Source: a virus (taxonomy: Duplodnaviria; Caudoviricetes). Taken from it: a stretch of DNA of 64,000 bases. The position numbers and the translations under genes were made by a program. The stretch lies in the IMG/VR virus record IMGVR_UViG_3300011008_002712, one strand, 5' to 3'. Position 1 is the first letter of the stretch; each line of letters begins with the position of its first letter. Below the pieces are notes generated by a model. It did not search any database. It was not told where the DNA came from and worked only from the letters and a program-made list of their open reading frames with translations. Positions 1 through 64,000 of this stretch are shown one piece after another.

Positions 1-155
1 TCATCATTATCATTGAATGACGCAACGATTATATCAACATCTTCTTTTTCTGTTTTATTTTCTTGAACATACTTAACAATTTCAGCTGCTAAATCTTTAT
101 TTAATTTTTCACTGTTGCTTTTAACTGCAATATTTTCTATTCTAATGGTTCTCAT
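1..155 (-). CDS. Small ORF directly downstream of nrdD (runs off window edge); candidate separate glycyl-radical-domain subunit of class III RNR
   Basis: Not in the ORF track. AGGAGG RBS overlaps the nrdD stop, ATG at 155, open to position 1: MRTIRIENIAVKSNSEKLNKDLAAEIVKYVQENKTEKEDVDIIVASFNDND. Function inferred from position and from the truncated NrdD. Confidence 0.6.
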   Translation of the reverse strand, partial: MRTIRIENIAVKSNSEKLNKDLAAEIVKYVQENKTEKEDVDIIVASFNDND

Positions 156-167
156 TTTAGTTCCTCC

Positions 168-2432
168 TTAACAATGACAATGCATTTTTATATGTTCTTT
201 TTCAATATGGTCTTTTTGTCCACATTTTGGACATTCATTGTCAATAATACCAACATATCCGCAATTGGTGCAAGTATCATTAGCATGATTAATAGCAAAA
301 TATGTACAATCATAATCATGCATAGCTCGTACTATTTTTTCGAAAGCTGGCAGGTTTTTAGTTGGATCCCCATCCATTTCAATATATGCTATAGCACCAG
401 CATTACATAATTCATGATATGGAGCTTCTATTTTTATTTTATCAATTGCACGAATTGGATAATAAACTGGCACGTGACTAGAATTTGTCATATATTCTCT
501 ATCAGTTACGCCTTTTATTTTACCATAATGATTTTGATTAGAACGATTCAATGTACCAGCAGTTGATTCAGCTGGCGTAGCAAAAAGTGACCAATTCAAA
601 TGAGTCTGTTCTGTATATTTATCTGTCATTTTTCTCATATGACCGATAATTTCAAGACCAAGTTTTTGAGCTTCTTCACTTTCACCATGATGTTTTCCGA
701 TTAATGCAACTAAAGCTTCTGCTAATCCGCAAAAACCAATTGAAATAGAAGCATGTTTGAGAACTTCTCTTACTGTATCATATTTGTCTAATTTTTCACT
801 GTCCATCCAAATATGCTGACCAATTAAAAATGGATAATTATATGCATGGCGTTTTCCAATTAAATTATACCGCCAAGTAAGTTGTTGCTTAGCCAAATCC
901 ATATATTTGTCGAGAAGTTTATAAAATTCTTTGATATCTTTTTTAGACTCAATAGCCATTTTAGGTAAATTCAATGTTGTAAAAGAAAAATTACCTCTGC
1001 TCGTGACAATTTGTGGCCCATTTACATTGCCTATCACGCGCGTTCTGCATCCCATTGCAGCGATTTCTGTACGAGGATCTCCAGGTACATAATACTTCAA
1101 ATTATATGGTGCATCTATATTAACAAAATTTGGGAAAAGACGTTTGGCTGAAACTCTTATTGCAAGTTTAAACAAATCATAATTTATATCATCTTCATTA
1201 TAATTAATTCCAGATTTCAATTTGAATACTGTTATTGGAAAAATTGGAGTTTCTCCATTGCCTAATCCTTTTTCAACAGAAAGCAAAAGTTTTTCAATTA
1301 CTAATCTGCCTTCTGGTGTCGTGTCTGTGCCAAAATTAAGAGAACTAAAAGGTACTTGGGCGCCAGCTCTTGAATGCAACGTATTAAAATTGTGCACAAC
1401 TGCTTCCATTGCCTGATATGTCTCATTTTCAGTTTCTCTGCACGCAAATTCGTATATAACTGGAAATGCATCTAAAATCAATTCAGCATTTTCATTAAAA
1501 ATTTCTTTTAGTTGTTTTTCTATAGAAATTTTAGTCTTATTTAATGTCTTATAATCTCTTTTATTTTCTTTTGTTTCTCCATAATAGAAATTGTTAAAAT
1601 CAATTTGTTTTAATGTTTTCAGTATCTTTTTTGCACTTGATAAATTAATCCATTCAATTCCTATTTTATAAACTGCTGCTATCCATATTTGATGGATGAT
1701 TGATTTTTTAAAAGTCTTTTTGACTCCTTCAGCCATTGCATAATCAAAACAAGCTATGCTTTGACCACCATATTGTTCATTTTGATTTGCTTGTATTGCG
1801 ATGCACGCAAGAGCAGCATAAGAACGTATTGATTGTGGCTCTCTAATTTTTCCATTTCCTGTCGAAAAACCTTTATGAAACAACTTGAGCAAATCTATTT
1901 GAATGCAGTTCCAAGCTAAATTAGAGAAGTCTTTGTCATGGATGTGGATCCATCCTTCTTTCATGGCTTCTACAAATTCTTTTGGCATGATATAATTATC
2001 AATAAAATATTTACTAGCTTCTGTCCCATATTTTAACATTGAGCCAGCCATAGAATTTGTATTTATATTTGCATTGTCTCTTCTGCTTTCCATTTCATCC
2101 GCAGATTTAAATGTCAAATCTACGAATTCTGTCATTAGTTTTTCTGCATCGTTCCTTCTTTTCTTATGTTCAGAACGATATATAATGTACGATTTTGCAG
2201 TATTTATATACTGAGATTTCATTAAGATGTTTTCCGTTGCTTCTGAAATTTTATCAACAGATGGAACTTTTACATCTTTAAAATAATTTTCTATTTCTTT
2301 AACGACGTCGCTAATTTGAGCAATATTCATTCTTTTATCTTTGCTATTTCTATTTGCATGTTTTATAGCATTAAAAATTTTTGAATCGTCGTAATCAACA
2401 ATTTTGCCGTCTCTTTTTTTGACTTTAAACAA
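168..2432 (-). CDS. nrdD: Anaerobic (class III) ribonucleoside-triphosphate reductase with ATP-cone; lacks the C-terminal glycyl-radical loop
   Basis: N-terminal VKKRDG ATP-cone, IHIHDKDF, NC-QID, HSRAGAQVPFSSLNFG, MGCRT, ATPAES, TNSSHVPV, and CxxC-CxxC Zn ribbon. No R-x-x-GY motif. Confidence 0.95.
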   Translation of the reverse strand: MFKVKKRDGKIVDYDDSKIFNAIKHANRNSKDKRMNIAQISDVVKEIENYFKDVKVPSVDKISEATENILMKSQYINTAKSYIIYRSEHKKRRNDAEKLMTEFVDLTFKSADEMESRRDNANINTNSMAGSMLKYGTEASKYFIDNYIMPKEFVEAMKEGWIHIHDKDFSNLAWNCIQIDLLKLFHKGFSTGNGKIREPQSIRSYAALACIAIQANQNEQYGGQSIACFDYAMAEGVKKTFKKSIIHQIWIAAVYKIGIEWINLSSAKKILKTLKQIDFNNFYYGETKENKRDYKTLNKTKISIEKQLKEIFNENAELILDAFPVIYEFACRETENETYQAMEAVVHNFNTLHSRAGAQVPFSSLNFGTDTTPEGRLVIEKLLLSVEKGLGNGETPIFPITVFKLKSGINYNEDDINYDLFKLAIRVSAKRLFPNFVNIDAPYNLKYYVPGDPRTEIAAMGCRTRVIGNVNGPQIVTSRGNFSFTTLNLPKMAIESKKDIKEFYKLLDKYMDLAKQQLTWRYNLIGKRHAYNYPFLIGQHIWMDSEKLDKYDTVREVLKHASISIGFCGLAEALVALIGKHHGESEEAQKLGLEIIGHMRKMTDKYTEQTHLNWSLFATPAESTAGTLNRSNQNHYGKIKGVTDREYMTNSSHVPVYYPIRAIDKIKIEAPYHELCNAGAIAYIEMDGDPTKNLPAFEKIVRAMHDYDCTYFAINHANDTCTNCGYVGIIDNECPKCGQKDHIEKEHIKMHCHC

Positions 2433-2698
2433 ATATATTGCACTTCCTTTCTTAGTATCGTTACCGAAACTAATTCTATTTTAGTCAAAAAAATCATCGA
2501 TGATTTTTATTTTTGTTTGTTTTGTAATAAATAAATACTGTTTGTTTTGCTGAAAAAAACAGTCTGCATAGAGCAGACTGAATTGAAAACCACAATGTGT
2601 GTATTTAATTACATAAACGCCATGTTGTTGAAAATTCATTTTTATTTATTTTTAATTTGACAAAAAAAGATTAAAATAAATAAAGGAGGGTGAACAAT

Positions 2699-3208
2699 TT
2701 GACGGCAAAATTAATTAACATTTATGGTGCACCGGGATCTGGCAAATCAACGACAGCTGCTGGATTATTTTATGAAATGAAGAAAAAACATTATAAAGTA
2801 GAACTCGCATATGAATGGATAAAATTAAAAGTATATGAAGGAACTCCATATCCATTTATCGATCAGATTTACACGTTTGGAAAACAAAACAAACAAATTA
2901 ATCAATTAAAGAATGCAGTTGATTACATCATTACTGATTCACCGTTATTGTTATCTTTATACTATGGGAAAAACGAAACAGAAGAATTTAAAGCATTAGT
3001 GAGAAAAAGTTATTTCAATTACGATAATTATGATTTTATTGTTGAAAGAAATCATCCTTATTCAGAATATGGACGCAATCAAAATGAGCAAGAGAGCGAT
3101 GATATTCAAAAAGAAATTATAAAAACGTTAAGAGATACTGGAGTAAAATACAATTTAATAAAAAGCACGGATGCTGTCAACGATATTCTAAAAATTATGA
3201 ACCTATAG
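2699..3208 (+). CDS. P-loop kinase/ATPase (NadR/Ttd14 AAA_28-like)
   Basis: Walker A GAPGSGKST, IITDSPLL, GRNQ. AGGAGG RBS before TTG at 2699. Confidence 0.8.
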   Translation: MTAKLINIYGAPGSGKSTTAAGLFYEMKKKHYKVELAYEWIKLKVYEGTPYPFIDQIYTFGKQNKQINQLKNAVDYIITDSPLLLSLYYGKNETEEFKALVRKSYFNYDNYDFIVERNHPYSEYGRNQNEQESDDIQKEIIKTLRDTGVKYNLIKSTDAVNDILKIMNL

Positions 3209-3276
3209 CACGCATTCTAGAACTGACTAGAATGACATTAATTTTGATACGAACATAGTTTTATGGAGGCTTTAAA

Positions 3277-3648
3277 ATGAAGAAATACCTAAGAAAAACA
3301 GCAGAAGATAATTATCAATTGAATCGCACTTATGATATTTTAATGAATAACAATATTTTTTCAAATGAAGATATATACAAATTTACTGGGCATACATATA
3401 AATCATGGGAAAATGCGAATTCAGAAGGATATATTGAAGAACATTATGATCTTTTTGAAGAATGGTTGAGAGACTATGTTATTGCAATTTCTCAAGATAT
3501 TATTGAGAAAGCAAAAAATGAAAATGATGAATTTGCTTCAAATTATAGTGTATTGCGTGATTCAGAAAAAGAAGAATTATTAGATAAATTGAATCGTTAT
3601 ATATTGAATAAACATGAAGAAATAGAGAAAGCGATTAAAAATGTATAA
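3277..3648 (+). CDS. Hypothetical protein with N-terminal basic LxKxA motif
   Basis: ORF with GGAGG RBS; starts MKKYLRKTA. Confidence 0.7.
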   Translation: MKKYLRKTAEDNYQLNRTYDILMNNNIFSNEDIYKFTGHTYKSWENANSEGYIEEHYDLFEEWLRDYVIAISQDIIEKAKNENDEFASNYSVLRDSEKEELLDKLNRYILNKHEEIEKAIKNV

Positions 3649-3829
3649 AATAATTACTGATGAGCAAATGAATCAAATAATTGATGATTATTTAACCAGC
3701 AAAATAATAATAAACGATAAATTTCTATCAAGACGTGAAAATCAATATTTTGCATTAGACATGACAAATAATCATTATTCAATAGAATTATTTGATGACA
3801 AACAATTAGCAAAAGAGTTTTTGAGATGA
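3641..3829 (+). CDS. Hypothetical protein
   Basis: 62-aa ORF overlapping its neighbours (translational coupling). Confidence 0.6.
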   Translation: MYKIITDEQMNQIIDDYLTSKIIINDKFLSRRENQYFALDMTNNHYSIELFDDKQLAKEFLR

Positions 3830-4107
3830 ACAAAATAGATTGGCAAGAATTATCTATTGAGAAATCTTCTATACTTAATATTAGAGAAGCAAGATATATT
3901 CAATCGGAAGACAATTATGGCTATCCTTTTATGTTATGTATGGGGAAAGATAAATTTGGTCAGATGAAATTGTTTTTGATTGAATGTATAAATAACGACT
4001 ATAAAGTATATTTATGCAAAGATGAAGAAGAATGCGATAATACAGCTTTTAAGATAATTGTATATCTTATCAATAATGGAAAAGTAATTGACTTTTTAAA
4101 ACAATAA
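3826..4107 (+). CDS. Hypothetical protein
   Basis: ATGA overlap with previous ORF; followed by a terminator. Confidence 0.65.
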   Translation: MNKIDWQELSIEKSSILNIREARYIQSEDNYGYPFMLCMGKDKFGQMKLFLIECINNDYKVYLCKDEEECDNTAFKIIVYLINNGKVIDFLKQ

Positions 4108-4134
4108 AGCCACTCATTTGAGAGTGGCTTTTTA
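4106..4134. terminator. Bidirectional intrinsic terminator
   Basis: AAAGCCACTC-atttga-GAGTGGCTTT followed by T tract, between convergent genes. Confidence 0.8.
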
Positions 4135-4136
4135 TT

Positions 4137-5042
4137 TTAGAAAATATCACCATTGAGATCATCTTCTACATCACTGTCAATGCCAAGAGCTCGTGTTACT
4201 TTTGAGATATCAATATCATCTTCTTTGGGAAGCTTACGCTCTTTCTTATCTTTTTTAACTTTTTCATCAGCACTGAAATCATTGATATATGTACGGAAAA
4301 CTTCTTCAATAAGTTCACCTTCTGCTTTTGATACTATCCCATTCGGTCCAGCATATCGACGAGAATATAGTAAAACACAATCCTGGCTTCCATCTTTGCA
4401 CTTTGGACGATTATCGCTCCACACAACAGCCGTATAATATGTATTCAATTTGTCAAAAATTCTTGCATGTACTGCGACTCTTCCATACCTGCAAGTGTCT
4501 GCATATTTTACTAATTCTCCAACAACTTTTTGCTTTTGAGCAACGCTCAAAGAAGGATATTTTGCCCAAAATCCGTCACTAGTAGGAATAACCTTGTTTC
4601 TATTTACGTCATTCTTACCTGCTTCATCAAGTTCTAATTCATAAATTTCATCCTGAATTTCTTTTTCTTTGGGGTCATAGCCATAAAGCTTGATGTTGTT
4701 TTCACGAATTCTACGCTCGCGATTCTCTTTTTCGATCATGTCTTTGCGAGCAATATCATCTTTGATTGCAGCATCACGTGTTTCATAAATAAAACTTGTT
4801 ACAGCGTAGCGATAATAAAATGATGTATTGTGAAAAAGGATGTTGAAAGAAGAAGTTACTTCATTTTTGATTGCCTCATCATAGAGTACAGCCAAACGAA
4901 GCTTGTCTTCTTGCGTGCCCTGACGACGAAGCTTATTGAACATATACATCCAATAAAAATATGCAACAAATCCAAAAACAAATCCGCTATCCAAAGGAGC
5001 TGACCAATCATTCATCCATTCGTAATTGGGATTTTTATACAT
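4137..5042 (-). CDS. Hypothetical protein (probable early gene)
   Basis: 301-aa ORF with AAGGA RBS, downstream of a conserved promoter. Confidence 0.75.
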   Translation of the reverse strand: MYKNPNYEWMNDWSAPLDSGFVFGFVAYFYWMYMFNKLRRQGTQEDKLRLAVLYDEAIKNEVTSSFNILFHNTSFYYRYAVTSFIYETRDAAIKDDIARKDMIEKENRERRIRENNIKLYGYDPKEKEIQDEIYELELDEAGKNDVNRNKVIPTSDGFWAKYPSLSVAQKQKVVGELVKYADTCRYGRVAVHARIFDKLNTYYTAVVWSDNRPKCKDGSQDCVLLYSRRYAGPNGIVSKAEGELIEEVFRTYINDFSADEKVKKDKKERKLPKEDDIDISKVTRALGIDSDVEDDLNGDIF

Positions 5043-5079
5043 ATATTATCATCCTTTCTTTTCCTTACCTCTTGATTAG

Positions 5080-5111
5080 ATTATACCATAATATCTACAG
5101 ATTGTAAATAG
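5080..5111 (-). promoter_or_regulatory. Conserved sigma70/sigmaA-type phage promoter
   Basis: CTA-TTTACA-17 nt-TATAAT with extended -10 (TGgTATAAT); one of 11 copies. Confidence 0.8.
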
Positions 5112-5152
5112 CTTTTTTAAAAAAAATAAAAAGACTCTCATTAGAGAGCCTT

Positions 5153-5536
5153 TTATTCTTGTTTTTCAAAGAAGTTATCACTTAATATTGATTTAAGATA
5201 ATTATCATCTTTAAAGTAACTGAGTTCTTGGTTTAATGATTTACTAAATTCAGAAATATTTTGAGCATCTTCATTTGTTGGCAGTAACACAACTTGCTGA
5301 AGCTTCTGATATAGTTTTGGATGCTGATTATATAAATTATTGAAATCTTCATATAATCTCATATATGTTTCTACAAGATTATCAGCTGATTCTTTTATTT
5401 CTAAAAGTTTTGCTCTTGCAGATTTAAATTCTTCTTCATCTACATCATTATTGAAAATGATTTCTTCATCATTTGCTATTTTCTTCAGTCTCTTTTTCCG
5501 CGATGATTTTATCAAGTTCTTGTTGATTGACCTCAT
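5153..5536 (-). CDS. Hypothetical protein with RLKKIA motif
   Basis: 127-aa ORF with GAAGGA RBS; basic leader followed by an acidic helical body. Confidence 0.7.
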   Translation of the reverse strand: MRSINKNLIKSSRKKRLKKIANDEEIIFNNDVDEEEFKSARAKLLEIKESADNLVETYMRLYEDFNNLYNQHPKLYQKLQQVVLLPTNEDAQNISEFSKSLNQELSYFKDDNYLKSILSDNFFEKQE

Positions 5537-6794
5537 GTCCTTCCTCCAGTATTGATTGCGGCAACCAAGAATTATAGATTTCTATTGGCCTGGGATAATG
5601 TTCTGAAAACGTTAATTTATTCAATAAATTCTTTTTTACGTTTAAAATCCAATCACTATCAGCTTTTTCTTGAGATGAACGAGCTATTTCATCATCTGTT
5701 ATATCAATTTGATCTAAAAAATATGGACGAGCACAAAACCAGAAAAATATTTTATCGCTTTTTTGTTTTGATATATTATCACTATTCAAGGTTATGTATC
5801 TATGATTTATTTGAGATATAAGCTCTTTCATATAATGAATATCTTTTGAACGTTCATTAATTCCAATGCTATCATGAATAGCTTTTATATATTCTTGATC
5901 TGAATTTGATTCATATATATTTTGATTATTGATTATCCAAGACACTATGTTGATTTCATCTTGTGTCATAATATTGAATTTGTGTAAATAATTAATCGTG
6001 TTTTCGTTTAATAGCAATGACCAGATTTCGAATTCAGTTTCTTGAGATTTTTCAAAATTTTTTATAATATCAAAATCAATATCATTAAAAGATTCTAATA
6101 TTTTTTCTTTCTTATTTTCAAGAAGACATTTTGTATTGAATATTTTGAATGTCTTCATAAGACTTAGCGCATTACTCGCGAATTTCCCATTAACAATTTT
6201 CCTTATTGTTTTTCCTATTAATTTTCCATCTGTATTTTTTAAATATTTCAATGAGTTTCTAATTCCATTGATTGTGTTTTGTTCTATTTCATATCCGAAT
6301 TTAGAAACCAAATAAAAAGCATCGAAAATCAATAACGGGTTTTCTTTTATTCTTTCTTCCGATTCACCAATAATCCTTATTATTCTATTCTTAATGTCTT
6401 CTATGCTAGAATATGTTTTTTTATTTAAAGAAAATTTATAGTCTATAATATCTCCATTTAGATTTTGAGTTATTACATTTAATGTAAAATCTTTTTCACC
6501 AAGTACATCATTCAATGTTCTGTTTTTATCAAATGATATAACTTTAAAATTTTCATTTGCAAAATTTATTATTAAATAATCATCAATTTCTTCACTTCGT
6601 GGAAATAATTGCTTGACTTCTTCAATTGATGCATTTGTGATAATATCAATATTTTTTGTTCTAATTTTTTTTGGATGATTCTCATTATGAACTATTGAAT
6701 GACATTTTTCTCCAATAATACGAACGTCATGATTATTGTTTGATATTATTCTAACAATTGCTTTCGCAGCTTCTAATAATGAATCTACTTTCAA
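5469..6794 (-). CDS. CCA-adding enzyme/poly(A) polymerase family protein with a degenerate active site
   Basis: PolyA_pol-type layout: IIG..., NIDIITNA (DxD becomes NxD), EKDFTLN (RRDFTIN-like), DIKNRIIRIIG, ENPLLI (EDPLRI-like). Confidence 0.8.
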   Translation of the reverse strand: MKVDSLLEAAKAIVRIISNNNHDVRIIGEKCHSIVHNENHPKKIRTKNIDIITNASIEEVKQLFPRSEEIDDYLIINFANENFKVISFDKNRTLNDVLGEKDFTLNVITQNLNGDIIDYKFSLNKKTYSSIEDIKNRIIRIIGESEERIKENPLLIFDAFYLVSKFGYEIEQNTINGIRNSLKYLKNTDGKLIGKTIRKIVNGKFASNALSLMKTFKIFNTKCLLENKKEKILESFNDIDFDIIKNFEKSQETEFEIWSLLLNENTINYLHKFNIMTQDEINIVSWIINNQNIYESNSDQEYIKAIHDSIGINERSKDIHYMKELISQINHRYITLNSDNISKQKSDKIFFWFCARPYFLDQIDITDDEIARSSQEKADSDWILNVKKNLLNKLTFSEHYPRPIEIYNSWLPQSILEEGHEVNQQELDKIIAEKETEENSK

Positions 6795-6847
6795 TGTTAT
6801 TTTCCTTTCTTAATGGTTTTAATTTATTTTATTAAAAAATGAAAATT

Positions 6848-7291
6848 TTATTCTTTGTAGTAATTTAACCATTTATTATATCCTGACACTATATATGCTA
6901 CCCATGCTTTGAATGGGTCTTCTATTAAATTCATTCCTCGCTCTTCATATGTTAAATTAACATAATGAGTTCTACCACTTGAATAAATGTTCAAATAGAA
7001 GTTGCTATAATAATTGTTTGGGTCAATGCTTGTTCTATACGATTCTGGACAAATCAATTTTATATCAACGGTTATCGGCAATGATCCCTGATCAACATAA
7101 AATTTGTTGATATAACTTTTTAGTGTTGAAAAAGTTATATATCCTCTACTAAATGATGTGTTTATATCCATATTAATGTTTGTATTAGAAGATAAAGTAA
7201 ATTTTTTTGTTTGCCAGGTCAAAAATTCATTTTGATAATCGATATAATTCATGATTTCTTCATATGAATCGAAGTATATTTTATATCCCAT
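6848..7291 (-). CDS. Hypothetical protein
   Basis: 147-aa ORF with GGAG RBS. Confidence 0.7.
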   Translation of the reverse strand: MGYKIYFDSYEEIMNYIDYQNEFLTWQTKKFTLSSNTNINMDINTSFSRGYITFSTLKSYINKFYVDQGSLPITVDIKLICPESYRTSIDPNNYYSNFYLNIYSSGRTHYVNLTYEERGMNLIEDPFKAWVAYIVSGYNKWLNYYKE

Positions 7292-7302
7292 ATTTCTTCT
7301 CC

Positions 7303-8016
7303 CTATACTAGATTATCAGCGTCATTGAATTTGTTGATATTGCGTTCTTTTTCGCCATCTTTTGGCGATAATTTACCAGAAAGAATCAAATCCTGTCTAG
7401 CCGTATATAATTTATATTGCTTTATAAATTCTTCTTTAAATGCAATTTCTAATTCAAAATTCATCTTATATTGAATATCTAATGCTCTGATTGTACTAAG
7501 TACAATTTCGGCAAATGTTGTAATTTCATTTTTAAAGAAATTAGAATCTATAGTGCCTTCTTGTTTGATATTTCCAGACACTTTGTTTAATTCATCAATT
7601 AATCCTTTGATTTGTCCCATATAACCAATTGTATATTGATGTTTTTTTGCGTCTGATAGTTGTTCTACTTCTTCCAATCTTGTTAAAGCTAATTCAATCA
7701 TATGACTCAACGTATTTGCTTTGTCAATATTAATTTTTAGCCCTTGTTGATAATCATCTCTATTTTTTTGTACTTTAGATTTGATCTTAGCATCTTTTAT
7801 AAGAAAATCGTCGCGTTGGTCAAAATGCCTTTGCAAATGTCTTCTAATAGAAGAAGGAGTTATGTTTTCTTCTTTTGCAATTTTACGATCCATTGGATCT
7901 GTTAGTTCTTGCAAATATTTATATATTTTATCTGGTGTAAATCCTTTGCAAGATAATTGTTCTATTATGTTTTTATGTTTAGAATTGCATACTTTACATC
8001 TATATTCAAATGCCAT
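7303..8016 (-). CDS. Zn-finger (CxxC...HxxxH) DNA-binding protein; possibly terminase small subunit-like
   Basis: CKVC...SIRRHLQRHF followed by helical region. AAGGAG RBS before ATG at 8016. Confidence 0.6.
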   Translation of the reverse strand: MAFEYRCKVCNSKHKNIIEQLSCKGFTPDKIYKYLQELTDPMDRKIAKEENITPSSIRRHLQRHFDQRDDFLIKDAKIKSKVQKNRDDYQQGLKINIDKANTLSHMIELALTRLEEVEQLSDAKKHQYTIGYMGQIKGLIDELNKVSGNIKQEGTIDSNFFKNEITTFAEIVLSTIRALDIQYKMNFELEIAFKEEFIKQYKLYTARQDLILSGKLSPKDGEKERNINKFNDADNLV

Positions 8017-8075
8017 ATTTTCAACTCCTTTAAAAAAGAAAATAATGAGAGCCTCCATGAAAAGAAGGCATCTCT

Positions 8076-8426
8076 TTATTTCTTACAACGGTAATTAAGT
8101 ATATATTTTGTTGCTACAAAAGTATTATTTTGCAATATTTTCTTTTCGTGTTTATCAGCTGTTGAAAATATATCTCTATTTATTTTTATTGCTCTAGTTT
8201 CCATTTCTTCTGGAATAGAATAATCTAATTCTTGATTTTTTTTACTAAATTTTGGAATTAATTGATAGTTAGCATGATTAACTAAAAAATAACTCCATTC
8301 AAACTCGTCCATTTTAGAATTATTAATATAATCGCTATTTAAAATTTTGATATGATATATGTCAGCCCATTCATCGTCATATCTCTTATTTAAATCTACA
8401 TCATTAATTACATCTTCATTGTCCAT
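8076..8426 (-). CDS. Hypothetical protein
   Basis: ORF track 8076-8498; AAGGA RBS supports start at 8426 (MDNED). Confidence 0.6.
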   Translation of the reverse strand: MDNEDVINDVDLNKRYDDEWADIYHIKILNSDYINNSKMDEFEWSYFLVNHANYQLIPKFSKKNQELDYSIPEEMETRAIKINRDIFSTADKHEKKILQNNTFVATKYILNYRCKK

Positions 8427-8442
8427 AAATTTTATCCTTTCT

Positions 8443-9420
8443 TTAAAATATTTCACTAAATGATATGGTACGTTCGTCGCATTCAACAATGCTATCATTC
8501 ATATAAATCTTTATCCATGTGTGTGATGTTTTCAAAAGATAGTTTTTACTAAAATGAAATAATTTTAACAATTGTGCATCTTCTAGTAGTTTATCATTTT
8601 CACATATGAAACGGATTATTTTATACCCATGACTTTTTAAAACATTATCTCTGATATAAACGCTTTTGTCATATTCTTTTTGTGTAATTTTACCAAATTT
8701 AAGATCTAAACAATGTCCTCCGCCATCATATTCTATAGCAATTTTATCAACAACAATATCAACTAGGAATTTACTGCAAGGTACGTTTACTTTTCCATGA
8801 AATAAATTCGCTAGATATAATTGTTGTTTAGAAGTAAAAACTTTTTGGTTTTTGCTTAATGTTTCAGCTCTATTATCAAGAATTTTATTTTTGAGTTCGT
8901 CGTTCTGAATTGGATATGCATGCCCATACCTTTTTATCATCGTTTGATGTGCTTTTTGCCTGAATTCTGGAACGCTAAGAGTGCATTTTGTTCCATACTT
9001 TTCTAAATTTGTCTTTTCTATTTTTTTCATAATTTGTTTTGATGAAAAAACACATTCAGCACCATACTTTTCGATGTTAGTACGTTTCATCTTTTGTTTA
9101 ACATCTGGGATTTGCATAGGAGAGTTGACGCCATACTTTTCCTGAAAAACCTTTTTTAAATATTCTCCTCTACATTTTTTGCAATGCCAAATGTTTTTTA
9201 CGCCAGAATTCATCTGCTTCATTACATCTATATAGCTAGAAGTAAATTCTTTTTTGCAAAAATCACATATGACCTTAATTTTTTTCGTACTATTCTTAGG
9301 CAAATGACAAACATCTATTTCAAACTCATCGTTGTTTTTTGTAAATACATACCCAAATGATTCATAATATGATTTTACAAAATACGTCCAACGTATTGTA
9401 ACTTTTTGGTTAGGAATCAT
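8443..9420 (-). CDS. Free-standing putative homing endonuclease (Zn ribbon, EKYG repeats, Vsr/DUF559-like nuclease)
   Basis: ICDFC...CKKC, repeated EKYG/KRYG modules, C-terminal VDIV...IAIEYDGGGH...RD...GYKIIRF. Directly downstream of phoH. Confidence 0.75.
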   Translation of the reverse strand: MIPNQKVTIRWTYFVKSYYESFGYVFTKNNDEFEIDVCHLPKNSTKKIKVICDFCKKEFTSSYIDVMKQMNSGVKNIWHCKKCRGEYLKKVFQEKYGVNSPMQIPDVKQKMKRTNIEKYGAECVFSSKQIMKKIEKTNLEKYGTKCTLSVPEFRQKAHQTMIKRYGHAYPIQNDELKNKILDNRAETLSKNQKVFTSKQQLYLANLFHGKVNVPCSKFLVDIVVDKIAIEYDGGGHCLDLKFGKITQKEYDKSVYIRDNVLKSHGYKIIRFICENDKLLEDAQLLKLFHFSKNYLLKTSHTWIKIYMNDSIVECDERTISFSEIF

Positions 9421-9428
9421 AATCTTTT

Positions 9429-10844
9429 TCAATCGCAAAGATATTTTACGGCTTCTTTTGCAAGAGAAGAACGCACAACATCTTTTTCGCTTGTTGTAAT
9501 TATAGCACATAATGGTGAGTATTTTAATTTTTCAATCAAATAGCTTAATCCATTTGTTTTTGAATCAAGATATTGATTATCAATTTGTTGAGGATCACCG
9601 CATATAATGACTTTTGTTCCTTGGCCAGCTCTTGTTACTATTGCTTTAGCCGTATTGGGATTTACGTTTTGAGCCTCATCTATGAATATAATATTTCTTT
9701 CAATTGAACGTCCTCTTAGATAACCTATTGCCTGCATGTCAATTAAATTTCTACTAAAAATTTCATTAACTTTTCCCTGCAATTCTTTTTCACTAGAATA
9801 GCGCTCATTTTCATCGCTGTCTACCAATATTGAAATATTATCTATGATTGGTCTCATTAGTGGATCTATTTTTTCTCTTTCTGTACCAGGCAAATATCCA
9901 AGATCATCTTCCATTAATTGATTAGGACGACATATTAACATTTTTCTAAAATGATCTGGATTGTTTTGATTGTATAAACGTTCCAATGAAACAGCAAGGC
10001 TATAAAATGTTTTCGCCGTTCCAGCTGGGCCCTTAATTAATACAAGTGGTGTATCTTTTACAGAATCCATAAGAGCTTCTTGCATAAAAATTTGAGACAC
10101 ATTACGTGGTTTTATATCAAATGGATATTCATTTTGATGTATCAAAGCATTAAGATATTTTTTGCTTTTATTTATTCTCCCAAGAAGCGTAAGTTTTTCA
10201 TAATTATTAGCATTATGCAAAATTACAAATTCATTTGGATAACGTTCAAATTCATAATTTTTGACACATTCATCATCCGTATAAACGATTTGATATACAT
10301 TACATAAAGAAATTGTTTTTTCGTTTGCAAACTTTTCAAACGTTTCTTCGTCTGTGCACAAATCTATAATTCCAGTGTATTGCTCATCTATATTTTTAAC
10401 CGCATCGGTTTTAAAATTTTCATTTTTAATATTCAGATAGTCGGCCTTAATTCCAAGATATATGTCTTGAGTAACTAAAACAACTTCATCATCTGATTCC
10501 ATTAAAGCAAGGCAAGTATTTAATATGTCATTGTCTCTCTTTTTTTCTTCCCAGCCATTCGGAATTTTTGTTTCTCCTTGATAAAATGGATTTTTAACAC
10601 ATAACGTCCCGCCGTTTTCCAGCGATATGCCTTTAAACAAGCTATTATTATTTTTCTCTTTTAAATCTTTTAATTTTCTAGCAACTTCTCTAGCATTAAC
10701 ATTGATTTCTTGATGACCTTTTTTAAAATTATCTAGTTCTTCAATAACGATTTCTGGAATAATGACATCATTATCTTCAAATGCAAATAATGCATTTGGA
10801 TTTTGCAATAAAACATTTGTATCTAATACATATTTTTTTATCAT
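9429..10844 (-). CDS. phoH: PIN-PhoH protein (PhoH2/YlaK type)
   Basis: N-terminal PIN (YVLDTNVLL, EELD, NDIL). PhoH ATPase GPAGTAKT, LGYLPG, YLRGRS, IDEAQN, GDPQQID. Confidence 0.93.
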   Translation of the reverse strand: MIKKYVLDTNVLLQNPNALFAFEDNDVIIPEIVIEELDNFKKGHQEINVNAREVARKLKDLKEKNNNSLFKGISLENGGTLCVKNPFYQGETKIPNGWEEKKRDNDILNTCLALMESDDEVVLVTQDIYLGIKADYLNIKNENFKTDAVKNIDEQYTGIIDLCTDEETFEKFANEKTISLCNVYQIVYTDDECVKNYEFERYPNEFVILHNANNYEKLTLLGRINKSKKYLNALIHQNEYPFDIKPRNVSQIFMQEALMDSVKDTPLVLIKGPAGTAKTFYSLAVSLERLYNQNNPDHFRKMLICRPNQLMEDDLGYLPGTEREKIDPLMRPIIDNISILVDSDENERYSSEKELQGKVNEIFSRNLIDMQAIGYLRGRSIERNIIFIDEAQNVNPNTAKAIVTRAGQGTKVIICGDPQQIDNQYLDSKTNGLSYLIEKLKYSPLCAIITTSEKDVVRSSLAKEAVKYLCD

Positions 10845-10914
10845 TGTTTAGCCGCCTTTATGATTTATTAATCACTTTCTATAAATTAAATAGCTTAAAA
10901 AGAAAAAGAAAATC

Positions 10915-11640
10915 TTATTGTAATTTATTTACAGCATTTTCTAAAAAATCTAATTTTGAATAATTAATTGCTTTTATTACTTTTTTTACAGAACCGTCTT
11001 TTTTTATCCAAGAATCTAAATCTTCTCCTCTTCTCATTAGGTATTGAATATTTTTTACTTTTATTTCGCCATATGTAGAATTTTTTTCTATAGATGTTTT
11101 TGTTCCAATTACACCAGCATCATCTTGGTCATACATAATATTAATTCTATTTGTATATCTAGATGCTATAGCATATTGCGTTTCAGAAAAATGCGCGCCA
11201 AATGTACATGCACAAATTCTTAATCCGTTTTGCCATGCTGTTATAACATCGAATTGACCTTCCGTAAATACAATAGCATTTTCTCTTACAATATCTTTTT
11301 CGTTTTTCCACAATCCGAATAACGTACTTCTAGTTGGAAAAACATAGTGCATATATTTTGGTTTTAAATCATCGTATATACTTCTTCCAGATATTCCAAT
11401 TAAAATTCCATTGCTATTATATACTGGTATCGTTATACGACCATTCATTTTCTTATAAAATTCTTCGCCAGTATTCTTATAGCAATTTGGAATAAAGTGT
11501 TTCGGAGAAAATCCGAGTTCCCATGCCTTAGCAGTAGCAACATTTATATATCTATCTTGAAGATATTTTCTAGCCTTTGCTCCATTTTCACCAAATAGTT
11601 GTTCAATATATTCTTGGTTTTCTTGTTTGTAATTCGGCAT
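10915..11640 (-). CDS. dnaG: DnaG-type DNA primase catalytic core (TOPRIM), without Zn-binding domain
   Basis: YLQDR, GRITIP, GISGR, PKY, EGQFDV, YDQDDAG, EDLD. No CHC2 finger. Confidence 0.85.
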   Translation of the reverse strand: MPNYKQENQEYIEQLFGENGAKARKYLQDRYINVATAKAWELGFSPKHFIPNCYKNTGEEFYKKMNGRITIPVYNSNGILIGISGRSIYDDLKPKYMHYVFPTRSTLFGLWKNEKDIVRENAIVFTEGQFDVITAWQNGLRICACTFGAHFSETQYAIASRYTNRINIMYDQDDAGVIGTKTSIEKNSTYGEIKVKNIQYLMRRGEDLDSWIKKDGSVKKVIKAINYSKLDFLENAVNKLQ

Positions 11641-11685
11641 AATATCACCTAATTTATTTTATTCAGTAAAAAGCATAGGGAAAAG

Positions 11686-11717
11686 GTATTTACTTTTGTT
11701 TTCAATTGTGATAAAAT
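11686..11717 (+). promoter_or_regulatory. Conserved phage promoter
   Basis: GTA-TTTACT-17 nt-TAAAAT with TG extension. Confidence 0.7.
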
Positions 11718-11739
11718 CCAAAATAAAGGAGATGATTGT

Positions 11740-12198
11740 ATGAAAGATTATATGACTAGTGATGGAAAACACACTGTAAAAGAACTTATGGATTTTATGA
11801 TTTCTGGTAAACATAGATTTTTTTTCGGAAAAATAAGAACCAACAACGATAAATATGATAACCCGTCTATTGTCGCAGATCAAGTAATTGGAATGACATT
11901 AGTAAGACCAAACCTTACATTTTATTATGACAAAGAAAGCAATGATATTTTTGCTATTGGAAAAGCAAATCAATTTTTAAACGCATGCTATGAATTGCTT
12001 TATCTTGACTATCATCTAAACGATTGTTTTTTAGTACCGGAATTAAATGGGAAAACATTAGATGAAGAAAGTGGAGATGATGAAAATATTGACTATGTAT
12101 CATCTGCGAAACTTCAAAAGCTTGTATGCACAATGCAATTATATAAGACAGACGACAAAGAAATCATTGAATATTTGAAAAACAACCAATTACTGTAA
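11740..12198 (+). CDS. Hypothetical protein
   Basis: 152-aa ORF with AAGGAG RBS. Confidence 0.7.
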   Translation: MKDYMTSDGKHTVKELMDFMISGKHRFFFGKIRTNNDKYDNPSIVADQVIGMTLVRPNLTFYYDKESNDIFAIGKANQFLNACYELLYLDYHLNDCFLVPELNGKTLDEESGDDENIDYVSSAKLQKLVCTMQLYKTDDKEIIEYLKNNQLL

Positions 12199-12229
12199 GA
12201 TTTTAAAGCATTGCTAAATAAAAAATTTT

Positions 12230-12267
12230 AAAATAAAGAGAATACATGCATGTATTCTCTTTATTTT
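12230..12267. repeat. Perfect 38-bp palindrome (terminator or operator)
   Basis: AAAATAAAGAGAATACATG|CATGTATTCTCTTTATTTT. Confidence 0.85.
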
Positions 12268-12288
12268 CATTTTGAGGGAGTGATATAT

Positions 12289-12636
12289 ATGCAAGACTTC
12301 TCTACAATGGATCTAGATTCCATGATGAAAGATATAATAGATATTTTTAATCTTGAAGGAGTGGAGCTTGTACGTCTTAGCGGGCTTCATAAAAGAGCTC
12401 TTCGTATAAGTAATTGCCAGTCTCTTGATAGAGATATGCTTGATCGTATAATACATAAATTAAAGCGACAAGGAATTATTCATTATGACTATATTTTAAA
12501 ATGTCCTCGTTGTAATGAATTGACATACCAAATCGCTAAACGAGAATCTCCAACGAAAATAAAACTATGTGATACATGCAAAAGTTTGTATATACCAACA
12601 AAAAATATATCTTTATTTGAATTAAAAGAGGAGTAA
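12289..12636 (+). CDS. Zn-ribbon protein
   Basis: CPRC...CDTC; GAGGGAG RBS before ATG at 12289. Confidence 0.7.
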   Translation: MQDFSTMDLDSMMKDIIDIFNLEGVELVRLSGLHKRALRISNCQSLDRDMLDRIIHKLKRQGIIHYDYILKCPRCNELTYQIAKRESPTKIKLCDTCKSLYIPTKNISLFELKEE

Positions 12637-12888
12637 TTATACTCCTCTTTTAAGCATTTTATTTACTTTTTGTAAAGCTTCACGTTCATTCTTACCAGTA
12701 ATGAATAGTGAAGCTGTTTTATTGGGATGAAGTTCGAGCTGGAGCAATGACATCATGCTTTTAGTTGTCCCTTCTTTATCATTGGATATAATTTTTATTT
12801 CACATCCAGTTTCTTTTGCAATTTTTACTAATTTCGCGCACTCTCTTAAACAAAAATGACTTTCAATAACTATAGGTTTGTGAAACAT
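12637..12888 (-). CDS. HPr/Crh-like phosphocarrier homolog (His15 replaced by Cys, Ser46 retained)
   Basis: 83 aa with the HPr pattern FCLRECAKLVKIAK...EIKI...TKSMMSLLQLEL...ITGKNEREAL. GAGGT RBS. Confidence 0.8.
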   Translation of the reverse strand: MFHKPIVIESHFCLRECAKLVKIAKETGCEIKIISNDKEGTTKSMMSLLQLELHPNKTASLFITGKNEREALQKVNKMLKRGV

Positions 12889-12959
12889 TCTCTACCACCT
12901 CTCATTGAATTGTCGAAATGTTTTCACGGACTCTAATAAAATAGTCAAAAGAAAGCATT

Positions 12960-13733
12960 TTATTTCTCGTTTAGCGCCGAATTCAAAATTATATTGTCTT
13001 GAAGCTCATTTCCCCAATGATCCCATCCCTCGAAATCTTGTCTTGCAAATAATTCTAAATAAGGAGGATAACTGACTCTTTCTATCATTATTCGCATTTC
13101 TTGTGGTTTTCTAGAATGTATAGTGCGCGGGGCAACAAACCCTGTCAAACCTTGTATTCGTTTGCCATCATTGTTTGTTTTATATGGCAAATTGCCTTTT
13201 ACACCAAACAAACAACTTTCAGTAACTCCTCTAAAATATTGTCCTAATCCAGGATTATCGTATTTTTCAATAACATTATCTTCATCTAAGTCTATTGGTT
13301 TTTCTTTTTTAACATGAATTCCTTGGTCTTTCAAATAGTTTTTTATGATGATTTCATCATTTCCACTAAAATTAGCTATACTTTGAATAGTATATCCAGC
13401 ATTATAGAGATTTACATAATCATTTTCGTCTATAACATCTTTTTTCAAAAACCAATGAATGTACTCATTAATGGGAGAACGTCCTTTAAACCAAGTTATC
13501 ATTGTTTTATACTTAAATCCCCAAGCTTTCATTACATCTAACCCATCTTGAAGAAAAGCATTAGTTACCCAAAGATAAAGATGGCAATTATCATCAATTA
13601 AATTTTGTATCGGCAAATTAATAATGTCTTTTGTTTTCATCAAAGGATAATGTTTATTGGCGCCACGTTTAATTTTACCTCCACCTTTTTCCATCCATGG
13701 AGGATCTGCGTATATTGTTTTATATCTTTTCAT
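12960..13733 (-). CDS. MT-A70 family N6-adenine methyltransferase with internal insertion
   Basis: IYADPPW, HYPLM, LYLWVT, AWGF, GLGQYFRG, TE, HSRKP, YLELFAR, GWDHWGNE. Confidence 0.92.
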   Translation of the reverse strand: MKRYKTIYADPPWMEKGGGKIKRGANKHYPLMKTKDIINLPIQNLIDDNCHLYLWVTNAFLQDGLDVMKAWGFKYKTMITWFKGRSPINEYIHWFLKKDVIDENDYVNLYNAGYTIQSIANFSGNDEIIIKNYLKDQGIHVKKEKPIDLDEDNVIEKYDNPGLGQYFRGVTESCLFGVKGNLPYKTNNDGKRIQGLTGFVAPRTIHSRKPQEMRIMIERVSYPPYLELFARQDFEGWDHWGNELQDNIILNSALNEK

Positions 13734-13740
13734 ATTTCTA

Positions 13741-14268
13741 TCACCTAACATTTTTTGAATTGCTAACTATTTGTCTTCTAGCAAATTTTATGAATTTTTT
13801 AATTAATGCTTTATGATTAAATGCCCATTTATAGTCATCTATATCGCTTATTGGAACAAATTTTATTTCTGATACTTCGTTTTGTTCACCTCCACGATCT
13901 TTTACAACTAAATTGGTTTGATATGGAACAACCCCAACGAGTCGCATAGTAACATTTTGTCTTTCTTTTTCTGAAGGCGTTGCATAATTACAATCATGTA
14001 CGCTCATCAAAGACAGACTTCTAGGAGAAACACTTACTCCTGTTTCTTCCATTACTTCTCGACAAGCGCATTCTTTCAATGTTTCATCATAGTCCAAATA
14101 ACCACATGGGCAATTCCAATATCCTTGAAAATCTGGCGTACCAGAGCCACGTTTATTAGCTAAAACATATAATTTTCCATCATGTTCTGCATATAAAAAA
14201 ACAGCGACAGCAATTGAACGACTAATCCAATATGTTTTTCCATCAACTTCAACAGAAAAATTTTTCAT
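13741..14268 (-). CDS. NUDIX hydrolase
   Basis: Nudix box GYLDYDETLKECACREVMEETG; WAFNH. Confidence 0.92.
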   Translation of the reverse strand: MKNFSVEVDGKTYWISRSIAVAVFLYAEHDGKLYVLANKRGSGTPDFQGYWNCPCGYLDYDETLKECACREVMEETGVSVSPRSLSLMSVHDCNYATPSEKERQNVTMRLVGVVPYQTNLVVKDRGGEQNEVSEIKFVPISDIDDYKWAFNHKALIKKFIKFARRQIVSNSKNVR

Positions 14269-14451
14269 GATTTCTCCTCTTTTCTCTTAATAAAAATTCT
14301 AACAATATATTTTATTAAATTGTTTTTTACTAAAAAATGAAAATGCATAAAAACACAAAAATAATTATATTCGAAAATGTCAAAAAATGCAATATCAAAA
14401 ATTTTTTTTGTTATAGAATGACTTATAACAGATTAAAGGAGTGAACTTTTT

Positions 14452-15666
14452 TTGCAACAAATAGATGAAAAAATGAAAAAAGCTAAATTAGCGGCTGTTA
14501 GAAAAGCAATGAAAAATTTGGAAAAGATAACTAAAAAAGAAAATCTAGTCCAAATTTATGGTGAGAGTTCTCCCATCAAATATGAATGTATTCCAACTGG
14601 ATTTTTGACATTAGACGCTGCATGTACGCAATATGGTGTTCCAAGAGGAAGAGCTATTGAGCTTTTTGGTGCAGAAAGTAGCGGAAAGTCACTTATTTGT
14701 CAAAAAATCATGGCAGCAGCGCAAAGACAAGGTGGATTGGCTTGTTATGTTGATATGGAATGCACTTTAGATCCTGATTTCGCCGAAAAACTTGGCGTTA
14801 ACATGGACGAACTAATTGTGTCTCAACCTGGAAGCCTTCAAGAAGCATTTGTTGTTATTGACCAAATGGTAGATGCTGGAGTTGACGTTGTTGTATTAGA
14901 TTCAATTGCAGCTTTAGTACCTAAAGAAGAACTCGAAGCCGAAGTTGGAAAACAAACAGTTGGTCTGGTTGCAAGATATATGTCACAATTTTTGCGCCGT
15001 ATTACAAAGAAACTTGCAGATAAAAAATCAATTTTATTACTTGTAAATCAAGTGCGTCAAGCAATCGGTGTAATGTATGGAGATCCTACTACGACCCCTG
15101 GGGGCAAAGCGACAGCGTTTTATTCATCCCTTAGATTAAGAGTATCTCGTCCTGCAAATGGTTATATTAAGGTTAAAAATTCATCAGGAGAAGAAGAAAT
15201 TATTGGTACTACTGTAAGAGTAAAAGTAGTTAAAAATAAAACAGCTCCTCCTTATAGAACAGCAGAATTTAAAGTTTATTTTGATGGTCGAAAAGTTGAT
15301 GATTCAGATGAAATCGCAGATATTGCAATAGCGCGTTCATTAATTCCTCGTTATAATTCTAAAGGCGAATTAACTGAAACTGGTCGCTTTTATAAATGGC
15401 CAGACGAACCAGATTTCTTAGCAAAAAAGAAAGATGATGTTGCAGAACAAATTCGTAAATTCCCTAACGTTAAAGAAACATTACTCAAAATTATCAAAGA
15501 AGGTAGTTATGCAGAACACGCATATACTTATGGTGATAATGAAATTGAAGATGATGATTTTGATTCAATTGTTGATGAACCCGATGAAGAAGAACTTGCT
15601 AAAGAAATAAGCATTTCAGAAGCAGAAGGTGACAATGGGTTAGATTGGGGAGCAAGTGATGATTAA
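14452..15666 (+). CDS. recA: RecA recombinase (phage)
   Basis: IPTG, GAESSGKS, VSQP, VVLDSIAAL, NQVR, TTPGG, FYSSLRL, VVKNKTAPP; long acidic tail. Confidence 0.96.
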   Translation: MQQIDEKMKKAKLAAVRKAMKNLEKITKKENLVQIYGESSPIKYECIPTGFLTLDAACTQYGVPRGRAIELFGAESSGKSLICQKIMAAAQRQGGLACYVDMECTLDPDFAEKLGVNMDELIVSQPGSLQEAFVVIDQMVDAGVDVVVLDSIAALVPKEELEAEVGKQTVGLVARYMSQFLRRITKKLADKKSILLLVNQVRQAIGVMYGDPTTTPGGKATAFYSSLRLRVSRPANGYIKVKNSSGEEEIIGTTVRVKVVKNKTAPPYRTAEFKVYFDGRKVDDSDEIADIAIARSLIPRYNSKGELTETGRFYKWPDEPDFLAKKKDDVAEQIRKFPNVKETLLKIIKEGSYAEHAYTYGDNEIEDDDFDSIVDEPDEEELAKEISISEAEGDNGLDWGASDD

Positions 15667-15692
15667 AGAGGCGAATATTTGCCTCTTTTTTT
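15665..15692 (+). terminator. Intrinsic terminator after recA
   Basis: AAAGAGGCGAA/TTTGCCTCTTT followed by T tract. Confidence 0.75.
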
Positions 15693-15698
15693 ATAAAT

Positions 15699-15730
15699 CT
15701 ATTTACATTTATTGAGCAATGTGTTACAAT
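15699..15730 (+). promoter_or_regulatory. Conserved phage promoter
   Basis: CTA-TTTACA-17 nt-TACAAT with TG extension. Confidence 0.75.
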
Positions 15731-15786
15731 AATTTTAAGAACTGCTTTTTAAACTTTTTCGTTTGTAAAATAGAAAGGACAAAATT

Positions 15787-15996
15787 ATGACAAATGGAGA
15801 TGTTATTAAAAAATTTTTTAACGTTACGGACATAAAATTCTATAGCAATTTAAGTGGATGGAAAAGCGTTGAAGTTAAATTTGAAGACGATAATTTTCTT
15901 GGAGGAGTTTACGCAACACATACATTTTCCAGAGAATGGTGGGATTCTGAAAATTTGCAAATCGTAGAATATCGATTAAAAATGATACAAAAATGA
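15787..15996 (+). CDS. Hypothetical protein
   Basis: 69-aa ORF with AAGGA RBS and its own promoter. Confidence 0.65.
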   Translation: MTNGDVIKKFFNVTDIKFYSNLSGWKSVEVKFEDDNFLGGVYATHTFSREWWDSENLQIVEYRLKMIQK

Positions 15997-16001
15997 GCTC
16001 G

Positions 16002-16559
16002 TTAAGAGCTCTTTTTATTTAATTTTGGATAAACGTGTTTGCCATACTGTTTGATGTTTTGCATAAAATCCCATGGATCCATGTTAATACATGGAAATCT
16101 CATGTATTTCCAGACGTTGATTATTTTATAATTTCCGTATTGTCTAAACAAATTTGCATAGTAATTTATCATCTCAAATTCATTTATAAATTTTTTTATT
16201 CCAACATAACTTTTCCAAGATGATTCAAATAAATAAACAAAGTCATTTAACATATAAGCTAACCATGTATGATTAGATTCATCTTCACTTTCAACATAGT
16301 AACAACATACCATTTCGTTACGCAATGCGTTTTTAGTATGGATAAATCCATGTTTCATAAACCAGATAATTTCATAATTAGTGTAATCCCAGCATGTTCC
16401 GATTTTATTTTTTAAGAATTTATTGTTGCTTAGTAATTGATAGTTTTCAAAATTATCAGTTTCAACTACATTTTTCCCGTTTTCATCTGGATAACCCCAT
16501 TCAAATTGATTTAATGTGTTATTCAATTTTTTTATTTCTTCGCATATATTGTTATTCAT
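16002..16559 (-). CDS. Transglutaminase/papain-like fold protein
   Basis: GTCWD...HTWL...FESSW gives a candidate Cys-His-Glu triad. Confidence 0.6.
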   Translation of the reverse strand: MNNNICEEIKKLNNTLNQFEWGYPDENGKNVVETDNFENYQLLSNNKFLKNKIGTCWDYTNYEIIWFMKHGFIHTKNALRNEMVCCYYVESEDESNHTWLAYMLNDFVYLFESSWKSYVGIKKFINEFEMINYYANLFRQYGNYKIINVWKYMRFPCINMDPWDFMQNIKQYGKHVYPKLNKKSS

Positions 16560-16583
16560 TTTTTTCTCCTTAAAAAGGAACTC

Positions 16584-17111
16584 TTATTTGAGTTCCTTTA
16601 TATACTTTGGACAAACATATTCTACTAACCAAACATTGTTTTCAGATAGATAAAAATCAATATTATCGTTTAACATTGATTTAGAATCGATTAGAAGAAT
16701 AACGCTTTCTCCTTTTCTTCTATCTGCTACTTTTTTTGCCGTATCAATATCATTAGACAAATGAACATAAAGTCTATTCATTGGCTTTAATCCTTGCTTA
16801 TAAATAGAAGGCAAAAATTGTTTTTTAGTTCCATGATATAGCACAACTGGAGGAATTGATTTTTTTAATTGAACATCTACTTTTATAGAATGACCTTGAT
16901 TTGCTCTAATCTTAGACTTATCATTATTGAATGAATAACGTTTCTTGTTATCATTTTCAACGATGTATTCTAAATCTTGTACAGAAATTTTCATGCCTTT
17001 TATGATTTCGTCAACATTCGCCCACCCATACTTATCTAATTTAATATTAATTTTTTCTGGTTTGTGACGTAATACTAAAGCAAGAAATTTGCTCATTTCT
17101 GTATAGTCCAT
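16584..17111 (-). CDS. kptA: RNA 2'-phosphotransferase (Tpt1/KptA)
   Basis: SKFLALVLRH, KKRY, IRANQGHS, LYHGT, RLYVHLS, NNVWL. Confidence 0.95.
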   Translation of the reverse strand: MDYTEMSKFLALVLRHKPEKINIKLDKYGWANVDEIIKGMKISVQDLEYIVENDNKKRYSFNNDKSKIRANQGHSIKVDVQLKKSIPPVVLYHGTKKQFLPSIYKQGLKPMNRLYVHLSNDIDTAKKVADRRKGESVILLIDSKSMLNDNIDFYLSENNVWLVEYVCPKYIKELK

Positions 17112-17113
17112 AA

Positions 17114-17413
17114 TTATTTTACTCCAATCTCTGCATAAAACACATCATCAAGACAGTCATTAATTATTTTAATAAGATAAACTTTTTTAAATTGTTTTTT
17201 TAACGATGATACAAGAATTTTTAAATCATTAAAATAATTTTCCCAATCACCATTTCCATTTAATCCACCTGTTACTTCCACAATGGAATGCGTTTCTTCG
17301 TTTTCAATGATTTGAAAAAATTGAAGTTTAGTATTATCTAATGACGTATCTAAAATTGCTGTTTCAAATTTTCCCCATAATTCTTCATAAGAATATCTCA
17401 TGTTAATCCTCAT
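17114..17413 (-). CDS. Hypothetical protein
   Basis: ORF in operon; GGLNGNGDW segment. Confidence 0.65.
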   Translation of the reverse strand: MRINMRYSYEELWGKFETAILDTSLDNTKLQFFQIIENEETHSIVEVTGGLNGNGDWENYFNDLKILVSSLKKQFKKVYLIKIINDCLDDVFYAEIGVK

Positions 17414-17414
17414 T

Positions 17415-18107
17415 TCAGTATTTAATAAAGAACCTAACGTTGTTTGATGTTATTAAATTTGGAACCCTAAACGTAATTAGTTCATCGCCTTTGCTATAAA
17501 AATCAACATTATTGTTTTCATTGAATTTTTCTTGCCAATCTTCTTCGTTCAAAATATTTGTCTGTGTATATGCGAAATTAAACAAATTTGGATATTTGTC
17601 TCTCATCAATTCATCGCCATTTGCTTCGATATATCCACTTGGAACCGAATGTGTTATCATTTGTATAATTGAACCCACTGGAGCAGAATATGTTATCGAA
17701 GTTGGAACTGACGGTTGAGATGGTGTGCTTGGTTGTATTCCCGTAACAGATTGCCCATTAATCAACAAATCGCCATTTAAACTAATAATGACCTTCTCAT
17801 TATTCCTGCCAGTAATAAATAAATTGTTTGTATCTAAATTATTGTTTTCTGCAACTATATAGTTTTTATTGTTTCCAGCAACAAATTTAATTAAAGAATT
17901 ATTGCTTTCTACTGTCAAACCAGTTGAATTTTGATTAGTTTTTATTTTTTGTTCTTTTAAATCTGTTCGCAAAAATTTTTCTATTGATAGTCCACAAAAT
18001 TTTAAAGCATTTTCTATAACGCCTACAACCTTATGAGTATGATTTTTGTCTGCTTTCTCAAGAATCATGTTATATAATTTTTGTAAGCTAAGTTCTTGTT
18101 TAGCCAA
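17415..18107 (-). CDS. Tail-collar domain protein
   Basis: PVGSII...VPSGYIEANG...YPNLF...TFRVPNL collar motif. Confidence 0.8.
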   Translation of the reverse strand: MAKQELSLQKLYNMILEKADKNHTHKVVGVIENALKFCGLSIEKFLRTDLKEQKIKTNQNSTGLTVESNNSLIKFVAGNNKNYIVAENNNLDTNNLFITGRNNEKVIISLNGDLLINGQSVTGIQPSTPSQPSVPTSITYSAPVGSIIQMITHSVPSGYIEANGDELMRDKYPNLFNFAYTQTNILNEEDWQEKFNENNNVDFYSKGDELITFRVPNLITSNNVRFFIKY

Positions 18108-18108
18108 T

Positions 18109-18654
18109 TTAAATCACCCGCTCTATTATTTCGTAAATCTCCTTCCAATTATTGGCTTCGTATGTAGATAACGAATCTGTATTGTAAGGATGATTCATTT
18201 TAATTGTTTTTATTTTATTTAAATAAAGATCGTGCAAATGCATTGGACAATCTTCAATCATGATATCTATTTTTTCTTTAATGCATGTTTTTACTTTATC
18301 GTGATTATCAAAACTTAAATAATGAAAATCATCAATAAAAAAATTATTTAATGATAACCATTCTAAAGTTGTTTTATAATATTTATTAAAATTTCTCGCT
18401 GTTATAATAAATATAACGTGACGTTTATTACTTAATCTATGTATAACATCTTGTACATCATCTAGAGGTTTGACATCATACACAAAGGCACGCTTATTAT
18501 TGATTTCAAATTCTTCTATTTGTTCTTTTGTCATTCCAGTGAACAACTCGTATTTATCATATTGAGGTTTTATTCCATACTGCTGTTCAAGTAATGGTTT
18601 TAACACTTCATCTAAATTATTCATTGTCCCATCTATATCAATTCCAATCTTCAA
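18109..18654 (-). CDS. HAD-family 5'(3')-deoxyribonucleotidase (NT5C-like)
   Basis: IGIDIDGT, IITAR, K...IDIMIEDCP, PYN. Confidence 0.88.
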   Translation of the reverse strand: MKIGIDIDGTMNNLDEVLKPLLEQQYGIKPQYDKYELFTGMTKEQIEEFEINNKRAFVYDVKPLDDVQDVIHRLSNKRHVIFIITARNFNKYYKTTLEWLSLNNFFIDDFHYLSFDNHDKVKTCIKEKIDIMIEDCPMHLHDLYLNKIKTIKMNHPYNTDSLSTYEANNWKEIYEIIERVI

Positions 18655-18669
18655 TTCAATTCGTCCTTT

Positions 18670-18701
18670 CTATTTACATAGTCTAAATTTTATGGTAGAA
18701 T
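18670..18701 (+). promoter_or_regulatory. Conserved phage promoter driving the thg1 operon
   Basis: CTA-TTTACA-17 nt-TAGAAT with TG extension. Confidence 0.75.
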
Positions 18702-18740
18702 TATAATATAAAAATTAAATAAAAGATAGGAGTTTTTGTT

Positions 18741-19589
18741 ATGTCCATTTCTTTGGGTGAACGCATGAAAATGTATGAACATGTTTATAGTTATAATTTG
18801 CCTATTCGTACTCCGTGCATTATACGTTGCGATGGTAAAGCATTCAGAACTTTTACAAAAGGATTCAAATATCCATTTAGTATTCTTCTAAGATATTGTA
18901 TGATAGAAGCCGCGAGGCATCTTTGCAAAAATGTGCAAAACACTCAACTTGCATATGTACAAAGCGATGAAATCTCACTTTTGATTGTAGAACGTGGTGA
19001 AGATACTCAAAATTGGTTTGGTAAAAGCATCAATAAAATGGTATCAATTTCTGCATCTATTTGCACAAACGGATTTAATAAAGCATTAATGAACGCATTA
19101 AACGATAAAAAATTCGTAAATCCATTTACCAATCAAGAAGAAATTTTAAATGATGAATATGTCAACAGATTAAAAAACAAAATTTTCACTGCTGAATTTG
19201 ATAGCAGAGCTTTTTGTTTGCCAGAATTTGAAGTGAGCAATGCATTTATATTCAGGCAAAGAGATGCTATACGTAATTCTATTCAACAGGTAGCATATGG
19301 GTATTTTTCAGTAAAAGAACGCCATGGTATTAAAACAAATATGTTAGTAGAAAAATTAAAAAATGAAAAAGGCGTAAACTATTATAGTTATCCAATCTAT
19401 TTGCAGAGAGGTGTTTGCTTATATAAAGAAAATTATATGTTACCAGAATCAAATGCCATAAGAACTCGTTGGACATTAGATCAAAATATTCCCTTGTTTG
19501 AAGAAAATAGAGATTATATAAATCAATATCTTGTTTATCAAGGAGATTTACAACAGAGTAATTGGAAGGGGACAAAGAATGTTCAATAA
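18741..19589 (+). CDS. thg1: tRNA(His) guanylyltransferase Thg1-like protein
   Basis: RMKMYE, IIRCDGKAF, YVQSDEISL, FDSR, RQRDAIRNS, RG. Confidence 0.93.
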   Translation: MSISLGERMKMYEHVYSYNLPIRTPCIIRCDGKAFRTFTKGFKYPFSILLRYCMIEAARHLCKNVQNTQLAYVQSDEISLLIVERGEDTQNWFGKSINKMVSISASICTNGFNKALMNALNDKKFVNPFTNQEEILNDEYVNRLKNKIFTAEFDSRAFCLPEFEVSNAFIFRQRDAIRNSIQQVAYGYFSVKERHGIKTNMLVEKLKNEKGVNYYSYPIYLQRGVCLYKENYMLPESNAIRTRWTLDQNIPLFEENRDYINQYLVYQGDLQQSNWKGTKNVQ

Positions 19590-20364
19590 CATTAGAATTT
19601 TAGGTATGGGTTCTGCTTTTTCTCATGATTTTTCACCAACAGCATTTGCATACCGTGATAATAATACAATATATTTTATCGAAGCAAATCAATCAACTTT
19701 TGATTTTCTAAAAGATTCTCCCGATTTATCTAATGTCAATAATTATGTTTTTATGATAAGTCATTTTCATGAAGACCACATTGGATGTTTGGGAAATTGC
19801 ATTGCATGGCTAGTGTTTATGCTTAAAATTAACATTGATGATATTAAAATAATGACATTAGATGTTAAAACATGTCGTTCTTATCTTGGAATCACCATGC
19901 CGGCTTTTAAAAATATTGAAATCATTAAAAAAGGCTTTAAAGTAAATCATGCTGAGCACATGGTTTGCTGTGGTTTCGCGTTTAATAATATTGTATATAC
20001 TGGAGATTGCATTGAAACACCAGAAAAAATCATAAACAATTTCAACGATGGCAAAACCAATTTGATTACAGAATGTTCAATTTATGAAAATATGACCATT
20101 CATCAATATCTCCCCAATCTTCTTGATAAAATCAATTTTGAACATCTAGATAAACTCTTGCTTGTTCATCATGATTCTCTTGAAACATTTGTAAAATCTA
20201 TAAGCATAACGTTGGAAAAATTTTCTCAATTAGATGTTATTAACATAAACAAATTCAAACAATTTGTTTTGAATGAATTAGATATCTTACCAAAAAAGTT
20301 CGATAATGAAAGGCAACTTATTTATGATAAAACGATAGCTTTTATAGAAGGTAAAATAAAATGA
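19579..20364 (+). CDS. Metallo-beta-lactamase-fold hydrolase (RNase Z/BN-like)
   Basis: LGMGSAF, SHFHEDHIG (HxHxDH), VYTGD, LVHH. Confidence 0.8.
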   Translation: MFNNIRILGMGSAFSHDFSPTAFAYRDNNTIYFIEANQSTFDFLKDSPDLSNVNNYVFMISHFHEDHIGCLGNCIAWLVFMLKINIDDIKIMTLDVKTCRSYLGITMPAFKNIEIIKKGFKVNHAEHMVCCGFAFNNIVYTGDCIETPEKIINNFNDGKTNLITECSIYENMTIHQYLPNLLDKINFEHLDKLLLVHHDSLETFVKSISITLEKFSQLDVININKFKQFVLNELDILPKKFDNERQLIYDKTIAFIEGKIK

Positions 20365-21080
20365 AAATTTTTGTATTAAGTAAAAATAGAGTCCCAGCAA
20401 ATGTAAATTTTTGCATTGCATATCATGGATTTAAAGAGATGGGATTTGAAGTTAAATTGTTTGAAACACGAGGAGAACTTCTTGGTGCTTTCAAACAAGA
20501 TATCGTTGTTGGTTATGTTGGTACTTGTAGATTTCAAATGGAGCGATATCATGTACCAATAGAAGAAATTAATTATCCGTTTGGTTCTGAAAAATATCTT
20601 GGAAGAAAGATATGGAGAAGTTCTTTAAATAAAATAAACAGCAATCCAGATTTGTGGCCAGTCTTTATTAAACCATTGAAAGATAAAGATTTTACTGGAG
20701 TCGTAGTCAAATCTCCAAAAGATTTAATTGGGTGCGGAGACGAATTTGATAAAGAAATTTATTGCAGTGAAGTCGTTGATTTTTTAGCAGAATGGAGAGT
20801 ATTTGTACGATATGGTAAAATTTTAAATATACGCAGATACAAGGGAAGTTATAATTGCGTTCCAGATTATAATTTGATAGAACAAGCAATATCTGAAATA
20901 ACTTTGCCTAATGGTTGTGCTGTTGATTTTGGATTAACAAAAGATGGCCGTACTTTACTAATAGAAGCAAACGATGGATATGCATTAGGAAATTATGGGT
21001 TATTCTATATAGACTATGCAAAGCTCATATCGGCAAGATGGTCGCAAATTATGGGATTTAAAGATGAATGCAATTTCTAA
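20361..21080 (+). CDS. ATP-grasp domain protein (DUF4343-like)
   Basis: YLGRKIW, VFIKP, FTGVV, SEVVDFLAEWRVFV, VDFG, LIEANDGYALG. Confidence 0.85.
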   Translation: MKIFVLSKNRVPANVNFCIAYHGFKEMGFEVKLFETRGELLGAFKQDIVVGYVGTCRFQMERYHVPIEEINYPFGSEKYLGRKIWRSSLNKINSNPDLWPVFIKPLKDKDFTGVVVKSPKDLIGCGDEFDKEIYCSEVVDFLAEWRVFVRYGKILNIRRYKGSYNCVPDYNLIEQAISEITLPNGCAVDFGLTKDGRTLLIEANDGYALGNYGLFYIDYAKLISARWSQIMGFKDECNF

Positions 21081-21092
21081 GGAGACATCAAA

Positions 21093-21644
21093 ATGGTCAA
21101 TAAACATATAAAAAGAATAAATGAAATTGAGAAAGAAATTGCAAAATTAGAGCAAGAAGAAAATAGACTGAAAGAAGAATTACATAAAAATTTTGAGAAT
21201 ATTGGCTTTAAAGAAATCTTAACTCAAAATTATGATCGCTATTTCTTATCGCAATTAGAAACGAAAACTAATTTCTATCCATTTCTTTCAGATCATTCAT
21301 TTAGTTTGTATTCGCGACACAAAAATCTTTTTGATAAAAATGTCATTATTGAAGGAGTCAATGTTTTCATTTTATCAAATGATATTCATTGCAGCCATTA
21401 TGCATTATTTATTTTTTCTGTAGATAATATTACAGCTTTTCAAGGAATTCACATTATTTTAGGCAAGGCTTTCATAAAACATAACATAATTTTTTATGAA
21501 AAATTTGATTTAGATTTAGACGCCGCTAAAGAGGCGTTCATAAACAAATATTTCGCAGAAAATAAATTAAGCTACTCATTTGAATTTGAAGCTGCAAAAA
21601 TTTTAAAAGAAAAAGATAAATTGAAATTGTTGTACCATTTTTAA
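21093..21644 (+). CDS. Hypothetical protein
   Basis: 183-aa ORF with AAGGAG RBS and N-terminal coiled coil. Confidence 0.7.
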   Translation: MVNKHIKRINEIEKEIAKLEQEENRLKEELHKNFENIGFKEILTQNYDRYFLSQLETKTNFYPFLSDHSFSLYSRHKNLFDKNVIIEGVNVFILSNDIHCSHYALFIFSVDNITAFQGIHIILGKAFIKHNIIFYEKFDLDLDAAKEAFINKYFAENKLSYSFEFEAAKILKEKDKLKLLYHF

Positions 21645-21657
21645 AGGAGGATTTTAA

Positions 21658-22062
21658 ATGAATAAAGAAGAATTATTTGAAGATATCAAGGCTGTTTTTC
21701 ATAAAAATGAAACTGACTATGCTTATGGAGCTGGTTTTTCTAAACGTTGTGATATAAAATGTCCTGTTTCTGTGCATTTGAAACTTGTCAATGTTAATGG
21801 CGAATATGCTCTTTCTGTTCCATGGTGCGGTAAATATTATCAAGAAGCTGGTTGGGCTACAAGAATTCCATGGACAGATTATGAAAGTTTGATGTTTTCT
21901 AACAGTTCTGAAACTAGATTGAAAAAAGATGGTGAAGTTAACGGTGTCATGCGAGCCATTGGTCATTATTTTGATGACAAATATGATAATTCTGAATTGC
22001 AAAAATTGGTAAGACAATATTTGAATATGTGTGATAAATCGCATACAGTAAAAACTTTGTAA
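21658..22062 (+). CDS. Hypothetical protein
   Basis: 134-aa ORF with AGGAGG RBS. Confidence 0.75.
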   Translation: MNKEELFEDIKAVFHKNETDYAYGAGFSKRCDIKCPVSVHLKLVNVNGEYALSVPWCGKYYQEAGWATRIPWTDYESLMFSNSSETRLKKDGEVNGVMRAIGHYFDDKYDNSELQKLVRQYLNMCDKSHTVKTL

Positions 22063-22085
22063 AAAAAATAATTTTTTCTCAAAAC

Positions 22086-22117
22086 CTATTTACAAATTCT
22101 GAATAACATGGTATAAT
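22086..22117 (+). promoter_or_regulatory. Conserved phage promoter
   Basis: CTA-TTTACA-17 nt-TATAAT with TG extension. Confidence 0.8.
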
Positions 22118-22179
22118 TTTATTAGAGGTTAGAACAGAAGAGAAACTCTTGAAGATATATCTTGTTAGGAGGAATTAAA

Positions 22180-22596
22180 ATGTTGAAGAAAGTCAACGAC
22201 GTTAAAACCTTTATTTTTGGTGGCAAAGCGGAATTTACTATCAAGAACGAAGTTTCCAATAACAAGTATAAATACAAGGTTAGCCGGAGTAAAACGATTG
22301 AAAACGTTTTCTTCGTGAAGGTTAAGGTTGGCAATGATTGGCAGTACGCTGGCTTTCTCAACATTAAGAACAATAACGCCAATTATGGCGTCGGAAAAAA
22401 AGGCACTATGGATGCCACTCATCCTGCTATCAAAGGATTGATGTATGCCATACATAAAGGGCATGCTGCTTTGCCTGAACCTATGATCATGTTCCATCAT
22501 GGCAAATGTGCTTGCTGCGGACGCAAACTTGATGATGATGATTCAATTGACCGTGGTATTGGTCCTGTCTGCTGGAAAAAATATGTTGTGAAGTGA
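22180..22596 (+). CDS. DUF6011-like Zn-finger protein
   Basis: GGKAEFT...HHGKCACCGRKLDDDDSIDRGIGPVC; AGGAGG RBS. Confidence 0.8.
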   Translation: MLKKVNDVKTFIFGGKAEFTIKNEVSNNKYKYKVSRSKTIENVFFVKVKVGNDWQYAGFLNIKNNNANYGVGKKGTMDATHPAIKGLMYAIHKGHAALPEPMIMFHHGKCACCGRKLDDDDSIDRGIGPVCWKKYVVK

Positions 22597-22602
22597 TTAT
22601 AT

Positions 22603-22625
22603 GGGAGGGTAAAACCCTCCCTTTT
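22603..22625 (+). terminator. Intrinsic terminator
   Basis: GGGAGGGT-aaa-ACCCTCCC-TTTT. Confidence 0.8.
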
Positions 22626-22641
22626 GAAAGGAAAGATACGT

Positions 22642-23028
22642 ATGTTATTAAATTCTTCAGCTCCTCAGCATGTAAAGTTTATAAGTTATGATGGGAAATA
22701 TCATAATCTTTAAAGTGGTATGTTGCATCTTAAAATAGACAATCAAAATTATTTGTTTTGTGCAATTTCTCTTAAATACAATACTTACGTTAAGAAGAAG
22801 GTAGACGCAATTAAATTTAAATATGGTAAATGCAAGATTTACGAAAGCTTTTGGAGTACTGGTAGCAGCTGCTGTTTTCGTGGTCATTACTCTGACCAGT
22901 ATGTTACGCATGGCGAATGGAATATTGATGTCGAATATCTTCCAGATGAAATTAAGCAGTATGCTCATGAAATTAATGAAATTTTCAATGAAAATGTCGA
23001 TTACAGATGCTGCGGTGGATGCATATAA
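22642..23028 (+). pseudogene. Conserved phage protein (CCGGC C-terminus) interrupted by an in-frame TAA at 22711
   Basis: RBS AAGGA and ATG at 22642 (MLLNSSAPQHVKFISYDGKYHNL*SGMLHL) are in frame with ORF 22720-23028. Confidence 0.6.
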
Positions 23029-23038
23029 AGAAATCACT

Positions 23039-23066
23039 AAGAGCTCTAATTTTGGAGCTCTTTTTT
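23039..23066 (+). terminator. Intrinsic terminator
   Basis: AAGAGCTCT...GGAGCTCTT followed by T tract. Confidence 0.7.
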
Positions 23067-23085
23067 ATTGCTAAAATAAAATGAG

Positions 23086-23361
23086 GTGATTAAGATGTTT
23101 GATTTTCTAAAAAAATTGTTTTCAAACAATACACACAATGTGAAACAAACTCAAATTGCTGGAAACAATTCAACACAAATTCAAATTGGTGGCAGTGACA
23201 ATTATCAGAGACAAGATTTCAACAACTGTCATATTGAAACTATTTCAAAAAATAATCAAGTTTATATAGATTATAATGGTAATCATGTGGTTGTACCAGG
23301 AAATGAAGTTACCATTATAGAAGGTATGATTTTTGTAGATGGTGAAAGAGTAAATATGTGA
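23086..23361 (+). CDS. Hypothetical protein
   Basis: 91-aa ORF; QTQIAG/TQIQIGG repeats. Confidence 0.7.
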   Translation: MIKMFDFLKKLFSNNTHNVKQTQIAGNNSTQIQIGGSDNYQRQDFNNCHIETISKNNQVYIDYNGNHVVVPGNEVTIIEGMIFVDGERVNM

Positions 23362-23632
23362 AAGAAATTTATGGAATTTTTTATTTTGAAAACTATGATG
23401 AAAATACGTTATATACTTATACTACTAAAGAATTAGCCGAAAGAGAATTGCAAGTCTTAAAGGCTAAAAATGATTATATCGGTTATAAAGGAAAAATAGA
23501 AAAATTTCTTTATATGAAAACGAGACAGAGTTTACTAAAATTCCAGAAATATTTATTATTCATGTTAATGTTAAAATGAAAAATAACAGCTTGGAAATAG
23601 AATTGTTTGATTATCGCATATTGTGCAACTAG
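23358..23632 (+). pseudogene. Hypothetical protein, probably frameshifted near 23510
   Basis: ORF 23358-23579 turns atypical after KGKIEKF, while another frame reads YENETEFTKIPEIFIIHVNVKMKNNSLEIELFDYRILCN*. Confidence 0.4.
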
Positions 23633-23753
23633 GGATAGATATAGATTATAAAACTGGAGATAGTAAGGAAATCAATTAAACAATTTCTTGAAAAGATTAC
23701 ATTTTTGTAGTCTTTTTTGTTTTGAAAAAATAACGTAAAAATTTTTGTTTTAT

Positions 23754-23785
23754 CTATTTACATTTGCAAAACAATGTGATATAAT
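23754..23785 (+). promoter_or_regulatory. Conserved phage promoter
   Basis: CTA-TTTACA-17 nt-TATAAT with TG extension. Confidence 0.8.
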
Positions 23786-23817
23786 AAATACAGAGGTAAG
23801 GAAAGGAGAAGAAAAAA

Positions 23818-25248
23818 ATGATTAAGATTGAGTTTGGAAATGTAAATGCTCGCATCAACGGATTGGAAGCATATCCGCAGATTCAGGCTCAGCTTCTCAA
23901 AACCTTATCTTATACGACAGGCGGTTTTGGTGAACCAATTAAAAATCACACTCTTTTTTCAATAAAAAAGAATACCACTTATACTGGATTGATTCCATAT
24001 GTTATTAAGGCATTGAAAAAAGCCAAGATTCAGTATGAAATGATAGACCGCAGAGTGGTTCCTCAATCTGGAGACTACTACGAATTGGCAGAAGGAATCA
24101 AACTTAGAGATTATCAGGCAAAAGCAATCGCAAATGTTAGCAATCGCACTGTTATAGGTGCAGCAACTGGCGCTGGAAAAACAGTTATCATGGCTGGATT
24201 GATAGTACATGCCAATGTTAAGAAAGCAGTTATCGTGAGCCCAGAATTGGCTCTTGCATATCAGACGAGAGACGAAATAGAGAAATTTATTGGAGTTCAC
24301 GTTGGAATTCTTACTGGACAAGATTACGATATTGCAGATGTTATGATTGTAACTCCAGAAGCTGCATTAAAAGAAAAAACAGTGCTTGAAAATGCAGAAG
24401 TTATTCTTTATGATGAATGCCAATTCCTTGGAGCAACGACTATTTTCAATACTGCTAGAATTGCAAAAAAAGCATATTATCGTTATGCACTGTCGGCAAC
24501 GCCGTGGAGAGATGGAAGCGACACAATTAAAATTCATGCAGCTGTAAATGTACCCAATCCAAAAGCTTATATCACTGCCTCTGAACTCATTAAGGCTGGC
24601 AAATTGACTCCTGTTGAATTCTATTTTGTAGAGCAGAAAGATGCATGTGGATGGGCTGGTAGCTATAATAAAACCTATCTTGGTCAGATTGTCAACAATG
24701 AATCTCGCAATGAAAAGATTTTGAAGGCTATTGAAATATCCAATAAGAATAATTGGGGATCAATTTTAATCTTGCTGAGCCGCATTGAACATGGTAATAA
24801 GCTTCTCCAGAAAATCCGCACCAAATTCAATACCAAAACTTTTAAATACGAATATAATGGAGAAATTTTTACTATCAACGAAGCTGAATATGTTCATGGT
24901 GGTGTTGAATTAAATCGCAGAAATGCTATTCTTCAAGCTGCTAGAGAACTAAAAGTAAAATATGTCATTGGGTCAAGTGTGTTTGATGCTGGTATTTCAG
25001 TATCTCCATTGAATGTATTGATTAACGCTGGTTCAGGAAAAAGTTCAACGAGAGCTTTTCAGAGAGTTGGACGAGTTCTAAGATTGTTTGAAGGAAAAGA
25101 AAAAGCTCGAGTGTTCGATTTCGTAGATAAGAATTTCACTTTTTACAAACATTCTCTGACTCGTAAAATGTTGTACTCCACAGAACCAGAATTTAAAAAG
25201 AACATGTATTTGTTGGATGAGAATTTCAATATGATAAAGAAAATGTAA
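23818..25248 (+). CDS. Superfamily 2 DNA helicase (UvsW/XPB-like)
   Basis: LRDYQ, AATGAGKT, DECQ, SATPWR, QRVGRVLR. Confidence 0.92.
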   Translation: MIKIEFGNVNARINGLEAYPQIQAQLLKTLSYTTGGFGEPIKNHTLFSIKKNTTYTGLIPYVIKALKKAKIQYEMIDRRVVPQSGDYYELAEGIKLRDYQAKAIANVSNRTVIGAATGAGKTVIMAGLIVHANVKKAVIVSPELALAYQTRDEIEKFIGVHVGILTGQDYDIADVMIVTPEAALKEKTVLENAEVILYDECQFLGATTIFNTARIAKKAYYRYALSATPWRDGSDTIKIHAAVNVPNPKAYITASELIKAGKLTPVEFYFVEQKDACGWAGSYNKTYLGQIVNNESRNEKILKAIEISNKNNWGSILILLSRIEHGNKLLQKIRTKFNTKTFKYEYNGEIFTINEAEYVHGGVELNRRNAILQAARELKVKYVIGSSVFDAGISVSPLNVLINAGSGKSSTRAFQRVGRVLRLFEGKEKARVFDFVDKNFTFYKHSLTRKMLYSTEPEFKKNMYLLDENFNMIKKM

Positions 25249-25253
25249 TTGCT

Positions 25254-25282
25254 AAAGAGAGGATTGAATTCCTCTCTTTTTT
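25254..25282. terminator. Bidirectional terminator
   Basis: AAAGAGAGGA/TCCTCTCTTT followed by T tract, between convergent genes. Confidence 0.8.
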
Positions 25283-25301
25283 ATATCATAAAAAAGGAGA
25301 C

Positions 25302-25550
25302 TTAGATGTCTCCATTTTGTATGTTCTTTAAAAATTCTCCCAAATGTGTATTGCTTTCCATTTCAACGAGCTCATTGTGCATTTGTTCGTATAATTCATT
25401 CAAATCTTTCATCGCATCAAATTCATACTTTTCACTATATTTTTTTAATGCTTCTTGCATATCTTTATCGTTAATGATTGTCTTTAAATCATTAACTTCT
25501 TCAGCTTTTCTTCGCCTTGCATTATTTACAATTTTTTCAAAATCTACCAT
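25302..25550 (-). CDS. Hypothetical protein
   Basis: AAGGAG RBS; MVDFEKIVNNARRRKAEE. Confidence 0.65.
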   Translation of the reverse strand: MVDFEKIVNNARRRKAEEVNDLKTIINDKDMQEALKKYSEKYEFDAMKDLNELYEQMHNELVEMESNTHLGEFLKNIQNGDI

Positions 25551-25597
25551 CAATTTCACTCCTTTGAAAAAATGCCTCAAAATAATGAGGCTATTTT

Positions 25598-26110
25598 TCA
25601 TACATATTTCTTAAAGAAATTAATGTAAGTAGAGATTTTATCATCAAATTCTTTTAATGAATTAATAAGAGCTTGCGAATCTTCAGAACTACCCGATTTA
25701 AGTTCTTCTCTTAAAACAAAACCGTTAGTTTGCGCATTTTCTAGACTTTGAATAAAATTATTTAATTGTGAGTTACCAGCCATCTTTTTAAGTCGTTTCA
25801 TACTCTTACCCTCTTTGTCTGTTTCTTTATCTAAATTAATATAATCAGACCAGTCTTGTTCAATTTCTCGCATTTTTTCTTTCATCCATCTTTTTGCTTC
25901 TTGAGCTGTTCCGTCAAAAAGAATTTCTCCAGTATTGTAATTTTCAATAGTATAACGATTTTCGTCTCTTTCTTTTTTTAATTTTGCTTGTTCTAAGATA
26001 TGATTAACGTTACATGCACTATAGATCAAGTCGCCAAGTTTATCGAACATATTAAATACTGAATTATTGATTCTATTACTAACATCTTCTGAAGTTTTTG
26101 TCAATCTCAC
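25598..26110 (-). CDS. Hypothetical protein with two RLxKxA/S motifs and an internal in-frame start
   Basis: GAGGT RBS and GTG start; MRLTKTS...MKRLKKMA. Internal GAGGG RBS before ATG at 25801. Confidence 0.7.
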   Translation of the reverse strand: MRLTKTSEDVSNRINNSVFNMFDKLGDLIYSACNVNHILEQAKLKKERDENRYTIENYNTGEILFDGTAQEAKRWMKEKMREIEQDWSDYINLDKETDKEGKSMKRLKKMAGNSQLNNFIQSLENAQTNGFVLREELKSGSSEDSQALINSLKEFDDKISTYINFFKKYV

Positions 26111-26175
26111 TATTTGAACACCTCTTCATTATTAATTTTGACATATCATCTAAAACAAAAATACTTGTAACGGTT

Positions 26176-27114
26176 TTACTTATCAATTTCCAACTTCCAT
26201 TTTGGAGGATAGAAAAATTCAATTGATTTTGTATTCTGTTTAAATTTATTTTTTATTCTTTTTCCAGACTTAGCTTTTATTTCTGGACAAGCTACTCGCG
26301 CATACTTATCTATTTCGCAAAATAAGTTTTGACAATCTATTAATTGAAGTCTCCTACCAAAAAGATTTTTAAATTCTAATCCTCTTTTTTCGAATTCTTT
26401 TTCTTGATTATTTGCGCAGTATTCTATGATTTCAATTTCTTTTTGTTTTGATACATTACCAAAACATTTTTGAATACCTCTTCTTGCTCCAGGACCAACA
26501 ACTACAAATGACATCTCATCAAAATCAACGATGTCGCTATAATTAATATCTATAGAATATTGGAAAGCAAGAAATGGGCCTAGCGTCGGATAATTGACTA
26601 ATTCTTCATATAATCCACTTAGAGAATTGATTTTTTCTATTTTAATAGGTAAACCTTTCATAATCAATTTAATTAATTCTAAGTGATTCTCGTGCTTTTT
26701 AGAATGGTTGAAATATAAAGCTGATGGCATGATATATGCGGAAGAATATATACTAGTTGTTTTTATTCTTTCATTTAAAATAGTTGCATATTTATTGATA
26801 TCGAATTTTTTATATGAAATTTCCCCAAATTCTTGATTCAAAAATTCCCATGTTTCTATTTTGTTAAAAATTTTAAACAACAAGATCCTAAACAATGTAT
26901 CTTCTACATCAAAATCATCTTTATAAATTACATTTTTAATTAAATACTGACTAACCCTATCAGACGCCCTATAAGCATTTGTGAATTTATAATTCAATAA
27001 TATATTATCATCTGTAAAGGGAGGTTGCTCATGATAAAATCTTTTAAAAAATATATCTTGTCGTTTTTTTGCAAACTCCCAATACAGATCAAAAACTTTG
27101 CTGTAATTATTCAT
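26176..27114 (-). CDS. aGPT-Pplase1 / amino acid:DNA transferase-like protein (base-hypermodification family)
   Basis: RQDIFFKR, TDDNIL, YKFTNAYRASDRVSQYLI, LFKIFNKIETW, GPFLAFQ, VVVGPGARRG, DCQNLFCEIDKY. Confidence 0.85.
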   Translation of the reverse strand: MNNYSKVFDLYWEFAKKRQDIFFKRFYHEQPPFTDDNILLNYKFTNAYRASDRVSQYLIKNVIYKDDFDVEDTLFRILLFKIFNKIETWEFLNQEFGEISYKKFDINKYATILNERIKTTSIYSSAYIMPSALYFNHSKKHENHLELIKLIMKGLPIKIEKINSLSGLYEELVNYPTLGPFLAFQYSIDINYSDIVDFDEMSFVVVGPGARRGIQKCFGNVSKQKEIEIIEYCANNQEKEFEKRGLEFKNLFGRRLQLIDCQNLFCEIDKYARVACPEIKAKSGKRIKNKFKQNTKSIEFFYPPKWKLEIDK

Positions 27115-27397
27115 GTTCTTTTAAATTATCATCTATAATTTGCCTATGTTGTATAACAAGTCCTGTATCTTCTTGATATACAAGCTCTTTTTCTTCATTT
27201 GTTACCATTGTAATCAACGGGCCAAACAACGAACAAAAACTTTCCAAAAAGTCTGATGCATCATTTTTTGTTTCTGAAACAATTAATTTTTGAGCAATTT
27301 GTTCGCCATCATTATCTTCAATATCGTCAACTTGTATAGTAAACGATTTATTTAACTGATTTAGAACATTTTTTAATTTATCTTCTAACTCATTCAT
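27107..27397 (-). CDS. Hypothetical protein
   Basis: 96-aa ORF with AAGGAG RBS. Confidence 0.65.
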   Translation of the reverse strand: MNELEDKLKNVLNQLNKSFTIQVDDIEDNDGEQIAQKLIVSETKNDASDFLESFCSLFGPLITMVTNEEKELVYQEDTGLVIQHRQIIDDNLKEHE

Positions 27398-27429
27398 ACA
27401 TCTATTCTCCTTTATTGATCAAATAGCTC

Positions 27430-30400
27430 TTATTTGTTTTCATTTATAATCGTGCTATTATCCCAATCATAAACAAGTCTTATATTTGCATCAATTGTTA
27501 TTTTCTTGTCTTTATTATATGTTAATTCATAAACATATTGGTCAATACTGTTAGCATTAGCTAACGAATTTATCGTAATACTCTTTTCTAAAATATTACC
27601 GAAAGAATCTCTTGGAGTAATATCTGAAACAAGATTGTTGATTTTTACATATACAAGCGGATAATTATTTATATCGCCATCAGTCCATACAGAAATATTG
27701 CATTCTTCATCATCAATAGAAAATTCATTAGCTATCCAGTTGTTATCAATATAATTATTGTTTTCTTCGATGTCTGAAATTTTGAATGTTTGTATTAAAA
27801 ATTCACCATTTTCAAAAGATAATACATAAATATTTTCATTGTCATGTATAACATCTACAAAATTATCTATTTCTAATGTCTTATCGCTTAGAAGCATTCT
27901 ATCTGTAAACGTTGATTGAGCTGGACTAAATTTAGAGCTATATAATTTATTATCTTGTTCTATGATTGCAATTAAGCTTTCTCTAGGAACAATTTTAGCA
28001 AATTGGCATCTATTAAATGATACCTGAGAAATTTCGCCATCTTCTATCACAGCATACGTCATAGATCTGCTGTTATTATTATATGAATAATAGCAAAAAT
28101 GAGGTTTGTCTAAATTGTCACTTTCAATGTTAATTTCATTATATGTTCCAATAAAATTATCATGTAACTCAAATTTTTCAACTGTCATTACCTTGTCTTT
28201 GTATGTCGAAGAAGATTTGTCGTTATCATCATTAAAAGTAATTAATTTTAATGTGTTATCATTATCTATTGTTATAACAAAAAATCCATTCATGCCTTTA
28301 TTTTCTGAATGTGAATTTTTTAATGCAATTTTGGGACAAACATTTAAAGTATTATCGTCTACTGCAATTGTCGAATCCGTTATTTTTATCTTATTTTTAT
28401 ATGCACAATATTCTATGCTAGAACGATATCCGAAATTTTCTTCATATACTATTAATGCCTTATTATCATATGTTATTTTTATATCTGGAAACATAATTTC
28501 ATTTGCATAACTATTTTGAAAAATCAATGTTGGTTCTTTTATGTCAGATATAGAATTATCATTTAATACACAATTCGTTGCATAATAAAGTTCTTTGCCA
28601 TAACTAAATACTATATGAAGAGCATTATTTTGATCTATGTCCATACTAGCATAAATATGATTTGCTTTAATTTTATAATCATATACTATCTCTTGAGAAG
28701 ATTCGGTTATTTTATATAATATTCCTTTGTCAAAAACATAAAATGCATCGCCAGCTTTGCAAAAACATCTTTCACCAGGAAGTCTTTGTCCATATAAAGG
28801 TTCAAACATTCCAGCGGATGTTGATGCTTCAATTTTAGAACTTTGCCCGTAATTGTCTCCATAATAACATTTCATGTAAATATGATAATTTGTATTTTGC
28901 ATCAAATTTTCTAATTTGAAAACATTCATTGACGTTACTTGTATAGATGAATAATTGACATCATCATAGCTATAAAAAATTGAGACATACTTTGATATAT
29001 TATTTTCATCTATTCTGTCTAAACTTGGAAAACGTAAAGTAATAGAATGAGCATCTACGTTTTCACATTCTAGATTTTCTATTCCATCGCCTTGTGTTTG
29101 GACATTTACAACATTGGACTCATCCCCACGATCACTGTCAAGTGGCTCAACTGTTATATTATAATAATCACCTTTACGAAGGTTGTAAATTGTAAAATTA
29201 ATTTCATATCCAACAAAAGTATTATTTACTATGATATCATCTTTTGTATGTTCAAGTTCAGAAAGCTTGTATGATATAATATCATCAACAGCATTATATA
29301 AATTAATATTTACGTCACTGTAATCATCATCTGTTGTAAATTTTAAAGATGCTGATGTGTTAGTCTGATCTACTAGTATCAAATCATTTATTGGTTTTTT
29401 ATTTGTTGTTGTTGTTACAACATTTGAATATATTCCAGAATATCTATTTGGGAAATAAATTCTAAATAGATATTCGGTATTATGTTTTAAATTTGGTATA
29501 GATGTTAAATTGTTATTTATTGGATATAAAACATTGTCCCATGTTATTCCATGATCAATAGAATATTGGAAATATTTTCCTTCATCTGAATCAATATCAT
29601 TCCAATTTAAAACAACAGAATTATATGACACATCAACTAGCTTCAAATTATTGACAATGCTAACAACATTTGACGTAACAGTCGTGTTTAATGAATTTCT
29701 ATATATTAATCTATAATGATAGATTACATTATTAAGATTTTCAATGATACATGAATCTGAATTTAATTTAATTACTTCTTTTGTTTTTGCTTTATACCAA
29801 TTAATCCTGTCAATGCTTTCTTGCACTGCTAAAAAATTAATATTATCAAGCGTACTCCAAGTCAATTTAACGCCATCTTCATTAAATAATTCAATATTTA
29901 ATGGTTTTACTGTATTAGAATAGCCCTCTGCTACTCCACCAACAATATTCAATCTATATTGAGTAATATGTTTAGAAAAAGAATATGTTAAAGATTCATC
30001 TGTAGATTTAATATCTAAATCTAAGTTGCTCCATGTTTCTTTTGTATATTGCAATGTTTGTGAAATTATATCATCAATTGCATTCCAAGATACTTTAAAT
30101 TCATCTTCACTAATTGAAAATATTTGCGGCAAATAAACGACATTCTCAACATTATTTGAAGTAACATATTTTATTCTAAATTTATAATTCCCTGGTTCTA
30201 AATTAACAACTTTAGCCCATGTGTCTGTTGCACTAAGTGGTTCTACCAACGTAGCGTCTATATATTTATCATCATCCAGTCTTTGCAAATAAATCTTTTC
30301 TGCATTTCTTGCTTTTGTCCAAGACAACGAAATGCTAGAATTTGTTATATTATCAATTTTTAAATCACTGACTGGAGCAAAAATTTCTGCTATATCAGTA

Positions 30401-31536
30401 TCTATTCTCAAAAAATATAATTCATCATTTTCAATGATCAGTGAATATATATTTTTGTTGCTGCACCATCCACATAAAATGTTCCAGTTATTTTTTGTTA
30501 GATCACTAATTTGATTCCATTCTGAAGAATCATATTTTTTCACCAAATATCTAACATTTAATTCTAAAAAATTGTTTGTTTGAAGTGCTTTTCCTTCATT
30601 TTGATTTGTATAATTATAGAGTATATACAAATTATCGCTTTCATCACACATAATAAACGGATATTTATTGTTTTCTGATATTTGTGAAAGCGTTTGAATA
30701 TCACTAATTACATTATTCTTTATATACGTATATTGGATAGAATTTGTATCATAACTATCATCAGTTGTAAGCCATGTTATATGAATATTTGAACATGAAT
30801 CAACTACCATGCTTGGATGATAATGATTCTTATATTTATCATTTACATCTTTTATAGAGAGATCTGAAACATTATAAAATGCATTACTCAAAGAATCAAA
30901 ACTACAAAATTTAATTTGATTTTTTTTATATACATTCTCCTCTTCCCAACAAATACCAAATGTATTATTGCCAGATTGTATTAATTTTGCATTATGTTGA
31001 TTTCTATTAGGAGAAGAATTAATTGCCGAATTGAATACAATTTGATGAGAAACAGGAGAATATATAGCGTAATATACACCATAAGTTCCGTCCGCTGTTG
31101 CTTTGTCATATGTCAAATGAATATATGATTGAGATGAATCAACAATAACATCTGTAACTCTAGCATGCAATAAATAGTTGGAAAATAAATCATGCCATTC
31201 ATCGTCCCAAGAATATATTTCGTCACTATCTAAATATAATTCGTATTTAATATATCGAATCGTGTCTATTCCATATTGATTAATGCCATGAGCGAAAACA
31301 TATTTGTTTTCTCCAATTGTTACCATTTTTGCATCATAAAGCTTTAAAGTATCTGGTGGGAAATAGCTTTCAACGAACCAAGTTTCTCCATCATCATAAC
31401 TTATATGGATATCTATCCAAACAGAGCCGTTAGCGCTATTGTTTACTAACGCATAAACAGCTTTATCATCCTTGTATAATGATGGATTAGAACCAGTTAC
31501 AGAAATTAAATTTTTATATACAAATTTGTTGCTCAT
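27430..31536 (-). CDS. Large virion-surface-type protein with Asp-box beta-propellers and fibronectin type III repeats
   Basis: Asp boxes SYDDGETW and SIDHGITW; FN3 motifs (ITNSSISLSW, NLEPGNYKFRI, NLKHNTEYLFRI, NLMQNTNYHIY). Confidence 0.8.
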   Translation of the reverse strand: MSNKFVYKNLISVTGSNPSLYKDDKAVYALVNNSANGSVWIDIHISYDDGETWFVESYFPPDTLKLYDAKMVTIGENKYVFAHGINQYGIDTIRYIKYELYLDSDEIYSWDDEWHDLFSNYLLHARVTDVIVDSSQSYIHLTYDKATADGTYGVYYAIYSPVSHQIVFNSAINSSPNRNQHNAKLIQSGNNTFGICWEEENVYKKNQIKFCSFDSLSNAFYNVSDLSIKDVNDKYKNHYHPSMVVDSCSNIHITWLTTDDSYDTNSIQYTYIKNNVISDIQTLSQISENNKYPFIMCDESDNLYILYNYTNQNEGKALQTNNFLELNVRYLVKKYDSSEWNQISDLTKNNWNILCGWCSNKNIYSLIIENDELYFLRIDTDIAEIFAPVSDLKIDNITNSSISLSWTKARNAEKIYLQRLDDDKYIDATLVEPLSATDTWAKVVNLEPGNYKFRIKYVTSNNVENVVYLPQIFSISEDEFKVSWNAIDDIISQTLQYTKETWSNLDLDIKSTDESLTYSFSKHITQYRLNIVGGVAEGYSNTVKPLNIELFNEDGVKLTWSTLDNINFLAVQESIDRINWYKAKTKEVIKLNSDSCIIENLNNVIYHYRLIYRNSLNTTVTSNVVSIVNNLKLVDVSYNSVVLNWNDIDSDEGKYFQYSIDHGITWDNVLYPINNNLTSIPNLKHNTEYLFRIYFPNRYSGIYSNVVTTTTNKKPINDLILVDQTNTSASLKFTTDDDYSDVNINLYNAVDDIISYKLSELEHTKDDIIVNNTFVGYEINFTIYNLRKGDYYNITVEPLDSDRGDESNVVNVQTQGDGIENLECENVDAHSITLRFPSLDRIDENNISKYVSIFYSYDDVNYSSIQVTSMNVFKLENLMQNTNYHIYMKCYYGDNYGQSSKIEASTSAGMFEPLYGQRLPGERCFCKAGDAFYVFDKGILYKITESSQEIVYDYKIKANHIYASMDIDQNNALHIVFSYGKELYYATNCVLNDNSISDIKEPTLIFQNSYANEIMFPDIKITYDNKALIVYEENFGYRSSIEYCAYKNKIKITDSTIAVDDNTLNVCPKIALKNSHSENKGMNGFFVITIDNDNTLKLITFNDDNDKSSSTYKDKVMTVEKFELHDNFIGTYNEINIESDNLDKPHFCYYSYNNNSRSMTYAVIEDGEISQVSFNRCQFAKIVPRESLIAIIEQDNKLYSSKFSPAQSTFTDRMLLSDKTLEIDNFVDVIHDNENIYVLSFENGEFLIQTFKISDIEENNNYIDNNWIANEFSIDDEECNISVWTDGDINNYPLVYVKINNLVSDITPRDSFGNILEKSITINSLANANSIDQYVYELTYNKDKKITIDANIRLVYDWDNSTIINENK

Positions 31537-32012
31537 TTTTTCACCCGCTTATATACGAGATATTGATATCTTAAGCCATTGTCAATTAGATCAGCTAATA
31601 ATGTTGATTTAAAATTATAATCAATGTCTAGGTTAGGGAAAAATTTATTACCATGTCCATCAGCTTGTATTTTTGTAACATGGATTATATCGCAAAATTT
31701 TAAAAATTGTTTATATATTGCCTCTCCACCAATAATATAAATCTTTTTATCTTTAAAAAATTTTTTCACATCTTTTATATCATTAATAGTTATTACATTA
31801 GGATAAGAAAAATCTTTATTGTTTGTTATAACAACATTAATCCTATTTGGCAATGGTTTTATTGGCAGTGATTCAAATGTTTTTCTTCCCATTACGACTA
31901 TATTTCCGGATGTTAATGTTTTAAACCTTTTTAAATCATCACTAATCTTGAAAAGGAGTTTGTCGTTTTTTCCAATGCTCCAATTTTTATCAACAGCTAC
32001 TATCGCATTCAT
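31533..32012 (-). CDS. folA: Dihydrofolate reductase
   Basis: IVAVD..IG, DLKRFK, VVMGRKTFESLP, PLPNR, IIGG. Confidence 0.95.
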   Translation of the reverse strand: MNAIVAVDKNWSIGKNDKLLFKISDDLKRFKTLTSGNIVVMGRKTFESLPIKPLPNRINVVITNNKDFSYPNVITINDIKDVKKFFKDKKIYIIGGEAIYKQFLKFCDIIHVTKIQADGHGNKFFPNLDIDYNFKSTLLADLIDNGLRYQYLVYKRVKK

Positions 32013-32021
32013 ATTATACTC

Positions 32022-32846
32022 CTATTCTGCTACTTCAATTTTAATCTGAAAACCTTTTTGATAATCAATTAATTTGAAATCATCTACAACATAATCGTAA
32101 AAACTATCATGGTGATTAATTTCTAATTTTGGTGCCGGATATGTTTGACGTTTAATAAGTTCTTCAATCAAAGGAATATGCCTGTCATAAATATGGGCAT
32201 CAGCAATAACATGCACTAATTCTCCAGGCTCTAAATTTGAAACATGTGCGAACATATATACCAGCATCGCATATTGACAAACATTCCATGCATTAGCTGT
32301 TAAAATATCTTGGCTTCTTTGATTCAGAATAGCATTTAATTTATTTCCTTCTACATTAAACGTCATAGAATATGCACATGGATATAACGCCATGCTATTC
32401 AAATCCTCAAAATTATACATTGAAGTAAGAATGCGTCTGCTGTTTGGATGATTTTTTAGATTATATAAAACATTGTCAACTTGATCCATTTCACCTTCTG
32501 GGAATTTATATTTTTTCGCAAGTTGATATCCATATGCTGTTCCAATTGTTCCATCTTCTTTCATCCATGCGTCCCATATTTTACTGCCAAGTTCAGATAC
32601 CTTATTTGATTTCTTTTGCCATATCCATAGTACCTCATCAACGCATAATTTCAATGGCACCGGTCGCAATGTCATAATAGGAGCTTCTTTGCTGAGATCA
32701 TATCTATTTACTATACATGATTTTTTTATTGTATGAGCTGGAGTTCCATCGCTCCAATGTGCTCTTGTATCATTACTTTCATTGTAATATCCGTTCTTTA
32801 ATATATTTTTACACATGTCTATAAAAATATTATCAAATTGGCTCAA
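32022..32846 (-). CDS. thyA: Thymidylate synthase
   Basis: IWDAW, AYGYQ, SRR, ALYPC, NQRSQD, WNVCQY, DAHIYDRH. Confidence 0.96.
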   Translation of the reverse strand: MSQFDNIFIDMCKNILKNGYYNESNDTRAHWSDGTPAHTIKKSCIVNRYDLSKEAPIMTLRPVPLKLCVDEVLWIWQKKSNKVSELGSKIWDAWMKEDGTIGTAYGYQLAKKYKFPEGEMDQVDNVLYNLKNHPNSRRILTSMYNFEDLNSMALYPCAYSMTFNVEGNKLNAILNQRSQDILTANAWNVCQYAMLVYMFAHVSNLEPGELVHVIADAHIYDRHIPLIEELIKRQTYPAPKLEINHHDSFYDYVVDDFKLIDYQKGFQIKIEVAE

Positions 32847-32870
32847 TTTATTTCATTCCTTTCATAAAGT

Positions 32871-32905
32871 AACAGGAGCAAAAGTTTATTGCTTTTGCTC
32901 CTGTT
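32871..32905. terminator. Stem-loop between ssb and thyA
   Basis: AACAGGAGCAAAAG/CTTTTGCTCCTGTT. Confidence 0.7.
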
Positions 32906-32964
32906 CCCACCTATCTATTTGTTCCTCCATTTCTCACAATATGAGATAGGAGCTTATTTAGTTA

Positions 32965-33624
32965 TTAATCAAAATCATCCCACGAACTATCTTTTACCTG
33001 AGTTTCAGTACTCTTTGATTGTTCTTGTTCATCACCCATAAGTTCACCATCTAATATGATTAACTTCATGGCTTTAATTTCCGCTATTGTATTAGGTTTC
33101 GTTACATCTTGAACATTAGGGCATTTTTTAATTGCCTCTTTCTCTTCGTCTGTAAGAAGTTCTTGCTTAGGACGAGGCACAGTAGAATAAGAAGTGCTTA
33201 ATAATTTTCCAGTTTTGGTAATCTTAAAATCATAATTCAAAGGATTGCCATAATCTTGATCATTTGCGTAATTATTAATATCCTTGACTACGCTTTGAGG
33301 AAGTGTTGCTATTTTTACAGAAATATCACCATCATATTCCTTTGTCTTGCTATCCCAATTACTCTTATCTATAACCTTGCATTGATATTGAGTACGGGGC
33401 TTTCCACCAGCTTCGCAAATTGGACAAACATCTCCAAGACAAATAATTCGTTTAAACTTACCGTCTTGTGATTTTTCATAGTGAGTACGAATCATTGATG
33501 GTTTTCCAGCAATGCGAATAACATTTTCCCCATCCTTTAGTTGGAAAAAATTATTTCCACTTCCAACATTGCTACCAATATTCAAAGTACCCCAATCATT
33601 TTCAAAACTCATTGTGTCAGACAT
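32965..33624 (-). CDS. Single-stranded DNA-binding protein (gp32-like)
   Basis: FFQLKDGENVIRI, H...C..CPIC Zn site, YDFKITKTG...TSY, acidic aromatic tail SWDDFD. Confidence 0.75.
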   Translation of the reverse strand: MSDTMSFENDWGTLNIGSNVGSGNNFFQLKDGENVIRIAGKPSMIRTHYEKSQDGKFKRIICLGDVCPICEAGGKPRTQYQCKVIDKSNWDSKTKEYDGDISVKIATLPQSVVKDINNYANDQDYGNPLNYDFKITKTGKLLSTSYSTVPRPKQELLTDEEKEAIKKCPNVQDVTKPNTIAEIKAMKLIILDGELMGDEQEQSKSTETQVKDSSWDDFD

Positions 33625-33823
33625 AACATTTACATCTCCTTTTAATTTTTGCAATTCATAACAATAAATGAATACTCAAGATTCTTGTGTTATTTCAATT
33701 TAGCGTTATGAGATGTTTCTAATACTTATAATGCGTCAATGCACTATAAAATTTTAATAACATATACTCTTCAATTTTATATTAGACAACATCTGATTTT
33801 TTTTAATTAAAATTTGAGCATTT

Positions 33824-34390
33824 TCAAATTTTAATATTTTTTCTTGCTATACTAATGTAATCTTGAGGGTCATTTTTATCAATAATATCTAAATCTTCTT
33901 GCTTTTGTATAAATTGCCATCTGCAACTCATTCCATAAAAAATTTTATTAAATTTAAACACAAAAATTGCTGGATTATTCATGAATTTATTTCTCACTTC
34001 TTTGTTTTTTGGATCAAACAAAGAGATAATAGATATCGGTAAATCTCCAAGGTATATTCCCAAATGCGGCTCTTCATCATATCCCTTAGCATTTAATGAT
34101 ATCATAACATATTCTCCAACATGCGTTTGTGTATTAAATGAATCATAAGATAAATCACTTACTATACTTTCAACAATAATTGGATATTGTATAAACATAG
34201 GTAAATAATCGTCGCATATATAATACATTCCCAAAACAAATTCAGCATATTCGTTTGTTCTTTTGTTTTCTTCCATGACATCAGAAAACAATTGACATTT
34301 TAATCTTTTTTTACATGTAGCGCAACATTCTTGCTTTGGTATAATATTCCCATTTGCGTCTAATTTCGGTTCTATCTGTTTTAGATTCAT
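33824..34390 (-). CDS. Hypothetical protein (Cys cluster; GIYLGDLP, NPAIFV)
   Basis: 188-aa ORF coupled to the upstream gene. Confidence 0.7.
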   Translation of the reverse strand: MNLKQIEPKLDANGNIIPKQECCATCKKRLKCQLFSDVMEENKRTNEYAEFVLGMYYICDDYLPMFIQYPIIVESIVSDLSYDSFNTQTHVGEYVMISLNAKGYDEEPHLGIYLGDLPISIISLFDPKNKEVRNKFMNNPAIFVFKFNKIFYGMSCRWQFIQKQEDLDIIDKNDPQDYISIARKNIKI

Positions 34391-35463
34391 GCTTCTTGTT
34401 CCTCATTAATCATTCTATGCTGTTTAAAAATTAAAGATTCTTCTTTTTTCAATTTTTTTAAAGCGTCTTTCAATAATTTTCTAGAAGAATTAATTTCTGT
34501 TTTTATGTTATCATGCTGCTCACGATATTCATCACGTTTTGTAGTCAATACTTCAATTTGCGAATTTAAATCATTAATTTTTTCATTTAATTCTTCTAAA
34601 TTATCTTTTTTTTGTTTCACAAACAAATAATGTTTATCGTTCATGTTTTTATATGATCTGGCCATATTTTTAACGTGTTCAAGCTGCATGATTGTTGCTT
34701 TTTTATTTATTTTATCATCAGAAAAACCAAAAGAATTTTTCCACAATGTTAAAATAACATTATCACTAGTTATTGCAAAAAATATCATATCAGAAAAATT
34801 AAGAAAAAATCTTGTTTCAAAATTTTCTGTAACGTTTGAATATACTTCTATCGAATTTTTAAACGATTTGGACAAATCATCTACTATTTTATCTCTATTT
34901 TTAATGGTTATTTTTTTATCGCTATTATTAATTCTTTCTTCCCATCTCTTTATACAATGTGCTGTCAAAAAATATTGAATTCCATTCTTTGTTATTGTAT
35001 TTTCACAATCAAAAAATTGATTTAATAATTCATCAGCTTTTCTTAATACCTTGTTGGTATATTTATTTAATTCATCAGAATTTAAATTTTCTTCTACAAA
35101 CTTAGAATACTCATCTTTTGATTTTGCTTTACTCGTAACGAAATCTATTTTTATAGAATCTATATTGTCTTTTTTCAATGGTTGAACGATTAATTCATTT
35201 TTTTTGCATAAAATACCGAACCAATTATCATTTATTTTTATGATATTCGAATTTGTAAAAGAATTAATCATATTGTCTTTTAATGATTGATATTCTTTCA
35301 TATATTTCATTCTTTCAATGACCAACATGTGACAATCTTGGTCTGTAAATTGCAGCGCTCTTGCATGTGACAATGCTTTTTCAACGCTGTCAAAATTTAA
35401 TTTTGCATCTAAAAATTTATTCAATGAATTTTCATCAAATTTAGATGATATTGATTGTTTCAT
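34387..35463 (-). CDS. Hypothetical protein with TxH..RW.ER domain and C-terminal coiled coil
   Basis: LTAHCIKRWEERI resembles the RelE/DUF4258-like start; long heptad region. Confidence 0.65.
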   Translation of the reverse strand: MKQSISSKFDENSLNKFLDAKLNFDSVEKALSHARALQFTDQDCHMLVIERMKYMKEYQSLKDNMINSFTNSNIIKINDNWFGILCKKNELIVQPLKKDNIDSIKIDFVTSKAKSKDEYSKFVEENLNSDELNKYTNKVLRKADELLNQFFDCENTITKNGIQYFLTAHCIKRWEERINNSDKKITIKNRDKIVDDLSKSFKNSIEVYSNVTENFETRFFLNFSDMIFFAITSDNVILTLWKNSFGFSDDKINKKATIMQLEHVKNMARSYKNMNDKHYLFVKQKKDNLEELNEKINDLNSQIEVLTTKRDEYREQHDNIKTEINSSRKLLKDALKKLKKEESLIFKQHRMINEEQEA

Positions 35464-35533
35464 TTGATTTCACCTCTTATCTTAATTTTATTAATTTAAA
35501 AATTTTATATGTCTTATAATGCATCTTTTACAA

Positions 35534-35562
35534 AAGAAATGGGAGAATTTCTCCCATTTCTT
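35534..35562 (-). terminator. Stem-loop terminator
   Basis: AAGAAATGGGAGAA-t-TTCTCCCATTTCTT. Confidence 0.7.
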
Positions 35563-36205
35563 AATCAATGTCTCCCCACTCTAATTCTGGCGCGCCAGAT
35601 TTATAATCATTTGGCTCTTCTGCACCGCCATCTCCATGATTAAAATCTAAATTAGTTTTCTTTCTATATTCACCAAGTTGAATCTGCATAGAAATAATAG
35701 AAGCTTGACGAGAAATAACATCTCCAATTGATTTCAAATTTCCCATGACGTTAGTGACTTCTGTTCTAAATGCTTCTATTTTTCCAAGCTGCAATACCAA
35801 ATTCGGATATCTAAGCATTGCTTCACCTTGTCGTTTATCTGCCGATTTTTGGTTGCTTACAAGATTGTTTGCAGAATATAACATATCCATTGTGCGTTTT
35901 CTTACTGCATATTCGTGTTCTACATCATATAAAATCTCACTAAGGCGATTCTTATACTGCTGTACTCTATCCATTTCTTCCAGCAACTGAAATGTATTTG
36001 GGTTTTCATATGTTTGAACGCTCATTTCAAGCATTTCATTATGATATGCATTTAAATCTAATTTTGGCAAAGTTTTAATAATATCATATACAATGGTTTC
36101 TAATTCGTTAAAATTACATTCTTTTCTAGAATGCGTTTTATCAATATCATCCATTTTATCAAAAAAATCTTTTCTGTTTGAATTATCATCAATATCTAAT
36201 GTCAT
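35561..36205 (-). CDS. Helical protein downstream of sbcC; candidate UvsY-like recombination mediator
   Basis: All-helical pattern, KSADKR segment, acidic W tail; located beside sbcC. Function inferred. Confidence 0.5.
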   Translation of the reverse strand: MTLDIDDNSNRKDFFDKMDDIDKTHSRKECNFNELETIVYDIIKTLPKLDLNAYHNEMLEMSVQTYENPNTFQLLEEMDRVQQYKNRLSEILYDVEHEYAVRKRTMDMLYSANNLVSNQKSADKRQGEAMLRYPNLVLQLGKIEAFRTEVTNVMGNLKSIGDVISRQASIISMQIQLGEYRKKTNLDFNHGDGGAEEPNDYKSGAPELEWGDID

Positions 36206-36219
36206 AATTAAATTCTCCC

Positions 36220-38259
36220 TTATAAAATAGAAATTTGTGATCCTCTAATCGGATCTTTTTCTATTAGAACTTTTGTATCAAAAGAATCTTGTAATTCATT
36301 TATGTGAGTAATACACATTACTTGTTTGAAAATTTTGCTGATTTTATGCAGTGTATCAATAAATTTTTGCCTTGCTGATGAGTCTTGTGAACCTAACCCT
36401 TCATCTATAATGAAAAAATCTATCGTCGCTCCAGCTCTTTTTGTTAAAAATTTTGCTAATCCTATATGACAAGAAAAATCTATTCTAAATTTTTCTCCTC
36501 CAGAATAAGTTTCATAGCTTCTTGAATTAATACCATCATGAATAATTATATCCAATGTGTCAATATCTTTTTTATTCCCTTTTTTATCAGTTTCAAATCT
36601 TATAGACATTGCATTATCACTCAATAATTGTAATACATTATTGATTTCACTTTCTATATTAGGCAAATCTTTCTTTATGATACTTTTTTGTATTCCCTTT
36701 TTGCCAAAAGCTATGCTAACACTATCATAATCTCCAAATTCTAAATTAAGCTGTGCCAGTTGCTGATTTAATTGATTCAACAATTTTTCATTTTTTGAAA
36801 TATCGTCTATTTGAGATTTTGTAACAGCTATACTTTGTTCATTTTCAGAAATTTCAGATGATACTTGGCTAATTTCACGTCTTAATTCATTATCATTAAA
36901 AGTTTTTTGTTCAACATCAACAATATTGATTTTTAAATTTTCATCATATTGAACTTGATATTCATCAAGTGATTTTTGTAAAAATGAAATTTCATTTTCT
37001 AAAGATTCTTTTAAATGCTTTAATTTCTCGTTTTTATTTTTTTTATCTTGTAATTGCTGTTTTTTATTGCTAAGCAATTTACCATCTTCTGATAATTTAG
37101 AGCCGCGCTTTTTAAATTCGTCTAACGAATCATTATTTTTAGAAATTTTAACATTTGTTTCTTTGTATGTTTCTTTTAACTCAATGAGATGTTTTTCTTT
37201 ATGTTCAGGAGTAATTTCATTACCACAAAAATCACAAATTGATTTATTATATGATTCTAAATTATGATGTTTTTCTTTGATTTTCTTTTTTTCTTGTTCA
37301 AAAAAATTATTCTCTGTTTTTATTCTAGACATTTCTTCTTTTATAGAAGTAATCTCTTCTCTTTTTTTATCAATTTCTTTTTGCAATTGTTGTATTTCTG
37401 AATCAAAATCTATGTTTTCGATTTCTATTTCAGAATATCTTTCTTTTTTAAGTTCAATATCATTTTTTAAACTTGATAATTGATTCTTTAATTTAGAACG
37501 TTGATTTAAAATCAATTTATTTTTGCCAATTAAAGATTCATATTCGGCTTTTTCTTTTATGATAATTTCAAATTTGTTATTCAATTGTTCTAAGTTCTTT
37601 TTTAATTTTATATTTTTTTCTGTTTTTTCATCAATAATTTTTTGCAAAACATTGACATCTTCATACTGAGTTGAAGCAAATTCAATTTGAGAATTTAAAT
37701 TATCTATTTGTGTTTTTAACAATTTTCTTGTTTCTTTTGCTTCTTTCTCATATGCTTCATATTTTTTTATATCTAAGATTTGAGCAAGTGTTTCCTTTCT
37801 TTCATTTGGTTTTTTATTCATAAACCTAGCTGACATTCCTTGTCCAACGCAAATTGTATCAAGAAATACATCATAATCTAATTTTATAACATCAATAATC
37901 TTTTTTTGTGTTTCTAAAATTTTTTCAGTTTGACTAATTCCATCTATATAGAATTCTAATTCTCTTGGGCCATTTCTATATTTTCTTGATATAATCAAAT
38001 ATGTAGTGCCATTCATTTCAAAACAAAATTGTAATTCAAAATGATCGCAATCATGATTAATCATCTCATCCATTCCAGCTCCCTTATTGTCTGTACACGA
38101 ATTACGATAATAAAGAGCTGTCGTGATCATTTCTATAATTGAAGATTTCCCTGCTCCATTTTCTCCTATTAGACAAAAAAGATTTCCAAAATCAGAAAAA
38201 TTAATTTCTGCATCTACGTACGAACGATAACCGTGAATTTTCAAATATTTTGGTAACAT
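36220..38259 (-). CDS. sbcC: SbcC/Rad50 ATPase (gp46-like)
   Basis: GENGAGKSS, coiled coil with CDFC Zn hook, YSGGEKFR, IIDEG, CITH. Confidence 0.93.
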   Translation of the reverse strand: MLPKYLKIHGYRSYVDAEINFSDFGNLFCLIGENGAGKSSIIEMITTALYYRNSCTDNKGAGMDEMINHDCDHFELQFCFEMNGTTYLIISRKYRNGPRELEFYIDGISQTEKILETQKKIIDVIKLDYDVFLDTICVGQGMSARFMNKKPNERKETLAQILDIKKYEAYEKEAKETRKLLKTQIDNLNSQIEFASTQYEDVNVLQKIIDEKTEKNIKLKKNLEQLNNKFEIIIKEKAEYESLIGKNKLILNQRSKLKNQLSSLKNDIELKKERYSEIEIENIDFDSEIQQLQKEIDKKREEITSIKEEMSRIKTENNFFEQEKKKIKEKHHNLESYNKSICDFCGNEITPEHKEKHLIELKETYKETNVKISKNNDSLDEFKKRGSKLSEDGKLLSNKKQQLQDKKNKNEKLKHLKESLENEISFLQKSLDEYQVQYDENLKINIVDVEQKTFNDNELRREISQVSSEISENEQSIAVTKSQIDDISKNEKLLNQLNQQLAQLNLEFGDYDSVSIAFGKKGIQKSIIKKDLPNIESEINNVLQLLSDNAMSIRFETDKKGNKKDIDTLDIIIHDGINSRSYETYSGGEKFRIDFSCHIGLAKFLTKRAGATIDFFIIDEGLGSQDSSARQKFIDTLHKISKIFKQVMCITHINELQDSFDTKVLIEKDPIRGSQISIL

Positions 38260-38309
38260 TCTATCACCTCTTTTTTATTTTAGACAAAAATAAGCAGCTT
38301 TGTTGCTGC

Positions 38310-39053
38310 TTATAACAATTTATTTTCTACTAATACTTGTTTAAATGTTTTATAATTTATTCCTTTTGGAATAGCAAACACTATTTTTTTTATCGTTGTT
38401 TTTTCAAAGTTTTTAATGAAATTAAGGCACACAATGTTCGGTTTTTGTTTAAATACGCCGCATCCAAATGCGCCAAGAATTAAAGTATCAACATTGTTAT
38501 CTTCTGCAGCATATTTAATCAATTTTATTCTTTCATTTAATGCAAAATTATTTTGTGCTTCATTAAATGAATGATATTTCAACAAATTTAATCTATTAGG
38601 TGCTGCGCAAGTTATTACATCACAATATTTTTGTTTATTTCTTAATGTAAATAAAATGTTTTTGCAATACAAAAGTCTATTTTCATACATTCCTTTGTTT
38701 TTATGTTCATTATTATATCTGTAATATGTTTTTTGTTTTTTTAAAACATTGTACAAATAAGAAGCATGACACAGGCTTTCTTCTTGAGCAAATGCTCCTT
38801 CTAAAAATTTTCCGCCTGGTTCTTTATATGAAGCAAAATTCAAAACAGCACAATTGTCATAATAAAAAATAGCATCTACGCTATTCAAATCAATCAGTGT
38901 AAATTTTGGGTGTTCACCGTCTAGATTTTCTTTATATGTTGAATAAAATTTAATATTACAATCATCAATTTCGTCTTTATAACGAATTGACATTAATTCC
39001 GTATGTTCTTTTGCTTTTTGTTGAAATTCAATTTTATTTTCCCAATAATTCAT
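38310..39053 (-). CDS. TIGR02452/DUF2263 bacterial-type PARG macrodomain
   Basis: VLNFASYKEPGG..GAFAQEESLC, ITCAAPN, LILGAFGCGVF. Confidence 0.9.
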   Translation of the reverse strand: MNYWENKIEFQQKAKEHTELMSIRYKDEIDDCNIKFYSTYKENLDGEHPKFTLIDLNSVDAIFYYDNCAVLNFASYKEPGGKFLEGAFAQEESLCHASYLYNVLKKQKTYYRYNNEHKNKGMYENRLLYCKNILFTLRNKQKYCDVITCAAPNRLNLLKYHSFNEAQNNFALNERIKLIKYAAEDNNVDTLILGAFGCGVFKQKPNIVCLNFIKNFEKTTIKKIVFAIPKGINYKTFKQVLVENKLL

Positions 39054-39059
39054 ATCATT

Positions 39060-39461
39060 TTACCCAACATTATTTATCTCATAATTATGAATCATATGAT
39101 ACCCTGTTAGATTAAAAAATCCAAGAGCATATATTTTTTTTGTAATTTCTTGTTGTGTATCTTTATCTAGTTGTATATTTATTGGAATTCCATTATTATG
39201 TAATAATTCTAATTGATTGTTTTCATCAAAATTTAATTTCATACTAGTAAAAGCATATTGATTATAAATTTCTTTTCCTATTATAAATTTTGATGATTTT
39301 TTTGAATTTCCTATTCTTTGAAATTGCAACCCATTTCCAAAAATAAATGCATAGACATCGTCGTTTTTATGCATTCTTTTCATAGCTGTTTTTAATTCAC
39401 CTTCAGAAACTATAACACCAAAATATATAAAACAATTGCATTGTATGGGTTTACGAAACAT
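39060..39461 (-). CDS. Hypothetical protein
   Basis: ORF overlapping the sbcD stop. Confidence 0.65.
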   Translation of the reverse strand: MFRKPIQCNCFIYFGVIVSEGELKTAMKRMHKNDDVYAFIFGNGLQFQRIGNSKKSSKFIIGKEIYNQYAFTSMKLNFDENNQLELLHNNGIPINIQLDKDTQQEITKKIYALGFFNLTGYHMIHNYEINNVG

Positions 39462-40587
39462 TATTCTCAACTCTTTCTACAACATCTTTACATAATTTAA
39501 TTCTTTCATCTGCTCTATTTTGACCATCATAATACATTTCTATAGCATCAAACGTTGGCAGCGAATTGCTAATTTCAATCTTATTATCTTCAATATTTTC
39601 AATTTCATATTGAATTTTTAATAAAAACTGAACATGTTTTTCTTTATATGCATATTCTATAATTCGTTTTTCGTTTATTTTAATTCCATCATTCAATTTT
39701 AATTTGATTCTCAATATTACATCTTTTAGGTTTTGTTTAGACAATTTTTTGATGATAGAATTTTCTATCGTTTCTGCATCCGATTCTTTTTTATAATCAA
39801 ATTCTAATGTTAAAAATTTTTGAGAAATATCAATTGGAATAAAATCTATATCGCATGAATCATTATCAAAATTTAAACACACATAGCCTTTATCTTGTTT
39901 TTCTTCTGAAAAATCAATTCTATCAGCGCTTCCACAATAAAATATTAACGGCTCTCGTTCTAAAATTTGGTGTTTATGAAGATGCCCGAGTATTACAGAA
40001 ATAATATTTTTTTTCTTAAAAATATTTTTGTCTATGCACTCATCGTTGTCAATAACATTCCAGTCATTTAGATTTGCATTTTTCATAGTCAAATGACCGA
40101 TGATAATTGTTTTATATTTATCATCCAAATTAGAAACTAACTCTTCAATTTCTTCCTTTGTATGATGCGTTGGAAGAAAAACGAACCTATATATATTATC
40201 ATTTATTGTTATTAATTTTTCTTCGTAAAACCTTGTCTGTGAAATAAATGGTATATTTAATGATACAAATTGATGAAGACCAGACGAAAAAGAATTAAGC
40301 TTAGATACATCATGATTGCCATCTAAAATTAATGTATGTATTTTATTCAATGATAATTTCAAAAACGCTTCACTAACCTTATTAATTAAAGTTGGGTTTG
40401 GCAAGTTGTTTTTGAACATATCACCAGCGAATACAACAACATCCACATTATTAGATATGGCATCGTCTATAATTTTATTCAATATCTTTATTGCATTTAT
40501 TTCTCTTAGATGAAGACCAGATTCAGGATCAATCTTACAATATGCTTTTTGTCCAACATGCAAATCAGCAAAACATAAAATTTTCAT
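39451..40587 (-). CDS. sbcD: SbcD/Mre11 nuclease (gp47-like)
   Basis: ADLH, AGD, GNHD, GH, GHLH, GS..RIDFSE. Confidence 0.93.
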   Translation of the reverse strand: MKILCFADLHVGQKAYCKIDPESGLHLREINAIKILNKIIDDAISNNVDVVVFAGDMFKNNLPNPTLINKVSEAFLKLSLNKIHTLILDGNHDVSKLNSFSSGLHQFVSLNIPFISQTRFYEEKLITINDNIYRFVFLPTHHTKEEIEELVSNLDDKYKTIIIGHLTMKNANLNDWNVIDNDECIDKNIFKKKNIISVILGHLHKHQILEREPLIFYCGSADRIDFSEEKQDKGYVCLNFDNDSCDIDFIPIDISQKFLTLEFDYKKESDAETIENSIIKKLSKQNLKDVILRIKLKLNDGIKINEKRIIEYAYKEKHVQFLLKIQYEIENIEDNKIEISNSLPTFDAIEMYYDGQNRADERIKLCKDVVERVENNVS

Positions 40588-40613
40588 TTAGAAGCTCCTT
40601 TCTTTTATTTATT

Positions 40614-41183
40614 TTACTTATTTTTGTTTTTCTTTTTTATTTTTTTGCTGACACATTCACCTTTCATAAGACAATATGTAATTGCTGCTGATATTGAATC
40701 TGTAACATCGTCTGAGAATTCTTTGACAAAATTTTCTTTTCCAAGCAATTCAAATATTTTATTTGCAACTTCTTGTTTCATTTGCGTTCCAGATTTTTTT
40801 GTTCCATCGCTATTTTTTATTTTTATTCCGCCCAAAACCTTTGATTTTAATGTCATAACAGCGTAATATACAACTGGTAGTTTTTCTTTTTTTGCTATTA
40901 ATTGCATAATACCATGAAACATACTTAGTTTTTGAATAACTTGTTTATTGCTTCCAACGAATGGTGCTTCTGCAGAAATCCCATGAGGTTTAAATTGTTG
41001 TATTATTTTTTGAAGTTGTTGTTCAAAATATAACAGCATTTCACCGATATCCATGCCATGTCTTTCAATCGTTCCATAATCTATGATTTTATATTTATTC
41101 TCTTCAATATATTCTATAACGCTCCATCCAGTTGATCTTGTTGAGATGTCTAGACCCAAAACGACAAAATTTTTAAATAACAA
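40614..41183 (-). CDS. ruvC: RuvC-family Holliday junction resolvase
   Basis: VLGLDISTRSTGW, SAE, K, DDVTDSISAA. Confidence 0.85.
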   Translation of the reverse strand: MLFKNFVVLGLDISTRSTGWSVIEYIEENKYKIIDYGTIERHGMDIGEMLLYFEQQLQKIIQQFKPHGISAEAPFVGSNKQVIQKLSMFHGIMQLIAKKEKLPVVYYAVMTLKSKVLGGIKIKNSDGTKKSGTQMKQEVANKIFELLGKENFVKEFSDDVTDSISAAITYCLMKGECVSKKIKKKNKNK

Positions 41184-41236
41184 ATAAATCACACCCTTCA
41201 AAAATAAAAGTAGCGTGCAAAGATGCACGCTACTAA

Positions 41237-42070
41237 TTAAAACGTTAATTTAACAATCAATGTATTTGCATCAGTTTTTACTGTAGAAATAAATTTGAAT
41301 TGCAAAGTATGATAATTAATTAAAGCAGGATATACAATATCACATGTTTTAAATGTATTATCTTCTATGCTCATTAGACTAACTTCTGGCATTATTCCAA
41401 GAATATCTAATTTATTATTTTCAAATTTGAATTCTTTATTAGGCGTAAATACTTGATTAACATCGAAATCTATTGTTATTGAATAAGCTTGTGTATTCTC
41501 ATCTATGTTTTCAAGTTCACCCAAATCACTCAATTCAAAACTGATTGTTTTCAAAATCCCATTTTCTGGAACTGATATGCTATACACATTATTTTCATTT
41601 GATAATAATACATCAACATTTGACAAATAATTCATATTTGAACCATAATGCCAAGATGTTTCATTGCTTTTTGCATTAATCTTTTCTATAATTGACTTTG
41701 CAAACAAATTTAAATCTATATTTCTTGCATAATCTATTAGCTGCTGAGGCAAGCCGTCTAAAGACGTTGGAATGAACGAAACATTTTCATTTCGACAAAT
41801 GATTCCTTCTCCTAAACTTGGAGTCAATCCACTATTAGATTCTACAATTATTGAATCGTTTGTTAAATCATCAATATTAGATACAACAAAGAATCCAATT
41901 TCTTCATTATCATAATTATCTATGCTATTAGTAAAAACATAATCTCCGATCTGAATATCATTCATAGTATAATGCATATATCCATCAAAAAATGTAATAT
42001 GCAATTTCCATGAATTAGATGAGATTTGTTCAACATTTAATATGTTTATTTTTCCATTAAATAGCTTCAC
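41237..42070 (-). CDS. Hypothetical protein, probably virion/tail-associated
   Basis: Beta-rich ORF downstream of the fibre gene; GAGGT RBS. Confidence 0.6.
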   Translation of the reverse strand: MKLFNGKINILNVEQISSNSWKLHITFFDGYMHYTMNDIQIGDYVFTNSIDNYDNEEIGFFVVSNIDDLTNDSIIVESNSGLTPSLGEGIICRNENVSFIPTSLDGLPQQLIDYARNIDLNLFAKSIIEKINAKSNETSWHYGSNMNYLSNVDVLLSNENNVYSISVPENGILKTISFELSDLGELENIDENTQAYSITIDFDVNQVFTPNKEFKFENNKLDILGIMPEVSLMSIEDNTFKTCDIVYPALINYHTLQFKFISTVKTDANTLIVKLTF

Positions 42071-42080
42071 TTATCTCACC

Positions 42081-44675
42081 TCAATATGTAATTTTTACAA
42101 CTACTGGACCTTGATTATCGAACGGCAAAGCACATTCGCAATAATGAGGATTATTTTCATTTGTGTAGTATATGTTTGTTCCAATCTTTGTTGCTGCTTT
42201 TGTCCCCATCAATTGCATATATTGAATATTAGCATAATCATACGTTAACATGTTATTGTTTGTTGAATTTGCATCGTAATCAATTAAGATTCTATTGTTT
42301 GATCCAATTTCATCTGTTGATACACTGAATCTCACAGATTTTACTTCTTTGTTTTTGACAATAGAAATGGAATTATTAGTTTTTGTAAATGTAATTGCAT
42401 CATTTTCATATGCAACAAAAATACAATCTCCAGAAGTAAATTCTTGTAATTCTTTTGTTCTAGAAGATACCAAAGAATCAATTTCAGATTTAGAATAAAC
42501 ATCATTTAAATTAGCTTTGCTGTTTAGTAATGTATCAGCTTCTGACTTTGTATATGCGTCAATTGAAACATTATTAACTAAACCATCAACTTCATCTTTA
42601 GAATATACACTACCAACTGACACTTTGTCGTTAAGTAGTGAATCAACCTCTGTTTTTGTGTATGCGTCAATTTGAGAAGGAATTAGATTATCTACTTCTT
42701 CTTTTGTATATACAGATGAAACATTTGCTTTGCCATCTATATTAGAAACCAAATTGGAAATAGAAGAATCTATTTCATTTTTTGTGTAATAATTACTAAG
42801 ATCTACTTCTGTTCCAAGATTTTCTGGTTTATTAGTAATATTATTCCAATCAACAGATTGAAGTTGATTATGACTAGTGCAAACAAACTCATTGTTATGA
42901 TATACATATTCTGCTCTTCCTGTGATTCCACTAGGATCTCCAGTTGCATCTAATACAACATAATGGTTTCCATCTTTTAATTTCATATCTGGAATAACAA
43001 GAAGATCGTCATATGTATCAATTACTTCAATAGATGTTTCATTTTTTGCTTCATCTGGAATATATTCAATGGGAATTTGTCCATTATTATCTAATGGAGC
43101 ATAACCATTTGCTAGTCCCTTCTTAGAAGAATCTTCAGGAACAAATCCTAATGCATCTTGTTTTGAATTCCAAGAGTTGATTTGATTTTTGCTAACAAAA
43201 TTATGCGCATCATCTTCAATAATATCTCCAGATGAATGATTATGATTAGATAAAGCTCGTTCATTTAATAATACATCAACTGCTGATTTTTCATAAAACA
43301 GATTTTTATGATTATTATCCAATTGAACAAACTGGTTATCAATATAATCTTTTGTATATACATCGCTTACATTTGCTTTATTATCCAATTCAGTATGAAC
43401 ATCTACAGCATTTGCTTTTGTGTCCAGTTTCGCATCTAAGACATTGCGAGTATATGTATTAGTAACAACACTTTGCAGTAAAGAATCCGTTTCGCTTTTA
43501 ACATAATAGTTGTTAATGTTAAAATCTTTCAATGCACTTAAATCTAAGCTGTTGAATAAATCATCAGTTTCTGCCTTAGTATAATAATTTTGCAATGCAT
43601 TGTCTACATCTGCTTTTGTATATACTTGTGCTGCATTTGCTTTTACTTGTAAGAATGAATCAATCTGACCGCGTGTATACGTGTCAAGCATACTATTGCT
43701 AAGAGAACTCTTTGTAACAAATATATTATTAATATCGTCTTTTGAATAAGTTCCCTCTACGTCCATCTTATCTTCTAGTCGATTAAGAACTTCTTCTCGC
43801 GTTATGTATATGTTACGCAGATCATTTTTAGTTACTTTTTCGTCTATAGATAAGTATCTTGGATCGTTAATGCCAACAGCAATTGGTTCATCGCTTGGAT
43901 CTGCGCTTAATTTTACAACGCCGAATTCTGTAGCAGAAGCATTTGGAGTATTAACACCATCATTCCAAGAAAGCCAATTTGTTCCGTCATTGCTATATTG
44001 CCATTCATCTAAATCTTCATTGTATTTAATTCCGACTTTTGGCAAAGCACCGCGATTAACATAAATACCACAATGCTCAACTGGAACACCAGAATCATCT
44101 GCATTCAATGTAAATGAAGATGATACTGTTCCATTATAATCAGCCTTATTACGTATCAAATTTTTAGCATCTTCAGATGTAATTTTTTCATCTAATTCTT
44201 CACGTAATCCAGTAATCGCTTCAATTGAATGAGCATTATCTTTATTACGATTCTGTAAATCGTTATGATGAATTGGATATCCGCCAACAACAAACTCTGG
44301 ACGAGCATCGTATACCATATCATTAGTAATGACAGTCGTAGAAGATTTGACATATACAAATGCTAATGGTAACATATTTTGAGAAAGCGTTGGTGGTTCT
44401 GGATTATTAGCTCTTGGTAATCCATTAACAATAACACATTTTCCAGTCTTATTTAAAGCTACCAAAACCCATTTTGCTCCAGAACTTGGAACTTCAATTT
44501 TGGGTGATACACCGCCTGCATATTCAATAAATTTTTCATTGTTTATCCAAAAAGAACCTTGTTTAATTCTTATTGTCATATCGGGCGTGTCATTCGCAGA
44601 AGGCTGAAACATCATTCCAGCGAAATTTCCACGACGATATTCATCGCCTTTAGGTGGTCTATTCACGTAATTCAC
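42081..44675 (-). CDS. Tail fibre/virion fibre protein with YTKxExDxxL repeats
   Basis: More than 10 Y(T/S)K.E.D..L..KA repeats, NASATEFGVVKLS, GYAPLD..G.IP, WNNITNKP. Confidence 0.8.
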   Translation of the reverse strand: MNYVNRPPKGDEYRRGNFAGMMFQPSANDTPDMTIRIKQGSFWINNEKFIEYAGGVSPKIEVPSSGAKWVLVALNKTGKCVIVNGLPRANNPEPPTLSQNMLPLAFVYVKSSTTVITNDMVYDARPEFVVGGYPIHHNDLQNRNKDNAHSIEAITGLREELDEKITSEDAKNLIRNKADYNGTVSSSFTLNADDSGVPVEHCGIYVNRGALPKVGIKYNEDLDEWQYSNDGTNWLSWNDGVNTPNASATEFGVVKLSADPSDEPIAVGINDPRYLSIDEKVTKNDLRNIYITREEVLNRLEDKMDVEGTYSKDDINNIFVTKSSLSNSMLDTYTRGQIDSFLQVKANAAQVYTKADVDNALQNYYTKAETDDLFNSLDLSALKDFNINNYYVKSETDSLLQSVVTNTYTRNVLDAKLDTKANAVDVHTELDNKANVSDVYTKDYIDNQFVQLDNNHKNLFYEKSAVDVLLNERALSNHNHSSGDIIEDDAHNFVSKNQINSWNSKQDALGFVPEDSSKKGLANGYAPLDNNGQIPIEYIPDEAKNETSIEVIDTYDDLLVIPDMKLKDGNHYVVLDATGDPSGITGRAEYVYHNNEFVCTSHNQLQSVDWNNITNKPENLGTEVDLSNYYTKNEIDSSISNLVSNIDGKANVSSVYTKEEVDNLIPSQIDAYTKTEVDSLLNDKVSVGSVYSKDEVDGLVNNVSIDAYTKSEADTLLNSKANLNDVYSKSEIDSLVSSRTKELQEFTSGDCIFVAYENDAITFTKTNNSISIVKNKEVKSVRFSVSTDEIGSNNRILIDYDANSTNNNMLTYDYANIQYMQLMGTKAATKIGTNIYYTNENNPHYCECALPFDNQGPVVVKITY

Positions 44676-44818
44676 CTACCCTATTTATATTAATTTTTGC
44701 AAAAATTAAATAAATTTCAAAGAAAATATCATTTTCTTCTCATTTAAAAAAATAATATAAATAATTGTGGTGTTTATCCTAAATGAAAGTATAAAGGAAT
44801 AAAAGAAAAATAAAATTG

Positions 44819-44850
44819 CTATGTACATTCAATATTTACTATGTTAAAAT
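44819..44850 (+). promoter_or_regulatory. Conserved phage promoter (variant)
   Basis: CTA-TGTACA-17 nt-TAAAAT with TG extension. Confidence 0.65.
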
Positions 44851-44869
44851 TAAACAGAGGTGAAAGAAC

Positions 44870-45157
44870 ATGCGCCTAAGCGAAATGAATGATGATGAAA
44901 AGAAGAAATTCAAAAAACAATTCGGACTGCCGCAAAACAAAGATATAATTTATTACGACAGCTATAAACCTTATTCAAAGCATATAGTAAGTGATTTAGA
45001 AATTATATATACGTATAAATCTGGTTGTGTTACATTAGACGTTTGGTTAGAAAATGGAGAAAAAACAGAACTTCCTATTCATTCTTCTTATTTAAAAGAA
45101 ATGCAAAACAAAAATTTTCTTAAGCATAGATTAGAAGGGAATGATACAAATGAATGA
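44870..45157 (+). CDS. Hypothetical protein
   Basis: 95-aa ORF with GAGGT RBS; IHSSYLKEMQ. Confidence 0.7.
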   Translation: MRLSEMNDDEKKKFKKQFGLPQNKDIIYYDSYKPYSKHIVSDLEIIYTYKSGCVTLDVWLENGEKTELPIHSSYLKEMQNKNFLKHRLEGNDTNE

Positions 45158-46265
45158 CATTAATTTAAATGACCTAATGAAAGAAGCGGAAGGAGAAGTA
45201 AAACGAGAATTAGAAATTGTTAAACAAACAGTTGAACAACTTTCTCCAGATGAAAGAAAAAAAATAGACAACATAAAAGAAAGCATTAACATACAAGATT
45301 CTTCTTATGTCCTGTCATTCGGTTCTGCTGCACAACAAGATATTGCTGCATTTACTGATGGAATACTTTCATCTGTTCGTTCTAAAGATTCTGGACCGGT
45401 TGGAGAGCTTCTAGGGCAGTTTGTTGCTAAAACAAGAGAATTGAAACCAGAAAGCGAAAGAAGTTTTTTCACAAGAATACCAATTATTAAAAATTTTATC
45501 AATAAGGGACAAAGTTTAATGGATAGATATGATAAGCTATCTACCCAAATTGATATGATACAAGCTGAACTTGAGAAAAATAAAATGGACATGATGAAAG
45601 ACATTATCATGTTTGATGAATTATTCAAACAAAATGTCAATTATTTCAGAAACCTCAATTCGTATATTATTGCTGGCGAAGAAAAAATAAAAGAAATGAA
45701 TGAAACAACGTTGCCAAAACTTCGTCAACAAGCCGCAGAATCAAAAGATCAAATGGCTATTCAAGTTGTGAATGATTTTGAACAAAATTTAGATAGATTT
45801 GAAAAGAAAATTCACGATTTGAAGCTCAGCAAAACAATATCTTTGCAAATGGCTCCACAGATAAGATTAATGTCAAATACAAATAAAACTCTTTGCGAAA
45901 AAATACAGACAATAAGTTTCGCATCTATCCCAATTTGGAAAAATCAGATTGTCATTGCTCTTGGATTAACAAGACAAAAACAAGTATTATCAATGAATCG
46001 CGCAATTAGCGACACAACAAATGAAATGCTAAAAAGAAACGCAGAACTTTTAAAAATGAATTCAATTGAAACAACAAAAGAGTCAAACAGAGGAATTGTT
46101 GACATTGAAACGTTAAAAAAAGCAAACGAAGATATAGTAACAACAATAGAAGAAACAATAAAAATACAACAATCTGCGCGATCAGCAAGGCAGTCTGCTG
46201 AAAAAGAACTACTAGCTATTGAAGAAAGATTAAGAAAAACATTACTAAAAACAGCTTCTCATTAA
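45141..46265 (+). CDS. telA: Toxic anion resistance protein TelA family
   Basis: FGSAAQ, VRSKDSG, YIIAGE, RFEKKIHDL, QMAPQIRL, IPIWKNQ, RGIVDIETL. Confidence 0.92.
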   Translation: MIQMNDINLNDLMKEAEGEVKRELEIVKQTVEQLSPDERKKIDNIKESINIQDSSYVLSFGSAAQQDIAAFTDGILSSVRSKDSGPVGELLGQFVAKTRELKPESERSFFTRIPIIKNFINKGQSLMDRYDKLSTQIDMIQAELEKNKMDMMKDIIMFDELFKQNVNYFRNLNSYIIAGEEKIKEMNETTLPKLRQQAAESKDQMAIQVVNDFEQNLDRFEKKIHDLKLSKTISLQMAPQIRLMSNTNKTLCEKIQTISFASIPIWKNQIVIALGLTRQKQVLSMNRAISDTTNEMLKRNAELLKMNSIETTKESNRGIVDIETLKKANEDIVTTIEETIKIQQSARSARQSAEKELLAIEERLRKTLLKTASH

Positions 46266-46301
46266 AAAAGAGAGAGGATTTTTAAATCCTCTCTTGTTTT
46301 T
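46264..46301. terminator. Bidirectional terminator
   Basis: AGAGAGGATTT/AAATCCTCTCT flanked by A and T tracts, between convergent genes. Confidence 0.8.
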
Positions 46302-48792
46302 ATTCATTTTCTTCTAAGTTATCGCCATTTATCCATTTTTCATTAATTTTTTTCACTTTATCATGGTCTATATATTTTGCACTCAATCCGCCATAGCCTT
46401 TATCTCCAGAAATAACTAACAAATTACCTTTTTTCAAAATATCAGAATTATTTTTGTACATATCATTCCACATTGTAATTCCGACAATTTCTAAAGGTGT
46501 TATTAAAATTATTCTATAATATTCATTGCCCTTTTTCGAACGTTTTTTAACAACTTCTTTTATCAATCCTCCAATTTCAATACTATCTCCATCTTTTATG
46601 TCTTCTAAAGACTTAAGATGCTTTTTGTTTTTAAACGGATGATCAATAAAGCTAATTTCAAATGTATCTAAATCATCAAGATAACATTTAACCTTATTAA
46701 ATTTCGTTCTATATATTTTTGTTTTTGCTTTAACAAATGCATGAACAAATTTATCTTTAACTTCTTCTTTTACTACTTCAAATATACCTTTTGGTTTGCA
46801 TCTTGTTTTTTCTACATCATCAATTATTTTCCCAAATTTTTCAAGAAATGGTTCTGGAACAACAACACAATTGGGATTCTTTTTTTCTTTAATAAGTTCG
46901 TCTTCCCCAAATGCATTTAAATATTTTCCAGCAACAGTTGTCAAATCAACTAAATAATTTGGTATACTAGTTTTTGAATTTGTCTCTTGATAACTTTCAA
47001 ACCATTTCCTTTGCTGTGCTCTATTCATATAAAGCAAACAACAATCATCTTTTTCTTCTACTTTTATAAATTCTTTGCATTTATCATCTACAATATCTTT
47101 TGGAACTTGCAATGGCAAGCTTTCAAATGCCCCTATTTGAATACATACATCAACATTTCGTTTATTGTGTCCTTGGCTTCCAGTTTTTTCAAAAAATTCT
47201 TGTATCGTTGAAAATGGTTGCGCATTCATAATGTCTGCTGCGCCAGCTGCGCCCAATCCTTTTATGCAATTCAATCCCATTCTAATAGAATTATTATCGA
47301 TATTTTCTATTTTTGCTTCAAACTTACTTGCAGAAATATCCGGCGGCCTAACATCAATATTAAATGCTCTTGCTTCTTGCATGCAATTATTAAAATGTTC
47401 CAACTTCTCATTATTAAATAACACAGTAAAAAACACTAATGGATAATTTGCTTTTACCCATGCACACCAATATGCGATGTACGAATAACATACTGAGTGC
47501 GATTTGTTAAATAAATAAGCACTATTATCAATGATAGCTTGCGCTATTGTTTTACATGCTTTTTCTGGTATTCCACGTGATAATCCAGTCGGTATAACTT
47601 CTTTATTAAATTTTTCTACCCATGGTATGTTCTTCTTTTTATCAGGTTTTTCAAGTGCTCTTCTATATATATCAGCTTCACCAAAGTCAATTCCTAATAA
47701 TTCAGCAATAAGTCCCATCACTTGTTCTTGATACACTATACCACCCATCGTGGGCTCCAATATTTTATCAAATGCTGGCCAAATTTTCTTTAGTTTACTT
47801 GGATCTTTTTTTGCTGCGCAATATTCATCTAACCCAGAAGTACCAGGTCGTATAAAAGCATTTACAGCCGATAATTCTTCCATCGTACGCGGCTTTATTT
47901 TTTTTATTACAGGAACAGCTGCCGCACCATCCATTTGAAACACACCACGAAGATATTTTGCGTCACATATTAAGTCCCAAGCTTTATCGTTATCTAACGG
48001 TATAGACATCTGTTTTAAATCTTTATGATAATATTTATTGATTAAATTTAACTCATCGCAAATAATATCCATTGTGCGTAATCTAAGTATATCGTATTTC
48101 ATGCCACCAATTTGCTCTATCTCATCTTTACAATACATGCTTCTATACCATGTATTATGTGATGAAGTTTCTACAGCCGGTGCAACTGGAGTCAAATCAG
48201 TTATTTCCATATTAGATGGAGTTATTACAATTCCTGCTGGATGTTGAGATACAGATTTCGGAAGATTCATAAATGTTTTCAAATAATCTCTTAGATGATA
48301 ATTTTCATATTTATCTAAGAATTCATTCACTTCTTTAACATCTTTTATATCATCAAATGTTTTTGCATCTTTGTCAATTTTTTTAGCTGCGAAATCAACT
48401 TCTGCAAGTGGAATTTCAAAAACTCTCGCAATATCTCTCAAAGCAGCTTTTGGTTTCATATATTGAAAAGTAGCTATATTACAACAATGATTTTTACCAA
48501 ATGTTTGATTCAAAAAATCATATATTTCATCACTTCTAAGATAGGAAGTATCTCCGTCAATATCTGGTACATGACCGACTCTACGGGGATTCAAAAATCG
48601 TTCAAAAAATAAATCATACTCAAGAGGATCTACTTGAGTAATATCTAGTGCATAATTTAAAAGTGATCCAGCACCAGAATTATGCACTATTAAACCGTCA
48701 ATATTATATGAATGTACATCTTTTACTTCTAAGTCGTAAACTTTCCCTTTGTATTGAAAAGTTTTTTTAGAAGTAAGTCTTTTATATTTCAT
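46300..48792 (-). CDS. dnaE: DNA polymerase III alpha, C-terminal half, fused to the C-terminal split-intein fragment (IntC)
   Basis: After HN|S: SGAGSLLNYALDITQVDP, FERFLNP, PDIDGD, HPAG, KYDIL, GVFQ, RPG, YQEQ, FNKSHS, HhH and OB fold. Confidence 0.95.
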   Translation of the reverse strand: MKYKRLTSKKTFQYKGKVYDLEVKDVHSYNIDGLIVHNSGAGSLLNYALDITQVDPLEYDLFFERFLNPRRVGHVPDIDGDTSYLRSDEIYDFLNQTFGKNHCCNIATFQYMKPKAALRDIARVFEIPLAEVDFAAKKIDKDAKTFDDIKDVKEVNEFLDKYENYHLRDYLKTFMNLPKSVSQHPAGIVITPSNMEITDLTPVAPAVETSSHNTWYRSMYCKDEIEQIGGMKYDILRLRTMDIICDELNLINKYYHKDLKQMSIPLDNDKAWDLICDAKYLRGVFQMDGAAAVPVIKKIKPRTMEELSAVNAFIRPGTSGLDEYCAAKKDPSKLKKIWPAFDKILEPTMGGIVYQEQVMGLIAELLGIDFGEADIYRRALEKPDKKKNIPWVEKFNKEVIPTGLSRGIPEKACKTIAQAIIDNSAYLFNKSHSVCYSYIAYWCAWVKANYPLVFFTVLFNNEKLEHFNNCMQEARAFNIDVRPPDISASKFEAKIENIDNNSIRMGLNCIKGLGAAGAADIMNAQPFSTIQEFFEKTGSQGHNKRNVDVCIQIGAFESLPLQVPKDIVDDKCKEFIKVEEKDDCCLLYMNRAQQRKWFESYQETNSKTSIPNYLVDLTTVAGKYLNAFGEDELIKEKKNPNCVVVPEPFLEKFGKIIDDVEKTRCKPKGIFEVVKEEVKDKFVHAFVKAKTKIYRTKFNKVKCYLDDLDTFEISFIDHPFKNKKHLKSLEDIKDGDSIEIGGLIKEVVKKRSKKGNEYYRIILITPLEIVGITMWNDMYKNNSDILKKGNLLVISGDKGYGGLSAKYIDHDKVKKINEKWINGDNLEENE
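48679..48792 (-). mobile_element. Split intein C-fragment (IntC, 38 aa)
   Basis: MKYKRLTSKKTFQYKGKVYDLEVKDVHSYNIDGLIVHN|S: block F (VYDLEV..H.Y), block G (HN), +1 Ser. Confidence 0.93.
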
Positions 48793-48879
48793 CCATATCA
48801 TCCTTTCTTCTATTTATTTTATAAAAATTATTTTCTTTTTATAAAGAAACATCTATCAATTTCTTGAAAATTTATTTTT

Positions 48880-50592
48880 TTAGTTATTACATTCAATCCA
48901 TTCTTGATTAAACGTCGGTTCTAATGAATAGAAAAATCCATTTATTTCTTTATGATTCATTGCTTTTGTTTTACTAATTTTTAATTTTTTGAATTCATCA
49001 AACATTTCTGTTTTTGTATGATATGTTTTCACGATATTACCATCATGATCAAACTTATAACATGTTTTTGAATGTTTACACGGAAAAGATTTTTCTGTAT
49101 AATTTCTGCTTCCTTTTTTAAAAATCATTCCGTGATATGTTTCTCCAGTTTTGACACATTTTTCCAATCTATAGTGTGTCATATTCAATTTTTCACAAGT
49201 TTCATTATTTGTCTTAAATTCATAAATTAATTCATTTTCTTCATTAAATACTTTAACTGGGACACCATTTACTGCATTTTCACCTTTTTTGTTGAACATC
49301 CCATTTTTTTCACCAGTTGTAGATTTTTTCCAATGTTCAATCTTATTTTTTGTGTCTTCTGTCCATTCAAAATAATGATCTTTTACCAGTAAATGTTCAT
49401 TTATTGCATTTTTAATTTCTTGTTTTGTCAAAGAAAATTCATTTTCTAACGCAACTATAGACAAAAATGTTTTGACAAATTTCATGTTTTTATCATATAC
49501 ATTAATGTGATATCCATTGATGGATTTTTCCACTTTTTTCCCATGCATGCCATTCAATTTTCCTCGTGTTTTACCATTTTTTATTCTTTTTTTGCTTAGT
49601 GCTTTTTTCTGTTCCTCTGTCCATTTATTTCCATAATTTGGATTTTTTTCTCCAGTTACAGCTTTGGACATTTTTTGTTTAAAAAACTCTCGTTCTTTCT
49701 TTGTCATGTTTTTCCAAGCTTCTTGTTTTATCTTGCTTTGATGCAAACATTCTTCTTTTGATCTAACATTATTTTTTCTTTTAAATTTTACATCGTTTCT
49801 AATTTTACCAAAACGTTTTGTAATTTTAAATAACTCATATTCATTATTTGAATATCCCAAAATATCAATTTTTTCGTTTTCATTGATAAGAGAATCAATA
49901 AATTTTTGAGAAAAATCTTTAGTAATTACATAATCACAGATCTTAGAATCTGTTAATAAGTTTGTAATTACATAAGCAAATCCAATTGAATCGTTTTTAG
50001 GCATTAATTCATTATTCCAAGATTGTGGCATCGATGTTATCATCAAATGTGCATTATCAAAAAAAATCAAATTTTCTTGATTTGTGACGTGAATAAAGTC
50101 TCTCATTCTTTTTAAATCTTTTAGCGTCAAAAATTGATAATTCATATTATGTTTTAAACAAAAATCTTTAGCAGCTAATGATTTAATTTTTGACCATTCA
50201 TCAATTTTTCCTTTTATTTCAATGATAGAATTATTGACAATGAAATCAGGATAGTAAAAATGACTTTCATTTCCAGTTAAATATGGAATTTGAACATCAC
50301 ATCGTTTTATTGGGATGTTATTTTTAATACAATGATGAATAAAGCCTAATTCATAACTACTTTCAAATTTTATCCCATAATAACTACCATGAAGTGTTTT
50401 ATGAGAAACATATTTGTTAATGCATTTATTACATATTGCCTCATACTTATGTTGTCTTGTTTGCAAAGAATTCCACGAAACAACACTCTCTTTGTTACAT
50501 TCTTTACACACTATAAGAACGTTACAATTTCTTTTTTCCGTTTTATGTTCTAAAAAATAATTATAATCGACTGTTTTCAAATTAACACTCAT
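48880..50592 (-). CDS. Putative homing endonuclease (Zn ribbon, TnsA-like PD-(D/E)xK, GIY-YIG remnant, NUMOD3/NUMOD1)
   Basis: CKEC..CNKC, FESSYE, YYPDF..IIEIKG, GFAYVITN, GEKNPNYG/NGMHGK repeats. Confidence 0.8.
   Translation of the reverse strand: MSVNLKTVDYNYFLEHKTEKRNCNVLIVCKECNKESVVSWNSLQTRQHKYEAICNKCINKYVSHKTLHGSYYGIKFESSYELGFIHHCIKNNIPIKRCDVQIPYLTGNESHFYYPDFIVNNSIIEIKGKIDEWSKIKSLAAKDFCLKHNMNYQFLTLKDLKRMRDFIHVTNQENLIFFDNAHLMITSMPQSWNNELMPKNDSIGFAYVITNLLTDSKICDYVITKDFSQKFIDSLINENEKIDILGYSNNEYELFKITKRFGKIRNDVKFKRKNNVRSKEECLHQSKIKQEAWKNMTKKEREFFKQKMSKAVTGEKNPNYGNKWTEEQKKALSKKRIKNGKTRGKLNGMHGKKVEKSINGYHINVYDKNMKFVKTFLSIVALENEFSLTKQEIKNAINEHLLVKDHYFEWTEDTKNKIEHWKKSTTGEKNGMFNKKGENAVNGVPVKVFNEENELIYEFKTNNETCEKLNMTHYRLEKCVKTGETYHGMIFKKGSRNYTEKSFPCKHSKTCYKFDHDGNIVKTYHTKTEMFDEFKKLKISKTKAMNHKEINGFFYSLEPTFNQEWIECNN
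50330..50373. repeat. 44-bp exact direct repeat (copy 1; copy 2 at 51738-51781)
   Basis: caatgatgaataaagcctaattcataactactttcaaattttat, shared by the two tandem endonuclease paralogs. Confidence 0.85.
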
Positions 50593-51994
50593 TTCTATTC
50601 GCACTATCACATATAATGTATCTTCCGTCATTCAAAATCAACTTGTTATTCATCATTTTCTTTTTATTAAATTTTAATTCTTTTTCTGCCGATGTAATTG
50701 TTGGAAATTCTTTTATTAATTGATTATCACTTGAAAATAACATTACCTTTTTGCCGCCTTTATTTTTTGTGCTACAACGTTTTTGTTTACAGTGTTTTTC
50801 GTAAATTTTTTTAGAACGTTCAGTGAATTCCAAATAACATTCATTATTTATTGGCAAATGATTAATTACAATGTTTTTTAGTTCTTTTCTATTTAAATTA
50901 AATCTTTTTAGAGCTATATAAGTGTTTAAAATATAATCAATGATTTCACCATTCGAATTCACTAAATTATAGTCATATCCTGTAAAAGATTTTTCTTGTT
51001 TTTTACCGAACATTGGATTCTGTTTACCAAACATCCCGTTTTTACTGCCAGCATTTTTTCCTTTTAATTTTTCTCCTATGTTTCTTCGTTGTTCTTCATT
51101 CAAATGATTACCAAACATTGGATTTTTTGTTCCAGAATTCATTTCAACGTACTTTTTCTTATATAAAAAGTTTTCTTCTTCTGTTGGAGTTCTTGGTAAA
51201 TTGTTTATTTTTTCAATTGTGATGTTTTTTAAATGAACCAAGTCATATTCAAAATTTTTATATCCTATGATTTGAATTTCGTTATGAATAATATCATTAT
51301 TACATAAAGAAATTAATGTTTTATCTGTTGCTTTTCCAATGCATATATCACAAAAAACATTGTTCGTTAAATAATTTTTTATCAAATAAACAAAACCCAA
51401 ATAATTTTCTGGTTCTTTTATTTTATTCATTTCAAAACTATCTGGGTATGATGTTATCATTAGATGTTCTTTGTCAAATAAAATTAAATCTTCAAAACTA
51501 GAACAAAAAATAAAATTATTTAAATTTTTTAAATCTTTTCTTGTCAACAAGACATAATTTTTTAAAGAATTTTTAGCATACTGTTCTTTTTGTTTTGCAT
51601 TATCATTATAAATTCCTTTAATTTCAACAATGTTATTTTCAACTAAAAAATCTGGGTGATATGTTCTTTTTATTCCATTTTCATCAACATATTTTACTAT
51701 CCCAGTGTATCTTTTGATGTTTAATTTGTTTTTAATGCAATGATGAATAAAGCCTAATTCATAACTACTTTCAAATTTTATTCCGTAGTAATTCCCTCTC
51801 AAGTGACTTTTGGAACGATATTTCAAAATGCATTTATTGCATATTTGTTGATAACGTACATTTTGATTTCTAGAAACTAAATTTTTCCAATGTACTAATG
51901 ACTTTTGTTTACAATCTTTGCAAATTATTTCTACTAATCTATTTTGTTTTTCTGTTCTATGTTCTAAAAAATAATGATAATCAACTGTTTTCAT
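50582..51994 (-). CDS. Putative homing endonuclease, tandem paralog of 48880-50592
   Basis: MKTVDYHYFLEH, CKDC..CNKC, FESSYE, YHPDF..IVEIKG, GFVYLIKN, KNPMFG repeats, NUMOD1-like EFPTITSAEKEL. Confidence 0.8.
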   Translation of the reverse strand: MKTVDYHYFLEHRTEKQNRLVEIICKDCKQKSLVHWKNLVSRNQNVRYQQICNKCILKYRSKSHLRGNYYGIKFESSYELGFIHHCIKNKLNIKRYTGIVKYVDENGIKRTYHPDFLVENNIVEIKGIYNDNAKQKEQYAKNSLKNYVLLTRKDLKNLNNFIFCSSFEDLILFDKEHLMITSYPDSFEMNKIKEPENYLGFVYLIKNYLTNNVFCDICIGKATDKTLISLCNNDIIHNEIQIIGYKNFEYDLVHLKNITIEKINNLPRTPTEEENFLYKKKYVEMNSGTKNPMFGNHLNEEQRRNIGEKLKGKNAGSKNGMFGKQNPMFGKKQEKSFTGYDYNLVNSNGEIIDYILNTYIALKRFNLNRKELKNIVINHLPINNECYLEFTERSKKIYEKHCKQKRCSTKNKGGKKVMLFSSDNQLIKEFPTITSAEKELKFNKKKMMNNKLILNDGRYIICDSANRNEC

Positions 51995-52130
51995 TCTCTT
52001 CTCCATTTTTTATTTATTTTAAACATAAATTAAAAAAAAATAAAAAGAAAATTGCATTTTTGCTACAAAGTAGTATGCTTCATAATTTTTTTAATAAAAT
52101 AAATTACTTTACTGAAAGGAGCAAAAATAA

Positions 52131-52502
52131 ATGAATTTAGAACAACAAGTTAAAAACGCTGGTCCTCATGAATTGGTTTTAATGCTTTATGATGGTTGCA
52201 TTAACTTTATTGATAAGGGAGAAGAGGCACTCGTTAATAAAGACTATGAAACATCAAATAATTTTCTTCAAAGAGCAGAAAATATTTTGACAGAACTTAC
52301 TATCAATCTCGATATGAAGTATGATATTTCTAAACAATTATCTTCTCTTTATTGTTATGCTTATGATCGTTTAGTAGAAGGTAATTTGTTTAGCAAAACA
52401 TCTCTAATTGAAGAAGCAAAGAAAATTGTTTCAGAACTTAGAGATGCATGGATTCAAGCAATTAACAAAGTAACTCCAGAAGAAATTGAAGCGTTCGCAT
52501 AA
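52131..52502 (+). CDS. fliS: Flagellin chaperone FliS homolog
   Basis: QQVKNAGPHELVLMLYDG...AENILTEL..LDMKYDIS..L..LY....RLVEGN...ELRDAW; AAGGAG RBS. Confidence 0.9.
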   Translation: MNLEQQVKNAGPHELVLMLYDGCINFIDKGEEALVNKDYETSNNFLQRAENILTELTINLDMKYDISKQLSSLYCYAYDRLVEGNLFSKTSLIEEAKKIVSELRDAWIQAINKVTPEEIEAFA

Positions 52503-52519
52503 TTTTTCTCTTTATATCT

Positions 52520-52548
52520 AAAGGAGGATGCATTGCATCCTCTTTTTT
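52520..52548 (+). terminator. Intrinsic terminator after fliS
   Basis: GAGGATGCA-t-TGCATCCTC followed by T tract. Confidence 0.75.
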
Positions 52549-52606
52549 ATTTTTAACATCAAAATTTATTTATTTTATAGAAGAAATTTTTGGGAGGCGC
52601 TTATCA

Positions 52607-53137
52607 ATGGGAAGAGTGAAAGTAGGTGTAAGAACAAAAGAACTCATTGAGAAGATTGACAAACCTCAAGAATGTCAAGAAGTTAAAAAACCGCAAGAAG
52701 AAGCTGTGCAGGAAAAACCAAAAAGAAAAATATCTTTTATAAGATGTTTTGTAAAAAACTTTGATATTCTTATGTGCTTGTTTAGAAAATTTGTACCAGA
52801 ATTCATCATAATGGCTTTGCTTGGTTTGTTTGGATTATGGGGTTTTGGTTATATAATGAATGGATTATATGGAATGGCGTTTCAATTAGATAGTAGCTTA
52901 GCTGCAGTTGGTGCCATTTCATCAGCTGGCGTTCTTTCTTTAATTAGATATTTGACAGATAGTAAATTGAACAGCGTACTGGGATCTGCTCCAACTAAAG
53001 CATTAACCGATAAACTTAATAGATATATAGCTGGTAAAGATCATTTTGTTGATGAAAACAAAAATGGAATAGATGATAGAAAAGAATGCAATGAATTTCC
53101 TGGAAAGAAAGACATGAACTATAAGGATGGTGAATGA
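52607..53137 (+). CDS. Putative holin (two TM segments)
   Basis: Two hydrophobic helices (W.FGY..NGLYG..F.L; RYLTDSKLNS), directly upstream of and overlapping the amidase reading frame. Confidence 0.65.
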   Translation: MGRVKVGVRTKELIEKIDKPQECQEVKKPQEEAVQEKPKRKISFIRCFVKNFDILMCLFRKFVPEFIIMALLGLFGLWGFGYIMNGLYGMAFQLDSSLAAVGAISSAGVLSLIRYLTDSKLNSVLGSAPTKALTDKLNRYIAGKDHFVDENKNGIDDRKECNEFPGKKDMNYKDGE

Positions 53138-53138
53138 T

Positions 53139-53669
53139 ATGTCAAGTTGTTTGATAAATGCTGGACATCATGTAACATACGACGCGGGAGCCGTCTCTCC
53201 AAGGACTGGCCTTAGAGAAACAGATGTAGCATTAAAAGTAAGCAATCTAATTGTTGATTATCTAAATGCTGCTGGCGTATATTCTCAACAATTTCAAGCA
53301 AATGAATTAGATGAAATCACAGATTATGCTAATAACAATGAATTTGATTTATTTGTAAGCATTCATTGTAATGCTGCTAGTAATTATTCTGCACAAGGCA
53401 CTGAAACTTGGTATTATCAAGGAAGCAGCAACAGCCAACATCTGGCTTCTTGTATTCAAGATCAAATTATAAATTCATTACCTGTTACTGATAGAGGAAT
53501 CAAACCAACTACAGGATTATATGTGCTTAAACATACAGATATGCCAGCAGCTTTGGTAGAATTGGCATTTATAACAAACGAATACGATGAAAGTCTTTTA
53601 TCAAATGATCATTATATAGATGAATTTGCAAGAGCTATTGCTCGAGGAATTACTGATGCGTTACAATAA
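53139..53669 (+). CDS. N-acetylmuramoyl-L-alanine amidase (Amidase_3 endolysin), catalytic domain only
   Basis: INAGH, E, FVSIHCNA, GTET, LYVLKHTDMPAALVELAFITN. Confidence 0.93.
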   Translation: MSSCLINAGHHVTYDAGAVSPRTGLRETDVALKVSNLIVDYLNAAGVYSQQFQANELDEITDYANNNEFDLFVSIHCNAASNYSAQGTETWYYQGSSNSQHLASCIQDQIINSLPVTDRGIKPTTGLYVLKHTDMPAALVELAFITNEYDESLLSNDHYIDEFARAIARGITDALQ

Positions 53670-53678
53670 TGTATAAAT

Positions 53679-53705
53679 AAAAAGAGGGAATTTTCCCTCT
53701 TTTTT
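53679..53705 (+). terminator. Intrinsic terminator
   Basis: AAAAAGAGGGAA/TTCCCTCTTTTT. Confidence 0.75.
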
Positions 53706-53714
53706 CTTTTTTAA

Positions 53715-53746
53715 CTATTTACATTTATTTTTTTTTATGATAAAAT
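53715..53746 (+). promoter_or_regulatory. Conserved phage promoter
   Basis: CTA-TTTACA-17 nt-TAAAAT with TG extension. Confidence 0.75.
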
Positions 53747-53768
53747 TGCATTAGAAAGGATGATTAAA

Positions 53769-54578
53769 ATGATTATTGGAAGCCACTTATCTACATCTAA
53801 AGGGTTTTTTAAAATGGCACAAAACGCCGTTAATATGAATGCCAATACTTTTGCGTTTTTTATTCGCAATCCTCGTGGATTTAGCGCAAAGGTTATAGAC
53901 AAGGATGATGCAAAAAGAATGAATGATTTATTAAAAGAATATAATTTTGGTAAATTGGTTGTGCACGCTCCCTATACATTGAATTTGTGTTCAAATGACA
54001 AAAAAATCTTAGAGGTTTTTAAGGATGATTTACAAAGGATGGAAAATTTTCCTGGTAATTACTACAACCTCCATCCAGGAACTCACGGTGGGAAAGGAGA
54101 AATGACAGGCATCATCAATGTTATTTGCAATTTAAACGATGCTCTTACCAGTGACTTGAATACTATCGTCCTTATTGAGACAATGGCTGGAAAAGGCACC
54201 GAAATCGGCAAGACATTTAAAGAAATAAAAAATATGATTTCTGGAGTTAAGTTAAAAGATAAGATTGGAGTCTGCCTTGATACATGCCATGCTTGGGATG
54301 CTGGATATGACATGAGAAACATAGACACTGTGCTGGAAGAATTCGATAAAGTAATAGGTATAGATTATTTAAAAGCAGTACATTTAAATGATAGTAAGAA
54401 CGAGATGGGCTCTCATAAGGATCGTCACGCTCAATTGGGTGAAGGCAAAATCGGATTAGAAGCACTAACCAAAATTGTCAATCATAAACATCTTAAAAAA
54501 TTGCCATTTATTTTGGAGACACCAAATGTTTCTATGCACGCTGGAGAAATTGCTTTGATGAGGCAACGAGAAGTTTAA
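53769..54578 (+). CDS. nfo: Endonuclease IV (AP endonuclease)
   Basis: IGSH, HAPY.LNL, HPG, ETMAGKGTEIG, CLDTCH, HLNDSK, DRH, ILETP. Confidence 0.95.
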   Translation: MIIGSHLSTSKGFFKMAQNAVNMNANTFAFFIRNPRGFSAKVIDKDDAKRMNDLLKEYNFGKLVVHAPYTLNLCSNDKKILEVFKDDLQRMENFPGNYYNLHPGTHGGKGEMTGIINVICNLNDALTSDLNTIVLIETMAGKGTEIGKTFKEIKNMISGVKLKDKIGVCLDTCHAWDAGYDMRNIDTVLEEFDKVIGIDYLKAVHLNDSKNEMGSHKDRHAQLGEGKIGLEALTKIVNHKHLKKLPFILETPNVSMHAGEIALMRQREV

Positions 54579-54703
54579 AAATGAAAACTAAAATTAGAAT
54601 GAATGTATAAGAGTTTTTATAACGGGAGAATTTATAGTTTTTCACGTTATTAATTGACTATGCCGTTTGACTATCATAATTTATGTAAAATGGAGGTTTT
54701 TAA

Positions 54704-55237
54704 ATGAAAAAAATGTTTTCTATCAAGAATATAGCAGCAATTATGTTGTGTGTAATTACAATGATAGTTTCTGCTTGTGGTGGACATCCAGTAGAAGAAT
54801 GGCCTGAATATAAAGATGCGAAAAAATCATACGATACGTGGTTTTATTGCTGGACAGAAAAATTTAATGGTAAAGACATTCATATTGATAGCAGAATAAA
54901 ATCAGTTAATTTTAAACCTTCAGCTAATATTTCTGGAAATTTAGAAATGAGTGGATTATTCTTTGTTGGACGAGGACAAATAGACTCAACTGATTATTAT
55001 TATGTATATCAAGAAGTCGATCCTGATAAGTATAAATTAGTTAAAATACCTGCTGATGAGACTATCATTTTAGAAACAAATGAAATCTCTCCAAGTATTG
55101 CTGCTGAGTATGATTTTGAATTTGATTTAAATTTATATTATGACTGGAAACATGGTCATTATTCATTCACAAAGAATAACCTTATAATAGTACCAAAAGA
55201 TACTGTTATACAAGAATTTAATGTACAAAATATTTGA
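54704..55237 (+). CDS. Putative lipoprotein
   Basis: Basic N-terminus, hydrophobic core and lipobox VSA|C; GGAGG RBS. Confidence 0.75.
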   Translation: MKKMFSIKNIAAIMLCVITMIVSACGGHPVEEWPEYKDAKKSYDTWFYCWTEKFNGKDIHIDSRIKSVNFKPSANISGNLEMSGLFFVGRGQIDSTDYYYVYQEVDPDKYKLVKIPADETIILETNEISPSIAAEYDFEFDLNLYYDWKHGHYSFTKNNLIIVPKDTVIQEFNVQNI

Positions 55238-55371
55238 ATAAAGAAAAATTTTGGTACATAATTGGGCTGGTTTTGCTATCATTTGTATATGCATTGACTA
55301 GCCCAATTATACGCGTTTATGCGCAAGTTTTCTTGGGGGCTATTTTAGCAATTATTTTTGTAGAAATTTAA
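55234..55371 (+). CDS. Small two-TM membrane protein (45 aa)
   Basis: TTGA overlap with the lipoprotein stop; MNKEKFWYIIGLVLLSFVYALTSPIIRVYAQVFLGAILAIIFVEI. Below the ORF-track cutoff. Confidence 0.55.
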   Translation: MNKEKFWYIIGLVLLSFVYALTSPIIRVYAQVFLGAILAIIFVEI

Positions 55372-55519
55372 GTAGAATATTGCATAATGATTCAATGCAT
55401 AGTAAACTTTACAATGTAATGCACAGACTGTTACATATACAAAATTTTAAAAAATAAATTATAAAAACGACGTTTATTTATAATAAAATGTTATTATAAA
55501 TGATAGGAGATAATTAATA

Positions 55520-55960
55520 ATGAAAAAACATTTGATACGTCGTAAAACAGCTTCAATATTGGAAAAACTTAACATTGATACTAATGATGTTAGATTTATA
55601 GGCAAAAATGAAGATGCCACTGTCGATAATGAATTTAAAGTTATTGATTTTTTTAACGATTTAAATGATGAAGATAAGCAACATGCAGTAAGCATAATGA
55701 ACAATGAATATCACAATAGATTTAAAGATTCTACAACTATTAACCTTCGCGAAGCATATTTGATATTGAAAACCTTAGGTGATAACAAAAATTTACCAAT
55801 TTGGAAAAATGTTATTGGTAAGTTAGAACCATTTTATTACTATTCTTGTTCCACGGATTTATTTAATGACGAATCTTTTAATTGGTTTACAAAAGATGAT
55901 TTAATTGAATACATTGATCCAAAAACTGGAGATTATTATGAAGAATACAAATTGCAATGA
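55520..55960 (+). CDS. Hypothetical protein with N-terminal RRKTA motif
   Basis: AGGAG RBS; MKKHLIRRKTAS. Confidence 0.7.
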   Translation: MKKHLIRRKTASILEKLNIDTNDVRFIGKNEDATVDNEFKVIDFFNDLNDEDKQHAVSIMNNEYHNRFKDSTTINLREAYLILKTLGDNKNLPIWKNVIGKLEPFYYYSCSTDLFNDESFNWFTKDDLIEYIDPKTGDYYEEYKLQ

Positions 55961-56034
55961 AAAACAATGATAGTACTTATTTTATGCTATACAAATATTA
56001 TTAAATAAATTTGTTTAACAATTTTTTTATTTAA

Positions 56035-56065
56035 CTATTTACATTTTATTGTTTTACTGTATAAT
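56035..56065 (+). promoter_or_regulatory. Conserved phage promoter
   Basis: CTA-TTTACA-16 nt-TATAAT. Confidence 0.7.
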
Positions 56066-56082
56066 ATTAAATAAGAAAGAAG

Positions 56083-56586
56083 TTGGCAATGATGTTTAAA
56101 ACATTAACTAATAAAGTTAAACAAAAATACATTGATTTCGGAAATTTTGTTATTAAAAAAATTTTAAACAACAACTATAAAAATATTTGCGTTTTTGGAA
56201 CATGCTCAGATGATATCAACAACATGGGATGGATAAAATCTATGTATCATTTGCAAGAACTTGATGATGCAACTTTTTATGCGGCATTAAATAAAAATGG
56301 TAAAACTTTAGAGAACATTGTTGATTACGACATGGTAATTCTTCTTGATTTGAAATTTAATAATGATAAGTTTGATATTTCATTCGAAATGATTTCGTCT
56401 AATGATATTGGAATAAATAGCAATGTACCTGTTATTCAACTTCATTATATGTTAAATGATGACAAATTTGAAATTGAAAGAGATTGTAATCTATTTTCTG
56501 ATGGTATTTCTGACGTTACTTTTATAAAAAGTCAAAAATATAGGAAAATTCCAAATGAATTAACAAAACAAGAACTTTTAAATTAA
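56083..56586 (+). CDS. Hypothetical protein, paralog family copy 1
   Basis: Shares YxxxGN, KNIxVF, WIKSM, AL..GK.L, DM.I, SDGIS with the next two ORFs. Confidence 0.8.
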   Translation: MAMMFKTLTNKVKQKYIDFGNFVIKKILNNNYKNICVFGTCSDDINNMGWIKSMYHLQELDDATFYAALNKNGKTLENIVDYDMVILLDLKFNNDKFDISFEMISSNDIGINSNVPVIQLHYMLNDDKFEIERDCNLFSDGISDVTFIKSQKYRKIPNELTKQELLN

Positions 56587-56626
56587 TCAAAAGCAAAAAC
56601 ACAGACATAAAAATGAAAGATGAAAT

Positions 56627-56654
56627 AAAAAGGAGAGGTTTTACCTCTCTTTTT
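56627..56654. terminator. Bidirectional terminator
   Basis: GAGAGGT-tt-t-ACCTCTC flanked by A and T tracts. Confidence 0.75.
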
Positions 56655-56660
56655 CAATAG

Positions 56661-57155
56661 TTAAAAAAGATTTTTTTCTTCCTGTTTATCCAATTCCCAG
56701 TAATGTTTTTTATATTTTTCAATACTTTTTTTATCTTTTGCATCGCTTATTCCATCTGAAATCAAAATATCGTATTCTTCTGGTATGAAATGATCTTTTG
56801 CGAAACAATAATCGATTTGTACCAACGGAACATTATTCTTAATGCCAAAGTCGGAAGAGTTTTTATCTTCAAACATAATGTCAAAATTTCTGCAATTAAA
56901 TTGCTGATTAATGATTATACCCATGTCGCATTGAGACAAATCGTTCAAACTTTTTCCTTCGCAATCTAATGCAGTCCAAATACAAACGTCATTAATCATA
57001 CATCCATGGAACATAGATTTAATCCACCCAACATTGTTAAGATTGTCAGGCAATGCAGAAAACACACCAACATTTTTATAGTTGTTTAACAAAATTTTAT
57101 TAATAATGTAATTTCCTAATGAAACATATTTTTCCTTAAGATTTTCACCTTGCAT
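56661..57155 (-). CDS. Hypothetical protein, paralog family copy 2
   Basis: WIKSMFHGC, SDGISDAK; ends EEKNLF. Confidence 0.8.
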   Translation of the reverse strand: MQGENLKEKYVSLGNYIINKILLNNYKNVGVFSALPDNLNNVGWIKSMFHGCMINDVCIWTALDCEGKSLNDLSQCDMGIIINQQFNCRNFDIMFEDKNSSDFGIKNNVPLVQIDYCFAKDHFIPEEYDILISDGISDAKDKKSIEKYKKHYWELDKQEEKNLF

Positions 57156-57191
57156 TACGATTGCCCCTTTCTAACATGATATCTAATTTTA

Positions 57192-57223
57192 ATTATATCA
57201 TAATTTTAAACAAAAGTAAATAG
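57192..57223 (-). promoter_or_regulatory. Conserved phage promoter
   Basis: CTA-TTTACT-17 nt-TATAAT with TG extension. Confidence 0.75.
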
Positions 57224-57296
57224 CTTAAGAAAATTTTTTCTTAAGCTATACAAAATTAGTTAATCAATTGTTAATTTCTTTTTTCAATTTCAATAG

Positions 57297-57803
57297 TTAA
57301 AAAAGATTTTTTTCTTCTTCTTGAGTCAAATCCCAATAAGGTTTGTTATGTTTCTTTATACTTTGAATTTTTTTAGCATTGCTAATCCCATCTGAAACGA
57401 GATCGCTATCTTCTACATAAAATTTATCAGTATCAAACAAATAATTAATCTGAATGATTGGAACTTGCCCCGCAACACCAATATCGTCTGAAATTTTATC
57501 TTCATACGTGACATTGAATTCGTCATTATTGAATTGCAAATTAAGCAAAATCACCATATCATAATCAGCAATGTTCTCTAAAGTTTTTCCTTTGCTTTCC
57601 AATGCAGCTTCAATAACAGCATCTCTGATTTCGCATCCATGAAACATGGACTTAATCCAAGAAATATCATTACTGCGATCAGACGATGTTGCGAAAACGC
57701 CAATGTTTTTGTGTTCGTTGTTTATAATGCTATTGACAATATGATTGCCAATAGCAATGTATGATTGTTCCAATTTTTTGTCAAGTTGTCTGCATTTGGC
57801 CAT
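57297..57803 (-). CDS. Hypothetical protein, paralog family copy 3
   Basis: AGGAGGT RBS before ATG at 57803 (MAKCRQ); WIKSMFHGC; ends EEKNLF. Confidence 0.8.
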   Translation of the reverse strand: MAKCRQLDKKLEQSYIAIGNHIVNSIINNEHKNIGVFATSSDRSNDISWIKSMFHGCEIRDAVIEAALESKGKTLENIADYDMVILLNLQFNNDEFNVTYEDKISDDIGVAGQVPIIQINYLFDTDKFYVEDSDLVSDGISNAKKIQSIKKHNKPYWDLTQEEEKNLF

Positions 57804-57836
57804 TTTGTTATTACCTCCTAAATAATCTTTTATTAT

Positions 57837-57868
57837 ATTATACCATACGTACAAGAAAAAGTAAATAG
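57837..57868 (-). promoter_or_regulatory. Conserved phage promoter
   Basis: CTA-TTTACT-17 nt-TATAAT with TG extension. Confidence 0.75.
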
Positions 57869-57902
57869 CCAAAATAAAAATTTTTATCTTGGCTATTTAA
57901 AA

Positions 57903-58763
57903 TTAATCAATTAAATACTTATCACGTTTTTCAATTTCATTATCTACAAAATCTTTAGTATCTTGATATGTTAATTTATTTGTATACATAAACGTATTTC
58001 CATCATTTAACTTATAACCATTTTGTTTGATTTTATCGCGAATTGTTACCCATAATTCACCTGGAAATTTTTGATAAGTCGATTTTGATATTTTCCCATC
58101 TGTATCATATTTGTGTTCTACAACTACAACTTCTTTTTTTCCTGTTTTCATTAAGTAACACTCTTCAAGAAGATATATAATAGGATGTTGAACGCCAATT
58201 GGCGGTAATTGATATCCGAAACAACCAAAACATCCTCTTTCGTCATTGTCAAACCATTCAAATCCTTCTTTTAAAAGCGTTTGCAATAATTCATTGAAAA
58301 TTTGTTCTGTTTGTGATTGAGGCACATCATGAATATCCCTTGTATCACTAATTTTTTGCAATCTTTTTTTAGATCCTTCACATCCGCCAAAATCTCCACC
58401 CATTCCTATATCAGAACCACTCCATTCTCCTCCAGATGTATCTGAAGATGAATCCGTAGCGCCATAATCAGAATATCCATAATAGTTATCATATCCCCAG
58501 TTTCCCCACCAATATGGAGTATACCATATATGTTGCTGAGATTGTGGTAGTTTTTTCACTAAATGTTTTTTAGAATTTTTGCCAATGTAATTTTCATCTG
58601 GATCCATCCAATTTTCAAATTCTTCGCTTTCATTTCTTGGCCAATTATCAGCACAATAAAAGTAAAATGGACAAGGGCCATATATTATGTGATTTTCTGG
58701 TTTTACCATTGTATTATTTTGTGGCCATTCTGAAAATTTTATATTTTTTTGTAATCTTTTCAA
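57903..58763 (-). CDS. Hypothetical protein with repeated KRLQK motifs and a W/Y/G-rich low-complexity linker
   Basis: MKRLQKN, KKHLVKK, KKRLQKIS; WYTPYWWGNWGYDNYYGY...SGGEWSGSDIGMGGDFGG. Confidence 0.7.
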   Translation of the reverse strand: MKRLQKNIKFSEWPQNNTMVKPENHIIYGPCPFYFYCADNWPRNESEEFENWMDPDENYIGKNSKKHLVKKLPQSQQHIWYTPYWWGNWGYDNYYGYSDYGATDSSSDTSGGEWSGSDIGMGGDFGGCEGSKKRLQKISDTRDIHDVPQSQTEQIFNELLQTLLKEGFEWFDNDERGCFGCFGYQLPPIGVQHPIIYLLEECYLMKTGKKEVVVVEHKYDTDGKISKSTYQKFPGELWVTIRDKIKQNGYKLNDGNTFMYTNKLTYQDTKDFVDNEIEKRDKYLID

Positions 58764-58766
58764 TAT

Positions 58767-59087
58767 TTACACCCCAAAATATAATGCATATTTATTTAAT
58801 ATATATAATCTTAGTTCTTCAATTTCTTTTTCTATTTTATAAATAAATTTATTGTAATTTGCAAAGTTATTGAAAATAAATTGATGAAAAAATTTCTTTT
58901 TTAAAAAAATTAAAAATATATCAAATTGTCTTGATTGTTCAAAACTATTTATAAAATCAGGAACAAAATTTGATATATTTATAATATCATTAGAAATGCT
59001 AATTGCCAAATTACATTTTTCAATATTAAATTTTAAAATTATCAAAAAAAACGTTTTTTTCTTTTTAAAAGATTTTACTACTATCAT
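58767..59087 (-). CDS. Hypothetical protein
   Basis: 106-aa ORF coupled to the upstream gene. Confidence 0.5.
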   Translation of the reverse strand: MIVVKSFKKKKTFFLIILKFNIEKCNLAISISNDIINISNFVPDFINSFEQSRQFDIFLIFLKKKFFHQFIFNNFANYNKFIYKIEKEIEELRLYILNKYALYFGV

Positions 59088-59851
59088 TATAAATATCCCG
59101 ATTTTTTTGCTAGTTCGTCATATGCTCTAATTAAATTATCGTCGTCTAACTCATGATAGCAATTTATGACAAATTGAGCAAATTCTTGATGATTTAACAA
59201 ATAATGTGTTTTCTGATTATCACTACTCATATATTCTATATTAATTCTATACACATAATGATTGTTTTTTTCAATCTTTACTTTAAATAATGAATCAACT
59301 TGATCTTTTGCGTCATATGCAGTTCGTAAATCTACAAACATAGTATGGCAATTATTATAATATGCATGATCATTATACATAAGCAAAAATGGATATTTCG
59401 CAGAATTCAAATATTTGTCAATGTCTTCTACATTAAACACACATTCCATATGTTCTTTTCCAGATGCAAAAAAATGTCTTCTTATAGCTGTTGGACCAAG
59501 CATTTTAACATCAACTGCTATATTAAAATCTGATTGAAAATCTATTGATGAATAATTAAAATTATAGTCGTCAGTTGTAAAGATATATAAATCATGATCG
59601 CCCATATATTTAAAAAGTCTTCCGAAAAATGGATTCCTTCCAAATTTAATTTCTCCTATCCTGCCTTCAAGTAATCTCCCATTTATGCCAGATAAATCCC
59701 ATTTATGGTTTTTCAATCCATGATAAATTTGTATGGTTTCATCATGAAAAATCGGAGATGTTTCAATCAAATTTTTCATATATTGTGAACGATATTTTTT
59801 TAACAAATTTGATTTGAAATTTTCCATATCATTCCTCTTGTATAAAATCAA
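59087..59851 (-). CDS. Putative PD-(D/E)xK nuclease-like protein
   Basis: GRIGE...SIDFQ...IAVDVK pattern. Confidence 0.55.
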   Translation of the reverse strand: MILYKRNDMENFKSNLLKKYRSQYMKNLIETSPIFHDETIQIYHGLKNHKWDLSGINGRLLEGRIGEIKFGRNPFFGRLFKYMGDHDLYIFTTDDYNFNYSSIDFQSDFNIAVDVKMLGPTAIRRHFFASGKEHMECVFNVEDIDKYLNSAKYPFLLMYNDHAYYNNCHTMFVDLRTAYDAKDQVDSLFKVKIEKNNHYVYRINIEYMSSDNQKTHYLLNHQEFAQFVINCYHELDDDNLIRAYDELAKKSGYL

Positions 59852-60395
59852 AAATTTCTTTATTCATCATTATTAATTGAAGCAATTTCTTGCCAAAGAG
59901 TTTATCATCATTTTCTTCATATTCTAAATTATTTTCTTCTAACATAAGTTTTGCAATTAAAACAAACATATTACTCAACTTATATTCATTACATCCGTTT
60001 TTTACATACAAAATATAATTCTCTAAATCAATTTTATTGACCAAACCGTATTCTATTTTAAAATTTAACCCATTAAAACAAATCTTTTTTGCATTGCATT
60101 CATTTCTATAACAAGAAGATATAAAATCTTGGTTTATTTGTACAAAACTAAGAAAATCGTGAGAAAGTAATTCATTATATGTTTCAGAATTCAATGTATG
60201 CAACGAAGAATCATAGAGAAGAGCATGCATAATTTCATGAAAAATAGTTTCTTGTTTTCTTTGAAGAGACAAGCCATCTTTAATAAGAATGACTGTCTCT
60301 TCGTATTTTACCAATCCATTGCAAAGAGAATTTGCATATTCTATGCGATCTACAAAATTAATGTCGTAGTATAGCCCATTTATAAAAACATTCAT
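59829..60395 (-). CDS. HExxH metallopeptidase-like protein (ImmA/IrrE-like)
   Basis: G....I.IK..LS..RKQETIFHEIMHAL...E. Confidence 0.7.
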   Translation of the reverse strand: MNVFINGLYYDINFVDRIEYANSLCNGLVKYEETVILIKDGLSLQRKQETIFHEIMHALLYDSSLHTLNSETYNELLSHDFLSFVQINQDFISSCYRNECNAKKICFNGLNFKIEYGLVNKIDLENYILYVKNGCNEYKLSNMFVLIAKLMLEENNLEYEENDDKLFGKKLLQLIMMNKEIFDFIQEE

Positions 60396-60832
60396 GACAA
60401 TTTCTCCTTAATGATATTAGAAGCTAATTTCCCATCGTAAGTGCCAGCATGTTCATTTTTCAAACGATTCATAATAACACCAATAGATTTCTTATCTACA
60501 CTTGGTAGTTCGCTAATATAATTTGAAATGATTTTATCGAGCTCTTCTTTAGAAAGCTGTTTTGGTATATATTTTTGAAGAAGTTCAATCTTATTTTTAT
60601 ATTCCAGCACTTTTGATGGATCTTTTTTATTAAGTAGATCTATAACTTCTTCGGTTTTAGATTGGAAATTTTTTAAAATTTTAATAGCCTCGGCATCTGT
60701 AGTCTCTCTATTTCCATTGTTTTTACCAAAAGCAATAACATCTGCATACATTGTAGAAAGAAAACTAACAACATTAGATTGTTTATTCTTCCTAGCAGTA
60801 TCTAAATCTTTCTTAATTTCTTGTGCAATCAT
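60392..60832 (-). CDS. GatB/YqeY domain protein
   Basis: IKKDL..ARK, YIPKQLSKEEL..II, IGVIM..LK...G.YDGKLAS. Confidence 0.88.
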   Translation of the reverse strand: MIAQEIKKDLDTARKNKQSNVVSFLSTMYADVIAFGKNNGNRETTDAEAIKILKNFQSKTEEVIDLLNKKDPSKVLEYKNKIELLQKYIPKQLSKEELDKIISNYISELPSVDKKSIGVIMNRLKNEHAGTYDGKLASNIIKEKLS

Positions 60833-60872
60833 TTTATTTACTCCCTTCTGATTATCAAAACATATTAATAAT

Positions 60873-61376
60873 TCATTGTGCAAGATAACAATTATTGTTA
60901 ATAATGCACTTTTTTGCTAATTTATCAAATGCTTCACAAGCAATACAATTATCTTCATGTTCTTCATCTTTTATTAAAGATAAATCTTTATGAATAACAA
61001 TTGGAGAAAAACCATGAATTTCATCATATAGTATTCCTTCTGGAATATCGTTATAAAGATAAATTTTCTTAGCATTCATATAGGCTTCATACATTTCAAG
61101 AAATGTGGCACCGCCAATATAATTGATTTTATTTTCTATAGTAAGATTAAATACAAGCACAGCATCTACTTGAGAAATGACATTGGCACTTTTTTGATAC
61201 ATAGATTTCTTAAATTGTCTATGTGCTTCTTCACCTTTTGCCCAAGCTTCTTTTTCTGCGTCTGCATTGTCAATACAATTTGGAAGAAATACTTCATGAT
61301 TCAGCGATTCTAACTTATTTTTTAAATCATTTACATAGCAGTAAGATTTTTTACTGCAAATTATCAAAATTTTCAT
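60873..61376 (-). CDS. Nucleoside 2-deoxyribosyltransferase-like protein
   Basis: MKILIICS, EVFLP, DAVLVFN..NYIGGATFLEM..A...KKIYL. GAGGTGG RBS before ATG at 61376. Confidence 0.7.
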   Translation of the reverse strand: MKILIICSKKSYCYVNDLKNKLESLNHEVFLPNCIDNADAEKEAWAKGEEAHRQFKKSMYQKSANVISQVDAVLVFNLTIENKINYIGGATFLEMYEAYMNAKKIYLYNDIPEGILYDEIHGFSPIVIHKDLSLIKDEEHEDNCIACEAFDKLAKKCIINNNCYLAQ

Positions 61377-62508
61377 TTTCCACCTCACAACTCTTAATAA
61401 GAAATAATAATAAAAACATTTTAGAATGTATGACCTTGTCGTACCAACGAAAAAATGAATTATCATTTTTTTTATCAAGTTCGTTAAGATTTACATTCTG
61501 ATAACGTATATAGAAATCAATTAATTCTTTAGCAGCTTCTTTAGATTCTATATTTTCAAATTTTTTTTGAATTTTTTTAACAAAACTATTTTTATCCCAT
61601 AAAAATGATTCAATTTTATCTGTATTCCAAGCATAAGGCACTGATGTAATAATTAAATCGTGTGGTTCAAAAATCAATAATTCTTCTGGCGTAAGAAATG
61701 TTATGTCTAAATCATTCCGAGTGATAATTTTGAATTTTTTGTTTCTTCTCTCGCAATATTGCATTGCATATTCCATTTTTTTAGTCTCAAAATATGTTTT
61801 TACATCGCCTTTTATTTCAAACAAAGTATCATTTATTTGAAAGTCTGGTGTGTATATATGCCATTCATTATTTGCGTTTAGATATGGTATTTGTTCTGTG
61901 CAGTAAACAACGTTTTTATCTTCATTTTGATATAAAAACGATAATTCATAGCTGCTTGCGAAAAACCATTTTTTACGGAAAAATCCTTTTAAAAATCTTC
62001 CTTTGCCAATGCTTCTTTTTAGTGCAAAAAATTTATCCTTTTGAAACGTTAAAGATATAGATTTTTTTATTTTATCTTTTACACTTTGACTAGATTGTAC
62101 TGCTTTTTGAGCCTCACTGTTTGTAGTTTTCCATTCATCTAAAGATGTCACATAATTCATTATACAGTCATTGCAAATTTGTATATTGTTTGCATATTTC
62201 GAATGAATTATTTTGTCGATTCTACGAATATCTTTTTTTCCACATTTTTCACAAGTAATTTCAACAAATAATTTTGTGCTTTTTGATAAAACATCTCTAT
62301 TTTTTTGAAAAACTTCCCAAGAAAAAGGATTATTACGAGGCCCATAGTACAATGCATCAGGTGTTAATTTGTCTTTGTATAAAGTGTTTAGCACTCTAAA
62401 ACATCCAGAACAAATATTGGGATCATACCCTTGCGATATCTTTTTATTTTTGCTTTTTTCTGATTGTATAAAATTTTCTTTGCACCTAATGCATTGCATT
62501 GTTTTCAC
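61351..62508 (-). CDS. Putative homing endonuclease (Zn ribbons, TnsA-like PD-(D/E)xK) immediately after dnaE-IntN
   Basis: CIRC/CSGC/CEKC/CNDC, FASSYELSF, YTPDF..LFEIKG, LIITSVP..W shared with the two endonucleases at 48880-51994. Confidence 0.8.
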   Translation of the reverse strand: MKTMQCIRCKENFIQSEKSKNKKISQGYDPNICSGCFRVLNTLYKDKLTPDALYYGPRNNPFSWEVFQKNRDVLSKSTKLFVEITCEKCGKKDIRRIDKIIHSKYANNIQICNDCIMNYVTSLDEWKTTNSEAQKAVQSSQSVKDKIKKSISLTFQKDKFFALKRSIGKGRFLKGFFRKKWFFASSYELSFLYQNEDKNVVYCTEQIPYLNANNEWHIYTPDFQINDTLFEIKGDVKTYFETKKMEYAMQYCERRNKKFKIITRNDLDITFLTPEELLIFEPHDLIITSVPYAWNTDKIESFLWDKNSFVKKIQKKFENIESKEAAKELIDFYIRYQNVNLNELDKKNDNSFFRWYDKVIHSKMFLLLFLIKSCEVENENFDNLQ

Positions 62509-62510
62509 CT

Positions 62511-64000
62511 TTAAATTTCACATATAACATCATTAATTTCTAACTTATCGGCTTCAATCCATTGAGGAATTCTTATGCCATTATCAAAGTCTTTAGCTTT
62601 TATTGCTAAGATTTTATGATCTTTTGTGACACCATCAATCATTTTATCTTCAATTTGAAGTTGTAATAACTTTTCGTCTACATCATAAATAAATTTATTA
62701 ACAACTTCATGAAGTTTTTCATCTTTAGCATAGACAAGCTCACCAACATTTACGTCTCTAATTTGTTTTAACCCATACTGGGTTAAAACAAAATTATTAT
62801 CTTTAAAGCAACCCCTTCCAGGACCACATGGTATTTTAGCTTTATTTCTAATAAAATCAATTAAGCTTCCATATAAAATGAAATATGTCTCAAATCCCAT
62901 CTCTTTAATGACTTTCATTTCATGTGCAGCTCTAATTCTATCTTTTTTTGATTGTGCTCGTTTTTTTGTCAACCCATTAAGAAAAAGATATTCAAGATAT
63001 TTAGTTTTTTCTAACTCTTTTCCTCTAGATTCTTTTGATTTTTCTTTCCACTCATTATAAACACTATCATTTTTTGGTATTTCTACACTTGGCAAATAAT
63101 GAACGTCTGTAACAAATTCAACACTACATTGTTTTGCTATATCTTCAGAAAATTCAACAGCACTTAAAACCGCTTTTTGATCTAAAACTTCGTGACCAGA
63201 ACATTTAAATGCATTTAAAATTTCATCTTTTGTCATAATATAATAAGTATTCCCGCCATAAGTCCATCTATCTGGATTTGACATGACATCTTTACTCTGC
63301 ATGCAAAGAAGCACATCATGAGCTTCTTTGTGTTCTTGAGTCAAATAATGCGCATCTGTTGTAGCAACTAGTGGTATACCCATTTCTTTTGACAATTCTA
63401 TCAGCACTTTATTTACGATAACTTGATGTTCTATTGCTGTTGGCTGTATTTCTAAATAAAAATTACCATGAAATAATTTATGATAATATTCAATCCATTT
63501 TTTTGCTCCAACTATATCATCATTCATGATGCAACGTGGAATTCTACCAGCAATGCACGCAGACGTCGCTATTAAATCGTCAGTACCAATATCTTCAAGA
63601 CATTTATCGTCAATCCTTGCTTTATAGTAAAAACCTTTTGTTGCAGCTAAAGATGCCAATTTAGAAATTCTTTTATAACCTTCTATATTTTTTGCAAGAA
63701 TTATCATATGCTCATTCTTATATTGACGATAATGTTCAATGTCTTTATTATTCATATCATCTGTTACATAAAATTCTTCTCCAATAATTGGAATTACATC
63801 ATTTTTTTTAGCTTCATTATAATGAAACATAACAGCATATAAATTTCCATGATCTGTTATGCAACTATATACTTGGTGAGTTTCTCCAGTTTTTTTATTA
63901 AATTCATCTGTAATTTCTTTATTACGTCTTACTAAATCTTCTAACCTAAGGCAAGAATCCAATAAAGAATATTGAGAATGAACATGTAAATTGACAAAAT
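62511..64000 (-). CDS. dnaE: DNA polymerase III alpha, N-terminal half (PHP domain) fused to the split-intein N-fragment; starts beyond window edge
   Basis: Frame open to the edge: FVNLHVHSQYSLLDS, ITDHG, IIGEE, SACIAG, YLEIQ, ATTDAHY, YF..., GPGRG|C. Confidence 0.95.
   Translation of the reverse strand, partial: FVNLHVHSQYSLLDSCLRLEDLVRRNKEITDEFNKKTGETHQVYSCITDHGNLYAVMFHYNEAKKNDVIPIIGEEFYVTDDMNNKDIEHYRQYKNEHMIILAKNIEGYKRISKLASLAATKGFYYKARIDDKCLEDIGTDDLIATSACIAGRIPRCIMNDDIVGAKKWIEYYHKLFHGNFYLEIQPTAIEHQVIVNKVLIELSKEMGIPLVATTDAHYLTQEHKEAHDVLLCMQSKDVMSNPDRWTYGGNTYYIMTKDEILNAFKCSGHEVLDQKAVLSAVEFSEDIAKQCSVEFVTDVHYLPSVEIPKNDSVYNEWKEKSKESRGKELEKTKYLEYLFLNGLTKKRAQSKKDRIRAAHEMKVIKEMGFETYFILYGSLIDFIRNKAKIPCGPGRGCFKDNNFVLTQYGLKQIRDVNVGELVYAKDEKLHEVVNKFIYDVDEKLLQLQIEDKMIDGVTKDHKILAIKAKDFDNGIRIPQWIEADKLEINDVICEI
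62514..62810 (-). mobile_element. Split intein N-fragment (IntN, 99 aa)
   Basis: Block A CFKDNNFVLTQYGLKQIRDVNVGELV, block B VTKDHKIL (TxxH), WIEADKLEINDVI, then stop. No endonuclease domain and no block F/G. Confidence 0.93.

Follow-up and report, generated by a model that had tools for sequence, protein, structure and literature searches.

A separately encoded glycyl-radical protein very likely completes a truncated class III ribonucleotide reductase in a huge phage

Introduction

Class III ribonucleotide reductase (RNR) works without oxygen, and many strict anaerobes have no other RNR. To our knowledge, all descriptions of it are of a single polypeptide with the glycyl radical on that same chain, as in the one-piece NrdD proteins of Prevotella copri (8P23) and phage T4 (1H79), which are covered by the models NF005497 and PF13597. 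In these one-piece proteins, the CPxCG of the zinc site is followed by just 3-10 residues and then by ERLRRITGY. Small, free-standing proteins that consist only of a glycyl-radical loop are known as cofactors of pyruvate formate-lyase (PFL), namely GrcA/YfiD of E. coli and the phage-borne Y06I of T4, and a 2026 review lists such spare parts for formate lyases only (PMC13450708). The essential catalytic subunit of RNR has also been found in pieces that are presumed to reassemble, both in NrdJa/NrdJb of Pseudomonas aeruginosa and in phage RNRs split by introns, inteins, or homing endonucleases, and nrdD is the most frequently split RNR gene in phages (PMC3653736). The Jug gut jumbo phages, which like the phage studied here are huge gut phages, also carry nrdD in pieces (PMC12880540); their authors reported no RNA splicing between a 230-aa fragment and the final 91-aa fragment and gave the last fragment no functional reading. 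In the literature that we searched, there was no paper describing a split or trans NrdD or a detachable radical part for class III RNR, and no functional description of NrdD-type stand-alone radical pieces.

Here, we analyzed a 64,000-nucleotide stretch (the window) of a 416-kb phage record in which RNR is encoded as two genes, one for a 754-residue NrdD body and one for a separate 97-residue protein with the radical glycine, designated P0001. Aligned end to end, the pair shares with one-piece NrdD the ATP-cone, the barrel, the MGCR motif, the CxxC...CxxC zinc site, and the C-terminal RRITGYL...W-N...ERDRVKH. However, the phage enzyme is interrupted within the glycyl radical domain, after the zinc site and before the Gly loop. 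About 75 additional residues surround the break; the body contributes a 14-aa tail, and the small protein contributes a folded domain of about 60 aa. Like GrcA/YfiD, P0001 is small and free-standing, but its sequence is of the NrdD type, with NRDD-type matches only and no match to Gly_radical PF01228 (the PFL C-terminus), and its N-terminus is predicted to be folded, whereas that of YfiD is reported to be disordered. In contrast to NrdJa/NrdJb and the splits caused by introns, inteins, or homing endonucleases, only 12 nt separate the phage pieces, and the cut parts the radical cofactor from the active-site barrel. The break between the 230-aa and 91-aa fragments of the Jug phages resembles this terminal split, but the Jug phages conserve an activase gene, and this phage record has none. 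We consider it very likely that the pair is a genuine two-subunit class III RNR; its gene structure, the division of the NrdD profile between the two ORFs, the conservation of the split in three relative frames, and purifying selection are shown below, and binding, activation, and catalysis are inferred.

The large subunit lacks only the glycyl-radical loop

The gene for the large subunit (168..2432, minus strand; 754 aa; identified from the ORF list, its translation, Pfam, and NCBIfam) starts with TTG and its protein ends in ...CTNCGYVGIIDNECPKCGQKDHIEKEHIKMHCHC, followed by TAA. The Pfam NRDD model matches the body over profile positions 1-534 of 562 (E 5e-175), and NCBIfam NF005497 matches over positions 3-711 of 746 with 930 bits against a cut-off of 764. 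What is missing is just the final ~30 profile positions, which contain RxxGY, so the loop is not found on the same polypeptide as the barrel and the protein stops directly after the zinc ribbon. The rest of the enzyme is present, with an ATP-cone, a 10-stranded barrel, a finger loop, and the zinc ribbon, and the nearest solved structure is the P. copri NrdD 8p23. The allosteric ATP-cone covers residues 3-91 (2160..2426, minus strand; Pfam PF03477, E 1e-15). The finger-loop motif MGCR, located by its position in the sequence, lies at residues 460-463 (1044..1055, minus strand); it is the single-cysteine, formate-type motif (PMC9669993), and its Cys462 is the presumed thiyl-radical cysteine, which is an inference. 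The zinc ribbon CTNC...CPKC, read from the sequence, spans residues 721-737 (222..272, minus strand) and has a four-cysteine site with CTNC at 721 and CPKC at 734.

Comparison of this phage (L001) with two relatives (L002 and L114) defined a C-terminal tail, DHIEKEHIKMHCHC, at residues 741-754 (171..212, minus strand), which is absent from one-piece NrdDs and is kept in the phage relatives as DH[IV]xxxH[IVL]x[MF]xCxC. We also considered whether this tail is a decayed ERLRRIT motif, but the likeness of HIEKEHIKM to IERLRRIT is too weak, unlike the clear remnants found in two bacterial operons described below.

No second NRDD locus is present in the phage record, which is estimated to be 99% complete, and a search of it for class I/II RNR found none. 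The truncated nrdD is thus the sole NrdD of this phage.

A coupled small gene supplies the missing part of the profile

The junction (156..170, minus strand) consists of the TAA and a 12-nt spacer; the DNA 3' of the NrdD stop reads TAAGGAGGAACTAAAATG, with a Shine-Dalgarno-like GGAGG ahead of the small-ORF ATG at 155. The first 51 codons of the small ORF lie at 1..155 (minus strand) and the remainder past position 1 of the window (L001 3846-4139), so that P0001 was completed from the flank in the parent record. It has 97 aa, with RRITGYL at residues 69-75, the radical glycine at Gly73, and also Tyr74 and Arg81. The original prediction, made from sequence alone, held on most of these points: NrdD ends after the zinc ribbon without RxxGY, and an unannotated ORF with an AGGAGG-type ribosome-binding site begins 12 nt past the stop and runs off the window as a standalone radical domain of roughly 90-100 aa with RITGYL. 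It failed in placing the motif at the protein end, as 22 residues come after it, and in expecting nrdG to follow; it did not mention that the two ORFs share one reading frame with a single TAA between them.

The two proteins partition the NrdD profile exactly. Residues 62-96 of P0001 match NF005497 positions 709-743 of 746, continuing from the body's 3-711, and Pfam NRDD positions 531-562 of 562; this C-terminal part aligns with the final ~35 positions of the one-piece enzyme. In the alignment to 8p23 it covers chain positions 703-739, and Tyr712 and Arg719 of the P. copri enzyme, which have been described previously (PMC11226230), align to Tyr74 and Arg81. Residues 1-59 form a predicted beta-beta-alpha-beta-beta domain, for which a Foldseek search of the PDB returned nothing at E <= 0.001. 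A likeness to tRNA-splicing endonuclease subunits was among the best Foldseek matches, at E ~0.1 and TM ~0.27, and was rejected as not meaningful.

A terminator-like hairpin of the preceding unit lies upstream of nrdD (2560..2580, minus strand), and a second lies 3' of the small ORF, outside the window (L001 4147-4166); no such site was found between the two genes in the pattern scan, which gave 9 terminator-like sites where 1.4 were expected. Because the hairpins bracket the pair, nrdD and the small ORF look like a single two-gene operon, but these are consensus matches only. The next ORF is homing-endonuclease-like with a NUMOD3 motif; it lies downstream of the small ORF and not between the nrdD pieces. 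At the gathering score, no Rfam family matched L001 or L002, and there was therefore no match to a group I intron model in either. An intron, intein, or homing-endonuclease gene between the pieces was ruled out by this result and the spacer of only 12 nt.

The split is conserved in related phages

One objection is that the split is an assembly or sequencing artefact, a recent nonsense mutation, or a TAA that is read through, giving either one polypeptide of ~856 aa or a dead gene. In its favor, the ORFs are in frame with a lone TAA between them. However, nrdD is split in three related phage contigs at 64-69% identity. For two of these the junction could be read, and the spacers of 12, 13, and 14 nt in L001, L002, and L114 give frame offsets of 0, +1, and +2; the third relative (the contig of P0003) is available as gene calls only, without DNA, and its junction was not read. 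Since two related phage loci carry the split in the other two frames, read-through or sequencing error is unlikely, and the frameshift that the original prediction had allowed as an alternative failed. The L002 junction contains an additional in-frame stop, and each small ORF examined starts at an ATG of its own behind a separate GGAGG. Purifying selection acts on the small ORF, for which dN is 0.34 and dS 2.6 against the L002 counterpart (dN/dS ~0.13); for the N-terminal 61 codons alone, dN is 0.42 and dS 1.7. Furthermore, no NrdD body fused to a P0001-type N-terminal domain was found among the longer proteins or the top 150 representatives. By eye, the small number of longer matches do not resemble NrdD (e.g., P0268); this judgment was made without family-model scans of the N-termini. 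We therefore regard the artefact or read-through explanation as very unlikely, but low-level read-through fusion cannot be excluded in this genome because both ORFs are in frame.

Complex model and proposed mechanism

The original prediction suggested co-folding NrdD with the small ORF. The complex model of the NrdD body and P0001 scored 0.72 (0.72, 0.75, and 0.68 in separate runs), compared with 0.00 for the best of 3 controls. Of 80 solved complexes, 58 reached this score mark, as did 2 of 110 mismatched pairs; these benchmark counts apply only roughly to the present model, because our own alignment was used for it. The pLDDT of the partner was at least 81, and at least 91% of the contacts were common to the runs. 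In the model, residues 64-76 of P0001 contact body residues 461-463, with Gly73 beside the Cys462 loop, but the score of the glycyl-loop part may reflect one-piece NrdD structures that the predictor had learned. Expected errors are lowest (0.9-1.6 A) where the body tail (743-752) pairs with residues 53-59 of P0001, a beta strand of its new domain.

We propose a division of labour in which the ATP-cone, zinc ribbon, and Cys462-bearing catalytic barrel would come from the 754-aa protein, and the co-transcribed 97-aa protein would add the C-terminal helix and the glycyl-radical loop with Gly73, Tyr74, and Arg81. The beta-beta-alpha-beta-beta domain of P0001 may dock on the extra C-terminal tail of the body by beta-strand pairing, a radical-SAM activase would put the radical on Gly73, and the Gly73 loop would then enter the barrel beside Cys462, as in one-piece NrdD. 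The limit of this claim is that there is no experiment on the binding of the two proteins or on enzyme activity.

Profile searches of the 416-kb record with TIGR02491, PF13353, and PF04055 found no nrdG, either 3' of the small ORF or elsewhere, and tblastn with two NrdGs, including that of a relative, gave no match below E=1. Three phage radical-SAM ORFs were considered as candidates, but they do not resemble NrdG and look to be of HxsC-like, B12-binding, and SPASM types. Because the record lacks an activase, the enzyme is probably activated by the host NrdG, and activation therefore relies on an unverified host enzyme.

The absence of nrdG could also support another explanation, in which the small protein acts on the host as a decoy or regulator, soaking up host NrdG or plugging host NrdD to redirect or stop host dNTP synthesis, and the truncated NrdD has another role. 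The solitary copies in prophages, which occupy moron-like positions, also fit this explanation. However, the body exceeds the NrdD equivalog cut-off and retains the MGCR loop, zinc ribbon, and ATP-cone, the tight coupling of the two genes is conserved, the complex model joins a phage-specific tail to the phage small protein, and one related phage (G006) encodes its own NrdG (165 bits). We thus consider a decoy or regulator very unlikely.

If the two-subunit reading is correct, a huge phage relies on a split enzyme as its sole RNR and apparently on a host activase. A natural radical on a separate, cheaply replaceable 11-kDa protein would change the view of the activation of class III RNR, because NrdG would act on the free small protein, as well as of oxygen damage and repair and the allosteric control of the radical domain. 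A two-piece enzyme would also be a handy experimental system, since the radical part could be labelled, mutated, and swapped independently of the body.

A wider family of NrdD-type radical pieces

P0001 belongs to a family of at least 143 small clusters at 50% identity; the profile search gave 2,703 matches in total, which may include one-piece NrdDs matched on the C-terminus only. The search of annotated phage records returned just 11 faecal fragments without annotation, all of them matching in the Gly-loop part alone. Operons of the form nrdD body, small gene, nrdG were found in bacteria (L011, L026, L056, and L063), and in two of them the body ends in a decayed motif remnant (...ERILRIRR in L026 and ...FERIPRII... 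in L056). All four bacterial genomes with a linked split carry a second, one-piece NrdD, and for this reason they leave the sufficiency of the split form unproven. The sole NrdD found in one Saccharibacteria genome is a truncated one, and the small gene lies 210 kb away; class I/II RNR was not found there.

Most family members are solitary genes in prophages and in bacteria with full-length NrdD. A solitary copy together with a full-length NrdD of near-identical C-terminus was found in four bacterial genomes (R. flavefaciens ATCC 19208, Amedibacillus dolichus DSM 3991, Merdibacter, and one Saccharibacteria). Because these hosts keep the full-length enzyme, the solitary members are candidates for GrcA-like spare parts, and they make it testable whether spare parts exist beyond PFL, a question raised previously (PMC8683613). 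This suggests an additional reading, in which the small protein is mainly a replaceable part, and the enzyme would have become split because, after oxygen cleavage at the radical glycine, only the 97-aa piece would need to be remade and re-activated. It is supported by these genomes, by the R. flavefaciens copy, which lies between the gene for a cNMP-binding-domain (possibly Crp/Fnr-type) regulator and a rubrerythrin gene, by the solitary metagenome contexts, which in all six cases examined are temperate-phage lysis or integrase modules without a nearby nrdD, and by the same role of GrcA/YfiD for PFL (PMC8683613). Against it, neither oxygen damage nor subunit exchange has been documented for any NrdD-type piece, and we lean slightly away from it. 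The spare-part reading does not contradict the two-subunit reading and is compatible with it, adding a selective rationale.

In the phage itself, the two-subunit reading comes first. Unlike GrcA/YfiD, P0001 is not a spare but the sole provider of the radical glycine, and since there is no full-length NrdD in the phage to repair, it is first an obligate subunit. The analogy to GrcA/YfiD in the original prediction thus held only in part and suits the solitary relatives better, as these, like GrcA/YfiD, coexist with an intact target enzyme. A bolder hypothesis, which in our view is slightly less likely than not when taken as a whole, is that the 97-aa protein represents a so far undescribed and very large group of NrdD-type "radical cartridges" made of a beta-beta-alpha-beta-beta docking domain and a Gly loop. 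Members in bacteria and prophages that retain full-length NrdD would be GrcA-like spares for oxygen-cleaved class III RNR, and several lineages, including this jumbo phage, would have lost the resident loop and become dependent on obligate two-subunit enzymes. The same hypothesis, at the same odds, holds that the radical part could be swapped without remaking the 754-aa body. If true, spare parts would for the first time extend beyond the formate lyases, and phages would be spreading them. The original prediction had also pointed to short NrdD-labelled proteins from Clostridia and Negativicutes, and this held: at NCBI, a 92-aa protein of Ruminococcus and a 225-aa protein of Mitsuokella both carry the name "anaerobic ribonucleoside-triphosphate reductase".

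Division of nrdD into a body and a small glycyl-radical gene

The window corresponds to positions 127998-191997, minus strand, of a virus record of 416,024 bp (IMG/VR provirus class; 99% completeness by CheckV estimate; G+C 29.7%), a size that makes the virus a jumbo phage. Its nrdD body lies at 168..2432 on the minus strand and encodes 754 aa, with an ATP-cone at residues 3-91, a single-cysteine finger-loop motif (MGCR) at 460-463, and a zinc ribbon (CTNC...CPKC) at 721-737. The protein matched positions 1-534 of 562 in the Pfam profile NRDD (E 5e-175) and positions 3-711 of 746 in the NCBIfam equivalog NF005497 (930 bits, cut-off 764), and its C-terminus, ...QKDHIEKEHIKMHCHC, is followed by a stop 17 residues past the zinc ribbon. 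Class III RNR requires an RxxGY loop. The original prediction that NrdD lacks this loop held, as the body stops at NF005497 position 711 of 746; in all other respects, the body is ordinary.

The TAA stop is followed by a 12-base spacer, GGAGGAACTAAA, and an ATG at window position 155. The ORF starting there leaves the window at position 1, and its remainder was read from the flank in the parent record (locus L001). The product, P0001, has 97 aa and contains ERLRRITGYL with Gly73, so the prediction of a small downstream ORF with RxxGY was also borne out (RRITGYL). Its residues 62-96 matched positions 709-743 of 746 in NF005497 and 531-562 of 562 in NRDD, and aligned without gaps with the C-terminus of Prevotella copri NrdD (8p23), whose described Gly711, Tyr712, and Arg719 (PMC11226230) correspond to Gly73, Tyr74, and Arg81 of the small protein. 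Because the two ORFs cover these profiles in a complementary manner, the NrdD profile is split exactly between them, and the cut falls within the glycyl radical domain, with the zinc site on one side and the Gly loop on the other. One-piece NrdDs have just 3-10 residues at this point (pattern CPxCGsxxIERLRRITGYL), whereas the split phage enzyme has about 75 additional residues around the break, namely a 14-aa body tail and about 60 N-terminal residues of the small protein.

Evidence that the split is genuine

Both ORFs share one frame with a single TAA between them, which made it necessary to rule out read-through of the stop and a nonsense error. The terminal split recurs in three related phage contigs. 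In L002, an IMG/VR contig of 504 kb with 69-77% NrdD identity, the body ends in ...HVKMPCIC and a stop, followed by a 13-nt spacer with a second in-frame stop and a 98-aa ORF; in L114, the spacer is 14 nt and the small ORF 102 aa; the contig of P0003, for which only gene calls and no DNA sequence were available, has a 13-nt gap. The three readable junctions (L001, L002, and L114) have spacers of 12, 13, and 14 nt, so all three relative frames are occupied, and each small ORF is preceded by GGAGG and has an ATG of its own. HNH-endonuclease ORFs interrupt nrdD of the relatives at shifting positions, while the terminal split stays put. Comparison of L001 with L002 shows purifying selection on the small ORF (dN 0.34, dS 2.6), also in its N-terminal 61 codons alone (dN 0.42, dS 1.7), and as dS is saturated, dN/dS is approximate. 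The conserved split, its fixed position, and purifying selection exclude read-through and a nonsense error as explanations of the split, though some low-level read-through fusion in this genome remains possible. Terminator-like hairpins, by consensus match only, flank the two genes, lying upstream of nrdD and immediately behind the small ORF, and the same pattern scan found none between the body and the small ORF.

The HNH interruptions of the nrdD body were seen within 1030-4563 in L002, where the body is cut between residues 213 and 214, and within 380-3986 in L114. No Rfam group I intron reached the gathering score in L001 or L002.

Predicted association of the two proteins

The complex was modeled from NrdD residues 100-754 and the small protein as a 34-row alignment. 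It scored 0.72 (runs 0.72, 0.75, and 0.68) versus 0.00 for the best of three controls, with a partner pLDDT of at least 81 and at least 91% contact agreement between runs. Of 80 solved complexes, 58 attained this mark, as did 2 of 110 mismatched pairs; these counts are only a rough guide here because we supplied our own alignment. In the model, small-protein residues 64-76, the Gly73 loop, are predicted to contact the MGCR loop (461-463) and other barrel segments; these contacts may reflect memory of one-piece NrdD structures, and are thus evidence of likeness, not of binding. The lowest expected error (0.9-1.6 A) was obtained for tail residues 743-752, predicted to run antiparallel to residues 53-59 of the small protein, and we found no sequence relative in the PDB for the body tail or for the small protein's N-terminal domain. 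Folded alone, the small protein has a beta-beta-alpha-beta-beta domain at residues 1-59 (pLDDT about 80), without a significant PDB fold match, and a poorly defined Gly-loop region.

The body tail (window 171-212, minus strand) is conserved across the three phages examined, with the pattern DH[IV]xxxH[IVL]x[MF]xCxC, which includes two His residues and a CxC at its end. These residues might form a second small metal site, and no conserved Cys or His partner for the tail was seen on the small protein. Taken together, the findings point most strongly to an obligate two-subunit class III RNR. Supply of the radical loop in trans, as the original prediction had proposed, is supported and highly probable; the loop would be held by a tail-to-strand docking interface whose geometry is predicted only.

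Distribution and gene contexts of the small protein

A word-based search returned 87 small relatives, many matching over the full length (about 93 aa, about 40% identity; alignment A1). With a profile, 2,703 clusters were found among 1.84 billion representatives at E <= 1e-3, 1,692 of them also at E <= 1e-10; these totals may include one-piece NrdDs matched just at the C-terminus. Among the best 150 matches, 143 are at most 150 aa and aligned nearly end to end. The small protein is therefore not a phage oddity. NCBI names such proteins 'anaerobic ribonucleoside-triphosphate reductase', for example a 92-aa Ruminococcus protein (at least 1,000 contigs) and a 225-aa Mitsuokella protein. The cassette of docking domain and Gly loop also ends longer proteins of 225-562 aa (P0268, P0176, P0210, P0297, and P0274), and, judged by eye, their N-terminal parts do not resemble NrdD; one of these proteins has a phosphoribosyltransferase-like motif.

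Three kinds of gene context were found. In the first, the small gene is linked to a truncated nrdD, usually with nrdG next (L011, L026, L056, and L063), and the L026 and L056 bodies end in decayed motif remnants (...ERILRIRR and ...FERIPRII..., each before a stop). In L053, from a Clostridiales MAG, an in-frame TGA at 3911-3913 divides the NrdD body from the Gly-loop piece and is followed by a GTG-started 58-aa ORF; this arrangement is compatible with read-through, recoding, or a plain split, and no nrdG match was seen there. As a caveat, all four bacterial genomes with linked splits also retain a one-piece NrdD. In the second, solitary copies lie in temperate-phage lysis or integrase modules (six of the six metagenome contexts examined). 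The third is solitary and chromosomal, in R. flavefaciens ATCC 19208, A. dolichus DSM 3991, Merdibacter sp., and one Saccharibacteria genome, where a full-length NrdD is also present, its C-terminus nearly identical to that of the solitary protein; the R. flavefaciens gene is flanked by genes for a cNMP-binding-domain regulator, possibly of Crp/Fnr type, and rubrerythrin.

In another Saccharibacteria genome, the sole NrdD found is truncated (...PFEKVSSNAKGK and a stop), with its small gene at a distance of 210 kb. A class I/II RNR was not detected there, an argument for a split enzyme being able to serve as a genome's only RNR, with the reservation that genome completeness is unknown. Many Saccharibacteria genomes (L036-L086) carry a solitary variant of about 145 aa, with a different N-terminus (helical by eye) and a 56-aa tail past the motif, which is paired with a full-length NrdD in one genome and with a truncated one in another.

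Relation to known systems

Like GrcA/YfiD, the small protein is a free-standing glycyl-radical loop. Unlike them, it is of the NrdD sequence type without a PF01228 match, it is predicted to have a folded N-terminal domain, and it is the phage's sole source of the radical glycine. Class III RNR and the spare-part concept are each already known. A 2026 review lists identified spare parts only in formate lyases among glycyl radical enzymes (PMC13450708), and Andorfer et al. merely speculated on spare parts for further enzymes (PMC8683613). The RNR evolution papers and phage RNR survey mention split RNR genes and not a trans glycyl loop; a figure legend on the Jug jumbo phages records 230-aa and 91-aa nrdD fragments not joined by splicing, without interpretation (PMC12880540). 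In the literature searched, the combination of NrdD with a spare part, the docking domain, and the family size were not described.

The only RNR of the phage, its activation, and its neighborhood

Since the body and small ORF form the sole NRDD locus of the phage record and searches for a class I/II RNR came back empty, the phage has no RNR other than the split enzyme. Neither a profile search nor tblastn with a relative's NrdG detected an NrdG in the record, and none of the three radical-SAM ORFs encoded elsewhere resembles NrdG. The 504-kb relative encodes NrdG (165 bits) distant from its nrdD. We infer that the phage would use the host activase; the strong conservation of the RRITGYL context would be compatible with such use. 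The radical-SAM trio lies outside the window at about 296.5 kb, 357.5 kb, and 376.4 kb of the phage record (G000:C1), and the proteins are of 276 aa (weak HxsC-like match), 449 aa (B12-binding type), and 380 aa (SPASM type).

The expectation of an nrdG after the small ORF failed: a homing-endonuclease-like ORF with a NUMOD3 motif (phrog_314) is there instead, at L001 4081-5343 on the nrdD strand, followed by the start of a second ORF at 5372-5500 on the same strand, both GIY-YIG-like by eye. Both lie beyond window position 1, neither is between the nrdD pieces, and both are absent from the equivalent spot in L002. Divergent from nrdD, a 172-aa P-loop ORF (GAPGSGKST) occupies window 2690-3208 on the plus strand, possibly encoding a kinase for nucleotides or deoxynucleotides that partners the RNR. 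This ORF is kept beside nrdD in L002 (168 aa), and L114 has an AAA_28-domain gene there.

Follow-up and report, generated by a model that had tools for sequence, protein, structure and literature searches.

The window analysed here (64,000 nt) belongs to a 416-kb jumbo-phage genome, 99% complete, that is related to Bacillus phage G. Its dnaE gene is split into two genes that lie 13,718 nt apart, with 18 open reading frames on both strands between them (Table 1). The N-gene (499 aa; minus strand, 64000-62511; 127988-129487 of the genome) has the Pfam domains PHP and the beginning of DNA_pol3_alpha, and its 3' part encodes GPGRG followed by Cys1 of a 99-aa intein fragment, IntN, and a TAA stop. 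The C-gene (830 aa; minus strand, 48792-46300) has an AAGGA Shine-Dalgarno-like stretch before its ATG and starts with a 38-aa fragment, IntC, whose final HN is followed by SGAGSL. These are the sole N-half and the sole C-half in the genome, and no second dnaE was found when one was looked for across the 99%-complete sequence. The preliminary description of this DNA had reported two dnaE genes about 13.7 kb apart, a PHP-containing N-gene ending in IntN (Cys1, TxxH) and a stop, and a C-gene with its own ribosome-binding site ahead of IntC; the measured gap, the Pfam domains and translations, the AAGGA stretch and a profile match of IntC all agree with it.

Table 1. Features of the split dnaE locus, in window positions
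Feature	Position	Strand	Remark
dnaE-N extein: PHP and start of polymerase core, ends GPGRG	62811..64000	-	true ATG 10 nt beyond the window end
IntN, 99 aa and stop; Cys1, block B TxxH (T62, H65)	62511..62810	-	
Putative free-standing PD-(D/E)XK (TnsA-like) endonuclease, 385 aa, directly after the IntN stop	61351..62508	-	
Eight cargo genes on the dnaE-N strand: YqeY-like tRNA amidotransferase domain, peptidase-like, unknowns	56661..61376	-	
Terminator-like hairpin between the dnaE-N-strand block and the genes convergent with it	56633..56649	-	pattern match only
Seven opposite-strand genes: FliS homologue, membrane protein, Amidase_3, endonuclease IV-like, lipoprotein, unknowns	52131..56586	+	
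Putative PD-(D/E)XK endonuclease with NUMOD3, 474 aa	50582..52006	-	
Putative PD-(D/E)XK endonuclease with NUMOD3/NUMOD1, 583 aa	48880..50631	-	ends 87 nt before the IntC start
IntC, 38 aa; block F Asp20, His37, Asn38	48679..48792	-	own ATG and ribosome-binding site
dnaE-C extein, 792 aa from Ser+1; catalytic PDIDxD, fingers, HhH	46300..48678	-	
Bidirectional terminator-like hairpin 3' of dnaE-C	46270..46295		pattern match

The N-half extein reaches position 365 of the DnaE model PRK05673 and the C-half extein begins at 366, with no gap and no overlap, which bears out the earlier claim that excision restores the DnaE motif. Removal of both fragments gives a conserved DnaE with 125 intein-free matches in the loci retrieved, and the predicted ligated product has 1192 aa. 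The replicative enzyme is a DNA polymerase III alpha with an N-terminal PHP domain, as in jumbo phage group 3.2 (phage G-like; PMC7824862). The junction GRG/S is the nucleotide-binding Gly-Ser (GS) motif, and in E. coli the corresponding G363 and S364 form the incoming-nucleotide pocket (PMC4374717). It lies about 390 residues upstream of the cyanobacterial intein site, whose equivalent here (YLFNKSH, C-gene residues 425-432) is uninterrupted; the boundary between PRK09532 and PRK07373 falls at C-gene residues 425-431. The intein had been called independent and non-cyanobacterial. The second point holds. Inteins recur at GRG/S in phage DnaE, and contiguous ones occupy it in Bacillus phage G, Methanobacterium virus PhiF1 and Lactococcus phage 949. 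A search confined to papers gave no description of the site or the family; bacterial PolIII-alpha inteins are known at sites lettered a-g (PMC4760082), and a known bacterial cis intein may sit at GRG/S.

The class-1 catalytic residues are complete in the window pair and nearly invariant in the relatives, a set of at least 50 divergent IntN and 23 IntC. Cys1 and TxxH (TKDH in the window) occur in 50 of 50 IntN; all 23 IntC have a terminal Asn and Ser+1, and 22 of them have His-Asn. In the window IntC, D20, H37, N38 and Ser+1 are the block F and C-terminal residues of a class 1 intein. They are kept across about 40% identity in both alignments. IntC also passes the profile TIGR01443 intein_Cterm (21.3 bits, cut-off 15.6). 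Both halves are under purifying selection (IntN, dN 0.10 versus dS 0.86 against L180; IntC, pN 0.10 versus pS 0.75 against L004). The 99 + 38 aa layout, with a stop after IntN and a separate start for IntC, is that of a naturally split intein, and the split point is the endonuclease loop; a contiguous 138-aa intein from the same clade (P0152) aligns end to end. The charge complementarity noted earlier is real but only moderate, with a net charge of -6 for IntN (-4 in its second half) and +4 for IntC (+7 in its first 18 residues). Association of the two fragments is predicted by a model of the complex that scored 0.95 against 0.01 for the best control, although the score may reflect likeness to solved inteins. 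At least 99% of the contacts agreed between runs and the partner pLDDT was at least 93; 58 of 80 solved complexes and 2 of 110 mismatched pairs attained the mark applied to such models.

Residues, profile match, site and layouts thus argue, as the preliminary description had it, for a Ser+1 trans-splicing split intein, and on this sequence evidence we regard a class-1 intein divided over two precursors as highly probable. The whole reading would be as follows, and we hold it with similarly high confidence. The phage would produce its replicative DnaE-type polymerase in two precursor pieces, each from its own transcription unit. With its basic N-terminal strand, IntC would capture the acidic IntN, and the two would fold into a HINT domain. 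An N-S shift at Cys1, helped by T62 and H65, would be followed by transfer to Ser+1, cyclisation of Asn38 with the help of His37 and Asp20, and an O-N shift. Ligation would then join the Gly and Ser of the GS motif and give the 1192-aa polymerase. The splicing chemistry, the dependence of activity on splicing and the separate transcripts are what we infer. The intein halves might instead merely clasp the polymerase pieces, with splicing absent or dispensable. Precedents are the intein-less gp43A/B of an Aeromonas phage (PMC2988022) and the split minimal DnaE of group 2.2 jumbo phages (PMC7824862), which come together unligated. We consider the clasp highly improbable, because every catalytic residue is kept across about 40% identity and an unspliced 137-aa domain would separate Gly from Ser in the nucleotide pocket.

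The split is common to dozens of related viruses and is not unique to the window phage. Independent contigs have the same split with gaps of about 1.1, 2.4, 2.4, 2.7, 4.8, 5.5, 6.4, 7.3, 7.4, 7.9, 9.0 and 22.7 kb, and in L202 the order is reversed, with the C-gene 7.6 kb upstream of the N-gene. Separate transcription units, as claimed earlier, are supported by this reversal and, in the window, by the opposite-strand genes and the terminator-like hairpin in the gap; a promoter scan gave matches at chance level (137 versus 124). Joining at the RNA level, by a very large intron or RNA trans-splicing, would make the intein a contiguous cis intein, and intron-like breaks do occur elsewhere in dnaE genes of the clade (phage G, whose polymerase introns are mentioned in PMC7824862, and L008, L191 and L205). 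The same opposite-strand genes, hairpin and reversed order speak against it, as do the stop at the end of IntN, the ribosome-binding site of IntC, the conserved IntC start at the same position in relatives and an Rfam search of 44000-64000 with no match at E 0.1. RNA joining is therefore very unlikely.

Misassembly, with a contiguous intein broken by mis-joined contigs, had been named as an outcome that would overturn the finding. No single public contig in the runs searched spans the whole gap. Contigs from a related strain bridge both junctions (joints with sides of 20-24 letters were disregarded in this search), the flanking gene order is shared with G002, and the halves stop and begin at identical residues in dozens of relatives assembled independently, which leaves an assembly artefact hardly credible.

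The two intein ends are directly flanked by three putative PD-(D/E)XK endonuclease genes, and these are three of the strongest members of this family in the 416 kb; the annotations rest on weak matches (TnsA-like, PDDEXK_3, phage endonuclease, NUMOD). The preliminary description mentions neither these genes nor the seven-gene opposite-strand block in the gap. The position of the endonuclease genes points to the known 'fractured gene' route. We think it probable that a free-standing endonuclease gene broke a contiguous mini-intein at this site, in the usual endonuclease loop, and that the gap then took up cargo. After the split the gap would have tolerated cargo, and the halves would have drifted apart to differing degrees per lineage. 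Four or five of the eight cargo genes are common to the relatives L010 and L011. A member of the endonuclease family follows the IntN stop in the window, L010, L202 and L206, the shortest gap (1.1 kb, L201) contains a remnant of one, and the distant L161 has a compact IntN-endonuclease-IntC layout at the same site. No such compact locus was found inside the clade, so the fracturing step itself is not observed there. The endonuclease after IntN was also considered as the original fracturing gene, which is doubtful: a 1.13-kb segment at this gene is missing in the close relative L180, and the gene has a short repeat at both ends, like a later insertion. The present endonucleases thus need not be the fracturing agent. 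The split could also have arisen from cargo insertion or rearrangement in the intein loop, with the PD-(D/E)XK genes as later visitors drawn to a conserved essential gene. The polymorphic gene with its repeats favors this, as does the lack of such endonucleases in most gaps of the clade (L004/L011, L012, L013, L191 and L205), but the genes exactly at the intein ends, the L201 remnant and the L161 layout do not; an origin without an endonuclease is a real possibility, short of probable.

Phage G is the best cultured match of both DnaE halves, and its DnaE falls with them in one strongly supported extein clade (100/99). The IntN tree, with few columns, is poorly resolved, and a topology holding all split IntN together was not rejected (p-AU 0.237). 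The phage G intein is not supported as direct ancestor, since, though allelic, it has a long branch of its own. The contiguous P0152 intein may be either a re-fusion or a surviving ancestor. A scan of viral contigs with a single protein found no relatives and alignments were needed as queries; scans of GTDB for the intein family gave no bacterial relative, at a limited sensitivity that makes this no evidence of absence. Tentatively, alleles of the phage-G-like family may still turn over, with split, intein-free and re-fused forms (P0152) intermixed across the polymerase tree, a dedicated PD-(D/E)XK endonuclease family invading the intein ends and rewriting the IntN 3' end, and the break acting as a gene-insertion hot spot. 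If so, phages would provide, for the first time, a complete natural series that runs from contiguous halves to fully uncoupled ones, together with a split intein that has Ser+1, splices fast and is orthogonal to Npu and gp41-1.

What appears new, judging from the sequences, is a phage split-intein family that spans a clade and has fully uncoupled halves. Few natural split inteins exist, and they are widely used for protein ligation. The relatives with Ser+1 are numerous enough to support consensus design and screens for orthogonality, and orthogonality to Npu and gp41-1 is plausible because of the low similarity to both. Phage replication may have selected fast splicing. The polymerases of these phages are miscalled as fragments in annotation, and the series of loci is a natural record of how split-intein genes drift apart. 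The states seen at GRG/S are intein-free, endonuclease-containing, mini, compact-split, distant-split and order-reversed, and with these at one site the gene-fission model of 2009 (steps II to IV) is testable within one clade.

The cyanobacterial DnaE split intein (Ssp, Npu) shares with the window pair the host protein, separate loci, an acidic IntN with a basic IntC and similar sizes. It has Cys+1 and its more downstream site, whereas the window has Ser+1. The similarity is faint, with an IntC profile E of 0.07-0.85 and no IntN match at E 0.1. The contiguous inteins of phage G (gp329, 245 aa), PhiF1 (357 aa) and 949 (376 aa) have the same insertion site, Cys1, His-Asn and Ser+1, but are cis-splicing and encoded in one gene; that of phage G is identical to IntN at 33 of 99 and to IntC at 15 of 38 residues. 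The split PolB inteins of T4-like phages (Aes123 PolB1, CP21 PolB1 and LCGC14 PolB2), developed as tools, are also naturally split and in a phage replicative polymerase, but this is family B and the inteins are cysteine-less, while the window has family C with Cys1 and Ser+1 (PMC12707363).

In 2009 Dassa et al. (PMC2677866) reported phage-like DnaE genes with split inteins at non-cyanobacterial points, among the fractured genes gp41-1, NrdJ-1, IMPDH-1 and DnaE-1 to -3 (three DnaE loci). These resemble the window pair in phage origin, a split at the endonuclease loop, opposite charges, endonuclease genes beside the halves and size (IntN 88-105 aa and IntC 33-54 aa). With the recurrent site and the flanking endonucleases, this work makes the novelty lower than had been held. 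The earlier contrast with fractured genes stands for the 18 open reading frames on both strands but not for the endonuclease genes, which flank both halves here too. In the published cases both halves belong to one locus and one strand, separated at most by a single GIY-YIG or Vsr-like gene; the distant L161 has the halves in one locus on one strand with only an endonuclease gene between them, at the same site as the window; the window has PD-(D/E)XK/NUMOD genes, and relatives have halves up to 22.7 kb apart or reversed. Layout and endonuclease type set this family apart from DnaE-1 to -3, one of which may share its insertion point. In the 2009 model the halves become uncoupled at step IV, which that paper gives for cellular genomes only, and here it would have taken place within phage genomes.

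The two halves of the split dnaE carry at their inner ends a real split intein, very probably a functional one. The N-gene (499 aa, starting 10 nt past the window end) ends in GPGRG, then Cys and a 99-aa IntN with TKDH at 62-65. The C-gene starts at 48792 behind an AAGGA stretch and opens with a 38-aa IntC that ends in His-Asn and is followed by SGAGSL. On the DnaE model PRK05673 the two exteins abut at positions 365/366, and IntC passed the cut-off of a curated intein C-terminal model. The anatomy and the separate ribosome-binding site of the C-gene in the preliminary description were borne out. The charge complementarity proposed there is present but moderate, with net charges of -6 for IntN and +4 for IntC (+7 in its first 18 residues). 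A genome search found no further dnaE halves elsewhere in the 416,024-bp record (G000). Its sole other intein is a contiguous mini-intein outside the window.

The cyanobacterial DnaE N and C models join within C-gene residues 425-431, a stretch that nothing interrupts, and the equivalent of the cyanobacterial site is intein-free, as had been claimed. By motif alignment to Taq DnaE, the splice junction is the Gly-Ser pair of the nucleotide-binding pocket; in E. coli, the incoming nucleotide sits in a pocket formed by G363 and S364 (PMC4374717). Since the junction falls at this pair, polymerase activity should depend on ligation of the halves.

From two protein searches came 50 N-halves whose last 98-109 aa form an IntN, plus 23 C-halves that open with IntC; identities went down to about 36%. 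Cys1 and TxxH were present in every IntN, and Asn and Ser+1 in every IntC. Purifying selection acts on both intein halves, with a dN/dS of about 0.12 to 0.34 for IntN and a pN of 0.10 to 0.23 for IntC, in which synonymous sites are saturated. A modelled IntN-IntC complex scored 0.95 versus 0.01 for the best control, a score that shows likeness to solved inteins, which the pair resembles, and not binding. The mark used was reached by 58 of 80 solved complexes and 2 of 110 mismatched pairs; runs agreed in at least 99% of contacts, and partner pLDDT was at least 93. Given the conserved class-1 residues, we regard canonical trans-splicing as the best explanation, and a highly probable one. That the halves only clasp the polymerase pieces without splicing appears improbable.

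The distance between the genes, put at about 13.7 kb before, is 13,718 nt. The gap holds 18 ORFs of at least 100 aa (9 on the dnaE strand, 7 opposite, then 2 on the dnaE strand), and a scan for terminator-like hairpins gave 11 sites versus 3.8 expected. Among relatives' loci the gap is about 1.1 kb (L201), 2.4 kb (L189, L191), 2.7 kb (L205), 4.8 kb (L013), 5.5 kb (L020), 6.4 kb (L193), 7.3 kb (L008), 7.4 kb (L194), 7.9 kb (L010), 9.0 kb (L012) and 22.7 kb (G002), with largely unlike cargo. In the relative L202 the order is reversed: its C-gene precedes the N-gene by 7.6 kb on the same strand, an arrangement that favours protein-level joining. Joining of the two genes as RNA is very improbable; Rfam gave no match at E 0.1 in 44000-64000. 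Misassembly was ruled out as a general explanation by the same split in relatives and by contigs of a strain 2-5% different that span the IntN stop and the IntC start; the chance of an assembly artefact is negligible. Recurrent intron-like breaks were seen in dnaE-C of L008, L013, L182, L191 and L205, shortly after ERFLN and before the KxDIL motif, and several of these loci have additional cis inteins in PHP or fingers.

Features of the window and of compared loci
Feature	Location	Strand	Basis or remark
Terminator-like hairpin	window 56633-56649	dnaE strand	pattern search
Second terminator-like hairpin	after C-gene		pattern search
FliS homologue (flagellar chaperone), inside gap	window 52131-52502	+	Pfam E 5e-32
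TelA toxic-anion resistance homologue	window 45141-46265	+	convergent with dnaE-C at bidirectional terminator
Three paralogous genes, no known function	window 56083-57872	one inverted	46-50% identical; upstream promoter-like and hairpin sequences near-identical
Mini-intein, helicase-like gene	G000 92218-94077		end Ser-Asn/Cys
Second IntN copy	L010 12615-12884		first ~20 residues missing
Compact split dnaE, distant smaller phage	L161 7540-12280		one GIY-YIG-like gene in 838-nt gap
Contiguous 138-aa mini-intein (P0152)	L182 7934-9631		linker almost nil
Phage G dnaE, gp329-gp339	L001 5246-16009		three coding pieces

Immediately 3' of IntN and immediately 5' of IntC lie three related genes that share an SxYE...PDF...EIKG core and have NUMOD repeats; we infer their endonuclease activity from weak family matches. 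Elsewhere in the record there are just two weak homologues. Members of the same putative family occur 3' of the IntN stop in L202 and L206 and twice in L010. L010 also has the family ahead of IntC, and the gap of L201 contains a remnant. In the close relative L180 (78% DNA identity) the post-IntN gene is missing and IntN continues into the next gene; in the window IntN-like last codons are retained at the far end of the post-IntN gene. L010 has a second IntN copy between two of these putative endonuclease genes after its N-gene, and this copy may be a former gene end that was displaced. Together these suggest that a putative endonuclease gene inserted into the IntN end and replaced it. For the origin of the split, we lean towards a contiguous intein having been fractured by a free-standing endonuclease, its halves then drifting apart; endonuclease-free insertion is a weaker candidate, though a serious one.

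The commonest state of the site is intein-free (125 matches). At this point some cultured phages carry contiguous inteins, of 245 aa in G, 357 aa in PhiF1 and 376 aa in 949; those of metagenomic phages measure 138 to 473 aa. L161 has an independent split at this site, in the classical compact layout. In the N-extein tree, built without short fragments and without four rows bearing additional inserts, alleles of three kinds are interleaved in a 59-row clade (100/99): 47 split, 8 intein-free and 4 contiguous. P0177, counted as free, is truncated soon after the site. Well-supported branches require at least four changes for the split state and at least five for the free state, with gain and loss not distinguished. 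P0152 is nested among split alleles, a topology placing it outside them was not rejected, and it may be either a re-fusion or a surviving ancestor. Phage G dnaE runs from gp329 (cis intein) through a GIY-YIG gene, gp331 and seven unrelated genes over 5 kb to gp339. At its second break, immediately ahead of the third catalytic Asp motif, no intein was seen; this may be a cargo-laden intron or another, different gene split.

The record (29.7% G+C, 99% complete), of which the window covers positions 127998-191997 on the minus strand, has its best cultured match for both polymerase halves in Bacillus phage G (36% and 35%). These matches place it near jumbo group 3.2, whose defining trait is a PHP-containing DNA polymerase III alpha (PMC7824862). 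Low G+C and the FliS, amidase and TelA homologues point to a Firmicute host. Short pieces of close relatives are present in sheep gut runs.

The principle is not new, nor is the presence of split inteins in phage DnaE; phage PolB is also known to carry them (PMC12707363). No published description of this family was found in the literature searched; its value lies in adding a Ser+1 family of split inteins and in displaying gene fission as a natural series. In its probable mode of action the intein matches the cyanobacterial DnaE split intein, but it falls outside that family. Dassa et al. 2009 (PMC2677866) described, for phage-like DnaE, three loci that have split inteins at points other than the cyanobacterial one, each beside an endonuclease gene; endonuclease loss and uncoupling of the halves are proposed there as later steps, and for uncoupling the paper's sole examples are the DnaE of cyanobacteria and the polymerase of Nanoarchaeum. 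Compared with these fractured genes, the split dnaE of the window has a different layout and resembles their later stage.
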